Source: Stegostoma tigrinum
Lineage: Eukaryota
Direction of reading: 5' to 3'
DNA: 64,000 bases
Assembly: GCF_030684315.1 (NCBI RefSeq)
Contig: NC_081400.1
Span: 3,341,795-3,405,794, forward strand
The number at the start of each line of letters is the position of its first letter. Position 1 is the stretch's first letter. A program made the translations under genes and the position numbers. Of this stretch, positions 1 through 64,000 are shown one piece after another. The notes below the pieces were generated by a model. That model was not told the DNA's origin. It saw only the letters and a list, made by a program, of their open reading frames with translations, and searched no databases.

Positions 1-335
1 CTGATGTAGAGGAGACCACATTGAGAGTAACGGATGCAATAAACCGGGTTGGGTGAGGTGCAGGTGATTCTCTGCCGGATATGGAAGGGCCTTGGACTGG
101 GTGAGCGGGGAGGTGCACGGGCACCTCTTGCGGTTGCAGGAAGGGTACTGGGTGTGGTGGAGCAGATGGTGGGGAGTGTAGAGCTGGTCAGGGAGTTGCA
201 AAGTGAGTGGTTGCTGTGAAACGAAGACAGAGGTGAAAAAGGAAATGCCTTTCTGGTGGTGCAATCTGGTTGTAGATGGCAGAAATATCAGAGGTTGGAG
301 GGGTGGTATGTGCGGACTAGGAGGACTCCATCATT
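1..335 (-). mobile_element. Decayed Penelope-like element fragment (GIY-YIG region)
   Basis: Degenerate match to the minus-strand PLE at 7560-7900 (atgtagaggagacc..., cggttgcagg..., gagtggt...). Confidence 0.55.
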
Positions 336-339
336 ATTG

Positions 340-1600
340 CTGTTGGCAGGAGGTGTAGGGTCTGGAGAATGATACAGAAATATTGAGTGGGTGCAGTGGC
401 TGGGGGAGGTTTCAAAAATGCCGAAGAGTTGTTGGGCTGGAGGAGATAACAGAGATAGGGAAGTAGGAGAGGCTGGAGGAGGTTGCAAAGTTGAGAAGGC
501 AGTAGGACCTGGAGGAGGTGACAGAGATACAGGGGGATGTAGGGCTGTAGGAAGTGAAAGATTGGGAGCAGTTGGAGGGGGTGAAAATATAGAGGGTTCT
601 AGGAGTCGGAGGACGTTACAGAGATAGAGAGGGGAATAGGGTCCAAAGGATGCCAAAGAGATAGGGTGGTAGGGTCTGGAGGAGATGATGGAGATGTCAA
701 GGCTGTTGGAGGTAGGTGAATTAACAGAGGTAGGAGAGGCTGAAGGAGGTTGCAGAGGTAGGGTGGCTGTATGGGCTGGCTGAGGTTACAATAGGGAGGG
801 TCTGTAGCGCTGGCATTGGTTACAGGGATAATGAGGGGTGTAGGTCCAGGAGGAGGTTACAGAGATAAGGAGCTGTGAAGGAGCAGGAGGAGATGACAGA
901 GATAGGGAGGTGTGAAGGGAGTGGAGGAGGTGACAGAGCTAGGGAGGTGTGAAGGGGCTGGAGGAGGTGACAGAGATAGGGAGGGGGTGTAGGGGCTGGA
1001 AGAGGTGACAGAGTAGGGAGGTTTGTAGGGGGTGGAGGCGATTACAGAGACAGGGAGGGGTATGGGGTTTGGAGGAAGTGATAGAGATAGGGAGTGGTGC
1101 AGAGGCTGGAGGCGGTGACAAAGATAGGGACATGTGTAGGAGCCGGAGGTGCTGACAGAGCACGTGTCTGCCACCTACTCAGTGAAGTTATTAAGCACCT
1201 CTGGAGTGTATGGGACTCGTACCCGACTTGCCTGGGCCAGAGGCAGAGATACTGCCACTGCACCATTCATCAGGTTTTAATAGCACTGAATAAATCCTTT
1301 TGACCCACTGTGTCATCAAACATCCATCTATTCCAAATAAAATCTGAAAGGAGTACAGATGCTGTAAGTCAGAAACAAAAACAGGAATTGCTGGAAATGT
1401 TCAGCAGGTCTTGCAGATAGGGAAAGGGTTACAGGAAGAGTGAGTGGTGTAAGGGCTGGAGGAGGTTACAGAGATGGAAAATGGCATTGGATGTAGTGGA
1501 GGTGACAGAGATAGTGAGGGGTGTAGCTGCTGGAGGGTGTTACAGAGATGGGGAGGGATGTAGGGGTGTACGTTGATTGTATAGGAATTGGCTGAGGGAG
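340..1600 (+). repeat. Degenerate purine-rich ~32-bp minisatellite (GGGGCTGGAGGAGGTKACAGAGATAGGGAGGGGTGTA), interrupted at 1165-1415
   Basis: Recurrent ggaggaggtgacagagatagggagg units. Confidence 0.85.
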
Positions 1601-2054
1601 TGAATGTTCTAAATGTGTTAGTGCTGTATTGGAACCATGTGTAGGTCAGTGTGTACCGGGTGCAGCAGGCCTGGGGGCACAGAGGCAGCAGGATTTTAGA
1701 ACAGCTGGGGTTGCGTGGAATCTGGGCGGCCGGCCAGAATAGCTCTGAAATGTCTGGTGAGAATTGACCTTCTGGGCCCAACAGAGGAACACTGCGTCCC
1801 TGTGTGTGTCCATTTACGGTTGGTTTGGGAACAAAATGTGTGTCTGCCTGAGCACAGTTTGTCTTTTGACCTTCGGGGAAAGTGCTGTTGTATGGGGTGG
1901 GGGGGGGAAGGAAAGAGAGACAGGACTAGCTGGTATTAAGATGGCTTTCCTTGTGCACCAGACACGCTGTTGATGAAGTGAAGCAGAATGAGGCGAAAGA
2001 GATAAGAGGACCAATGTGAACCTCCCCAAAACTGGAATCTGGCACGGTGATAAT

Positions 2055-2620
2055 AACATTCCTCAGACGACATGTCCATCCTGGGCCTCCTGCAGTGCCA
2101 CAATGATGCCACCCGAAGGTTGCAGGAACAGCAACTCATATTCCGCTTGGGAACCCTGCAGCCCAATGGCATAATTGTGGACTTCACAAGCTTCAAAATC
2201 CCCCCTCCCACTACTGCATCCCAAAACCAGCCCAGCTCGTCCCTGCCTCCCTAACCTGTCCTTCCTCTCACCTATCCCCTCTCCCCAACTCAAGCCGCAC
2301 CCCCATCTCCTACGTACTAACCTCATCCCGCCCCCTTGACCTGTCCATCCTCCCTGGACTGACCTATCCCCTCTCTACCTCCCCAACTACACTCAACTTT
2401 ATTGGCTCCATCCCCGCCTCTTTGACATGTCTGTCTCCTCTCCACCTATCTTCTCCTCTATCCATCTTCGATCCGCCTCCCCCTCTCTCCCTATTTATTT
2501 CAGAACCCCCTTCCCCTCCCCCATTTCTGATGAAAGGTCTAGGCCCGAAACGTCAGCCTTCCTGCTCCTCTGATGCTGCTTGGCCTGCTGTGCCCGTCCA
2601 GCTCTACATCTTGTTCTCTC
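2055..2620 (+). mobile_element. Penelope-like element 3' fragment with hammerhead motif
   Basis: Encodes ...GLLQCHNDATRRLQEQQLIFRLGTLQP; 3' region matches 62110-62694; CTGATGA..GAAACGTC at 2527-2554. Confidence 0.9.
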
Positions 2621-2644
2621 TCACAGTGATCTTGTTTCTTCCAG

Positions 2645-2723
2645 AGAAACGATGGCTGGTTGATGACATGAATGGAATGAGCTATGTTTGTCCTCATGGG
2701 GGATCCATTTCAATAATCGTAAG
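2645..2723 (+). CDS. DERM-domain (dermatopontin/hemagglutinin-amebocyte aggregation factor-like) gene, first identified coding exon
   Basis: ttgtttcttccag| (E)KRWLVDDMNGMSYVCPHGGSISIIV ag|gtaatt; phase 1 in, phase 2 out; splices in frame (AG+C=Ser) to 10751. Confidence 0.75.
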
Positions 2724-3099
2724 GTAATTATAACCAGCAGGAGACAGATGCTGAACTGTGGAGTCAGATGAGGCTGTGGGTTAGAGTTTAATTCTTAGTT
2801 TATGAATTTAGAATCCACCATCTGTCCTGCTGGGGTTCAAGACTGTCCCCCTGCCTTTGACAAGCTGATTCTTAATTTGCACATTATTTTGATGTTTGTA
2901 TTTTACTTTTTTCAATCATTTTGTAATCGACCTGCTCAGTGAACTTATTAAGCACCTCTGAAGTTTATGGGGCTCCTACCTAGCTCGCCTGGGCCAGAGG
3001 TAGAGATACTGCCACTGCACCACTCATCAGGTTTTAAGAGCACTGCTTGAGTCCTTTTGACCCACTGTGTCATCAAACATCCATCTATTCCAAATAAAA

Positions 3100-3312
3100 T
3101 CCGAAAGGAGTATGGATGCTGTAAGTCAGAAACAAAAACAGGAATTGCTGGAAAAGTTCAGCAGGTCTGGCAGCATCTGTGGAGAGAAATCAGAGTTAAC
3201 ATTTCAGGTCAAGTTCTGAGGAAGGGTTACTCACCCTGAAACGATAACTCTGATTTCTCTTCGCAGATGCTGCCAGAACTGCTGAGTTTTTCCAGCAATT
3301 TCTATTTTTGTT
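3100..3312. mobile_element. Palindromic PLE-derived short element (aaacaaaaacagaattgctgg... family)
   Basis: Long inverted arms around a CTGAGGAAGGG...CCTGAAAC core. Confidence 0.75.
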
Positions 3313-3779
3313 CTATGTATTCTGATCCCGTTTTAAAGCTTTTGGCCTGTAGCCTCGTATGTTCATTCGCAGGACCCCGTTCTTTGCAAACAGAAAGCAC
3401 ATTTACACACACACCGCCTGTTTTGCAAAGAAAGGAACACACACACAGTCTCACCGTCATCTACTGGTTGCTTTTTAATCTGTCTCACACATAGTCTAAC
3501 CTTTATCTAGATATTTTCAAATTGAATTGCTCCGAGATGTTATTACACACCTCTGGAACAGGTGGGACTTGAACCTGGGCTTTGGTCTCAGAGGAAGGGG
3601 CACTTCCATTGTACCAACACTTCAACCCTTCTCTCAAGTTTGCCTACCTGCACTGTAATAATCAGTCTCAATGACAACTTCCAACAGAGGGAAGTCAAGG
3701 TGAGTCAGTGCACCCACATGTCTGAGGTGAAAGACTCATTATTGCAGCAGTCACCCACAAGCACAGTTTTTATTTGTTG

Positions 3780-4070
3780 ACCTGATGTGGGCATTGCTGG
3801 CTTACTTTGCATTTATTGCACATCCCTAATTGGCTGTTCAGAGTCAACCACACTGCTGTGGGCTGGAGTCATCCATAAGGATGGGTGGCAGTTTCCATTC
3901 CTAAGGAACTTTAGTGAACCAGATGGGATTTTGCAATCATCAGACTTTTAATTCAAACTATTATTGAATTCAAATTTCACCGTCTGCCATGTTGGGATTC
4001 AAGAAAGGGTTTCCGGAACATTACCTGAGAGTCTGGTTGAATTGTCCAGCAATAATGCCACTAGGCCAGC
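3780..4070 (-). mobile_element. Deu-domain (SacSINE1-like) SINE
   Basis: gagtcaaccacactgctgtgggctggagtca...tgaaccagatgg core shared with 36030-36334 and 60545-60835. Confidence 0.6.
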
Positions 4071-4789
4071 ACCTCTTCCCCCCCGCTCCGCCCATCCTCA
4101 CCTCTCACCTTCGTGTTCCTCTGTTGGGTGCTGTTATAAGCATAGACACTGACATGCACATGCATGGTCTGTTAGGTTCAGTACCTAACCCTATGCTATC
4201 CCTTACCTGGAAGTGTTTGATAGAAGACAGTGCAGAGGGAGCTTTACTCTGTACCTAAACCCATGCTATTTCTGTCCTGGGGGTGGGTGTTGGGGCACAA
4301 GTGTCCGGGAAGCTTTACTCTGTATCTAACTCTGTGCTGTCTCTGTTCTGGGAGTGATTGTCCCCCCCACCCCGCTATCAAACACTCCCAGGGACAGCAC
4401 AGGATTCATACAGAGTAAAGATTCTCTTCACTGCACCCCATCCCTGCTCCACCAGTGTAGAGAAGCTTTACTCTATATCTAACCCTGTGCTGTCCTTGTC
4501 CTGGGAGTATGTGGAGGTCATTTTCTCATTATGAGTAATGTCTGTGTAAACACAAAGGTAAATAACAATGATTCACAAACTTAAAGTAAACACACACACA
4601 GTCTCATCCATACCTCTTTCTGCTTGGTGCTGTAATAATCATTCTCTCTGTCTCTCACACAAATACACACATTTTTATTTCCCTCTGCTGAACTCTTTTA
4701 ATATCATTCACATGCATGCTTTAGCTCTTTCATCTCCCTCTGCTGGTTCCTGTAATAATAAAAATGAGAAGGTGAAAAATGCGAGGTGT

Positions 4790-6150
4790 TGCATTTTGTT
4801 AAGACAAACTAGGGCAGGACTTATACAGTTAATGGCTGGGCCCTGGGGAGTGTTGTCAAACAGAGAGACCAAGGGATTCAAGGACATAGTTCCTTGAAAG
4901 TGGAGTCGCAGGTAGACAGGGCAGTGAAGGAGGTGTATGGTATGCTTGCCTCTGTTGGCCAGTGCATTGAGTATAGGAGTTGGGATATCATGTTGTGACT
5001 GTACAGGACATTGATGAGGCCACTTTTGGAATAATGCATACAGTTCTGGTCGCTCTGCTGCAAGTAGGATGTTATTACATTGGAACGGGTGCAGAAAAGA
5101 TTTACAAGTATGTTATTAGGACTGTGGGTTTGAGATGCAAGAGGTGTGTTGGAATTTTTTCACTGCAGCATTGGAGATTGAAGGGGTAACCTTATAGAGG
5201 TTTATAAAATCACAGAGAGAAAAGGTGAATAGCAAAGGTCTTTTTCATAGGGTAGTGGAGTTCAAAACTAGAAAGCATAGGTTTAAGGTGAGAGGAGATA
5301 GACTTGAAAGGCTCATGAGGAGCAACTTTTTCGCACAGGGTGGTTTGTGTCTAGATCATAGAACCCCTACAATGTGGAAACAGGCCATTCAGCCCAAATC
5401 GACCCTCACAGCATCCCCCCCACCCCATCCCCCTATAATCCACCTAATCTACACATTCTTGAACACTGTAGGCACTTTAGCATGGCCAGTCCACCTAGCC
5501 TTGCACATCTTTGGCCTGTGGGAGGAGACCCATGAAGACACAGAGAGGATGTGCAAACTCCACATCTGAGGGTGGAATTGAACCTGGGGTCCCTGGCGCT
5601 GTGAAGCAGCACTGCTAACCACCATGCTGCCCCAAACAACACAATGTGGAAGTAGGCCATTCAACCCTGAGTCCACACCAACCCTCCAAAGGACAGGCCC
5701 AACCCCTACCCTGTCCACAGGACTCCGTATTTCCCATGGCTAATCCACCTAGACACATCCCTAGACACTCTGGGGAATTTAGCATGGCCAATCCACCTAA
5801 TCTGCATGTCTTTGTACTGTGGCAGAAAACCCACACAGACATCGGGAGAACTTGGGTGGAATTTGCACATAGTGACCTGAGGGTGGAATCGAACCCAGGT
5901 CTTTGGTGCTGTGAGGCAGCAGTGCTAACCAGTGAGCCACCATGTGCCTGGAGTGAACTGTCAGAAGATGTGGTAGAGGCGGGTAAAGTTAAAAATAAAT
6001 TGAAAGACATTTGGGCTGGTATATGAATAGGAAAGGTTTAGAGGAATATGAGCCGAAGTTAGGCAAATAGGACTCATTTAATTTGGGAAACCTGGTCGGC
6101 ACGGTTTGGACCGATGGGTCAGTTTCCGTGCTGTATGAATCTATGAGTTG
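4790..6150 (+). mobile_element. Decayed CR1 LINE 3' fragment interrupted by two HE1-like SINEs
   Basis: CR1 ORF2 C-terminal remnants (LYRTLMRPLLE..VQFWS); continues at 5940 after the SINEs. Confidence 0.75.
5355..5942 (-). mobile_element. Two tandem tRNA-derived HE1-like SINEs
   Basis: Reverse complement gives GGCA(C/T)GGTGG..GGTTAGCACTGCTGCCTCACAGCACCA.AGACCTGGGTTCGATTCC A/B-box heads. Confidence 0.8.
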
Positions 6151-6194
6151 GTGACTGTATGACCCTCACAAGCAGAGATTCATTCTTAACACAG

Positions 6195-6565
6195 TGTGGA
6201 GCTAGAGGAGCAAAATCTCCCCATCCCCAGCCTCATCCTATGACCAACCCTCCCTCTCATCCCCGCCTCCTTGCCCTGACACAATCTGTCCATCTTCTCT
6301 CCCACCTGTCCGCTCCTCCTACCCCACTGACTAATCCCCACCACTGCCTATCTGCACTCACCTATCACCATCCTACATATCTTCCCCAGTACCATGTCTC
6401 CTCTCTATTTATTTCAGAGCTCCCTTCCCCTTCCCCCATTTCTGAAGAAGGCTCCCAACCTGAAATGTCAACTTTCCTGCTCCTCTGATGCTGCCTGGCC
6501 TGCTGTGCTCCCTCAGAAAAATCACTGTGTTATCTCTGACTCCAGTATCGGCAGTTCTTTATCAT
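6195..6565 (+). mobile_element. Older PLE 3'-end remnant
   Basis: ttctgaagaaggctcccaacctgaaatgtc plus cctgctcctctgatgctgc tail. Confidence 0.65.
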
Positions 6566-6662
6566 TGAGAGAGTTTCATTTTTAGTTTCCTCTGATGGAG
6601 ATGATTATAATTTCTGCCTCTGTTTCTCTGTCTCTCGTTCTTGCTCCCTCTCTCACACATGA

Positions 6663-6667
<5 letters not shown>

Positions 6668-6711
<44 letters not shown>
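6668..6711. repeat. (CA)n microsatellite
   Basis: Direct observation. Confidence 0.95.
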
Positions 6712-6715
<4 letters not shown>

Positions 6716-6865
6716 CCCATCTCCATCTCTCTCTGCTGGGTGCTCTAATAGTAATCAGAGAGATGCACACAAACGAGCAGACTCACACACATTAACTCCC
6801 TGTTCTGAAGACTGTTATAATGTTACATATGCTCACCGACACAAACAGATATGGTCTCACCTTCA

Positions 6866-9661
6866 AGATAATAAAATGTGAGGCTGGATGAACACAGCAG
6901 GCCAAGCAGCATCTCAGGAGCACAAAAGCTGACGTTTCGGGTCTAGACCCTTCATCAGAGAGGGGGGTGGGGAGACGGAACTGGAATAAATAGGGAGAGA
7001 GGGGGAGGCGGACCGAAGATGGAGGCTAAAGAAGATAGGTGGAGAGAGTATAGGTGGGGAGGTAGGGAGGGGATAGGTCAGTCCAGGGAAGACGGACAGG
7101 TCAAGGAGGTGGGATGAGGTTAGTAGGTAGCTGGGGGTGCGGCTTGGGGTGGGAGGAAGGGATGGGTGAGAAGAAGAACCGGTTAGGGAGGCAGAGACAG
7201 GTTGGACTGGTTTTGGGATGCAGTGGTGAGGGGGAAGAGCTGGGCTGGTTGTGTGGTGCAGTGGGGGGAGGGGACGAACTGGGCTGGTTTAGGGATGCAG
7301 TCGGGGAAGGGGAGATTTTGAAACTGGTGAAGTCCACATTGATACCATATGGCTGCAGGGTTCCCAGGCGGAATATGAGTTGCTGTTCCTGCAACCTTCG
7401 GGTGGCATCATTGTGGCAGTGCAGGAGGCCCATGATGGACATGTCATCTAGAGAATGGGAGGGGGAGTGGAAATGGTTTGCAACTGGGAGGTGCAGTTGT
7501 TTGTTGCGAACTGAGCGGAGGTGTTCTGCAAAGCGGTCCCCAAGCCTCCGCTTGGTTTCCCCAATGTAGAGGAAGCCGCACTGGGTACAGTGGATGCAGT
7601 ATACCACATTGGCAGATGTGCAGGTGAACCTCTGCTTAATGTGGAATGTCATCTTTGGGCCTGGGATAGGGGTGAGGGAGGAGGTGTGGGGACAAGTGTA
7701 GCATTTCCTGCGGTTGCAGGGGAAGGTGCCGGGTGTGGTGGGGTTGGAGGGCAGTGTGGAGCGAACAAGGGAGTCACGGAGAGAGTGGTCTCTCCGGAAA
7801 GCAGACAGGGGTGGGGATGGAAAAATGTCTTGGGTGGTGGGGTCAGATTGTAAATGGCGGAAGTGTCGGAGGATGATGCGTTGTATCCGGAGGTTGGTAG
7901 GGTGGTGTGTGAGAATGAGGGGGATCCTCTTAGGGCGGTTGTGGCGGGGGCGGGGTGTGAGGGATGTGTTGCGGGAAATATGGGAGACGCGGTCAAGGGT
8001 GTTCTCGATCACTGTGGGGGGAAAGTTGCGGTCCTTAAAGAACTTGGACATCTGGGATGTGCGGGAGTGGAATGTCTTATCGTGGGAGCAGATGTGGCGG
8101 AGGCGGAGGAATTGGGAATAGGGGATGGAATTTTTGCAGGAGGGTGGGTGGGAGGAGGTGTATTCTAGGTAGCTGTGGGAGTTGGTGGGCTTGAAATGGA
8201 CATCAGTTACAAGCTGGTTGCCTGAGATGGAGACTGAGAGGTCCAGGAAGGTGAGGGATGTGCTGGAGATGGCCCAGGTGAACTGAAGGTTGGGGTGGAA
8301 GGTGTTGGTGAAGTGGATGAACTGTTCGAGCTCCTCTGGGGAGCAAGAGGCTACACTTGTCCCCACACCTCCCCCCTTACCCCTATCCCAGGCCCAAAGA
8401 TGACATTCCACATTAAGCAGAGGTTCACCTGCACATCTGCCAATGTGGTATACTGCATCCACTGTACCCGGTGCGGCTTCCTCTACATTGGGGAAACCAC
8501 ACGGAGGCTTGGGGACCGCTTTGCAGAACACCTCCGCTCAGTTCGCAACAAACAACTGCACCTCCCAGTTGCAAACCATTTCCACTCCCCCTCCCATTCT
8601 CTAGATGACATGTCCATCATGGGCCTCCTGCACTGCCACAATGATGCCACCCGAAGGTTGCAGGAACAGCAACTCATATTCCGCCTGGGAACCCTGCAGC
8701 CATATGGTATCAATGTGGACTTCACCAGTTTCAAAATCTCCCCTTCCCCCACTGCATCCCTAAACCAGCCCAGTTCGTCCCCTCCCCCCACTGCACCACA
8801 CAACCAGCCCAGCTCTTCCCCCCCACCCACTGCATCCCAAAACCAGTCCAACCTGTTTCTGCCTCCCTAACCGGTTCTTCCTCTCACCCATCCCTTCCTC
8901 CCACCCCAAGCTGCACCCCCAGCTACCTACTAACCTCATCCCACCTCCTTGACCTGTCCGTCTTCCCTGGACTGACCTATCCCCTCCCTACCTCCCCTAC
9001 CTCCCAGTTGCAAACCATTTCCACTCCCCCTCCCATTCTCTAGATGACATGTCCATCATGGGCCTCCTGCACTGCCACAATGATGCCACCCGAAGGTTGC
9101 AGGAACAGCAACTCATATTCCGCCTGGGAACCCTGCAGCCATATGGTATCAATGTGGACTTCACCAGTTTCAAAATCTCCCCTTCCCCCACTGCATCCCT
9201 AAACCAGCCCAGTTCGTCCCCTCCCCCCACTGCACCACACAACCAGCCCAGCTCTTCCCCCCCACCCACTGCATCCCAAAACCAGTCCAACCTGTTTCTG
9301 CCTCCCTAACCGGTTCTTCCTCTCACCCATCCCTTCCTCCCACCCCAAGCTGCACCCCCAGCTACCTACTAACCTCATCCCACCTCCTTGACCTGTCCGT
9401 CTTCCCTGGACTGACCTATCCCCTCCCTACCTCCCCACCTATACTCTCTCCACCTATCTTCTTTAGCCTCCATCTTTGGTCCGCCTCCCCCTCTCTCCCT
9501 ATTTATTCCAGTTCCCTCTCCCCATCCCCCTCTCTGATGAAGGGTCTAGGCCCGAAACGTCAGCTTTTGTGCTCCTGAGATGCTGCTTGGCCTGCTGTGT
9601 TCATCCAGCCTCACATTTTATTATCTTGGAATTCTCCAGCATCTGCAGTTCCCATTATCTC
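6866..9661. mobile_element. Composite Penelope-like insertion: minus copy 6866-8350, plus copy 8351-8998, tandem plus 3' repeat 8999-9661
   Basis: RT C-terminus (FLDL), PCNRRKCYTC linker (Neptune-like), GIY-YIG VVYCIHC..CGFLYIGET; 14-bp TSD TGGTCTCACCTTCA at 6852-6865 and 9662-9675. Confidence 0.93.
9534..9561 (+). ncRNA. Minimal hammerhead-ribozyme-like motif of PLE terminal repeat (also at 2527-2554 +, 6931-6958 -, 27278-27305 -, 62603-62630 +)
   Basis: CUGAUGA-A-GGGUCUAG(G/A)CCC-GAAA-CGUC: core, stem II hairpin, palindromic ACGU helix III, GUC cleavage triplet. Confidence 0.7.
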
Positions 9662-10029
9662 TGGTCTCACCTTCATCTCCCTCTGTTGGCTGCTGTTATA
9701 ACCATGCGCATGCAAACAGAACATGTAAGGTGTCACTTCAGGAGCTTTGCTCCGTGTCTAACCCTGTGCTGCCCCTGTCCTGGGAGTATTTGATGGGGTG
9801 GCAGGGTAGAGGGAGCTTTACTCTGTGTCTAACCCCATACTGCCTGTCCTGGAAGTCAATGGAGGCTATTTTTTCATTACAGAATAGCATTCTGTCAAGA
9901 GAAAGATTGCCAACTGATGGGCATGAATTTAAAGTAATTGGTGGAAAGATTGATCCGGGAATTGAAGAAAAATATTTTTGTCCAGAAGACAGTGGGGATC
10001 TGGAGCTCACAGTCCATCTGAATAGTGGA

Positions 10030-10460
10030 GGAAGGAATGGTTATCCCATTGTCGAAAATACCGTTCTCAAAACAGCTTATGCTTGCAATACAGTGCCTAG
10101 TGTAAGATGTGATTCAGCAATAGGGCAGCATTTGCTGGATAATTCTGAATTACACTGGAAATCAATTTAGGATTGGAGTGTGATGGACTTGTGTTTTGGA
10201 AGCTACATATGTTCATACACAGGGCCATGTTCTTTGCAGACAGAAAAAAATGTTTAAATATACCATGCCTATTTCAACCTAACAGAAAGGCACTAGCTAC
10301 GCATCAATGGCCTGATCAATCAAAGCCAACTTACTTGGTTTAAAATTTAAACAAAAGTAGGCATTTAACTGTCAATCTACTTTAAAGGTGCATTCTCTCT
10401 GTAAGTCTTCTAACACTCAGATTCCACTTGCCACCTGATCAACACTCCAAAGCAGTAGAA
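10030..10460 (+). mobile_element. Old, different PLE family 3' remnant
   Basis: CDSAIGQHLLDN peptide typical of a GIY-YIG C-terminus; degenerate cctgat..ctccaaagc tail. Confidence 0.45.
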
Positions 10461-10750
10461 ATGTCAGTATGCCACTTGAATTGGTATTCTTGAGAAGGGT
10501 CCTGGTGAGTTCCAGATGGGTACCGTTCCTCCTTCCAGCAATACTCAGGTTTTGTGCCCCTAGGCGACCATTTGGGGAGGCACTTGCTGTCACCTGCAGT
10601 GTTACAGACCCAGAGCTGGGAACTAAGATTAGTCCAGGTACATCTGTCTGGCACCATGGACTGTACGTGCTGCATGCTCCCCTCAGACAGCTTTTCCATG
10701 CCTCTGTCACCTCAAACTATAATTGTTGCAACCTTTTTTCCTGCAACCAG

Positions 10751-10939
10751 CCAGTTCAACAACAAGACCAATGAGCGAGTCTGGGACTTTGCCTGTAAGG
10801 CCACCTTCAGAGGGATCATCAACTGCAGTTGGACTGATTACGTCAACAATTTTGATGAAGGCATCAACTTCTCCTGCCCTTCTGAGGCACTGATTTGCGG
10901 GGTGGAAAATCTCCGACTTCCGAAGCACAGGGACCGGAA
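10751..10939 (+). CDS. DERM-domain gene exon (62 codons)
   Basis: ttttttcctgcaaccag| QFNNKTNERVWDFACKATFRGIINCSWTDYVNNFDEGINFSCPSEALICGVENLRLPKHRDR aa|gtaatg; DERM motifs R-x-W-x-F-x-C and W-T-x-Y-V-N-x-F-D. Confidence 0.88.
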
Positions 10940-11219
10940 GTAATGTTCTTCTTTCTGAGATTTCTCCCCCTCAGATTATCGAGAAAATTGTTTGTGTCTT
11001 CACACTCTTTACTGCCATCTTTAGGACCACTTAGATATGCACTTAGATATGCTTTGGCCACAGCCATGCTGAGCTGCCTGGCTCGAACACTTGCAGCTGC
11101 AATCATCTGCCATTAAATGGAGTTACTGGGTATCCAGAAGGTGCAGATCCCAGGACCTATTCAAACAGCATTACTAGTCTCTGTTCTGTCGCTACAGCAT
11201 GAACGCAAACTTCAATCTG

Positions 11220-12055
11220 TCACTGTCACTCTTCCACCCCCCCGCCATCCTCTTTCTCTCCTCAACCTCTCTCTCTTACCGTCCCTCCCTCTGTACTATC
11301 TGTCTTGCTGACCTTCAGTTAGACCGTCTCCTTGCTCACTCCCTCACTCAGTTCTACTCCTCCCTCCCTAACTCCCCTCTCTCACCTCTGTTGCTCTTCC
11401 CTTGCCCTCTCTGACTCTCTCACTTCCCTCCATCCTTTAGTCTGTCTCCCTCCCCTCCCTTCCTCTAACGCTTCTTCCTCTGTCTTTCACACATTCTCTT
11501 ACTGTTCTCTCTCACTTCCTTTCCTCTCTTACTTAGCTTTTTACTCTTCTCTGTCTCCTCTCATTCCCATTCCTTCCATACTCTCTCCCTCTCTCTATCT
11601 CTCTCTGACATACACTGTCTCTTACTGTCTCTCTCTCTGTCATTCTCCTTCCTCTTTTTACTAGCCTTACTGTCTTTTCTGTCTCTTTCCCCATCTCTCT
11701 GTGACACCCTCTCTCCCCCTTCCTCCCTCATTCTCTGTGTATCCCTCCATCATCTACCTTTTTTCACATTCCTGGTCTTCTCACTCACTGTCTCTCTGTC
11801 ATATCTCTCCATGCCTCTCTCAAGCTCCAGTCTCTCTCACTCTGTCTGTTTCTCACACCTTCTCTTACACCCTCCCACTTTCCTCCTGTCACTCCGTCGA
11901 CCACTTTCTTTGTCTCTTCTTCTCTCTCTCACCCTCTCTCTTTCTAACACTCTCTTTCTCTCTTCCTCCGCATTCTTTCTTTCTCTGTCTCACCCTCCCT
12001 CTCCCAGTCACCCCTCCCTCCCTCTCTATCTTATTTTCTCCTATATGTTCTCTCA
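11220..12055 (+). repeat. Pyrimidine-rich (CT) low-complexity tract, continuing at 17843-18050 beyond the LTR element
   Basis: Direct observation. Confidence 0.85.
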
Positions 12056-15000
12056 TGTTAGGGGCCAGTTCAAATCCCCTCAAAATATTTAGAAGATAGC
12101 CTAGACCACCATTCTTTCTTATTTTAAAGGTAAATGTAAGGTGTTGCATTCCAGATGCAATTCAATTGGTCAGACTACTGGGTTTAAAGCTAAATACACT
12201 TTATTGATCAACTATAGTTAAAATACAACAAAAGTAAGATGGATTTGGAATAACAACTCTATAGGAAAACTTAACAGAATAATAGATTCAGTAGCTATTG
12301 CTATTTATCTGTTCCTTACAGTAGCATCCTGGCAAAAGGCAAATTCAGAAAACAGATTGTCTCACATGCAACATCAGCAGTAGGAAGAGAGTCCACAGCT
12401 TCTGGCTGTGACTGAGAAAGGGAAAAAATAGCTTCTGCTTCTTCAAGGCCCCAACTGCAACAGTTGAAAATTAAAACTTAAGTTCCTGGTTCTGTGAGAG
12501 TTGACCATACCCATTCAGGCTACTTTGATTATGTCAACTTTTAAAAAAGACCTGAAAACCTCCGAAGCTGTTTACTTTAGTGGGTCTGGTAGAATGCCCG
12601 CCCACCCTGCCTTAAAATATTGTTTAAAAAATCAGGGCAAATAACCTTTTAAAACCACTATATTATCACACTTCCCTCCCCACCTTTAGAAAAATGAACC
12701 ATCAATATGCAAAGATGGCTACATTTTTAAAAGCTTTTCTTATTGTGCTTTATTAAACAATACATTTACTCCAACCATACAAATGTTTGCTACTACAGTT
12801 TATTTCAGTCCGCATTTTTCTGCCACCAAACTTGCCTGTCTGTCCTCATCAAAAACACAACAGTGCGTGGGAAGTTATGGTCTCTTGTCCTGCCATATGT
12901 GTAAATTTCAAATTGAATGGCTGAAATAATCAGCTCCATCTAACAAGTCTGGAATTTTTGCCCTTAAATTTCCCCAAAAGCTTTCGGAGGTTATGATCAT
13001 TATATGCAGTTGGCTCTGTCACATTCCTGGCAATAAAAATGTTACAATGCCAACATTGAGCTCAATGTCTCCTTCTCAATCGTGGAATATTTCTGTGGAT
13101 GATAATTCAATTTTCTGGGAAATACCTCTCATTGTCTTCTTGCAAGAGCACAGCACCAACATTGCTCGCATCGAGAGCCTTGAATGGCTTTGCATAATTA
13201 GCCGTGGCCAGCACTGTGGCAAGTGGTTAGGATGCCTTTCAGACTGCAGATGTCTTCTGGCACTCCTCAGTCCACTGAAAGTTGCTGCTGTTCTTCACTA
13301 AGTCATTGTGAAGTAACCACATTGCTAAAAGTTTGTATGAACTTCTGATAGAAAAAAAAAACTCAATCCCAGGAATCATAGTACTGCCCTCTTCAATGTT
13401 GGTATGGGAAATTTCCAATAATCATTGTTTTCACATGCCATGGGGACATTTGACCACGTCCAATGCCATGGCCCAGGAACTGATTTGGGCTTTGGTGAAC
13501 TCACTCTTAGCTAGATTTATCACCAGGCCTGCTTCCCGAAGTCAATTGAACAATTCTGATAGATACTGCAAATATTCCTTCCGTTTGTGACTCAAAAATC
13601 ACGAGGGGGTCAATGTACACCACACAACTGGGTAATCCTGAAATGACTGATATAAAAAGAACTGTAAGATGCTGGAATCAGAGATGATAAAGTATGGAGC
13701 TGGAGGAACACCGTAGGTCAGGCAGCATCAGTGGGACCTGATCCAAAACATCAGCTTTCCTGTTGCTACGATGCTGCCTGGCCTGCTCCAGTTCCACACT
13801 TCGTAATCCCCAAACATTTATCTTTGAAATGTGTCCAGCACAATTTTCATACCAAATGGCACGGCTTTAAATTGGTACAGTCCATTTGGTGTCACTAAAG
13901 CTGAAATGGTCTTCACTCTTTTAAATAAAGGTACCTGTCAGTATCTTTTCAGTAAGTCCAACTTAGAAACATAAGTTATTTCTCCCACCTTACACCGTCC
14001 AGGCTAGCAAAAATGATTTTGTATTTTAGCTTGAGTTTTCCTTACTCCCAAACGATCTCCCACTGCTAATTAATATGCTAGCCATAACACTTCCTTTCTA
14101 TAACCCACTGATAATGCAACTTGACGAACATCTGCCCATTTCTCACCTGCCTGAATATGTGATGGTCTCCATTTCAGCATTTGAGATGGTAACGTTCTGC
14201 AAATTGCTCAGATTCTTCTGTGTGAGCTTTTTGAAACAACTGCTTTAGTTTTTCATCTTTCAGTTGTAATTAAATTAATCTCTGAGCTGAAAATATCCAC
14301 TTTTTCTTGCACTTGTTTTTGTTTGTTTTTACTCCTCAATCATTTGATCAAACATAGTCTGTGACAAATGAATTTCAACTTCTTTATCTTTAGTCTTTGA
14401 TTTCTCTTCCTGTTGCAGCCTGTGGCATTGTGATCTTATTACCACACAGTCAGGAAAAATCACATGGTATACCTCCTGTGACACCTCAGTTGTCTGATTT
14501 TCTACTGGCTTTTCAACCACAGTAGGCATCACTCCCACCTGTGATCCAGCTATACCATTGCCAAGAATAAAGTGTGTTTCTGGAACTGTGAATTTCCCTA
14601 TTACTCCTTCCACGACTTTTCACCGGACTCTCCAACCACACTTTATATGATAAAACACTGCTCTTCTCACCAAGACTTCCACACATATTACTATCTTTCT
14701 GGCAACAGTTCTTTGGAATTGCATCTCTCCTCATCTCTCACCATCAAAGATTGACTTGCTCCAGTGTCTGTCAAAATTTTAATTTCCTTACCTACTCTTT
14801 CTCACATATGTAAACAAACATTGCTCTCACAAGTAAATTCTTTAAAGAGATCTAGTACTTCCTTCTCACTCAACCCCTGACCATTCTGGTACACATTTTT
14901 AGCTTTTACCATGCTTTTCTTTGTCATTTTAACAAAGCCTACTGGCTTATCTTGTTTCCCCACATGCATCTTCCTAGTGCTTTTTCTAAGGCATCAAAAC

Positions 15001-15574
15001 TGTGACTTGATTTGGCATACTTTATTACAGCAAAAACATCTGAGCTTTTCTACTTCTCTCATTCCCTCTCATAGGTTTCCTTCTTATCCTGTGGTACACT
15101 ATCTTCATTATCTTCAACTAGATCTTCTTTTTTCTTACCACCTCAGGATTTCTCTTTTCCTCAATTTCTATCCCTCACAGACTGAAACCAATATAGGAAG
15201 CCAAGCCCTGATTTATGAGCTGACTCATACTTATGAGCTGACTCATGAAGAAGAGTCTAGGCCCGAAACGTCAGCCTTCCTGCTCCTCTGATGTTGCTTG
15301 GCCTGCTGTGTTCATCCAGCTCTACACCTCATTATGTTGTAGTCATCTGCCATTTCCACTGTTAATCTTGCAGTTTTAACTCCATGCTCTTCCATGTGAG
15401 TTCTCACTAGGTCAGGAAGTGAAATTTTGAATTCCTCCAAAATTATTGTCCCAAGAAAGCGATATGCTTGATTATTTTCAATGCTGCTATCCATCTAGCA
15501 AAGTTACTTTGTTTTATTCTTTCAAACTCAAAGTATGTTTGACCAGGTTCCCTCCTTAGACTTTTTTTAAAGAC

Positions 15575-15848
15575 TCTCTACTGTGTGGAAACAGGCCCTT
15601 CAGCCCAACAAGTCTACACTTCCCCTTGGAGCATCCCACCCAAACCCATCCCCCTATAACTCACACCCCTGAACACTGGGCAATTTAGCACAGCCGATCC
15701 ACCTAGCCTGCACATCTTTGGACTCTCCACGCAGACACGAGGAGAATGTGCAAACTCTTCACAGACAGTTACCTGAGGCTGGAACTGAACCCAGGTCCCT
15801 GGCGCTGTGAAGCTGCATTGCTAACCGCTGACCCACCGTGCCACCCCA
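15575..15848 (-). mobile_element. HE1-like SINE nested in the Gypsy gag
   Basis: tRNA-like head GGCACGGTGGGTCAGCGGTTAGC...GGGTTCAGTTCC. Confidence 0.8.
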
Positions 15849-16829
15849 AATTCTTGAAATGTCATCTGTAGCTTCTGGTATTAGCTCATATGCAGTTATA
15901 GAGTCATGGATTGATACGGCATGGAAACAAGCCCTTTGGCCCAAACTGGTCCATGCTGATCGTGGTGCCCACTCAGCTGGTCCCAGGTGCCTGTATGTGG
16001 TCCATATCCCTCTAAAACCTTCCCATCCATGTATCTATCCAATTTTTTTTAAAAAATGACTTTCTTTACCTCCTCATTCTCTCCAGATATCTCCTCTGAC
16101 AGTGATACAAATGCCTCACTAGCTCTACCTACCAACTTTGTTTGGATCAACAATACCTACATGGTCACTGGCCACTTCATTTGTTTAGCTACTTTCTCAA
16201 ATGAAATGAAAAAAGCTTCTACATCATTTTCGTTGAACTTAGGCAATGCTTGGACATTTTTAAATAGATCCCCATTGGCTATGGTGACTTTGCTCATCAT
16301 CACTAGCCTCCTCACTATGCCTACTTTCTACCTTTGACTTTTAAGTCGATTTTCCTCTTTAAATGCTAACTTCTAAACTTCAAATTCTCTGTCTCACTCT
16401 ACTTTTCCTCTGCCGGGGCCTTCCATTTCTTTTTCTTTTTTCCCTCTGCTTTCAATTGTAATTCAAATTGCATTTCATTTTCACTTCATTTTCTCTGTTC
16501 TGCCAGAGGCTATTTTTTTCCTTGCGCCCCCCCCCCCCCAACCCCTTGCTATTGTGTCTAACTAAAGCTGCTTCATTTACAATTGATATTTAGTCATTTG
16601 CAATTATTCTAATAGCATTCCTGGAGATTAAAAATTCTACGTGAATGGCAAAATTATTGCCCATTTTGTCATAGGCAATGCCAACTCTGACTTTTTTTCC
16701 CCTGCCAATTCTAAAAGCCTTGCCTTGCTCGCTTTTTGTAAAACTGCGAAGTAAACTTTTTCACCCTGTGGAAACTCCACAAGGCACATCCTGTTTAAGC
16801 CAACCAAGTTCAATATGGGGACTCAGTAT

Positions 16830-17142
16830 TAAGACAGTGCCAGAGACTGGGGTTCGATTCCATCGTAAGTCTACCATCTGTGGCGTTTGCACATTCTCCC
16901 CTGTGTGGGTTTCCTCTGGGTGCTCCAGTTTCCTCCCACAGACCAAAAATGTGCAGGCTAGGTGGATTGGCTACACTAAATTGCCTGTAGTGTCCAGAGA
17001 TGTGCAGGCTAGGTAGATTAGCCAAGGGAAATGCAGGGTTACAGGGACAGGATAGAGGGTTGTGTCAGGGTGGGATGATCTTTGGGCGGTTGGTGTGGAC
17101 TGATGGGCTGAATGGCCTGCTTCAACACAGTATATTTTCTAT
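16830..17142 (+). mobile_element. HE1-like SINE
   Basis: ggttcgattcc B-box, tttgcacattctccc body, CR1-type tail. Confidence 0.75.
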
Positions 17143-19096
17143 GAGCACCCAAAATTAAAAAACATGAACACTTATCACTTACTGACTTTGAATGCAGTAA
17201 CCCTAAACCCAGTGATTTTGAGCCCACAGTTTGTAATTGAACAGACCAAACCTTCTGAAAATATTCAGATGATAGTCTAGACCCTAATTTTTCTTAATTT
17301 ACAGGGAAACGTGCGGTGTCCTAGATGCAATTCAGTTGATCAAACTACAGGATTTAAAGCAAGACACACTTTATTCATCCACTATAGTTAAAATACAACA
17401 AACGAAAGAAGGAATTCAAACAACCACTTTATTAGAAACCTTGGCAGAATAATAGATACAGTGATTATTAACTAACTGTTCCAATACAGTAACACACCCA
17501 ATAAACACATCCTTGCCAAGAGGCAAATTCAGAAAACAGATTGTCTCACATGCAGGTCTGGCAGCAGGATGAGAACCCACAGCTTTTGGCTGTAACTGAG
17601 AGAGGGGAGAAATAGCTTCCATTTCTTCAAGATCTCAACAGCAAATGCTGAAAACTAAAACTAAAAATCCTGGTTTGGTGAGAGCTTGATCACATTTTTC
17701 CAGGCTGCGTCTATTGTTATAACTTGAGAATACCCCAAAACCTTAGAATTTGTTTACTCTAGTGGCACTGGTAGACTGCTTGGGATGTCTGCCTTAGCAC
17801 ATCTCTTAAAAAAAAGTCAAAAGGACCTCTTAAACTCATACACTCCCCACCTCACTCTCGTCCCTTTCTTCTCTCTCACAATCTTATTTTCTCTTACACT
17901 GTATCTCCATTTTACCATGCCCTCCCCATTCTTGCTCCCTCCTCCTCTCTCACACTCTCTTATTCTCTCTTACACTGTCTCCATCTCACCATGCCCCCAC
18001 TGCCTCATTCTCACTCTCTCCCTCTCTCACTACATCACCCTGGCTTGACCCTCCTAAGATGCTATTGCTGTATGACTCCTCCTTCCTTCTGTGCTTGCTT
18101 CCCCATATTGAAACTGAAGCAGATTGCACCCAACCTTGCCATCAGACTCAAGTCACGTCACTGTCCTCATGATTTGAGCTCTGTAATTGTAGCTGGTAGA
18201 CCTGTGTGGGACTCAGAGGGTGCAGCGCTGTCAGAGGCGTCGTCTGGCTGGCCTCTGGAGTGAAGCCGAAATACAGTTTCCATTGGGAAGGCAAAGAGGA
18301 TCCAAGGGTAGGGGAGATAACCCCAGCATCAGCCAATGCATATCTGAAAACAGATACCCCTAAGTCATCTTTAGGGGCTAGAGTTGCCTCCCTGGTGATA
18401 CCATTGGTCAAGCAAAGCTGAGGTCAATGATCTTTGTTGTCCACATTAGTTGAAATCCCAGGGCAAAATTAATGAATATATTCATCAGTGAAAGTAGAAT
18501 CTATCCGATTCATAGTGATGAATTACCATTTACTGCCATTAAAAGAAAAAGACCATTTGGGTGCTCATTAATAGAGGCAGGAAATCTGCCTTCCTTATCC
18601 TGGTCTGGGCCTCCAGACCCCCACAGTGATGGGAGGGAGGGATGACACAGAGCTGCCCTCTGAGGTAGCTGAGGGGCAATTAGGGATGGGTCTTGGATGC
18701 TAGGCTAACTGGCGAAAATCCAGTGAAAGAATGAAGTAGGGGTGGGAATAAATTCTGTCAGTGGGATCTTGCTGTGCTTTTACATTTCCCTGATCTCCTT
18801 CTGTTCTTGTTGGCTTTGGCTCACATCTTCCTCTCTCTCCAATCCTCCCTAGATCACTTTAAAGGTAGATATGTTTTTGCTGCGATACTAAACGCATCAA
18901 GGCAGAGCGCGTGATGTTCAGATCATTGGCAGATTGAATGGCAGAGTAGGCTCAAAGGTTAGAATGGCTACCTCCTTCTCCTAGCTTCTGTGTCGCCTTC
19001 TGCATCGCAGTCTGGCTGTTGTTTTGCCTCAGGGATATGGGACTGGCCTAAGAAATGGGGTTTAATGACATGTCGTTGGTTTGTGTTCACCCCTAG

Positions 19097-19243
19097 GTGG
19101 AAGTTCTACTGCTGTGGCAAGTACACCTTGTGTTACGCAAACTGTGTGTGGACCGACTATGTGAATGAGTACAAGGAATACTTCAGCTGGCTTGTCCCAG
19201 AAGGTTTTTACCTCGTGGGGGCTGTACGTTACCATGACAGCGA
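19097..19243 (+). CDS. DERM-domain gene exon (48 codons)
   Basis: cccctag|g WKFYCCGKYTLCYANCVWTDYVNEYKEYFSWLVPEGFYLVGAVRYHDS ga|gtatgt; phase 2/2. Confidence 0.88.
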
Positions 19244-20816
19244 GTATGTATCACCCTCATTGCAATTCTTCTGACTCAACTGTGCACATTCCCCTCTTCT
19301 TGGCATTTTCTTTTCTTTCAAACACGCACACTGTCCCTCTTTTCCTTCCACCCAGATAATAATCTCACCCTGGAGAGAAACTCATGGGCAATCTATACAA
19401 CAGTGAACTCCATCATGACATGAGCAAAACCTGCTCTCTGTCTTCCCCTCGTAGCTTGGTGATAAAATATGTTACAACATGGTGACAGAACCAAATTAGT
19501 CTTTGTATCTATCCATTCATAGTGCAATAAAATTCAAACACTTAAAGACCTCCCAATGGATCGTAACCAGAGTTTTTAAGAATGCCCATCTTGGACTTCA
19601 TCAATGAGCAAATCTCGACACCAGTTGGTATTCCAAACAAAAGAAAAGGGGATTTATTAAGAATGCACACACTTTATTACAGCAAGATGAGTCTCATCTT
19701 GACTCATCCCTGTCTTCTATCAGCATGGTGCCAAACTGGCACTGATGGGCTCTATGCTGATCACAGGAGGTGACGCTTGACAGGGGTTGGGGATTGGATG
19801 AATAAAGGGAGGGTGAGGATAGGCCTTTCGGGGACCTGTTATTGGTGTGAGGTGGACAGTTAAAGATTGTTGCGGTGGGGAATGACCAACAACAAAGTAA
19901 TTATTCTGTGCTACTAACCATATGTTTTCAGCCCCATTCACAGAAATGGCAGGCAGACAAGTGAATAGAGTTAAGGGGTAAGCAATTTAAAAAAAATTTT
20001 TGTGAAGAAGGGTCTAGTCCCAAAACATCAGCCTTCCTGCTCCTCTGATGCTGCTTGGCCTGCTGTGTTCATCCAGTTCTATTCCTTGTTATCTCAGATT
20101 ACTTAACTGGTTTTCTTAGCGCATTGTTCCATAGGTAAAGGATAATGGTTTCTTTGTTGATTTTTTTGACGATGTCTATCAGGGTCCCTTTTACATTTCA
20201 CTCAGATAAAGGCAGTAATATCTATAACTTAAATTTCTATTCTCTGAACTTCCAAAATCTGATAAGGGGGGTTAGACAGGAAACTTTAAATCATCATGCA
20301 GTAGCATTGACAGCAAAGATTCTTTATGTTCACAGATAACACATTCTAAAACTCAATTCAAACTCTGATCACTCTCTGAAAGACTTACCGTCTCCTCCAC
20401 ATGGTCCCAGTTACCATTCAACATCTGCTATCTGCTTGAGCAGAAGGTCTTTTCCAGACTTTCTGGACCAATTGCCAGCAATTGACCTAATTAATGGTCA
20501 TTTACTGCTATGTATTTAAGCATAATGCTCTTCCATGGTGATGAAGCATCTGCAGCACCTTTTGACCAGGAATCAAACCGCAATTACCTTCCAGGAGTAA
20601 ACAAAATATTGTTTGCTCAGTTTTCCTTTCAACACAAGCTGTTATCCACACTCCTAAAGTCACCTTTGCCTCACAATTTGCAGCTTCCTTTCAAATTGGA
20701 TAAAATATTTAAAATAAAAATGACAAAGAATCTTTGCGGGTTCTAGCAGATGGAGATTTCTTCAATGTTCCTGTGGATTAAGTGCCACCCCCTGACATTT
20801 TTGATTTCTCTTACAG

Positions 20817-20877
20817 CAAACGCCGTTGGCAGTATCGATACTGTGCGATGTTTCCCACTGTCCTGCCTACCGTATGA
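20817..20877 (+). CDS. DERM-domain gene terminal exon
   Basis: tttctcttacag|c (D)KRRWQYRYCAMFPTVLPTV-TGA; completes the third R-R-W-x-Y repeat. Confidence 0.82.
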
Positions 20878-20900
20878 TTGCTTCATGGGGCCAAAGTTGC

Positions 20901-20906
20901 AATAAA
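20901..20906 (+). terminator. Polyadenylation signal of the DERM-domain gene
   Basis: AATAAA 24 nt after the stop. Confidence 0.7.
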
Positions 20907-22089
20907 AAGATTGATGAGTCCATTGTAGCTGGCAAGTCCCATCTTGATTTATCCCTGTCACCTCTGCGAATGACACCTCGCTGGCACTGATGGACTCGGT
21001 ATGGACCAGGAGAGGTGGCACTCGACAGGGTTGGGGGAATGGGTGACTGAGAGAAGGAGGATAGGCCATGAAGGGCTGGGGGGCTACTGTCAGTGAGAGA
21101 TGAGCAGTTAGAGATAGTTCCTGCGGGGAAGGACCAAGAGTTATCAGTCGTACTTGGTACCAAAGCACAATAGCCTGTGCCTAATAACTGGTGGATTATA
21201 TCAAACAGTACATCTCTGTCTTTAATCAATACACAGGATACTGATCCAATTCAATAAATGCCTGCAAAACACAGAAAAGCATGCCTAATGTCAGATACGA
21301 GTCCACAGCTGGGCAGAACTAGCTCAGTAACTGCAACTGATCTGTGAATTACACTAGCACCACTTTAAACTTATCATTGAGGCTTGGTAAGTGGTTCATT
21401 TGTGTATGCTTGCTCCACACATGTACCTGGAAAGGGACCTAGCTTCTGCAGTCAAAATGAACATCTCCATCTATTCTGGGGCCATCATATCCTGCCTCTT
21501 ATTTATTCCCCACAGAAGGGCATTTAGAGATGATTGTATCAATAACCAGGCATTGGACCTTATTGTAATCCCTTTTCCTCTTGTGATATAATTATTGCTC
21601 CTTTTGAAATGTGGTATCTTTGTGTCCTGTCCTGATGAATGCAAGATCAAAGTCTTTGACAGCTTCAGTGAGACAGAGAATGATGTCAGATCTAGGGCAC
21701 AGAAAGAGGCCATTCGGCCAACATCAGTGCACACTAGTGACGATGCTCCAATCGAGCCTCCTTGCATCTTTCCTCCTCTCTATTTACCATTGTAACCCTA
21801 TATTTCCTCATGTCTCCCACTTATCTCAATTCCCCACAAGTGCATCAATAGCATTCACTTCATTCCCTCTCAGAGGAAGTTCCACATTCTCACCACACTT
21901 TGAGCTACTTGATTCCATCGGGATAGGAGGAGACCATTCTGCCCTCCAAATCTCTTTGGCCTTTCAATCAAAGATTGAAGCTGACTTGTGTCCCAACTCC
22001 CTCATATTTCCCTGCTTAAACTCCTCACCGAACACAGTCATTACAATGAATTGGGTTGGGTGGTGTGTGGGGAAATAGTGTTCCTCAGA

Positions 22090-22700
22090 AACTAAACAGG
22101 ATCAATCATGTAAATACGGTGGCTCCAAAAACAGGGCGGAAGGTGGAAATGCTGCAATGGGTAACTCACCTCCTGACTCTGCCATAAAAAAATGCAGAAG
22201 TCAGGAGTTTGATGGAATACAACCTACTTGCCTCAAGGTCAACATAACTCTTGAGAAGCTCAGCACCATCCAGGATATAGCAGCCCGTTTGATTGGCACC
22301 ATATGCACAAGCATCAGCTCCCTCCACCACCCATGCTCAGTAGCATCAGTGTGCACCAAATATGAGACAAAATGCAGCAACTCACCAGGGCTCCTTAGAT
22401 AACACCTTCCAAACATACAACCTCTAGCCCTTAAAAGGACAAGAGCAGCAGATACATGGTAACATCTCTATCTGCAAGTTCCTTCCAAGCCTCACATGCG
22501 ACTTGGAAGTATATCTGGCATTCTTTCAGTCTGGTTGGGACAAAATTCTGGCATTCCCTCCTTAACAGCACTCTGGGTGTCCCTCCATACCAGACAGGAT
22601 CTGCGGTGGTTCAAGAAAGTAGCTCACCGCCACTGTCTCAAGGTGGAGCTAGCATTAGATAATGAAAGGTTGCCCAGCCAGCAACGCACATACCCTGAAA
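22090..22700 (+). mobile_element. Old LINE 3' remnant (CR1/L2 group)
   Basis: IQDIAARLIG..SLHH..SVASVCT..KCSNSP peptide; similar remnant at 25630-26090. Confidence 0.5.
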
Positions 22701-23329
22701 GGATAATGCAAACTAAAACTCACATTGAGTTTGTGGAAGCTTGCTGTGCAAAAATTGACTGTCAATTTACCATCATCACAACAGTGACCACAGTACAGAA
22801 AGTAACTCACTGGCAGTAAAGCACATTGGGATGAGCTGAGGTTGTGAGAGGCGCTACATCAATGCAAGCTCTCTGACTTGTTCTGAATGAGCAGTCTGCA
22901 ACTTATCAGGCATGACATCTTGAAGGACTGAGAGTGGAACTGAAAGTCAGAGCAGGACAGATAAGGAAATGTTGTTGACAGCTCCTGACCAACACTAATT
23001 TTAGAAGTTCTTCATTTTCTTTAAGCCACAAATTACTGTAAAGAAAATTGGGTTCTGATAAATATCGAGCTTGGCAAGGGCATGGAGGGAGATTTACTGG
23101 AACCAGGGATGAGGGGATTCAGTTTAAATTTCACTCTCCCTCTCTTTGCACATAAAACCTGTTCATAGATGTAAGTTTGCACATTTCAGTCTCTTTTAAG
23201 AGGCACAGATGCTTGACACGTCCTTCAGCAAAAGGTCATTAGTTTTCAGAAGAGAAAACATACATGATTTCATTGGACCATTTTAGGGGATTTTAAAAGC
23301 ACTTTCCATGAATTAAAAATGTCTTCAAG

Positions 23330-25430
23330 AATAGAGGGATGTACAGAGATGGTGAGGGGTAAGGTGCTGGAGGAGTGAAAGAGAAGTGAGGGATGAAAGG
23401 GCTGGAAGATGGAACAGTTTGGGAAGATTTTGGAGAGTCTGGAGGAAGTTGCAGACAGCATAGAGGCTTTCATAAATACCAGAGATAAGTAAGGATGTAG
23501 GAGCTGGAAGAGGTTTCAGAGATAGGGAGGGCTGTTGATGCTGCGTGAGTTTATGGGGTTGGGGAGGTTTGCAGAGGCTGCAGGAGGTTACTGAGATAGT
23601 GAGGAAATTCGGAGCTGGAGGGGATTCTGATACAGTCATGGAGTTATGCAGCCTGGAAGTGGACCCTTTGGTCCAACTCATCCAGATATGCTAACTTTAT
23701 GTAGTCCCAGTTGCCAGCATTTGGCCTATGTCCTTCTAAATCCTCCCTATTCATGAATCCATTGAAATGCCTTCTAAGTATTGTAATTTTCCCCACCTCT
23801 GTCACTTCCTTTGGCAGCTCATTCCATGTACACAACCTCCCACTGTGTGAAAAAGTTGACCATCAGGACCCTTTTCAGTATTTCCCCTCACCTTAAAACT
23901 ATGCCTTCTAGTTTTTGACTCCATTCCCCTGGGAAAAAAGACATTTGCAATTCATCCTATCCATGCCCCCTATGATTTTATAAACCTCTATAAGATCACC
24001 TCTCAGCTTCTGATCCTCAAGGGAAAACAACCACAGCCTATTCAGCCTCCTCCCTACATCTCAAACCCTTGAAAGCCTGACAACTTTCTTGTGAATCTTT
24101 TTCAAATTCAACGATATATTTCCTCTAGCAGGGAGACCAGAATTGAAAGCAGTATTGTAAAAGTGGCCCTACCAACATTCTGAATAGCTGCAACATGACA
24201 TCGCAACTCCTGTACTCAATGTAGTGATCAATGAAGGCAAGCATGCCAAAGGCCTTTTACAGCACCTTCGCTCCACTTTCTAGGAGCTATGCATGTGCAC
24301 CCCAATGTCTCTTTGTTGAGTTGAAGCACGTTGTAGAGACAGGGAAAGGCATTGGAGTTGCAGGAGGGCATGGACATACAGTGCTATATAGTTCCTGGAG
24401 GACATTTTAGTGATAGGGAGATGTTTCAGCACGGGAGGGGCTTGCAGATATAGGGAGGCTTGTCGGGACTGGAGGAGGTAATAGAGGTAGGGTTGGGTGC
24501 AACGGCTTGAGGAGGCTAAAGAGAGGAGAAGGAATGTATGGGCTGGACGATGTGAGACAGATGCGGAGGACATGGGGGCTAAGTGAAAAGGAGAGGTGCA
24601 GAGGCTGGAGGAGCCGAAAGATTTAAGTAGGGCGTGTATGTGCAGGAGGAGGTGAAAGAGATGGTGAGTGGCATAGGGCTGGCATTGTTTACTGAGGTCG
24701 GGAAACGTGTAGGGACTGGAGCGGGTGACAGAGATAAGGAGGGGTGTAGGGTCTGGAGGAGGCTACAGAGATATGGAAGGGTGTTGGTGCTGTAGTAAGT
24801 GAAAGAGTTAGGGAGGAGTGTGGGGAATGGAGGGGTTTACAGATATACGGAGGGACAGAGGAGCTGGAGGTGGATACAGAGATATAAAGGCGTGTAGGGA
24901 CAAGAGGAGGTGACAGAGATAGCGAGGACCATGGAGGCTGGAGTTGCTTACAGAAATTGGGAGGGGTGACGAAACAGTAGGAGTTAAAAGAGGTAGAGAG
25001 TGGTGTAGTATCTCAGTGAATGGAGGAGTTTACAGAGATATGGAAGATTATAGGGACCTGAGATGCTTAGAACAATAGGGACTAGTGTGAGCACTAGAAG
25101 AGTTGACAAGAAAGAGGGAGGAATGTAGGAGCTGGAGGAAGTGGCAGAGATAGCAAAGCGTATAGGAACTAAAGGAGTGTATGGAGATAGAATGGGATAG
25201 AGAAGTGGGAGAATTTGACAGAATTTGGGAGTGGTGTAGAATCTGGAGGAGATTACAGAGCGAAGGAAGGCCGTGGAGATTGCTGGGGATCACAGAGATA
25301 GGGATGCATGTAGGAACTGGAGAGGTTTATAGAGATAGGGAGCGGTATAGGGGCCGAAGAATGTTACAGTGACAGACAGAGATGTAGGACTGGAGTAGGT
25401 GACAGAGATAGGGAGGGCTCAGCATGGAGG
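23330..25430 (+). repeat. Purine-rich minisatellite array with an embedded minus-strand CR1 fragment (~23640-24320)
   Basis: ggaggaggttacagagataggg units; CR1 WNELP 3' remnant. Confidence 0.8.
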
Positions 25431-27176
25431 ACGATGTACATAGGAAGATGGTCATGTGTGTTGGACGTCAGTTATCTTAGCTCCAGGATATTCCTGCAGG
25501 AACTGCTCAGGATAAATATTTGTAATCAATGCATTCAGAAATGTTATGATACACCCCTGCAGCAGGTGGGACTTGACAACAAGTTTTCCAGCCCAGAGGT
25601 AGAGGCACTACCACTGTCCTTGTTACCTCTAATAGTGTCCTAGGCCCAACCATATGTAGTTACTTCGTCAATGACCTTCCTTCTATGATAAGGTTAGAAA
25701 TGGGGATGTTTACTGATGATTACATTATATTTATGACCATTCACAGCTTCTCAGTCCATGTCAAATGCAGCAAGAACTGAACAATGTCCAAGCGTGGTCT
25801 GAAAAGAGGCAATATTGGTGGTCTTAGAGTCTACACGATACACTGTAGAAATTTGCCAAAGCTCTAGATCCTTGGGCTCAGCACCCTGCTGCAAGTCCAT
25901 CTCCCAGCCATCTTGACTTGGAAATATATCGCTGGCCCTTCAGTGTCATTGAGTCAATACCCTGGACTTCCCTCCCTCCAGCAGATGAGCTGCAACAGTT
26001 CAAGGCAGCACTTCGTCAGCACTTGCCCGAGAGTGACTAGGGATGGGCAACAAAACATTGGCGTAGCCAGCGACACCCACTTCCCACTCATGAGCAATAA
26101 GAGATACAATGTATGAACATCCCCTGGATGTCCTCTAGGGCAAGTATGACCTTCTTCTGGTTTACAGGTATTTCTGGATTTTGCTTTGCTTCCTCTATCA
26201 CGAAGACAGAAACAAAATGTTTGTTCTTGTTTTCCTGAAGAGTTGATCATATTATTTTGGGGCTGGAGTCACATGTTGGCCAGACCAGGTAAGGATGACA
26301 AATTTCCCTCCTTAAAAGATCTGAATAGAACATTCTCAGATTTTAAGCTTCTCATTGATCTTCTCACAGCCCCTATTGGTGGGACCTGCTTCTTCCTCAT
26401 GGCATTGACAAAATTACATTCACATTCCCCCAGATGACCTGCTGGGGCTCAAACCCCAGCCACCAAAGAATTGAGTTGGCTCCTTTGAAATTCTGGATCA
26501 GTCTCGCCTCAGATGCTGCAAGACCCGCTGAACTTCACCAGTACTTAGTTTTCAATTCAGATCATCCATCATTGCCAGTATTTTGTTTTCTTTTGGCTTT
26601 ATGCCAATGTCTTTAAACAGCTCAATGGTCCAGCTCTCTAAACTGTGAAACTCGCTGTGAACAGCTGGGATGATTCAGCCCTCTAAATCTGTATGAACAG
26701 TTGATATGCAGAAGGTTTTCAGCAACCATCCCTGTAACTCTCCCATGGGATGAGAATTAATGCCCACGTTTCACTGTCCAGAGAGCCTTTAATAGAGTGG
26801 TGTTAATGGAGAGGAACAGGGCAGTTAATGGAGGGGTGGAATGCTAGTGGATGGAGGGTGTTAGTTCAGGGGTTCAGTGGAGGGAGGGTGTTGACTGAGG
26901 ATTTTGGTGGAGGGAGGGTGTCGATTGAGGGTGTTGGCGAAGGGGAAGTGATAATTGATGGGTCTATTGGTCTATAAACTCTGACCCACCCCTGGGCTTG
27001 GTAGTTACAGGTGCGCCCCTTCAATTCCAGTTGCACCACACAATAGCCGCTCGATGGCTATCACACGCTTACTTCCAAACTTCCACCTCTGGCCCCCACC
27101 CACTGAGGAGGGTGTGCTTTTTTAGAACTACAACTCCCATCAGGCCTGGGTCTCTGTCCAACAACAAGTTGCTGGT

Positions 27177-27400
27177 GAGAGATAATGGGAACTGCAGATG
27201 CTGGAGAATCCAAGACAACAAAATGTGAGGCTGGATGAACACAGCAGGCCAAGCAGCATCTCAGGAGCACAAAAGCTGACGTTTCGGGCCTAGACCCTTC
27301 ATCAGAGAGATGAAGGGTCTAGGCCTGAAACATCAGCTTTTGTGTTCCTGAGATGCTGCTTGGCCTGCTGTGTTCATCCAGCCTCACATCTTGTTGTCTT
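27177..27400. mobile_element. 224-bp palindromic element made of two head-to-head PLE 3' ends
   Basis: Arms are reverse complements centred on the hammerhead motif; 14-bp TSD AACAAGTTGCTGGT at 27163-27176 and 27401-27414. Confidence 0.9.
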
Positions 27401-27664
27401 AACAAGTTGCTGGTCTTCACTGCGCACATGCAAGTTCCAAAGGCATCATGGATAATGTAGTCTTCCCAATGTGTTTAGGAGAAAGTGAGTAGATCAGGAA
27501 AGCTGTGTGGAGAGAGAAACTGTTAATGCCAAGAGTCTGATCTAGCTTTTGTTCAGAACTAAAAGGGTCTAGAAAATGTTGGTTTTTATGTTGTAGACAA
27601 GGATAGAGTAAGAGCGAGGGGAGTAGATGATGAGGGTATCTGGAGTCTAAACTAGACTAAACTA

Positions 27665-27950
27665 AACTAGAGGGTAATAAGTTTAAGGTGAGAGGATAAA
27701 GATTTAAAACAGAACTGAAGGATAACTTTTTCAACTAAAGGATGGTAAGTGTGTGGAATGAGCTGCCAGAAGAAGTGGTGGTGGCTGGTACAATTCAACA
27801 TCGAAAAGGCATCTGGATGTGTCCATGAACAAGAAGGGTTTGGAGGGATATGGGCCAAATGATGGTAAATGTGATTAGATCACATTTGGATGTCTGGCCA
27901 GCGCAGATGAGTTGGGCCAAAGGGTCTATTTCCTTGCTGTATGACTCTGT
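27665..27950 (+). mobile_element. CR1 3'-end fragment
   Basis: gtgtggaatgagctgccag...ctgtatgactct tail. Confidence 0.7.
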
Positions 27951-29480
27951 GATACAGGAGGAGGTTACAGTGATAAGGAGAAGTGTAGTGACTGAAGGAC
28001 ATGGCAATGATAAGGAGGGCTGTAGGGATGGTGCGGATTTTAGTGGCAGGAAGAGTGTAAGATTTGGAGGAAGTTACAGAGAAAAGGAAGGGTTTTATGG
28101 CTGAAGTTGAGTCCAGAGATAGGGAGGAGTGTTGTGGATGGACGGGATTGGATAGATATGGAGTGGTGTAGCGCCTGGTAGACATAACAAGAGAGGCACA
28201 GAGGGACCTGAGATCATTACAGAGATATGGAGGTCGTAGGTGCTGGAGGCATTTACAGAAAAAGGGACGAATCTACGGTCTGTAGGAAATGGCAGAGGTA
28301 GGGAAGGGTCTAGGAACTGAAGGAGACTGTGGAGACAGCGCAGGATATAGGGGCTGGAGGGGGTGACAGAGATGGGAGGGTTTCAGGGGTGAAAGTGGTA
28401 CAAGGGATAGGGAGGAGCATGAGCTAGAGCAGGTTTCAGGGATAGGGAGATGTTCAAGGGCTGAAGGATGTGACACAGATAGTGAGGAGTATAGTGGCTG
28501 GAGGCATTTAGAGACTTCAGGAGGTGTAGGGCAGATTGGAGATATCTGAACAATAGGTGGTTACACAGACAGGAATGGGTGTAGGCACTGGATATATTGT
28601 CAGAAATTATGAGGAACATAGGGACTGGAGGAAGTTGCAGATAAAGCGAGGGATGCTGGAACTGGAAGAGGGTGGGATCTATGTGTTGAAGGAGGTGACA
28701 GAGATACTGAGGGGTTCAGAGGCTCAAGGAGAGCATGGTGTTAGGAGGAGTTGTGAGGAGGACTGGGGCTGGAAGTGGTTACAGAGATGGGGGCCGGGGG
28801 CCATAGTGTCTGACGGGACTTGCAGAGATACTGTGGCGCATAGGGCCCAAGGGAGGCACCAGAGCTAGGGAGTTGAATAGGGGTTTGAGGAGGGGATAGT
28901 GATAGGAAGAGATGTAGGTTACAGGGATGGGGAGGGATGTATAGGCTTGAGAATGTTACAGGGAGAAGAAGGGTATAGGAGCTGGAAGAGGCGACAGAGA
29001 TAAGGAAGGGTGTAATGACTAGAGATGTTTACAGAAATAGCAACAAGTAAGAAGTCTGTAGAAGATAACAGAGGTAAGGAGCAATGTAATGTCTACAGGT
29101 CTTTACAGAGATAGGAAGGAGTGTTATGGATGGAGGGTAGGGCACAAATATGGAGGGTTCTAGTGGCTGGTGAACGGGCACAGGGACTTGAGGTGGCTAC
29201 AGCGAAAGAGAAGGATATAGGCATTGACAGAAATAATGAGAAATCTAGGCTCGGAGGAGGCGGCAGAAAAAGGGGAGGATGTGGAAATTGGAGGAGACTA
29301 GAGATATGGCAGGAGAGCAACTAGAGGAGGTGACAGAGGTATGGAGGTGTTCATAGGCTGAAGAAGATTACAGAGATTGGAAGGGGTTGGAGGAGCACAT
29401 AGTGATAGGATGGGATACAGGGACTGGAGGAGGTTACAGAGACAGGGAGGTGTGTGAAAACTGGAGAGAGATCCCATGTG
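27950..29480 (+). repeat. Purine-rich minisatellite array
   Basis: Same ~32-bp degenerate unit. Confidence 0.8.
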
Positions 29481-29742
29481 GGGCTGGTGTGTTTGGGAAC
29501 AGGAGTGAAATGAAGAATAAAAGACTCTGTAAGATCAACAACAGGATTCCACTTTGGTTATTTTGAGTGACCCAGTGTAGCATGGGTCTGTGTAAATGTG
29601 TGATATATCTATGATGGTGAGGGTTGGATGGAGCTTCTGCATTTTCCCTCCGGCTTGTGGGTGAAGCCACTGCTGCCTGTGTGATGTTTTGAAGCTGACA
29701 ACTGATTGTGGGGCTGCTGCTAATCGTTCAGTGATCAGAGAG

Positions 29743-29811
29743 GTTTCAGTTCCTCCGCTGACGTGGCCCTCCCCTTCCCCTCCATCTGGAGCGAGTGACC
29801 ACACCACCTGC
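29743..29811. promoter_or_regulatory. Candidate B-cell enhancer: EICE, CRE-like site, two E-boxes, RUNX site
   Basis: GAGGAACTGAAAC (- strand, 29743-29755), TGACGTG 29759-29765, CATCTG 29783, TGACCACA 29796-29803, CACCTGC 29805-29811. Confidence 0.55.
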
Positions 29812-31415
29812 AGCCCCTTCACAAACAGGCCAAATACAGCATCACTTCTGCTCTCAGGATCTAAAACGAGGCACTCAAAACACCGCCCATTCCTCCCAAG
29901 GTTAATGGTCTGCAATGCATTGAACTCAGTTGCGGAGACCGCCTTGGGTCTGGCTCTTCGACTATGTGAACTGTCACTGGATTGGCTTTCAACGGATTGC
30001 GAAAAGCGTTCTTGTTGTGCAGCAGGTTTAAAGCAAAAAGCCTTAAAATGCAACTGAAGGCTCAAACTAAGAAAAAGGAGGTCCATCTGCCCTTCCAAAG
30101 TTATTTGCCTTTCAGTACAATCAAGGCTCTACCTGCTCTCCCACATCCCTCAATTCACTCAGAGCGTAAAATTTTATCCACTAGAGTCTTCCATAGACAG
30201 AGAGAATGCTACAGATTCACCGGCCTCTGAGCGAAATAATTTCTCTTCATCTCAGTCCAAATTAGTTGCTCCTTATCCCAGTCTTTCAGAAATGTCCTGT
30301 TTTTCTATTCTTCCAACCAAAGTGAATACTTCCATGTTTCCCACATGAAAGTCCATCTGCTGCTTCCTTACCCAAATACATATCCACTTCGGCCCTGCTA
30401 CTCCACTTCCAAGCCTACTCTCCCACAGAGATTTGTATCTTCATCTACTCCTTCTGCAGATTTATCTTCACTGATGGTTATACCATTGACGATTCAGAGC
30501 CATGTCAAGTCAGAGGCCAGCAAAGCATTTCCATACCAAAAGCTCTGACCCAAACAGAGGTGTGAACAGGTTTTTGAAAGGGATATGACTAATATTTTGA
30601 AGATAATTCAAGCGGACAATCAAAAATTAGAGGCACAGAGTCATAAAGGTCGCCAGCACAGTAAAAGGCCCTTCAGCCCATCAAGTTTATGCTGGTCAAA
30701 AACGAACCCCTAACCATCCCAATCCCATTTTCCAGCATTTCCCCCAGTATTTCTAGCTACCTATTTAATGTTATGAGCCTTCTGCCTCTATCACCCTTAC
30801 AGGCAGTATGTTACAGACAGCTACGAAACTCTGGATGAAAACAATTTTCTTCACATTTCCTCGAAATCTCCTGTCCCCTTACTTTAAATCTATGCCCCCT
30901 GGTCGGCATGGATGATTTGGGACGAAGGGCCTGTTTCTACACTATAGGCCCCTATGAGAGTGTGACTCTATGACACAATGGAGGGACAGAGAAAGAAAAG
31001 AGAATGAAATGTTTTCAAGAAGAAGTTTTCAGGGCTTCAGACATTAAACGATATGGGGGAGAAAGTGGAAACAGGGGACTAGGTTTCGTACAAAAACAGA
31101 AGTTGCTGGAAAAGCTCAGCAGGTCTGGCACCATCTGTGTAGAAAAATTAGAGTTAATGTTTCTGTTCCGATGATCCTTCCTCAGAACTGGACTGAATTT
31201 GATGATCAAACATAATCCTCTTGAATGGCAGACCAGGCTCGATGGGTTGAATAGCCTATGTCTGACACTACTTGCTATGCTCCTATGAACACAAAGCCCA
31301 TTCGCACATTAAACATACATAAACCTGAAAGTTCATTCTGTGGATAACGATGTAGGAAGCCAGAAATAGATCGGTGAAAACCCGGAGTGTCGATTTGCTT
31401 GCTCTCTGCCCCTTC

Positions 31416-31438
31416 ATTTGCATTCCACTGAATAAATA
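31416..31438 (+). promoter_or_regulatory. Ig light-chain promoter: octamer and TATA-like box
   Basis: ATTTGCAT 31416-31423 in light-chain orientation; AATAAATA 31431-31438; near-octamer ATTTGCTT at 31393. Confidence 0.85.
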
Positions 31439-31563
31439 GAGCTGGATGACCCTCTCTCGTTTACCGAGTCTGGGTGCAGAGCGGATCCCGGGAGTTTACA
31501 ACAAACGGTTCGACTGAGGGCAACACCTGGGCAGTTGGCTGTTTTACCACATTCTCCAAGGAA

Positions 31564-31612
31564 ATGTTTTCCATGGTGCATCTACTGTGGGCCCTGCTGC
31601 TCCATGTAACAG
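31564..31612 (+). CDS. Ig light chain leader exon
   Basis: MFSMVHLLWALLLHVT g|gtcaga; 107-nt phase-1 intron to tgtag|31720. Confidence 0.9.
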
Positions 31613-31719
31613 GTCAGAAATTGCTCTGGGATAATGTCTGCCCATTAAACACTGGGCGATGCTCTTTCACACCCGCTGGCAAAGTCACTCAAAGTGTGTC
31701 TGTGTTTCTTTCATTGTAG

Positions 31720-32045
31720 GTACCTTGGCCGTTCCTGTCCTTAATCAGAGTCCAACGTCTGACCCAGTCTCCGCCGGCCAGACCACCCGGTTGAACTGTG
31801 CGATGCAGAACGGAAAAGTGGACAGCTACTATGTGTTCTGGTACCGACAGAAACCCGGAGAGGCCCCGGTGTGGGTGATTGAGCATCAAACTGATGGTGA
31901 TATATACAGGGGCACCGGTTTCACTGACCGTTTTCAACCTTCTCGAGACTCCGTCAGTAACAGTTTCATCTTAACCATCGGAAACCTGGTCTCCAGTGAC
32001 TCCGCCGTCTATTACTGTGCTGTGTGGAGTGGCTCAGCTGGTTAT
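31720..32045 (+). CDS. Ig light chain V segment, type I/NS5 (sigma-cart)-like, germline unrearranged
   Basis: VPVLNQSP..LNCAMQNGKV..WYRQKPG..DSAVYYCAVWSGSAGY; canonical Cys, Trp and D-x-A-x-Y-Y-C; open frame. Confidence 0.95.
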
Positions 32046-32073
32046 CACAGTGAGTCAGGCCAATACACTAACC
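32046..32073 (+). other. V recombination signal sequence, 12-bp spacer
   Basis: CACAGTG - agtcaggccaat - ACACTAACC. Confidence 0.92.
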
Positions 32074-32400
32074 CAGTGTGGAGGACACACTCAAATTTAC
32101 AGCAGCTGAGCAATCACTGGCTGAGGACATGTCAGCGCCTCCAAAAACATCCCTCAGCGCAATTTCTTTTGCAGCCCAGCTACATTTGAAGTGGTACTGT
32201 CAGATCTCCAGAGATGTTAGACTCTGGATCTAATCCAGCACCATCAGTTTCTCAGAGACAAGAGAGATTTGGGAATCTTTCTTTCGTCTGTGAATCGGTC
32301 CGGTCCCAGCTCCACTCATCCCCCTGAGAAATGAGAATGTGGAAAACGACAGATTACTGACATTTCTTCCCTCTTTTCTTCCCACTCCAACCCTAGGTTA

Positions 32401-32439
32401 GGTTTTAGGCCGGTCCTGCCGTTGTGACGCGCCTCTGTG
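32401..32439 (-). other. J recombination signal sequence, 23-bp spacer
   Basis: GGTTTTAGG - 23 nt - CTCTGTG (CACAGAG / CCTAAAACC on the minus strand). Confidence 0.88.
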
Positions 32440-32477
32440 ATACACCTTCGGAGGTGGAACTGCCCTGACCGTTCGGA
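32440..32477 (+). CDS. Ig light chain J segment
   Basis: YTFGGGTALTVR a|gtaagt; FGxG motif and consensus donor. Confidence 0.95.
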
Positions 32478-32599
32478 GTAAGTAATCCTCTTTTCTCTTT
32501 CTCTGTCATTCATACCAGTTCAACTTTTATCCCTCCAGAGTCATTATATTTTCTGGATTTTGCCAAGTCACGATTTAACAGATTTTGCAACAAATCTAA

Positions 32600-34501
32600 C
32601 TTAGATGCACAAGTCAGAGTGTTACATCAATAATCATCTCACTCACTCACACAGGTCGGAATAGGATTTATCTTAATAATTTTCTCATAGATTTGTACAA
32701 GTCAGTATGGTTTATCGGTATTAATCATTATCTCGCTCTCTCATGGACACCAACAGGCCACAGTGTTATAAATCTCAATAATTCTCTGGCAGATGCATGC
32801 AGAACAGTGTGTTATTTACATCACACATGTCAGATAGATTATTGTAATGATTTTCTCTCACTCATACAGGTCAGTGTTACTTTAATAATTCCGTCTCCCT
32901 CACAGGCACACGCGATTCAGAGTGTTATTCATCTTACTTATTCACTCTCTTCCTATCCCTCTCTCTCAAACACACAGGTCAGAGTCATGTGACTAGTCCT
33001 CTCTCTCCCGCACACAGGCCAGTGTATTTTATATATATATTAGTAATTCTCTTTCTCTGTCTCCCTCTCTCTCAGACACAGGGCAGCGGGTTATTTGTAT
33101 TCATAATTCTCTCACACACAAAGAGACACAGGTCAGACATTATATCAATAATCCTCCACACATCGAGGCCAATGTTACATTTATAAATCTTTCACGCACA
33201 AACACACAATCATCACAGGTTATAACAATAACTCTCTCCCATACACAGATCAGAGTGTTATTTACTTTAATAATTCACTCTCAGAAACAAAGATCAGATA
33301 GATGATATCAATAATTCTCTCCCACATACACATGTCTGAGTTCATTAAATTGTTTTCTCTTGAACATTGATAGGTACCTGATACATTAATTTTCTCTCAC
33401 AAAAACTCACAGGCAATTTTATGATCACAATTCGCCCTCTCCCTCACACACAGATAGGTTAGCAAATTATTTACGTTAACAATTCTGCCTGTCAAAACAC
33501 ACAGATGAAAGATTATGATAATAATGCTCTCATAGACACACTAATCAGCTTTACATTGAGAATTCTCTCTCTCACAAAGACGCACAGATCTGAGTGTTAA
33601 TTGTATAAATAATTTTCTCGCTCCCTCCATCTGCCTTTCCTCCTCTCTCTTAAAAACACACACACGGAGGTTAAGTGCTCCTTCGGTTCGTAATTATTTC
33701 TCTCTCCCTCTTTCATACTCTCTCACAAAAACAGGTCAGCGTTTACATCTATAATTCTGTCTCACACAAATCAGACAGGTCTTCTTCCTATTCCTCTCAA
33801 ACACATCTCAGCATCTTAACTATATTAATAATTATCTCTCACTCTGGCTCGAATGTTTATATTATATATATTCATAATCATCTCTTACCCGCAGGTCAAA
33901 TTGACAGATCAATGATTCTTGCCCGCTCTATTCACACACACAATGTGACATTGATCATTCCATCGCACACAAACATGTAGCAGTTAGAGTGTCATTTAAA
34001 TTAATANNNNNNNNNNNNNNNNNNNNNNNNNNNNNNNNNNNNNNNNNNNNNNNNNNNNNNNNNNNNNNNNNNNNNNNNNNNNNNNNNNNNNNNNNNNNNN
34101 NNNNNNNNNNNNNNNNNNNNNNNNNNNNNNNNNNNNNNNNNNNNNNNNNNNNNNNNNNNNNNNNNNNNNNNNNNNNNNNNNNNNNNNNNNNNNNNNNNNN
34201 GTATACCCAAATAATTCTCTATCTCACAGACATAGCAGACCAGAGATTCTCTCAATAATTCTCTCACATACAGGTCAATATTCCATTGATAATTCTCTCT
34301 CTCACACACACAAGCACGATCGTCAAAAATGAAATTGATTATTCTTGCTGACATACACTGGTGAATGTTACATTTATAATACTCTCTCTCAAAGCCACGT
34401 CGGTCAGAAATTATAAGGATAATTGTCTGTCTCTGTCTCTGGCTCTCTGCCTTTCACACACTCTCTCTCTCACGCACGCACAGACGCACACAAACACACG
34501 T

Positions 34502-34567
<66 letters not shown>

Positions 34568-36020
34568 GTCAGTGTGTCCATACGTTCATAATTCTCCCAC
34601 ACTCAAACACAATCAGGTAAGAGATTGCATCAATAATTCTTGCTCACATACAGGTCAGTGTTGCAGTGATAATTCTCTCTCACACACAAACAAGCACAGA
34701 GGTCGAAAATTAAAGAGGTAATTCTTTCTGACATACACTGATCAAAGTTACTTTTATAATTCTCTCTCACACAAAGAAGCACAGGTAAGAGATTGTAAGA
34801 ATCATTCCCTTTGTCACTGTCTCTATTTCTGTTTCTCTATGTTACTCTCGGTCTCATACACACGGACGCAAACTCATATGCACACACTCGCAGGTCAGAG
34901 TGTGATTCATGCTTGTAATTCTTCCTCCGTCCCCCTCTTTCACACCCTCTCAGACACTCACAGATCAGTGTTTACATCAATAATTCTGTCTCACACAAGT
35001 CAGACAGGTCATCTTTCTATTTCTCTCACACACAGGTCAGCGGGTTGTATACAATATTAAAAGTTATCTTTCACACGCAGGTCAGATGGAAATATCAATG
35101 CGCTCTCTATTTCACAGACCAAGTGTGACATTAATCATTGTATTTCACACAAAGTCTCAACAGTCGGAATGTAATTTATATCAATAAATCGGTGTCTCTA
35201 ATACAAGCATAGCCACACACCCAGAAACACACAAACACAGGCACACACCAGTGTTTTATATATGTTAATAATTCTGTCACTCACAAGCACAAACAGGTCA
35301 GACATTCTATCAATAATTCTCTCTCACAAACATGTCAGCGTTACATTGATAATTCTATCTCACATGCACACAAGCACAGAGGTCAAAAATTAAATGACTA
35401 ATATTTTTCTGACACACGCTGGCCAATGTTACATTAATTATTCTCTCTCAAAAAGGCACAAAGTCACAGATTTTCACAATAATTCTCTCCGCCTCTGTCT
35501 CTCTGTCTCTGCGTCCCTCCCTTTCTCTCTCTCTCTCTCACACACACACATAGACACACACACACATTCGCGCACTCGCTTGTCAGTGTTATAATAACGC
35601 TTCTCTCTGACAAAAACACACAGATCAACATTTTTCTTTCATTCATGTTTCTCTCTCAGACAGTTTCTGTCACTCACATACAAAACAACACAGTTCATAA
35701 CTTAAATCGGTAATCCTTTGTCTCAAACACAGGTCAGAATTATTTGATTTTTTTGTCTCCCTGCCTTCCTCTCTCTCTCTCTCTCTCTCTCCTTCACACT
35801 CAAACTCCAGTGTGCAGTATAAGTATTGCTCACCCTCTCTCTTTCACACTTTCATGCAACACAACAGAGATGAAAACAGTAATATTGCCTCATGCACGCA
35901 TGTCAGGTAAATTATACCTATAGTTCTGTCACAGACAAGTCATCTGTTTTATTAATAATTCTCTGCCTCACACAAATACACCAGTTAGATTGTCATCATT
36001 GTCAGTAATTCTCTCTCTAT
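32600..36020 (+). repeat. Degenerate J-C intron array (TAATTCTCTCTCACACACAGGTCAG-like units), resuming at 43945-44466; assembly gap 34007-34200
   Basis: Dozens of units; higher-order duplication 33690-34000 ~ 34910-35190 and 34220-34600 ~ 35290-35600; (CA)n at 34503-34563. Confidence 0.85.
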
Positions 36021-36029
36021 TCATTCACG

Positions 36030-36334
36030 GGATGAGGGCTTCGCTGGCGAGGCAGCAATTACTGTCGATCATTAATTGCCCAGAGGAGAGTTAAGAGTCA
36101 ACTACATTGCTGTGGCCTGGAGTCACATGTTGGTCAGATCAAGTAAGGACGGCAGTTTTAAGGACATGAGTGAAGCAGATGGGTTTTTCCAAAAATCAAC
36201 AATGGATTCACAGTCATTATTAGATTCTTAATTACAGATATACGTTGAGTTCAAATTCGAACCAGGGTCTCCAGAACTTTATCTGGGTCTTTGGATTAAT
36301 CAGCTCAGTCATAAAACCATTCGACCATTACCTC
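36030..36334 (-). mobile_element. Deu-domain (SacSINE1-like) SINE
   Basis: gttaagagtcaactacattgctgtggcctggagtcacatgt core. Confidence 0.65.
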
Positions 36335-36343
36335 CACACATAT

Positions 36344-39300
36344 AGAACATTACAGGCCCTTCGGCCCTCGATGTTGTGCTGACCTGTCATACCGATCTCA
36401 AGCCCATCTAACCTACACTATTCCATGTACGTCCATATGCTCGTCCAATGATAACTGAAATGTACCTAAAGTTGGCGAATCTACTACCATTGCAGGCAAA
36501 GCGTTCCATTCTCTTACTACTCTGGCACTGAGCCTGATACTGTGGCAAAGAAGGGAAGGGGGCAGAATAGAAAAGTACTCGTGGTAGGGGACTCGATAGT
36601 TAGGGGAATCGACAGGAGATTTTGTGGGCAAGATCGGGATTCCCGGAAGGTATGTTGCCTCCCTGGTGCCAGGGTCCGGGACGTCTCCGATCGGGTGTAT
36701 AAAGTTCTAAAAGGGGAGGGCGAACAACCAGAAATCGTGTTACATATTGGCACAAATGATATAGCCAGAAATAGGTTTCAGGATATAAAAAGTGATTTCA
36801 GGGAGTTAGGATGGAAGCTGCAGAGCAGGACGAACAGAGTAGTGTTCTCTGGTTTACTACCGGTGCCACGAGATAGCGAGGCGAGGAACAGGGAGCGGGC
36901 GCAGCTTAACACGTGGCTACGCAGCTGGTGTAGGAGGGAGGGCTTCAGATATGTTGATAATTGGGATGCCTTCTGGGGAAGGTGGGACCTGTACAAGAAG
37001 GACGGGTTGCATCTGAACTGGAAGGGGACCAATGTCCTGGGTGGAAGGTTTGCTCGAGTAGTTCGAGAGGGTTTAAACTAGTATGGCAGGGGGGTGGGAA
37101 CCTGAGCTGTATACCAGAGGTGAGCGTTGATGCAGGTGAGGCAGTAGCAAGAGGTTGACCAGCTAGTGGGAAGGATTTTCCTGGGAAGGAACCAAGGGAT
37201 CGGTTAAACTGTGTTTGCTTTAATGCAAGGAGTATCAGGAATAAAAGTGATGAACTTCGAGCATGGATCAGTACCTGGTGCTATGATGTTGTGGCCATAA
37301 CAGAGACATGGGTTTCTCATGGGCAGGAATGGTTGCTGGATGTTCCAGGGTTTAGAACATTTAAAAAGAATAGGGAGGGGGGAATAAGAGGAGGGGGTGT
37401 AGCACTACTAATCAGAGAGGGTATCACAGCTACAGAAGCTTCCTTTGTCGAGGAAGATCTGCCGACTGAGTCAGTATGGGTGGAAATTAGGAACAGCAAG
37501 GGAGTAGTCACCTCGTTAGGGGTTTACTACAGGCCCCCCAATAGCAGCAGGGAGATTGAAGAAAGCATAGGTCGACAGATTTTGGAAAAGTGTGCACGCA
37601 GTAGGGTTGTTGTAATGGGTGACTTTAACTTTCCTAATATTGATTGGAACCTCCTTCGAGCAGAAGATTTGAATGGAGCTGTTTTTGTAAGGTGTGTTCA
37701 GGAGGGTTTCCTAACGCAGTACGTTGACAGGCCGACGAGGGGAGAGGCCATTCTAGACTTGGTGCTCGGAAACGAGCCGGGGCAGGTATCAGATCTTGTG
37801 GTGGGAGAGCATTTTGGTGATAGTGACCATAACTGCCTCACATTCTACATAGCTATGGAGAAGGAGAGGATTAGGCAGAATGGGAGGATATTTAATTGGG
37901 GAAGAGGAAACTATGATGCGATTAGACATGAGTTAGGAAGCATGGACTGGGAGCAGTTGTTCCATGGGAAGGGAACTATAGACATGTGGAGACGGTTTAA
38001 GGAACAGTTGTTGGGAGTGATGAGTAAATATGTCCCTCTGAGACAGGCAAGAAGGGGTAAGATTAAGGAACCTTGGATGACGAGAGCGGTGGAGCTTCTA
38101 GTGAAAAGGAAGAAGGTAGCTTACATAGGTGGAGGAAGCTAGGGTCAAGTTCAGCTAGAGAGGATTACATGCAGGCAAGGAAGGAGCTCAAAAATGGTCT
38201 GAGGAGAGCCAGGAGGGGGCACGAGAAAGGCTTGGCAGAAGGAATCCGGGAAAACACAAAGGCATTTTACACTTACGTGAGGAATAAGAGAATGGTCAAA
38301 GAAAGAGTAGGGCCGATCAGGGATAGCATAGGGAACTTGTGTGTGGAGCCTGAGGAGGTAGGGGAAGCCCTAAATGAGATTTTTGCTTCTGTCTTTACGA
38401 AAGAAACCAACTTTGGAGTGAATGAAACCTTTGAAGAGCAGGTGTGCATGCTGGAATGGATAGAGATAGACGAAACTGATGTGCTGAAAATTTTGTCAAA
38501 CATTAAGATTGACAAGTCGCCAGGCCCGGATCAGATTTGTCCTCGGCTGCTTTGGGAAGCGAGAAATGCAATTGCTTCGCCACTTGCGAAGATCTTTGCA
38601 TCCTCGCTCTCCACTGGAGTCGTACCTGAGGACTGGAGACAGGCAAATGTAATTCCTCTCTTCAAGAAAGGAAATAGGGAAATTCCCGGCAATTATAGAC
38701 CAGTAAGTCTCACGTCTGTCGTCTGCAAGGTGTTAGAAAGGATTCTGAGGGATAAGATTTATGACCATCTGGAAGAGCATGGCTTGATCAAATACAGTCA
38801 ACACGGCTTTGTGAGGGGTAGGTCATGCCTTACAAACCTTATCGAGTTTTTTGAGGATGTGACTAGAAAGGTTGATGAGGGTCGAGCTGTGGATGTGGTG
38901 TATATGGACTTCAGTAAGGCATTTGATAAGGTTCCCCATGGTAGGCTCATTCAGAAGGTCAGGAGGAATGGGATACAGGGGAACTTAGCTGCTTGGATAC
39001 AGAATTGGCTGGCCAACAGAAGACAGCGAGTGGTAGTAGAAGGAAAATATTCTGCCTGGAAGTCAGTGGTGAGTGGAGTTCCACAGGGCTCTGTCCTTGG
39101 GCCTCTACTGTTTGTAATTTTTATTAATGACTTGGACGAGGGGATTGAAGGATGGGTCAGCAAGTTTGCAGACGACACAAAGGTCGGAGGTGTCGTTGAC
39201 AGTATAGAGGGCTGTTGTAGGCTGCAGTTGGACATTGACAGGATGCAGAGATGGGCTGAGAGGTGGCAAATGGAGTTCAACCTGGATAAATGCGAGGTGA

Positions 39301-42300
39301 TGCATTTTGGAAGGTCGAATTTGAAAGCTTAGTACAGGATTAAGGATAGGATTCTTGGCAGCGTGGAGGAACAGAGGGATCTTGGTGTGCAGATACATAG
39401 ATCCCTTAAAATGGCCACCCAAGTGGACAGGGTTGTTAAGAAAGCATATGGTGTTTTGGCTTTCATTAACAGGGGGATTGAGTTTAAGAGTCGTGAGATC
39501 TTGTTGCAGCTCTATAAAACTTTGGTTAGACCGCACTTGGAATACTGCGTCCAGTTCTGGGCGCCCTATTATAGGAAAGATGTGGATGCTTTGGAGAGGG
39601 TTCAGAGGAGGTTTACCAGGATGCTGCCTGGACTGGAGGGCTTATCTTATGAAGAGAGGTTGACTGAGCTCGGTCTCTTTTCATTGGAGAAAAGGAGGAG
39701 GAGAGGGGACCTCATTGAGGTATACAAGATAATGAGAGGCATAGATAGAGTTGATAGCCAGAGACTATTTCCCAGGGCAGAAATGGCTAGCACGAGGGGT
39801 CATAGTTTTAAGCTGGTTGGTGGAAAGTATCGAGGGGATGTCAGAGGCAGGTTCTTTACGCAGAGAGTTGTGAGAGCATGGAATGCGTTGCCAGCAGCAG
39901 TTATGGAAGCAAGGTCATTGGGGTCATTTAAGAGACTGCTGGACATGTATATGGTCACAGAAATTTGAGGGTGCATACATGAGGATCAATGGTCGGCACA
40001 ACATTGTGGGCTGAAGGGCCTGTTCTGTGCTGTACTGTTCTATGTTCTATGTTCTATGTTCTACTCTCTGAGTAAAGAAACTGCCTCTGACATCTGTCCT
40101 ATATCTTTCACCCCACAATTTAAAGCTATGCCCCCTCGTGCTCGCTGTCACCATCCTAGGAAAAAGGCTCTCCCTATCCACCCTATCTGACCCTCTGATT
40201 ATTTTATATGTTTCAATTAAGTCACATCTCAAACTTCTTCTCTCCAATGAAAACAGCCTCAAGTCCCTCAGCCTTTCCTCGTAAGACCTTCCCTCCATAC
40301 CAGGCAACATCCTAGTAAATCTCCTCTGCACCCTTTCCAAAGCTTCCACATCCTTCTTATAATGCGGTGACCAGAACTGTACACAATACTCCAAGTGCGG
40401 CTGCACCAGAGTTTTGTACAGCTGCAGCATAACCTCTTGGTTCCGGAACTCGATCCCTCTATTAAGAAAAGCTAAAACACTGTATGCCTTCTTAACAGCC
40501 CTGTCAACCTGGGTGGCAACTTTCAAGGATCTCTGTGCATGGACACCGCGATCTCTCTGCTCATCTACACTACTAAGAATCTTACCATTAGCCCAGTACT
40601 TTGCCTTCCAGTTACTCCTACCAAAGTGCATCACCTCACACTTGTCTGCATTAAACTCCATTTGCCACCTCTCAGCCCAGCTCTGCAGCTTATCTATGTC
40701 TCTCTGCAACCTACAACATCCTTCATCACTACCCACAACTCCACCGACCTTAGTGTCGTCTGCAAATTTACTAACCCATCCTTCTACGCCCTCATCCAGG
40801 TCATTTATAAAAATGACAAACAGCAGTGGACCCAACACCGACCCTTGCGGTACACCACTAGTAACTGGTCTCCAGGATGAACATTTCCCATCAACTACCA
40901 CCCTCTGTCTTCTTTCAACAAGCCAATTTCCGATCCAAACTGCTATATCTCCCACAATCCCATTCCTCTGCATTTTGTACAATAGCCTATTGTGGGGAAC
41001 CTTATCGAACGCCTTGCTGAAATCCATATACACCACATCAACCGGTTTACTCTCATCTACCTGTTTGGTCACCTTCTCAAAGAACTCAATCAGGTTTGTG
41101 AGGCACGACCTACCCTTCACAAAACCATGCTGACTATCCCTAATCAATTTATTCTTTTCTAGATGATTATAAATCCTATCTCTGATAACCTTTTCCAACA
41201 CTTTACCAACTACTGAGGTAAAGCTCACTGGTCTATAATTACCAGGGTTGTCTCTACTCCCCTTCTTGAACAGGGGAACCACATTTGCTATCCTCCAGTC
41301 GTCTGGCACTATTCCTGTAGACAATGACGAGTTAAAGATCAATGCCAAAGGCTCGGCAATCTCCTCCCTGGCTTCCCAGAGGCCCCGAGGATAAATCCCA
41401 TCCAGCCCAGGGGACTTATCTATCTTCACACTCTGTAGGATTCTAATACCTCTTCCTTGTGAACCACAATCCCACCTCGTCTAGTAGCCTGTATCTCAGT
41501 ATTCTCCTCGACAACATTGTCACGTTCTAGAGTGGATACTGTCCAAAAATATTCATTTAGTGCTTCCCCTATCTCCTCTGGCTCCACACACAACTTCCCA
41601 CTACTATCCTTGATTGGCCCTAATCTTACTTTCGTCATTCTTTTATTCCTTAAATACCTATACAAAGCCTTAGGTTTTACCCTGATCCTATCCACCAACA
41701 ACTTCTCATGTCTCCTCCTGGCTCTTCTGAGCTCTCTCTTTAGGTCTTTCCTGGCTACTTCATAGCACTCAAGCTCCCTAACTGAGCCTTCACATCTCAT
41801 CCTAACATAAGCCTTCTTCTTCCTCTTGACCAGAGATTCCACTTCCTTTGTAAACCATGGCTCCCGCGCTCTACAGCTTCCTCCTTGCCTGACAGGTACA
41901 TACTTATCTAGGACACACAGGAGCTTTTCCTTGAATAGGCTCCACATTTCTAATGTGCCCATCCCCTGCAGTTTCCTTCCCCATCCTATGCTCCCTAAAT
42001 CTTGCCTAATCTCATCATAATTACCTTTCCCCCAGCTATAACTCTTGCTCAGTGGTATACACCTATCCCTTTCCATCACGAACGTAAACATAACAGAATT
42101 GTGATTGCTATCACCAAAGTGCTCACCTACTTCCAAATCTAACACCTGCCCAGGCTCATAACCCAGTTCCAAATCTGATGTGGCTTTGCCCCTTGTTGGC
42201 CTGTCTACATACTGTGTCAGAAAGCCCTCCTGCACACACTGGACAAAAACTGACCCATCTATAGTACTCGAACTCTCGTGTTCCCAGTCAATATTTGGAA

Positions 42301-43935
42301 AGTTGAAGTCCCCCATGACAACTACCCTGTCTCTCTCACTCCTATCGAGAATCATCTTTGCTATCCTCTCCTCTACATCTCTGGAACTATTCGGAGGCCT
42401 ATAGAAAACTCCGAACAGGGTCACCTCTACTTTCCTGTTTCTAACCTCAGCTGCCATACTACCTCAGTTGACGAGTCCCCAAACATCCTTTCTGCAACTG
42501 GAATACTGTCCTTGACCAACAATGCCACACCTCCCCCTTTTTTACCATCTTCCCTGTTCTTACTGAAACATCTCAATCCTGGAACCTGCAACAACCATTC
42601 CTGTCCCTGCTCTGTCCACGTCTCCGAAATGGCCACAACATCGAAGTCCCAGGTACTAACCCATGCTGCAAGTTCACCCACCTTATTCCAGATGCTCATG
42701 GCGTTGAAGTGGACACACTTCAAACCAACTTCTTGCTTGCCGGTGCCATCTTGCTTCCCTGAAACTTTATTTCGGACCTGCCTACGCTCAACCTTTTCTA
42801 TACTTGAACTACAATTTTGGTTCCCATCACCCTGCTGAATTAGTTTAAACCCTCCCGAATAGGCTCAGCAAATTTCTCCCCCAGGATATCGGTACCCCTC
42901 TGGTTCAGGTGAAGACCATCCTGCTTGTAGAAGTCCCACCTACCCCAGAAAGAGCCCCATTTATCCAAGAATCCAAAACCCGCCCCCCTGCACCATCCCT
43001 GTAGCCACATGTTCAACTCTCTCTCTCTCCCTAATCCTCACCTCACTAGCACGTGACACGGGCAACAAACCAGAGACAACAACTCTGTTCGTCCTCGCTC
43101 TCAGCTTCCATCCTAGCTCCCTGAATTTCTGCCTTAAATCCCCATCTCTCTTCCTACCTATGTCGTTGGTGCTAATGTGGATCACGACTTGGGGCTACTC
43201 CCCCTCCCCCTTAAGGATTCCAAAAACACGATCAGAGACATCACGCACCCTGGCGCCTGGGAGGCAACACACCAACCGTGAGTCTCTCTTGTCCCCACAG
43301 AACCTCCTATCTGTCCCCCTAACTATGGAGTCCCCAATGACTACTGCTCTGCTCCTCTTCCCCCTTCCCTTCTGAGAAGCAGGGACAGACTCTGTGCCAG
43401 AGACCTGTGCCCCACTGCTTTCCTCTGGTAAGTCATCCCCCCCCAACAGTATCCAAAACGGTATACTTATTGTTGAGGGGAATGGCCGCAGGGGATCCCT
43501 GCACTGCCTGCCGGGTCCCTTTCCGCCCCCTGACCGTAACCCATCTGCCTTTTTCTTGTACCTGAGGAGCGACTACCTCCCTGTAACTCCTTTCAATAAC
43601 ACCCTCTGCCTCCCGAATGATCCGAAGTTCATCCAGCTCCAGCTCCAGTTCCCTAAAGCGGTTTTCAAGGAGCTGGAGTTGGGTGCACTTCCCGCAGATG
43701 TAGTCAGCCGGGACACTAGTGGTGACCCTTACATCCCACATTCTGCAGGAGGAACATTCAACTGCCCTGACCTCCATTCCCATTATTCTAAATTCCCAAA
43801 GAGACTGTTAAAAAATAAAGAATAAAAAATAAACTTGTTACCTTACCAATCAGGTGCGCAGAACATTTTTTTTTGGTTAGAGGAGGAGGATGGGTGGGAG
43901 ACACTACCCGAGTAGTGTTTCGGGTAACGCAACCT
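36344..43935 (-). mobile_element. Near full-length defective CR1 LINE (outer), split by an inner CR1
   Basis: ORF1 from 43783 (CxxC..CxxC zinc finger, leucine zipper, GDS esterase); ORF2 APE (MGDFN) and RT (FADD); frameshifts; C-terminus FFTQRV|VREWNA rejoined across the insert; possible imperfect TSD CACA(C/A)ATAT. Confidence 0.92.
36524..40060 (+). mobile_element. 5'-truncated CR1 LINE (inner), inserted antiparallel into the outer CR1
   Basis: SGNH esterase ORF1 36542-37081; APE 37291-; RT 38073-39968 with frameshift near 38100 and in-frame TAG at 39330; (TATGTTC)n tail; 7-bp TSD CTACTCT at 36517-36523 and 40061-40067. Confidence 0.95.
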
Positions 43936-44466
43936 CACAAATATTCATGCACAAACACACAGATCAGAGATTGCATCAATAATTCTTTCTCACACACACA
44001 TCAGATTGTGAATCTCAACATTTCATTCACACACTGGACACACTGTTCTATTTATAAATAATTCTCTCTCGCACGCAGGTCAGGCAGTTGGATTAATTAC
44101 TCCCACACTCTCTGTCTCGCGCTCTCACACACTTGCACACACGGACACCACACATGAACACACAAACCCATGCAAATGTCAGAGAGCTGTATAAATACTT
44201 CACTCACTCACTGTCACAGACACTGACAGGTCAGAGTGTTACAGAAATTAATAATTCTCACATGCATAGGTTTGGCAGATAATCACACACAAGCATATAT
44301 GTAAATACTGTTCTGTCTTACATGCAGGTCAGATAGTTACATTGACACATTTCACACTTACTGAGTCTTCTATCTATTAGTAATTCTCCATCACGCACAC
44401 AGGTGAGAATGTTTCTCTTCATACGTACCATCATCTCTCTACCTCTCTCTCTTTCCCCACACACAG

Positions 44467-44789
44467 GTAGTGATGATCGGAAACCATCCGTACTTCTGCT
44501 CCCACCTTCCCCAGAACAAATAGACACGGGATCAGCCACTCTGTCCTGTCTGGTGAGCCGCTTTAAGCCTGGCCTCGTGCAGGTCCTCTGGAGCGTGGAT
44601 GGGAAAGAGACAGACAGTGGGGTGACCACAAGTGCCGTGTCCCCAGAAAGTGATCAAAGCTACAGCCTGAGCAGTTACCTGACAGTCACGGCCACTGACT
44701 GGAAGAAAGGTTCCAGATATTCCTGTAGTGTGAAGCACGGATCACTGACCTCGCCTCTCCTCAACACCATCAGCTCCAGCGACTGTTAG
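44467..44789 (+). CDS. Ig light chain constant exon (type I/sigma-cart-like)
   Basis: cacacacag|gt; (S)SDDRKPSVLLLPPS..ATLSCLVSRFKPG..W..YSLSSYL..W..YSCSVKH..SSDC-TAG; in frame with J. Confidence 0.96.
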
Positions 44790-45015
44790 CTCTGAGGCAT
44801 AAAATGCAACTGACAGTCACTGTGTGTGATGCGGCATTTTGTTGTTTGCTTCTGTTTCGCAATGTAACTTTTGCAGTAATGTAAGCATTTGGTGTACAAC
44901 CCGATCATTGAGGGACATGAGGAGGGAGTGAAATGGTTGTTCCTATTGGGGAGCAGTGATTTCCTGCTGCAATCGAATTCATAGGTAGAACGGAGAGCAA
45001 TCTCCCCTTCTGAAT

Positions 45016-45021
45016 AATAAA
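45016..45021 (+). terminator. IgL polyadenylation signal
   Basis: AATAAA 227 nt after the stop, GT-rich downstream. Confidence 0.7.
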
Positions 45022-46576
45022 CAAATGTATTTGTGAACTTTGTGTAAACACAGCTCTGATTAAATACGAAATGTTACGAAGAAATGACTGTTCATTACTG
45101 TTGAACACCGAAAACAACACGTTTGGTCTTCACAATGAATAGTTTACACCCGTGACAATGAATTGCATGAAATGATAGTATGGGAATGTATATCATTAAA
45201 GTTCACCTGAATCCCGATTCTACCCCACTCCCAGTGGTCCAAGTCTCCAACTCTCCCCCACTCCCCTTGGGGCTTGTGACCACACCCTCTCCCACCTCTC
45301 CTGTCTGAAGGGTTCTCATGATCTCTATACCTGAGGTAGCTTCTCCTGCTTTCCTGTCTGAATTTATTCGATCTGGTTTTGTTTGCTAAAGAAACGGAAT
45401 GTTCCATTCCATCCAATTCTCAGAGTTTTCAAGACTACAAGCACGTAATGCCCCTCAGCTCCCTTTTCCGGAGAGAATTGTAACAGGTTGGTCAGTGTCT
45501 TTTGCTGAATCCAACCTCCCAGTTCTGTCATTGGTCTTGTCGAAGATAACACCGTTTTGATTGCCTCTGAAATTTTGAAAGAATTGGGTGCCCTGGAATT
45601 TAATTCTTAGTGCAGCCTAATTAAAAAGAGTGGTAGCGGGTTTATTGTGTAAAATACACTCTGTCAGGGGCAGCAGATTGAGTGGCGTAACCAGGTAATC
45701 TGCAGAGAGGTTTCTATCCCAGCCTTGTTTCACATTTCAGCACTTTATGTGTTCATATACAAACACACACAAGCAGGGGACATTTATTCCACCATGCGTA
45801 CAAACTGCTTCATACCAACAACACGTGCCAGAGTGAGACTTTTGCCTCTCCACTCCCCACGTCCACCGTGGCTCTATACTAACTCTGCGTCTGAGTGACA
45901 GACAAAAAGCTTTCGTTGGGGGTAGAGAGCCTTTGCCGTGTCCTACCTCAGTCAGACTGACCTATACCTACTTCCCCAGGGAGACTGGTTTAGGATATAG
46001 GCCAAGGCCATCAGTGGACACTATTCCCATTGGAGAGAGTGTTGATAACTGGACTAGTGTTGGTAGTGGGAGTAAATATTAAAGGGTATGCTTTTTTATC
46101 CAAGAGAGTCATTGTGATGCTGTGGAAGCAGATGGAGTGGGAACTTGCAGCACCTGGATTGAGCAGATGGTGGGGTTTTGGGGGAGGTTCACGGTGAGGG
46201 TGTGAGGGCTCCGCCAGGCTAGATCTAGGCTTGAGTCACAATTATATTTATTAGCAGAATGTGGATGTGTCAGCTCTGTGTGTTTTCATGTTCATATCTC
46301 TGGATTCCTTCATGCACCGTCAGTGTTCGCGTGGATTTGGGGGCAATTGTTAGTACTCACCCTTATTCCTACCCACCTCGTTCCACACCCGGGATGTCTG
46401 TCAAATGCCAAGAATTAACTGTTGATTGTTTGCAGACTTGGGGCTGAGAAATCCTCGCTTGCAATGCAGTCTCTTGTGAAGATATTTTTAAGAGGTTGTT
46501 TCAATCAAAAGCATCAAACTTTCTTCTAATTACTGGGATTACACTCACATCCTACATCTACTTATTCTCTCTCTCT

Positions 46577-46577
<1 letters not shown>

Positions 46578-46640
<63 letters not shown>
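46578..46640. repeat. (CA)n microsatellite
   Basis: Direct observation. Confidence 0.95.
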
Positions 46641-46646
<6 letters not shown>

Positions 46647-48245
46647 TTTAACCACATAATTCCCTCTCTCACGAAAACACACATTTACTCTTGAAAGCAA
46701 CCACACTCACAGAAGCACTTATACATGCGCAAAAAACCAAAGGCACAGATTCACACACACTCACAAGTTCTCTCCCTCTTCCATGCGCTCTGTTGTATTT
46801 CCCGGTCGAATGCACATACACCCTCTCTCCCTCTCTCTCTCACACACACATTTTCTTTCACGCACACTCACTCACAGATACACACAAACTTTTATCAACT
46901 AAACACGTTCTGTCAACATCCCCATTCTCTCACACACACTCTCTTGAAATCTCTGTCACGCACTAGCTCTCTCACATGCTCACACTTTCTCTGAAGAAAG
47001 GGACCCGGAAACACACACACTCACACTTGAACGCACGCACATGTAGAATTTCAGTTCATAATTATTCACGAATTTGCCTATCTTATACATAAACATAATA
47101 ATTCCGAGAAGGAATGACGAGAAAGTTTACGCCACCGATAAGAACCAAGACATGACTCACGAGGAGAGACTGACCAGTTCTTGTCTGCACTCATCAGTGT
47201 TTCGGCAAGTGAGAGGATAACCAGTTGAGGTGGATAAGATGCAAAAGAGGATTGATAAAATGAACGCAAAGAGGATGTTTCCTCATGTTAGGCCAACTGG
47301 AATTGTGGAACTCGCCGACGTGGATCCTGATCACGTTCAGGTCGGTCTGGGGACGGCGTCAGAGCAATTTCACCTGTTGCTGCTGTCACCGACAGAGCTT
47401 TCTGTATATGCCCAACACTGAAAGCACACGGATAAGATGGATTGCCAGGTCTGGTGGGGGTAAGATGGGGAGGGTGCGGTGGGCAGAGAGCAGGGAATCC
47501 ATTCACAATGTTTGTTATATTCACTTTCGTGGAAATTACCTGACTTGAGTTTGAAACAAATGAGGCGCACTGGGAATAATTAGCACCGTGCAGAGACGAT
47601 GCAGAGACTTTTCTGTTCATGGATTCAGAACAGAGGTTTGACATTTGCTGGAGCTGAGCAGCATTCTCATCCGTACCGCCCGGTGGCCCTGTGAGTGATA
47701 TATATAGTCATCCCAATCGCTAGGCGGCACTGTGACTGAAATATTTTCCCATCCCTGCCGCTGTTGTTGATGTGTCTGTCGTCAACGCATTCTCATTGCT
47801 GCCGTTAGGTGGCGATGCGTTATTGGAGTTCTTTCTTTGTTGAAACAGATTTTGTTGACCTGACTTATTACTGTCACATTTACCTCGACCCTGGAAAATG
47901 TTTTGTTTTTCAGGTATCTCAGGCAGAGCATACCGTACAAAGTTGATGACAGCAATAGAACGGAACGAATACTACAATGCAATGATTATAGAGAAAAGGC
48001 ATAAAGAGGGAGAAATTTAACAACAAGATGAGAAGCTGGATGAACACAGCGGGCCAAGCAACATCTTAGGAGCAGGAAAGCTGGCGTTTTGGGCCCCGAC
48101 CCTTCATCAGAAATGCCTTGTTCATTTAGCTCCACACCTTGTTATCTCGGATTGTCGAGCATCTGCAGCTGCGATTATCACTGATGCAAATTTCATAACT
48201 TGAGAGCTCCATGCAGAAGTCCAAACAGAGCAGGGTAGAAGCATT

Positions 48246-48503
48246 GGTGAGTGATAATGGGAACTGTAGATGCTGGAGAATCCAATATAATGAAATGTGA
48301 GGCTGGATGAACACAGCAGGCCCAGCAGCATCTCAAGAGCACAAAAGCTGACGTTTTGGGCCTAGACCCTTCATCAGAGAGGGGGATGGGGTGAGGGTTC
48401 TGGAATAAATAGGGAGAGAAGGGGAGGCAGACCAAAGATGGAGAGAAAAGAAGATAGGTGGAGAGGAGAGTATAGGTGGGGAGGTAGGGAGGGGATAGGT
48501 CAG
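48246..48503 (-). mobile_element. PLE 3' fragment inserted into an older palindromic PLE derivative
   Basis: Matches the reverse complement of 9410-9661; flanked by a 132-bp perfect direct repeat at 48114-48245 and 48572-48703. Confidence 0.85.
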
Positions 48504-48759
48504 TCAGAAATGCTGTTGAAGGGTCTAGGCCTGAAATGCCAGCTTTCCTGCTCCTAAGATGCTGCTTGGCCTGCCTTGTTCATTTAGCTCCACACCTTGT
48601 TATCTCGGATTGTCGAGCATCTGCAGCTGCGATTATCACTGATGCAAATTTCATAACTTGAGAGCTCCATGCAGAAGTCCAAACAGAGCAGGGTAGAAGC
48701 ATTTCCTGAATCTGTTCCTGTTGCTGTGTGTGCTTCAGGTTTTGTATCATTTTCCTAAT

Positions 48760-49200
48760 GTGAGGGCCTGGAAGACATTATAATTTGTTTGTGTGGTGAT
48801 ATTTGATTATGTTGGCTGCCTTCCCGCGGCAGTGAGAAATATATCTGGAGCAAATGAATGTAAGGTTGACAGGAATGATGTACTGGGTTGTGTTCACAAC
48901 CGTCTGCAGTTTGCTACGGTCCTGGCAGAGCAGTTGCAATAGCAAACCATGATCTATCCCAACAGAATGCATTCCATGGTCCATCTATAAAAGTTGGTGA
49001 ACGCCTTTATGGATTTGCAGAATTTCCTGATCTCCCTGAGGAAGTAGAGGCGTTGGTGTGCTTTCTTGACATTAGTATCAACGTGGGTGGACCAAGGCCG
49101 ATTGTCATTGGTCATCATGATTAGGAATTCAACACTCTTGATCATCTCCACCTTTGTAGATTTGCTGTAGAAAGATACAGAGAAAAGCATTTTGTCTGAA
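48760..49200 (-). mobile_element. Rex1/Babar-like LINE 3' remnant (second copy ~52530-52900)
   Basis: WSTHVD..VKKAHQRLYFLR..RKF peptide. Confidence 0.7.
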
Positions 49201-50037
49201 TAACACTGTGTCATTTTGAGTTAAAAAACAATAGGATTAAATTATATTAATAGAGGTCATCGTCTGCACAAGAGATCATCAATCAGTTCCAAGGCATCTG
49301 TAAGGTCTCTGCAAAATGTTCTGTCCTCGAGGAGTCCCTGGTCGAGGTGCTGCAATGATAAAACCATCAAGTATTCACGCATCAGGCATCGGAACACATG
49401 TCTGTGCTACGGACACAGTCTCTACCTCAGCGATGTGGCACTGCTGCCAGGATTCCCTGCTCTGGACATCACCATCACCAGGAATTCCAGCTCAGGTGTG
49501 GAACTGAATACTTTCCTACAGTCCCTGCATGTGCTCAAGTTCTCGCTGTTATAATGATGTCAATTATGTATATTTTCAAACCCATCGCTGGAGAAAATTT
49601 AACTGATAAATATCATCATCCCTGCTGGCTGGTGGTGTATCAAATATACATTATATCGACACAGTAATCCCTGCTGGTGTGTAGCAATGTGAGTGATATA
49701 TTTTTATGAATATATGCATACTCATCCCTGCTGCTGATGACACTGTAACTGAAACTTACTCTGATCTCTGTTGCTGGGTGAGATTTAACTGCTATATAAC
49801 ACCACCCGAACTCTCGGTGCTGCTGTGACGAACATCTCTCACTGGCCCAACTGCTGGGAGGCACTGTGATTGCAGGGTTAGAGCTGCTATATTTCTTCAG
49901 CCCACCGTCTGTGGAACACACTGAATAACGATTTTCTCCCATCACTCATCAATTACCTTACATACTGCCATAAGTCGGCCTTTGCAGGTCTGTGCTATCT
50001 CAAATCGTAATATTTGCAACTGTTTTTCCACATCCAT

Positions 50038-50326
50038 CATTTTCGGCAGAAAGACCTATGAAGGAATCTGGGACAAAAATAGAAGCTGCTGGAAAAATTG
50101 AGCTGATCTGGCAGCACCCCTCAGGAGAAATCAAAGTTAATGTTTTGGGTCCAGTGACCCTTTGTCAGAACTGGGACATCGTCTGTCAGGCCACCTTCAG
50201 AGGGATCATCAACTGCATTTGCACTCATTACACGAACAGTTCTGATGAAGGCATCAATTTTCCTGGTTTTCGGAGTTACATGTTTGCAGATTGGAAAACC
50301 TGTGTTCCCAAACAGAAGGACCATAC
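50038..50326 (+). pseudogene. DERM pseudogene exon homologous to 10751-10939, interrupted by a 95-bp insert
   Basis: CQATFRGIINCICTHYTNSSDEGINF; acceptor AG changed to AT; insert 50076-50170 with TSD CTGGGACA. Confidence 0.85.
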
Positions 50327-53300
50327 GTACTCCCCTTCATTCACAAATTCCTCCCCAGTGGATTGACCAGAAAATTACTCGGGGCCCAACACTCCTTCTT
50401 GCTCGTGGTTCCTACCACGAGGTGGCACTGTGGTACATGTTTATCCATTGCTGCGCTGAACTGACTGGCTTTAACCCCTGCAGGTGCTATCGTCTGCCAT
50501 TTGATGGAGCTACCGGTTCTACAGTCGTGCTGGTCCCTGGGCATTGCCAAACTGTATAAGTTACCTCCCTTCTGCTGCAGCAGCGTGAACACGAAACTTC
50601 AACATGTCTCTCCCGTTTCGTTGTCGCTCACACTTACCCCAGTGCCATCCTCTCTCTGTCCCTCTCACCCACGTTCTCTGGCTCTAACTTGCCATTTCTC
50701 CCCCTGTGCTTTGTCTCGCATTGACATTCTGGCACACATTCCCCATGCTCACTGACAATCTCTCTGTCACACTCCTCCCCTCTCCCACGAGTAACTCTCT
50801 CTCACTCCCTCTTCGTCACTCTCCATCTCGCTCCCTCGCACACTCTTTTACTGCCTCTGTCCTTCCCTGTCTCTCTAGCTTTGTCTCAGTCCCTCTCACG
50901 CATTCTCTCTTACTGTCTATCACTCTCATTCATCTCTTTCCCTCCCTCTATTTCGCTCTCTCTGTATCCTCTCCCTCTCCCACGATTTTCCAAACCATTG
51001 GCTCCTCTCAGATATTTCTCCGTCACTCTCGCTCTCAGAGCCTCCTCTCCAAATCACTCTCTCTCTGTCTCTCTTTCTCTCATCTTTCCTGTTACACTCC
51101 CTCCCAAAATCCTCCTCTCACTCTTTGCCTCTCTCCATCTGGCTTGCAGCAGTCCCTTTCACCGTCTTTAGTTCTAAACCACTCCATCACTCACAGGCTC
51201 TCTATTCCCCACCTCCCTCCCAACCACTCCATGTTCCTTTCTTTCCATCTCTCACACTCCTCCTTGTCCAATCACTCCCTCCAACAGCCTCTATCACAGT
51301 CTGATTGTCTCTTAAGCACAGTCTCTGTCTCACCCTCTCCCACCTTGCATTTGGACCTTGCTTTCTATCTCACCGCGTCTCTGTGAGCGCATTCTTCTAA
51401 TATTGCATTGTCTGACATCACTGGGGCACTCATGGTTGATTTGAAGCAGTTTGTACGCGTGGTGGAATAAATGCCCCCTGCTTGTGTGTGTTTGTATATG
51501 GACACGTAAAGTGCTGGAATGTGGAACACCTAAAGTGCTGGAATGTGAAACAGCTGGGAAAGAAACCTCTCTGCAGATTACCTGTTCTAGACTGGTGCCC
51601 CGACAGCGTGTGTTTTATACAATAAACCCGCCACTACACTTTTTAATTTGACAAAGGTTTAAAGTCCAGTGCACCCAATTCTTTCAAAATTACAGAGGCA
51701 ATTGAAAAATGGCTATCTTTGACAAGATCAATGACAGAGCTGGGAGGTTGGATTCATCAAGAGACACTGACCAACCTGTTACAATTCTCTCAAGAAAAGG
51801 GTGCTGAGGGCATTACGTGTTTTTAAAATTGTGATGATTGGATGGAATGGAACATTCCGTTTCCTTAGCAAACTAAACCAGTTCCAATAAATTTAGACAG
51901 GAATGCAGGAGAAGCTTCCTCAGGTATAGAGATCACGAGACTCCTTCAGACGGGAGAGGTGGGAGGGGATGGGGTCTGAAGTCCCAAGGGGAGTGGGGGA
52001 GAGTTGGAGACTTGGGCCCACTGGGAGTGGAGTAGAATCGGGATCTCGTCCACTAAAGAAAGTGTTTCAGGTGAACTTTAATGATGTACATTCCCATACC
52101 ATCATTTAATGCAATTCTGTGTATTATTGTCACAGGTGTGAACTATTCATCGTCAAGACCAGCAGTGTTGCTTTCGGTGTTCATTAATAATGAGCCAAGA
52201 GTTCTTTCCTTATTGAAACAGATTTTGTTGACCTGACGGATTATTGTCATATTTACCTCGATGCTGGAAAATGTTTTGTTTTTCATGCACCACTGGCAGA
52301 GCATATTGTACAAAGTGCATTACAGTAATAGAACAGAGTGAATAATACAATGCTATGATTGCAGGGATACGACAAAAAGGGCGAGATAACGTTAATGTAA
52401 TAACTTAAGAGCTCCATGCGGAAGTCCAAAAACAGCAGGGTAGAAACAGTTTCTGAAGCTGTTAGTGTGTCCGCTGCAGGTTTTTTTTTTATCTTTTGCC
52501 TAATGTGAGGGGCTGGAAGAGATTGTAACTTGTTTGTGAGGGGATTTTGATTATGTTGGCTGCCCTCCCAAGGCAGTGAGAAACTGGAGCCATTGGATGT
52601 AAGGTTGGCAGGCTTGTGTTCACACAGTCTGCTGTTTGCTGTGTTGCTGGGAGAGCAGTTGCAATAACAAGCCAGAATCCATCCTAACAGAATGCATTCT
52701 GTGGTGCATCTATAAAATTTGGAAACGCCTTTATGGGATTGCAGAATTTTCTGATATTCCTGAGGAAGTAGAGGCGTTGGTGTGCTTTCTTGACATTTGT
52801 ATCAACGTGGGTGGACCACGGCCGATTGTCATTGATCATCATGTTAAGGAATTCAGCACTCTCGAACATTTCCACCTTAGCACAATTGATATAGAAAGAT
52901 ACAATGAAAAGTACTGAAGAATACTGTGCCATTTTGAGTTAATAAAACAATAGAATTAAATTATATTGATAGAGGTCATCATCTGTGCAAGAGGTCGTCA
53001 ATCAGTTCCAAGGCATCTGTAGGTCTCTGCAAAATGTTCTGTCTTCAAGGAGTCCCTGGTCTAGGTGCAGCAACAATGAAACCACCAAGTATTCACGCGT
53101 CAGGCATCCAACCATATGCCTGTGCTACGGACACAATCTCTACCTCAGCGATGTGGCACTGCTGCCAGGATCCCCTGCTCTGGGCATCACCACAAGCAAT
53201 TCCAGCTCAGACGGAGAACTGAATTCTTTCCGATAGTCCCTGCATGTGCTCATGTTCTTGCTCTTATGACGATGTGAATGATATATATTTTCAAACCAAT

Positions 53301-53755
53301 GGGCAGAAACTCTGCCTGATAAATATCATCATTCATGCTGGCTGGTGGTGTTTAGAATATACTTTATATCGACAAAATAACCCCTGCTGGGATGTACTGA
53401 TGCATTTTTATGAACGTATGCATACTCATCCCTGCTGCTGACGACACTGTAACTGAAACTTACTCTGATCTCTGTTGCTGAATGAAATTTAACTGCTATA
53501 TAACACCACCTAAACTCTAGGTGCTGCTGAGACGAATATCTCTCACTGGCCCAACTACTGGGAGGCGCTGTGATTGCTGGGTTAGAGCTGCTATATTTCT
53601 TCAGCCAACCGGTTGTGGAACACTGTGAAAAACGATTTTCTCCCATCTCCTACCCAGCAGCGAAAACAGAAACAGCTGGAAAAATGGAGAGTTCTGGCAG
53701 CAATCCTAAGGAGAAATCCAAGTTAACTTTTTGGGTCGAGTGACGCTTTGTCAGA

Positions 53756-53912
53756 ACTGGGACATCGTCTGTCAGGCCACCTTCAGTGGGATCATCAACC
53801 GCAGTTGCACTCATTACATGAACAGTTTTGATGAAGGCATCAACTTTCCAGGCCTTCAGTGTTACTTGTTTGCAGATTGGAAAATCTGTGTTCCCATGCA
53901 GAAGGACCATAC
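53756..53912 (+). pseudogene. Second DERM pseudo-exon copy (5' part deleted, same insert)
   Basis: CQATFSGIINRSCTHYMNSFDEGINF. Confidence 0.85.
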
Positions 53913-55750
53913 GTACTTTTCTTCCTTCCCAAATTCCTCCCCAGAAGATTGACAGGCAAATTGTTCGAGTCCTGACACTCCTAGTTGCTCGTCGTCCCTA
54001 CCACTTGGTGGCACTGTGGTACGTGTTTATCCATTGCTGCGCTGAACGGACTCGCTTGAACCCCTGCAGTTAGTGCCGTCTGCCATTAGATGGGGCTACC
54101 GGGTCTGAAGTCCTGCAGATCACCGGACTTTGCCAAACGGTATAACTTACATCCCTTCTGCTGCATCAGCGTGAACACGAAATTTCAGCATGTCTCTCCC
54201 GTTTCGTTGTTGCTCAAGCCTCCGCCAGCGTCATCCTCTCTCTTCCCTCTCTCCCGCGTTCTCTGACTCCGACTTGCCATTTCTCCCCCTGTACTTTGTC
54301 TCTCAGTGACCTTCTGGCACACATTCCACTTGCTCACTGACATTCTGTCTCTGTCGCACATTTTATCCTTTATCCCCTCTCCCATTAGTAGCTCTCTCTC
54401 ACTCTCTCTCCGTCACTCTCCATCTCTCTACCTCCCCACCCTTCTTTACTGCCTCTATCCTTCCCTGTGTCTTTATCTTTGTCTCAGTCCTTCTCACACG
54501 CATTCTCTCTCACCGTTTATCACTCTCATTCATCTCTTTCCTTCCCCCATTTCGCTCCCTCTGTACCCTCTCCCTCTCCCACCTTTTTCCAAACCACTAG
54601 CTCCTCTCAGATATCTCTCCATCACTCTCTCTCTCTCAGAGCCTCCGCTCCCTATCACTCTCTGTCTCTTCTTTCTCTCATCTTTTCTGTTACACTCTCT
54701 CCCAAATCCCTCCCCGAACTCATTGCCTCTCTCTATCTGGCTTGCTGCAGTCCCACTCTCTTTCTTTAGTTCCAAACCTCTACATCACTCACAAGATCTC
54801 TCTTCCCCCTTCCCTCCCAATCATACCATGTTTCTTTCTTTCCATCTCTCACACTCCTCTTTGTCCAGTCACACTCTCCAAACCCCTCTATCACAGTCTG
54901 ATTCTCTCTGAAGCACACTCTCTGTCTCATCCTCTCCCACCTTGCATTTGGACCTATCCTTTCTATCTCACTGCGTTTCGGTGACTGCATTTTTCTCATA
55001 TTCAATTGCTTGACGTCATCTTCGTACTTTTCTTCTTGCACAGACGTGAAAACTGACGCCTATTTCAACCGGTGTCGCCATCAGACTCAAGTCACTGCCC
55101 TCATGACTTACCTTTTGGCCTCTATTGTACTGAGTGAGCGCAGCACTGCCAGAGGTGTCTTCTGGGAGTGAAGTTTCAACTCAGGCATAATCAACTGAGG
55201 AAGGAAGGATAAAATGTAACCCACGGTGAAGGAATATTTTCAGTATGTCTAATGTATATTGAGAACTCATATCCCTGGTTTGACCTTAGGAACTGTAGTT
55301 GGCTTCATACGAATGTCAATGTACTTGCTAAAGCTGAGGTGAAGGAGTTTTGCTCATGCACACTCTGGTTTCAATTGCAACACAGGGCTAATCAATCACT
55401 TGATCAATAATTATGGAGATTCATCTGCTTTGTGGTCATTGTGACAACTGCTGTTCAATGTGACGCAAGGATAAAAAACTCAGTCGAGGATTTCACAAAT
55501 GAAGGAAACTAATATACCCTCATTGCCCCGGGCTCAGCCTACACATGACGGCAGACCCAGACAGCGATGTGAGGAAGGGGCAACTCAGATGTAGCCTCGG
55601 AGCAAGCCAAGGTTCAATTAGGGACGATCAGTGATGCTGGGCCCAGCTGGTGGAAGTGCATTCAAAGAATGAAGTGGAGTGGGAATAAATTCTGTCAGTA
55701 GGACCTTTTTGTGCTGCCATTTCCCCCCAACCCCCACCCCCAGCACCCGG

Positions 55751-55952
55751 AGTAAATTCATTCCGTCAAGCCTTCTATTAACCGCATTTCCGCACTTTGT
55801 GATCGAAGGCACACCATCTGAACCACGAAAGGGCAGAGGGTAGAGTTACGCCACAGACTGGCTTCTCTAGCAGTTGAACAGACTGGTCGGGCTTTCTGCT
55901 CGAAACAGCGAAGTCCCCAAGCTGTCATTTTCCCACGCAGACGGCAGCGTGG

Positions 55953-55986
<34 letters not shown>

Positions 55987-56904
55987 AGTTTCAAATCACA
56001 CCGTAATTATTGGTCTTGGTGCACCCACTGGCAATCTGTCTCTCTCTCTCGCTTTCTTACTTTCCAGGCCACTTAATAGAATGATAGATTTATTTTTAGA
56101 TAATAAACACTTCAAGGCAGAAAGTGGGGATATGACATTCAGGAATGGTCAGCTGGAATGCTGAACAGGCTCGGAGGGCGATATGCCTTCCTTCTGCACC
56201 TAGTTCCTGCATCATGCTCCCTGTCGCTCTCTGTTTTTTGTTCTATCTCATGGATTTGGAAGGGGCCTGGGAAATGAGGCTGGATGATGTGTTCTTTGTT
56301 TGTGTTCATCTCCAGTTGGAAATTCTTCTGCTGGAGTAAATGAACAGTGTGTAATGCTGACTGTGTGTGTACTGCCAATGTGTACATGTCCAAGGGCGAA
56401 CTTCGGCTGGCTTGTCTGGGAGAGTTTTTACCTGGTGAAATTCGCTTGTTTCCATGGCAGTGATAGTGAGTATGTATCATCCTCTCCCCCGAATGCAATC
56501 CTTTTTGATTCAACAGTTCACATTCCACTTTACTTGGCTTTCTCTTTTCTTGCAAGTACACAAAATATCTCTTTCAATTTTCCTCCCACCCATCAGCACA
56601 GTAATCTCTCACTAGACTGAAAATTATCAGTCAGCAGTTCAGCTGTGGGATCCACTACGGTGTGATTTGAAACCTCTCTCTCTCTCTCTCTCTCTCTCTC
56701 GGCCACGCTGCCGTCTGCGTGGGAAAATGACAGCTTGGGGACTTCACTGTTTCGAGCAGAAAGCACGAACAGTCTGTTCAACTGCTAGAGAAGCCAGTCT
56801 GTGGCGTAAATCTACCCTCTGCCCTTTCGTGGTTGAAGTGGTGTGCCTTCGATCACAAAGTGCGGAAATGCGGTTAATAGAAGACTTGACATCATGAATT
56901 TACT
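55751..56904. repeat. ~255-bp inverted repeat pair (55751-56005 / 56656-56904) containing (GA)n
   Basis: Arms are reverse complements, roughly 90% identical. Confidence 0.92.
56316..56469 (+). pseudogene. DERM pseudogene exon homologous to 19097-19243
   Basis: tccag|t WKFFCWSK-TGA(56341), frameshift, FGWLVWESFYLV..FHGSDS ga|gtatgt. Confidence 0.88.
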
Positions 56905-59279
56905 TAGATATGAGCATTTATTAAATAATTAAAAAAACATGAAAAAGAAAGAATAAAGAAAGCAAGAAGGTTCATAAAAGATAGAACACAGAACAGTGAA
57001 GCACAGTCCTGTACAGCACCTCTGCCTTTGCAGACTCCTTGATGGACAGTCTGGAGTCTTAGCTTGGTTCCTGTTATATTTTGCATTCCCGGTCTGAGGC
57101 GAAGAACAATGACTGGGAACAAAACACTCTCTGTTATACAGTGTAACAAACAGCAAATATAGAAAGGGCAGAAAGCTGATTGTGTCGTCTTCAACACGTA
57201 CAGAAATGTTCACAGAGCTCATTCAAGGTAATATAGCTGTCGAATAACATCATCAATTTTAGCCTCAGCCCAGACACAGTGTGCTGAGGGTTGGCATCGA
57301 TACGTTTGGAAAGGTGATGAAGATATTTTGGGTTTCATTGTGGGGTCCAAGAGCTGTTTGACCGTGGGACCCATCAACATGGCACAGTTCAATTGCTGAG
57401 AGTCAGGGTCTCATTTGTTCAGTCAGAAGGTGCTGAGGGCAGGGTGAGGGGAAGCAAGGAAGTTGACTGTGGGAGGCATCAAAATGCAGTCTGACCCTGC
57501 TCCACCACAAGCCAGGATGATGAGCAGGCAGCTTTAATTTCCTCATTGATTCAGCCATTGGCAAAGGGTGAGGGGGCAATTCTGCATCATGGTGGCATTC
57601 CTGTCCTAGGCTTGTTCCCCATTCACCAGCTCCCGGGACCCACCCACACTGACAGACCTCTCCAGAACGGAGATATTTATCACTACCTTCAAAGACACCA
57701 CCGATCTTTGGATTTATGATCCTTTTGTTCAGGGCCAATGGTGCATTGTGTCAGACAAAGAACAAAAACTCTCCTTTATTTGTGGCAATGAAATGAGGCT
57801 AAATTGGGTGATTCCCATTGCTGGCCATTTGACCTGCCCTGACTGCTTCTCAATTGACAACTTTGATGCATGACCATAGGGTTCTCCCTTTTTTAAACCC
57901 GGTTTTGGACAATGTAAATGTAATCATTTCTGAGGAAATAACACAATGTTCTGGAACTTTTCATCTTGCATTAACTCACCAGGACAGATGCAAGAATGCC
58001 AAACTTGAAATGAGCAATAATATACCCAGAATAGAGAGCAGGGTAAGCGGCATTCTTTCAGATTAAAACGTTGTTCCTTTGAAATTTGTTCTTCTTTAAT
58101 TTAACCTGATAAATGAAACATGAAAACTGTGACAGTCATGTCTCCTTTTGCGCCAAAACTGAGGTTCTGCACTGCCAAGAGATTAGATTCAACAATATAA
58201 AGGCAAGTTCGACGTTAAAAAATGCCCATTGTCTGTTTAGTCTTCCCTGTAGCTTAGTGCTATGAGATGTTACAGCATGGACACAGGCAATGAAACCAAA
58301 ACAGATTTTCTACCTTTGTATCAACAACACATGAAATTTCAAAATTCAAATACCCTCGACATTGACACCAATGGTTCCTAAACATGGTTTTTTTGAAAGA
58401 CCAACCCCACTCTTGGTGAATCATCAATGAACAGTTCGAGGCTGAATAAACGTCCACAGATTGCAGTCCAGGTGGAGGGACAGTGATAGAACTGGGCAAA
58501 GGGGACTTTAGGATGGGAAGATGACCCTGTCCAAAGAAATGAGAATGGAGCTGAATATAGTGGAAGACGAGCTCGATATTATGCTTTGCCAGAAATATGT
58601 TACGGTGGGGTTACAGATTAGTTACGCTGCACATTTTGCAAAAGATATAACGTTCAGCATCAGAGAACAGAAGGCTAGGTGGAATAGTGATTGGGGGTTG
58701 TTGGAGGGGATGGAGTCGCTGTGAAGGGGAGGAGAGGAAGATTACAGAGGGCCATGGGTCACCCTAATGTTTTGCACCCTGTGGGCCTTGCTGCCTGAAA
58801 TGGAAAGAAAACGTTTGTTTTGAGCGTGACAAATTCGATATATGATGGACTGGAACTGCAGAGTGGCGCAGCGTTGAGCCGGTGTGTTGCGATGCTGCTG
58901 GAGAGAAATTTCAAGAGTATGCATGTGACACCGCGGGGTGCTTAGACTGGTTCTCAAGATGTGGCAAAAGCAGCTCTCTGTGGAATGTTGATTGTCACGG
59001 AGATATCTATGATTCCTGGAGGATACAAAGCATGAGGAGTGAAACTTTAGTTGGAATCTATATGGGTACAGTCTGAGTGGGAGGCAGTCACTGGGGAATG
59101 TGATATTGCTGTGGAAAGGAGTTTTAGCAAATACTTGTCAAACAGGGAGAATGACAGTCGAATTAACATCGGTGGCAAGAAGAAAGATTGGAGCACAACT
59201 CCCATCAGAGAGAGGAGCGGAACTTCTTCAAGGTGTGAATGCCGTGAAGAGATGTGGCAGGGAGTAAAGTAGGGAATAA

Positions 59280-60520
59280 AAATTGAAAGAACTGTGGATG
59301 CTGTCAATAAAGAATAAAAAACAAAAGTTTCTGGAAAACCTCAGCAGTTCTGGGAGCAACTGAGAAGGAAAAGAAACACAATTAACGCTTTGGGATCGAT
59401 GACCCTTGCTCAGAACTGATGGTCGCTAGCAATGTGTTGGTTTATATGCAGAAGATAAGGAGTGGAATGGGGAGGGAGGAAATGACAAGGTGAAGGATAG
59501 AGCCCAAAGAGACAGAAGAGCAGTTGGATAGACAAAGGAGTAGATACGACCAGGCCAGGAGAGTCAATAGCTAATAATTGGGAATGGACACCTTTGAAAC
59601 GTACACCTTCATCGTCAACCAAGAATTCCCCCAGACCATTGTGGACAGGGACATCAAGTGGATCCTATCCCTTCTCCTGCACACTTGCCCTGAACATATC
59701 TCTTCAGTCCATCGACAGCAACAGGGTTCCCCTTGTCCGGACCGACTATCCCATCAGTATCGGCAACCGGAAGATTAACAGATACCATTTACACTAATTC
59801 CAGCAACTCCCAGACATATATTCCCCTCTCCTCCAGTGTCTGCCTTCCGGAGGGACCATTCGCACTGCTCACCCTGGTCCATTCTTCTTTCACCCTGACC
59901 AGTCCCCCACAGCACCACAGCATCTCCACTTGCAACTAACAACGATGTATCATCTCCCCAATAACTTCTCCTTCCTCACCGTCCAAGGAAATATATAGAA
60001 CTTCCAGGTGAAGCAACACTTTACCCGTATTTCACGTAAGCCAATGTACTGCATTCACCTCTCACATTGTGGTCTCCTCCACATTGCTGCAACGAAGCAC
60101 ATACTGCCTGACTGCTGGCTGAACATCTCCATTCTGATAGCAACAAAAGACCATGAGCTTCCAGTTGCCTGCCACTGTAACACAGCAACTTGTTTCCTCG
60201 CTAACACCTCTGCCTCAGTCTTGGTGCAGTTTTCCAGTGAAGCTCAGCACAAGCGGGAAGAACGACACCTCATTTTGTACGTGGGTATTCTGCAGCCCTC
60301 CAGGTTCAAAACTGAGTTCAGTAATTTTAAGGCCTTAACTCTCAGATGTCCTCGCCCCCTAAATCGTACATCAGGCCTTATTATCGTACAATCTGCCATG
60401 ACATGCTTCCTATCTTTAGACACTGGCATTTCCCATTAACAGATATTCGTTTTTCTAGCCAGATCATTATAAACTCCTTCATCTATCCAATTGCCGCACT
60501 CTCTCTTTAGGCTCTAAACT
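59280..60520. mobile_element. Old PLE with an inverted terminal segment (59280-59580 minus, 59580-60520 plus)
   Basis: Degenerate MYCIH..HCGLLHI..TK and LPVACH..GILQP peptides. Confidence 0.65.
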
Positions 60521-60544
60521 TTATGTTGCCATTCCCCCCTGCCC

Positions 60545-60835
60545 GATGGGGACTCAATGTTGTCGTGGTATTATCATTGAGCTATAAATACAAGAAACAA
60601 GCAAATGTTCTGGTTTCAAATAACTCCATGGCAGCTGAATTCAATGAAAGGAAAATTTAGAAGTGGGAAACTTGTGTAAAGCATGAACCTTTTGCTGATT
60701 GCCAGCGAAAGTCCATCTGGTTCACTCATGCCCTTTAGGAATGGCAGCTGCTATCCATGCCCAGTCTGGTCTACATGTAACTCTAGCCCCACAGCAATGT
60801 TGTTGACTGTCAATTGCCCTCTTTGGGCATAAATG
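60545..60835 (+). mobile_element. Deu-domain SINE
   Basis: ccatctggttcact..gccctttagga..ctacatgtaactc..cacagcaatgt core. Confidence 0.6.
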
Positions 60836-61119
60836 TTGCCTGAAAGCATTGGCCTCTTAACGGAAATGAGCAAAGGGAAAATAAAATCCCCCTGCCTGTC
60901 TTTGACATATAAATTGAGATATTCCTAGCTGCCATCAATTCTGATAAAGGGTCAACAGACCAGAAACGTTAACTCTGATGTTTTACTTCACAGATGCTGC
61001 CAGACGTGCTGAGCTAATACACCGTTTCTGTTTTTGTTCCTAATTAACAACATCCACAGTACTTCCAGATTTTATTCAGAACAAAGCAACTAATTGCCTG
61101 TAAAACAAGTGGGGACATG

Positions 61120-62694
61120 TAGGTTACGTGGAACAGTCCCTCTTCCGCACCTACACAGGCCCAAAACCCCACCTCTTCCTCCAGTACATTGATGACTGTA
61201 TCGGCGCCGCCTCTTGCTCCCCAGAGGAGCTCGAACAGTTCATCCACTTCACCAACACCTTCCACCCCAACCTTCAGTTCACCTGGGCCATCTCCAGCAC
61301 ATCCCTCACCTTCCTGGGCCTCTCAGTCTCCATCTCAGGAAACCAGCTTGTAACTGATGTCCATTTCAAGCCCACCGACTCCCACAGCGACCTAGAATAC
61401 ACCTCCTCCCACCCACCCTCCTGCAAAAATTCCATCCCCTATTCCCAATTCCACCGCCTCCGCCGCATCTGCTCCCACGATAAGACATTCCACTCCCGCA
61501 CATCCCAGATGTCCAAGTTCTTTAAGGACCGCAACTTTCCCCCCACGGTGATCGAGAACGCCCTTGACCGCGTCTCCCACATTTCCCGCGACACATCCCT
61601 CACACCCCGCCCCCGCCACAACCGCCCCAAGAGGATCCCCCTCGTTCTCACACACCACCCTACCAACCACCGGATACAACGCATTATCCTCCGACACTTC
61701 CGCCATTTACAATCCGACCCCACCACCCAAGACATTTTTCCATCCCCTCCCCTGTCTGCTTTCTGGAGAGACCACTCTCTCCGTGACTCCCTTGTTCGCT
61801 CCACACTGCCCTCCAACCCCACCACACCCGGCACCTTCCCCTGCAACCGCAGGAAATGCTACACTTGTCCCCACACCTCAAACCTCACCCCCATCCCAGG
61901 CACCAAGATGACATTCCACATCAAGCAGAGGTTCACCTGCACATCTGCCAATGTGGTATACTGCATCCACTGTACCCGGTGCGGCTTCCTCTACATTGGG
62001 GAAACCAAGCGGAGGCTTGGGGACCGCTTTGCAGAACACCTCCGCTCAGTTCGCAAAAAACAACTGCACCTCCCAGTCGCAAACCATTTCCACTCCCCCT
62101 CCCATTCTCTTGATGACATGTCCATCATGGGCCTCCTGCAGTGCCACAATGATGCCACCCGAAGGTTGCAGGAACAGCAACTCATATTCCGCCTGGGAAC
62201 CCTGCAGCCATATGGTATCAATGTGGACTTCACCAGTTTCAAAATCTCCCCTTCCCCTACTGCATCCCTAAACCAGCCCAGTTCATCCCCTCCCCCCACT
62301 GCACCACACAACCAGCCCAGCTCTTCCCCCCCACCCACTGCATCCCAAAACCAGTCCAACCTGTCTCTGCCTCCCTAACCGGTTCTTCCTCTCACCCATC
62401 CCTTCCTCCCACCCCAAGCCGCACCCCCAGCTACCTACTAACCTCATCCCACCTCCTTGACCTGTCCGTCTTCCCTGGACTGACCTATCCCCTCCCTACC
62501 TCCCCACCTACACTCTCTCCACCTATCTTCTTTACTGTCCATCTTCGGTCCGCCTCCCCCTCTCTCCCTATTTATTCCAGTTCCCTCCCCCCATCCCCTT
62601 CTCTGATGAAGGGTCTAGGCCCGAAACGTCAGCTTTTGTGCTCCTGAGATGCTGCTTGGCCTGCTGTGTTCGTCCAGCCTCACATTTTATTATC
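61120..62694 (+). mobile_element. Young 5'-truncated Penelope-like element with open ORF 61128-62378 (RT C-half plus GIY-YIG)
   Basis: YIDD motif, Cys linker, GIY-YIG; 9-bp TSD GGGGACATG at 61111-61119 and 62695-62703; hammerhead motif 62603-62630. Confidence 0.95.
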
Positions 62695-62703
62695 GGGGAC
62701 ATG

Positions 62704-64000
62704 CTGAGTTGGTGAAAGGTGTTATGCCAATGCAATTTCTCTGACTTGTTCTGACTGAACTGTCGGCAACTCATCAGGCATGACATCATGAAGGACTGAG
62801 AGCAGAACTGAAAGTCAGAGTTGGACCTGATAAAGCAATTTTGTTGATTGCTCCTTTTCAACACTGATTTAAGAAGCTATTCATGTTCTTTAATTAATAA
62901 GTTTCCATATAGACAATCGTTTGCATTTATATATACCTTGTAATGAAGATATGGAGGGAAATTTACTGGAATGTGAACAGGGATGAAGTGCTTCAGTTTA
63001 AATTTTGCCCTCTCCCACCTTGCTCTTCAAACCGTTTAAGTTCATAACATTTGAAATTTCAATCTGCATCCAGATACACAGATGTTTGATGTGCCCTTTA
63101 ACAAGAGGCTAATAGTTCTCAGAACAGAACAACAGATATGATTTCGCTGAAGAATTTTCAGGGTTTATAAAGACATGTTCTATCAATCAGACACTTCTTT
63201 AAGAATGGAGGAATGTATCAAGATAGGGACAGTTAATGGGGCTGCAGGAGGTGAAAGAAATAGTGAGGCATGCAGGAGCTGGGGGAGGTTACAGAGATAG
63301 GCAGTGACGTATGTGCTGGAGGTAACAGTTTGGGAAGTTTGGAGAGGCTGTATAAGGTTGCAGACAGTGTAAATACCCCCACTACATTAGGTAACAGAGA
63401 TAGGGAGCAATGCAGCAGCTAGAGTATGTTACAGAGATAGTGCAGAGATTCGGGACTGTATGAAGTACAGAGGTAGACTCATGGGTTTTTGCAAACCCGA
63501 AGCAGACCCTTTGGCCTATCGTATCCAGTTCCGCTAAATTTATCTCATTCTGGTTGCCAGCAGTTGACCCATATCCCCGTTAAGCCTTCCGATTCATGTG
63601 CACGATCACTGCCACTTTCTTTGGCAGGTCGGTCCACAGAAGCACCACCATCTGTGTGAAAACGTTAAATCTCAGGTCCCTTTTAAATCTTCTGCTCTCA
63701 CGTTGTTAGTATCTCCTACACTGGGAAAATAAGACCTTTACTGTTCATCCTATCCATGCCTCCTATGATTTTATACACTTTTCTCAGATCACCTCTCACC
63801 TCTGACACTCCAGTCAGGAAAGCCCGAGCCTATTCAGCTTCCCCCAACAGCTTAAACCCTCGAAGTGGGACAACATGCTGGTGAATCTCTTCTCAAACAT
63901 TTCGAATAGAACAACATATTTCTCACCGCAGGTAAAACAAAACTGAATGCAGTTTTCTTCAAGTGGCCCAAAAGATGTGCTGTAAAGATGCAAAATGACA
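62704..64000 (+). repeat. Paralogous copy of the 22835-24200 spacer
   Basis: Collinear unique sequence (atcaggcatgacatc.tgaaggactgagag..gaactgaaagtcagag), then satellite, then the same CR1 fragment. Confidence 0.88.

What the first reader, a model, noticed from the sequence alone, without database searches (positions are those of the whole stretch)
2645..64000. Innate-type DERM (agglutinin-like) gene and Ig light-chain cluster appear to form a co-duplicated ~40-kb cassette
Seen: the order is intact DERM gene (2645-20906), spacer (22835-24200...), IgL L-V-J-C (31564-44789), decayed DERM paralog (50038-56469), then a second copy of the same spacer (62704-64000). Intronic homology supports this: 10950-11250~50350-50620, 18120-19370~55070-56630 and 19430-19620~58230-58440. 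The offset is about 40 kb. Established: shark IgL genes occur as multiple V-J-C clusters, and DERM-family proteins include the horseshoe-crab hemagglutinin/amebocyte aggregation factor. Inference: the unit that amplified this IgL isotype carried a DERM gene, linking an innate-type agglutinin-like family to a rearranging receptor and possibly to shared B-cell enhancers. This predicts another IgL cluster about 7 kb past the window end and possibly a C exon upstream of the window.
Basis: partly seen in the sequence, partly recalled or inferred. Interest (0 to 1): 0.8.

Follow-up and report, generated by a model that had tools for sequence, protein, structure and literature searches.

The report
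Shark light-chain cluster between duplicated DERM genes
A shark antibody light-chain gene cluster lies between a working lectin-like DERM gene and an old, dead copy of that gene, most simply the trace of one ancient tandem duplication of about 39 kb, an ordinary way for such gene arrays to grow.

Summary
The window has four intact exons of a DERM-family gene (2645-20877; the signal-peptide exon was not found). It has one complete type I (sigma-2/sigma-cart) IgL cluster (31564-44789). It also has a dead DERM copy (49961-58433) and two copies of a downstream spacer (22828-24200, 62696-64000).

Homologous blocks run in one order and orientation, with offsets of 36.9-39.9 kb and K2P 0.29-0.54, so the duplication is old. 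The N gap (34007-34200) lies in the J-C intron. It breaks no reading frame, but no read contig bridged it.

New evidence on linkage: in 8 of 8 elasmobranch species that have both proteins, this DERM gene and the type I IgL proteins sit on contigs of identical length. Each species shows only one such DERM gene against up to 8 IgL entries, so DERM did not multiply with the isotype as an intact gene.

Whether the IgL cluster was inside the duplicated unit cannot be read from the window. Two unchecked first-stage notes place the next Ig cluster about 4.9 kb past the window end, which fits a single tandem duplication. No RNA run was available.

Verdict: a real, ordinary segmental duplication plus a new synteny marker. 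The claims about agglutinin function and shared enhancers are untested.

The parts
2645..2723 (+). DERM-A coding exon (residues ~24-50 of orthologue P0001); first exon found in the window. The signal-peptide exon was not found.
   Evidence: tblastn 85% to P0001; AG acceptor and GT donor
10751..10939 (+). DERM-A coding exon (residues ~50-114)
   Evidence: 94% to P0001; Pfam DERM 46.2 bits; 26 of 26 family-invariant residues kept
19097..19243 (+). DERM-A coding exon (residues ~114-163)
   Evidence: 86% to P0001; Pfam DERM 34.6 bits; 17 of 17 invariant residues kept
20817..20877 (+). DERM-A last coding exon with stop codon; AATAAA at 20901-20906
6864..9662 (.). Young Penelope-like element copies (inverted and tandem) inside a DERM-A intron
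   Evidence: 97-99.8% self-matches; weak GIY-YIG hit, 19 bits, below Pfam's cut-off
22828..24200 (+). Spacer copy 1, downstream flank of DERM-A
   Evidence: 71-76% identical to 62696-64000, K2P 0.29-0.36
31416..31423 (+). Octamer ATTTGCAT 141 bp upstream of the leader ATG, followed by an AATAAATAG box
   Evidence: The motif alone is not above chance in the window (4 found, 3.2 expected); its position is what counts.
31564..31612 (+). IgL leader exon
   Evidence: 17 of 17 residues identical to Stegostoma P0012; GT donor
31720..32045 (+). IgL V exon, type I / sigma-2
   Evidence: Pfam V-set 56.4 bits; 88% to P0012 and 66% to skate 'type I' P0032
32046..32073 (+). V recombination signal: CACAGTG, 12-nt spacer, ACACTAACC
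   Evidence: read from the sequence
32401..32439 (+). J recombination signal: GGTTTTAGG, 23-nt spacer, CTCTGTG
   Evidence: read from the sequence
32440..32477 (+). J segment (YTFGGGTALTVR) with GTAAGT donor
34007..34200 (.). Assembly gap in the J-C intron, inside a degenerate repeat region (33073-35589)
   Evidence: not bridged by any listed contig piece
36520..39968 (+). LINE (GDSL esterase-like ORF, endonuclease, reverse transcriptase) in the J-C intron
   Evidence: Pfam
40047..43446 (-). Second LINE of the same family in opposite orientation, 69.5% identical to the first
44467..44789 (+). IgL C exon with TAG stop
   Evidence: Pfam C1-set 88.6 bits; 98% to P0012; AG acceptor in phase with J
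47252..47287 (+). Possible relic of the DERM exon at 2645-2723 (weak)
   Evidence: 29 of 39 nt identical, score 17 against a shuffle maximum of 14-16; best place in the window, next best 14
49961..50074 (+). Left-most detectable homology of unit 2 to unit 1 (10673-10787)
   Evidence: 68.7% identity, E 6e-11. No homology detected to the left of it.
50073..50172 (.). Short dispersed repeat inserted in unit 2 after the duplication. The flanking alignments overlap by 7 nt of unit 1 (10781-10787).
50172..50324 (+). Dead DERM copy, exon-3-like piece a
   Evidence: tblastn E 8e-11; 4 of 13 invariant residues lost
53758..53916 (+). Dead DERM copy, exon-3-like piece b, from the local duplication of 47826-51420 onto 52199-55018
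   Evidence: K2P 0.14-0.16. It shares 4 lost residues with piece a.
56317..56470 (+). Dead DERM copy, exon-4-like piece with a stop and a frameshift
   Evidence: K2P 0.41 to 19095-19244
58240..58433 (+). Homologue of DERM-A intron sequence 19440-19610
   Evidence: score 39 against a shuffle maximum of 16-17
60958..62694 (.). Young Penelope-like element copy directly before spacer copy 2
   Evidence: 97% identical to 6867-8351; GIY-YIG 20.7 bits, below cut-off
62696..64000 (+). Spacer copy 2; runs to the window end

Best explanation
A single-copy DERM-family gene of the 'hemagglutinin/amebocyte aggregation factor-like' group (here called DERM-A) is an old chromosomal neighbour of the type I (sigma-2/sigma-cart) IgL minicluster array in sharks and rays. 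In this shark, one ancient tandem segmental duplication copied a unit of about 39 kb. The unit ran from inside the DERM-A gene, or a little upstream of it, through DERM-A's 3' exons, the 3' flank ('spacer') and one complete IgL cluster, to about 5 kb past the C exon.

The upstream DERM-A copy stayed functional. The downstream copy lacked its 5' part or its promoter, decayed neutrally, and was later partly re-duplicated and invaded by mobile elements.

Shown: the co-linear homology, its age, the intact and dead states of the two copies, and the same-contig linkage in 8 species. Inferred: that the IgL cluster was inside the unit and has a sister cluster just beyond the window, and that DERM-A marks an edge of the array.
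For: - Homologous blocks lie in one order and orientation: 10673-11224, 11583-11962, 17935-19450, 19440-19610 and 22828-24200 match 49961-50611, 50809-51192, 54876-56692, 58240-58433 and 62696-64000. E-values go down to 2e-98.
- Divergence is similar across blocks, K2P 0.29-0.54, which fits one event.
- The dead copy's exon has diverged like intron sequence (0.41). It has lost invariant residues and carries a stop and a frameshift. DERM-A keeps 43 of 43 invariant residues.
- No homology was detected left of 10673/49961, which fits a breakpoint inside the gene.
- Exactly one complete, same-strand IgL cluster lies between the copies.
- In 8 of 8 species with both proteins, DERM-A and all 22 type-I-like IgL entries lie on contigs of identical length, 6.0 to 252 Mb. 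The second DERM group lies on other contigs.
- Unchecked notes place the next Ig cluster 4856 nt past the window end and speak of 'successive Ig clusters' at +13.1 kb. In unit 1 the corresponding distance from the spacer to the leader intron is 7.4 kb.
Against: - The sister IgL cluster lies outside the window. I could not read it, so its existence, orientation and divergence rest on unchecked AI notes.
- The left breakpoint is uncertain. A weak exon-2-like match at 47252-47287 would move it upstream.
- About 3.2 kb of unit 1, including the last DERM exon (19611-22827), has no detectable partner in unit 2.
- The unit length includes an unbridged assembly gap.
- Same-contig linkage is not adjacency.
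Confidence: 0.6

Rival explanations
1. Only the DERM gene (or its 3' part) and its flank were duplicated. The IgL cluster between the copies was already there, or moved in later by a separate cluster duplication, so there is no DERM-plus-IgL unit.
For: Within the window only DERM and spacer sequence is seen twice. Shark IgL clusters are known to multiply as small V-J-C units (passages of PMC12227049). The offsets vary from 36.9 to 39.9 kb.
Against: Two same-strand copies 39 kb apart with one cluster between them are most simply explained by a tandem unit. Unchecked notes report another Ig cluster right after spacer copy 2, at a similar distance as in unit 1. Under this rival that would be a coincidence.
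Confidence: 0.25
2. One reading: the repeat unit that amplified the whole type I isotype carried a DERM gene. DERM copies or relics would then sit beside most type I clusters, and the two gene types would share regulation.
For: Same-contig linkage in 8 of 8 species. One DERM relic does sit beside a cluster here.
Against: There is one DERM-A protein per species in both searches: 11 of 15 and 15 of 1690 candidates passed, and no species had two group-A loci. Heterodontus, by contrast, shows 8 type I IgL entries on one contig. No other note in this genome mentions DERM, and another unit 128 kb away is described as IgL plus a receptor gene. Dead relics would be invisible to protein searches, so this is not excluded.
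Confidence: 0.1
3. The similarity is due to shared mobile elements or chance, not to a duplication of the locus.
For: The window is full of repeats: Penelope-like elements, LINEs, a short dispersed repeat and a 37-nt minisatellite.
Against: The matching blocks include DERM exon sequence and unique intron sequence. Apart from the later local duplication inside unit 2 (10781-11224 also matches 53757-54197), the non-minisatellite blocks match once each. They keep order and strand, and they score far above shuffles, z 19 to 88.
Confidence: 0.02

Closest known systems
Type I (sigma-cart / sigma-2) immunoglobulin light-chain miniclusters of sharks and skates (horn shark and little skate type I genes)
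   Same: One V, one J and one C per cluster. V and J lie 0.39 kb apart with 12/23 recombination signals. The best named relatives are 'type I immunoglobulin light chain [Leucoraja erinacea]' (P0032) and the horn shark light chain P0029. The isotype's clusters lie together on one contig. The passages I read of PMC12227049 say the same for each isotype.
   Different: The J-C intron is about 12 kb, swollen by two LINEs, a repeat region and an assembly gap. That typical clusters are much shorter is my recollection, not a call.
Hemagglutinin/amebocyte aggregation factor of the horseshoe crab, and the DERM (dermatopontin) family, Pfam PF14704
   Same: The DERM domain is found in the exons and in orthologue P0001 (120 bits). 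NCBI names all orthologues 'hemagglutinin/amebocyte aggregation factor-like'.
   Different: The name is automatic, and no activity is known for any vertebrate member that I saw. The shark group A is its own clade (support 100/99), separate from a second shark/ray group and from lamprey, hagfish, amphibian and teleost members. I did not compare it directly with vertebrate dermatopontin or with the horseshoe crab protein.
Tandem segmental duplications that carry a truncated neighbour gene. In this same genome, an 'IgL cluster + receptor gene' unit is described in note s1-882143.
   Same: An IgL cluster with a dead second copy of the neighbouring gene next to it (unchecked note).
   Different: The neighbour here is a DERM-family gene, not an Ig-like receptor. 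The event is old (K2P about 0.4).

Membership tests
DERM family (Pfam PF14704) | Match to the family profile above Pfam's gathering score | tested here: met
   46.2 and 34.6 bits on two separate exon ORFs against a cut-off of 28.3; orthologue P0001 scores 120.4 bits
DERM family (Pfam PF14704) | Conserved cysteines and aromatic residues of the repeats | tested here: met
   43 of 43 columns invariant among 10 elasmobranch orthologues are kept in the two large exons
DERM family (Pfam PF14704) | Secreted protein with a signal peptide | tested here: inconclusive
   No signal-peptide exon was found in 1-2640. It may lie upstream of the window.
Hemagglutinin/amebocyte aggregation factor (functional agglutinin) | Cell-aggregating or hemagglutinating activity | not testable with these tools
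   Only automatic names support this
Type I (sigma-2/sigma-cart) IgL minicluster | V-set and C1-set exons closest to named type I light chains | tested here: met
   Pfam; hits named type I (skate) and the horn shark light chain
Type I (sigma-2/sigma-cart) IgL minicluster | Unjoined V and J with paired 12- and 23-spacer recombination signals, and an in-phase J-C splice | tested here: met
   Read from the sequence
Type I (sigma-2/sigma-cart) IgL minicluster | Rearranged and expressed | not testable with these tools
   None of the 4 runs found is RNA
Tandem segmental duplication containing DERM plus IgL (the 'cassette') | Co-linear, same-strand homology of similar divergence | tested here: met
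Tandem segmental duplication containing DERM plus IgL (the 'cassette') | A second IgL cluster at the matching place in copy 2, with homologous flanks | not testable with these tools
   It lies beyond the window; only unchecked notes s1-882413 and s1-882371 speak of it
Tandem segmental duplication containing DERM plus IgL (the 'cassette') | A defined junction between the copies | tested here: inconclusive
   Homology stops at 10673/49961, but a weak exon-2-like match at 47252 would place the junction further left
Isotype-wide DERM-plus-IgL amplification unit | DERM copies as numerous as IgL clusters | tested here: not met
   For intact genes: one group-A DERM per species against up to 8 IgL entries on the same contig. 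Dead relics were not testable.

The most novel reading that the evidence does not exclude
The DERM-A gene has been the immediate neighbour of type I IgL clusters since before sharks and rays split. It lies inside their B-cell regulatory domain, so a secreted lectin-like protein is co-expressed with a rearranging light chain. Dead DERM relics beside clusters would then record the order in which the array grew.
Probability: 0.1. Interest if true: 0.65.

Novelty: new member of a known kind. Interest (0 to 1): 0.35.

Why it matters
[quoted passage not shown] A dead copy of a neighbouring gene dates one duplication step in such an array and gives its extent.

The same-contig linkage of one DERM-family gene with type I light chains in eight sharks and rays offers a simple marker. 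It could be used to find and compare this light-chain locus across cartilaginous fishes. My paper searches and the term search inside PMC12227049 found no report of this linkage.

None of this shows a functional tie between the lectin-like gene and antibodies.

Tried and rejected
- **Genomic context of the DERM orthologues.** How close DERM-A lies to the IgL clusters in other species therefore stayed unchecked.
- **Expression.** The look-up of sequencing runs listed 4 runs from one study, none of them RNA. DERM-A expression, co-expression with IgL and V-J rearrangement could not be tested.
- **Bridging the gap.** The laid records were short contigs and none of the listed pieces spans the gap.
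- **Signal-peptide exon.** Not found by tblastn or by a pattern scan.
- **Homology left of 10673/49961, and for the last DERM exon.** None above shuffles, apart from one weak exon-2-like match.
- **CTCF-like motif array downstream of C**, to mirror note s1-882371. There were 3 matches in the window and none in 44790-49960, so this was uninformative.
- **Tandem Repeats Finder around the gap.** It found only a CA repeat and a 36-nt repeat. The larger degenerate repeats show up only in the self-BLAST.
- **Spliced model.** The exons were searched one by one or mapped with fetched proteins. The joined model was neither built nor searched.
- **Supplements.** Table S1 of PMC12227049 may list IgL coordinates and neighbouring genes. 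Supplements are closed and I did not see it.
- **Rejected idea.** That the 556-residue top hit P0071 might be an Ig-DERM fusion model. By eye its sequence shows two DERM-like stretches around a metalloprotease-like HExxH motif, and it comes from a teleost. I did not scan it against Pfam.

Full report
**What the window holds.** The window has one N run, 34007-34200. A self-comparison (90 matches of at least 100 nt at E <= 1e-10) and a more sensitive comparison of 1-31500 against 44800-64000 show many mobile-element matches. They also show one co-linear, same-strand chain:
- 10673-10787 with 49961-50074
- 10781-11224 with 50171-50611
- 11583-11962 with 50809-51192
- 17935-18175 with 54876-55109
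- 18614-18778 with 55552-55715
- 18826-19450 with 56041-56692
- 22828-24200 with 62696-64000

A direct Smith-Waterman test adds 19440-19610 with 58240-58433 (score 39, shuffle maximum 16-17). Offsets are 36.9-39.9 kb.

**The assembly gap, tested first.**
- The gap lies in the J-C intron, 1.5 kb after J (32440-32477) and 10.3 kb before C (44467-44789). No reading frame crosses it.
- Degenerate repeats of one family lie on both sides: 33073-33842 matches 34585-35383 at 70-77%.
- V, J and C all find the same best paralogue, P0012: leader 17 of 17 residues, V 88%, J 11 of 11, C 98%. That fits one cluster.
- Short contigs of four runs, from at most two samples of one study, were laid on 31200-37199. 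None of the 32 listed pieces bridges the gap (29,439 more were not shown), and depth in the bin 34000-34199 is 0 to 0.87.
- Continuity is therefore plausible but unproven. The 39-kb spacing carries the uncertainty of the gap's length.

**The DERM gene.**
- Proteins found with the large exon ORF (11 of 15 candidates passed) are all named 'hemagglutinin/amebocyte aggregation factor-like' by NCBI and carry Pfam DERM.
- Mapping them on the window and reading the splice sites gives exons at 2645-2723, 10751-10939, 19097-19243 and 20817-20877. All have AG/GT sites and consistent phases, with a stop at 20875-20877 and AATAAA at 20901.
- The two large exons pass Pfam's cut-off on their own. They keep 43 of 43 residues that are invariant among ten orthologues.
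- The exon for residues 1-23 (signal peptide) was not found in 1-2640, so the gene probably begins upstream of the window.
- No zebra-shark protein of this group appeared. If the window is zebra shark, the gene seems unannotated there. I take the species from other agents' notes and from the nearest IgL proteins being Stegostoma's.

**The light-chain cluster.** The parts are:
- octamer ATTTGCAT at 31416-31423, followed by an AATAAATAG box
- leader 31564-31612
- V 31720-32045
- CACAGTG, 12-nt spacer, ACACTAACC
- 0.39 kb further on, GGTTTTAGG, 23-nt spacer, CTCTGTG
- J 32440-32477 with a GTAAGT donor
- C 44467-44789, spliced in phase

Among the named relatives are a skate 'type I' light chain and the horn shark light chain, so this is the type I / sigma-cart / sigma-2 isotype. 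It is the only IgL sequence in the window. The J-C intron holds the gap, a repeat region and two LINEs in opposite orientation.

**The dead copy.**
- Unit 2 has an exon-3-like piece at 50172-50324 and an exon-4-like piece at 56317-56470 with a stop and a frameshift. It has no counterpart of the last exon.
- It has at most a weak trace of the exon at 2645-2723: 47252-47287, 29 of 39 nt identical, z about 4-5.
- A later local duplication, 47826-51420 onto 52199-55018 (K2P 0.14-0.16), made a second exon-3-like piece at 53758-53916. That piece shares four lost invariant residues with the first, so the gene was already dead by then.
- K2P between the units is 0.29-0.54. The exon-4-like piece (0.41) is no better kept than the introns, so the copy has drifted since it arose.
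- Homology stops at 10673/49961, about 80 nt before the exon. Nothing to the left aligns. The simplest reading is a breakpoint inside the gene, so the copy was dead on arrival. The weak match at 47252 leaves a more complete original copy possible.

**Linkage in other species.**
- print the length of the contig that carries each protein.
- In all 8 species that have both a group-A DERM protein and type-I-like IgL proteins, the lengths are identical:
  - Hemiscyllium ocellatum, 11,707,562
  - Chiloscyllium plagiosum, 27,915,349
  - Heterodontus francisci, 22,062,530
  - Pristis pectinata, 9,426,723
  - Mobula hypostoma, 252,427,829
  - Heptranchias perlo, 8,645,015
  - Hypanus sabinus, 169,660,532
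  - Carcharodon carcharias, 6,011,626
- All 22 IgL entries of those species are on that contig.
- Three further species have a DERM-A protein but no IgL hit to compare: Mustelus, Scyliorhinus torazame and Pristiophorus.
- A second DERM group (about 45% identity) lies on other contigs, including in Stegostoma.
- In a tree of 24 proteins, group A is one clade (support 100/99) and group B another (99/99). Deeper forks are weak and the root is arbitrary. I left out partial or isoform rows (P0002, P0005, P0070), the remaining members of the listed clusters, and the other search hits.
- So the linkage is old and specific to group A. It is, however, linkage on a contig of 6 to 252 Mb, not shown adjacency.

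**Was the IgL cluster part of the unit?**
- The window cannot tell, because the partner of everything after 24200 lies beyond position 64000.
- Two first-stage notes, unchecked, place a leader-V intron of an Ig cluster 4856 nt past the window end and speak of 'successive Ig clusters' at +13.1 kb. In unit 1 the leader intron lies 7.4 kb after the matching point. The difference is easily explained by the minisatellite and element insertions in 24300-29500.
- If those notes are right, a single tandem duplication of about 39 kb that included the cluster is much the simplest account. I give it 0.6.
- The wider claim, that the isotype's amplification unit carried DERM, fits poorly. Each species shows one DERM-A gene against up to 8 IgL entries, the word DERM appears in no other note on this genome, and a different unit is described 128 kb away. 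Protein searches cannot see dead relics, so I leave it at 0.1.

**What is known in print.**
- Searches for 'amebocyte aggregation factor' with 'shark' (1 paper, a comparison of bilaterian immune cells; listing only) and for 'dermatopontin' with 'immunoglobulin light chain' and 'shark' (1 unrelated paper; listing only) found nothing on this linkage.
- The listings from two broader searches on shark light-chain clusters showed nothing on it either.
- In PMC12227049 I read passages only. [quoted passage not shown] The word dermatopontin occurs 0 times in its main text. Its table S1 was not visible to me.

**Verdict.** The structure is real. It is an ordinary product of segmental duplication in a minicluster array, with one modestly new point: the conserved DERM-A / type I IgL linkage. 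The functional ideas (agglutinin activity, shared enhancers) have no support yet.

Noticed in passing
window 36520-39968 (+) and 40047-43446 (-): Two LINEs of one family (GDSL-esterase-like ORF, endonuclease, reverse transcriptase) lie tail to tail in the J-C intron. They form a 3.4-kb inverted repeat of 69.5% identity inside an otherwise intact IgL cluster.
   Followed up: partly
window 6864-9662 and 60958-62694: Very young Penelope-like element copies, 97-99.8% identical. The first is arranged as inverted plus tandem partial copies inside a DERM-A intron. Fragments of their ends are scattered across the window (27173-27400, 48020-48650, 13652-13787, 15246-15344, 19998-20100).
   Followed up: partly
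window 55751-56005 and 56656-56904: A 255-nt inverted repeat of 93% identity brackets the dead exon-4-like piece. I saw no other copy in the window.
   Followed up: no
window 352-1566, 23345-25430, 27955-29456, 63206-63476: Several arrays of a degenerate CT-rich minisatellite, whose match offsets step by 37 nt. They lie upstream of DERM-A, in and after both spacers, and upstream of the V promoter.
   Followed up: no
window 31403-33026: Contigs from the four DNA runs differ from the window at many places around V and J. For example, 31953 G>A is seen in all four runs, and there are blocks of changes at 32081-32194 and at 32286-32328. These may be alleles or near-identical paralogous clusters.
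   Followed up: no
P0014 (Stegostoma tigrinum IgL protein): This annotated paralogue reads three codons into the leader intron (GQKF; the window has GQKL at the same place). It ends its V region with the same residues as the window's V. That fits note s1-882413, which says neighbouring clusters lost the normal leader-V acceptor.
   Followed up: no
P0071 (teleost Polymixia lowei): The best non-shark hit is a 556-residue protein with DERM matches at both ends (2 matched stretches). By eye it has a metalloprotease-like HExxH motif between them. I did not scan it against Pfam.
   Followed up: no
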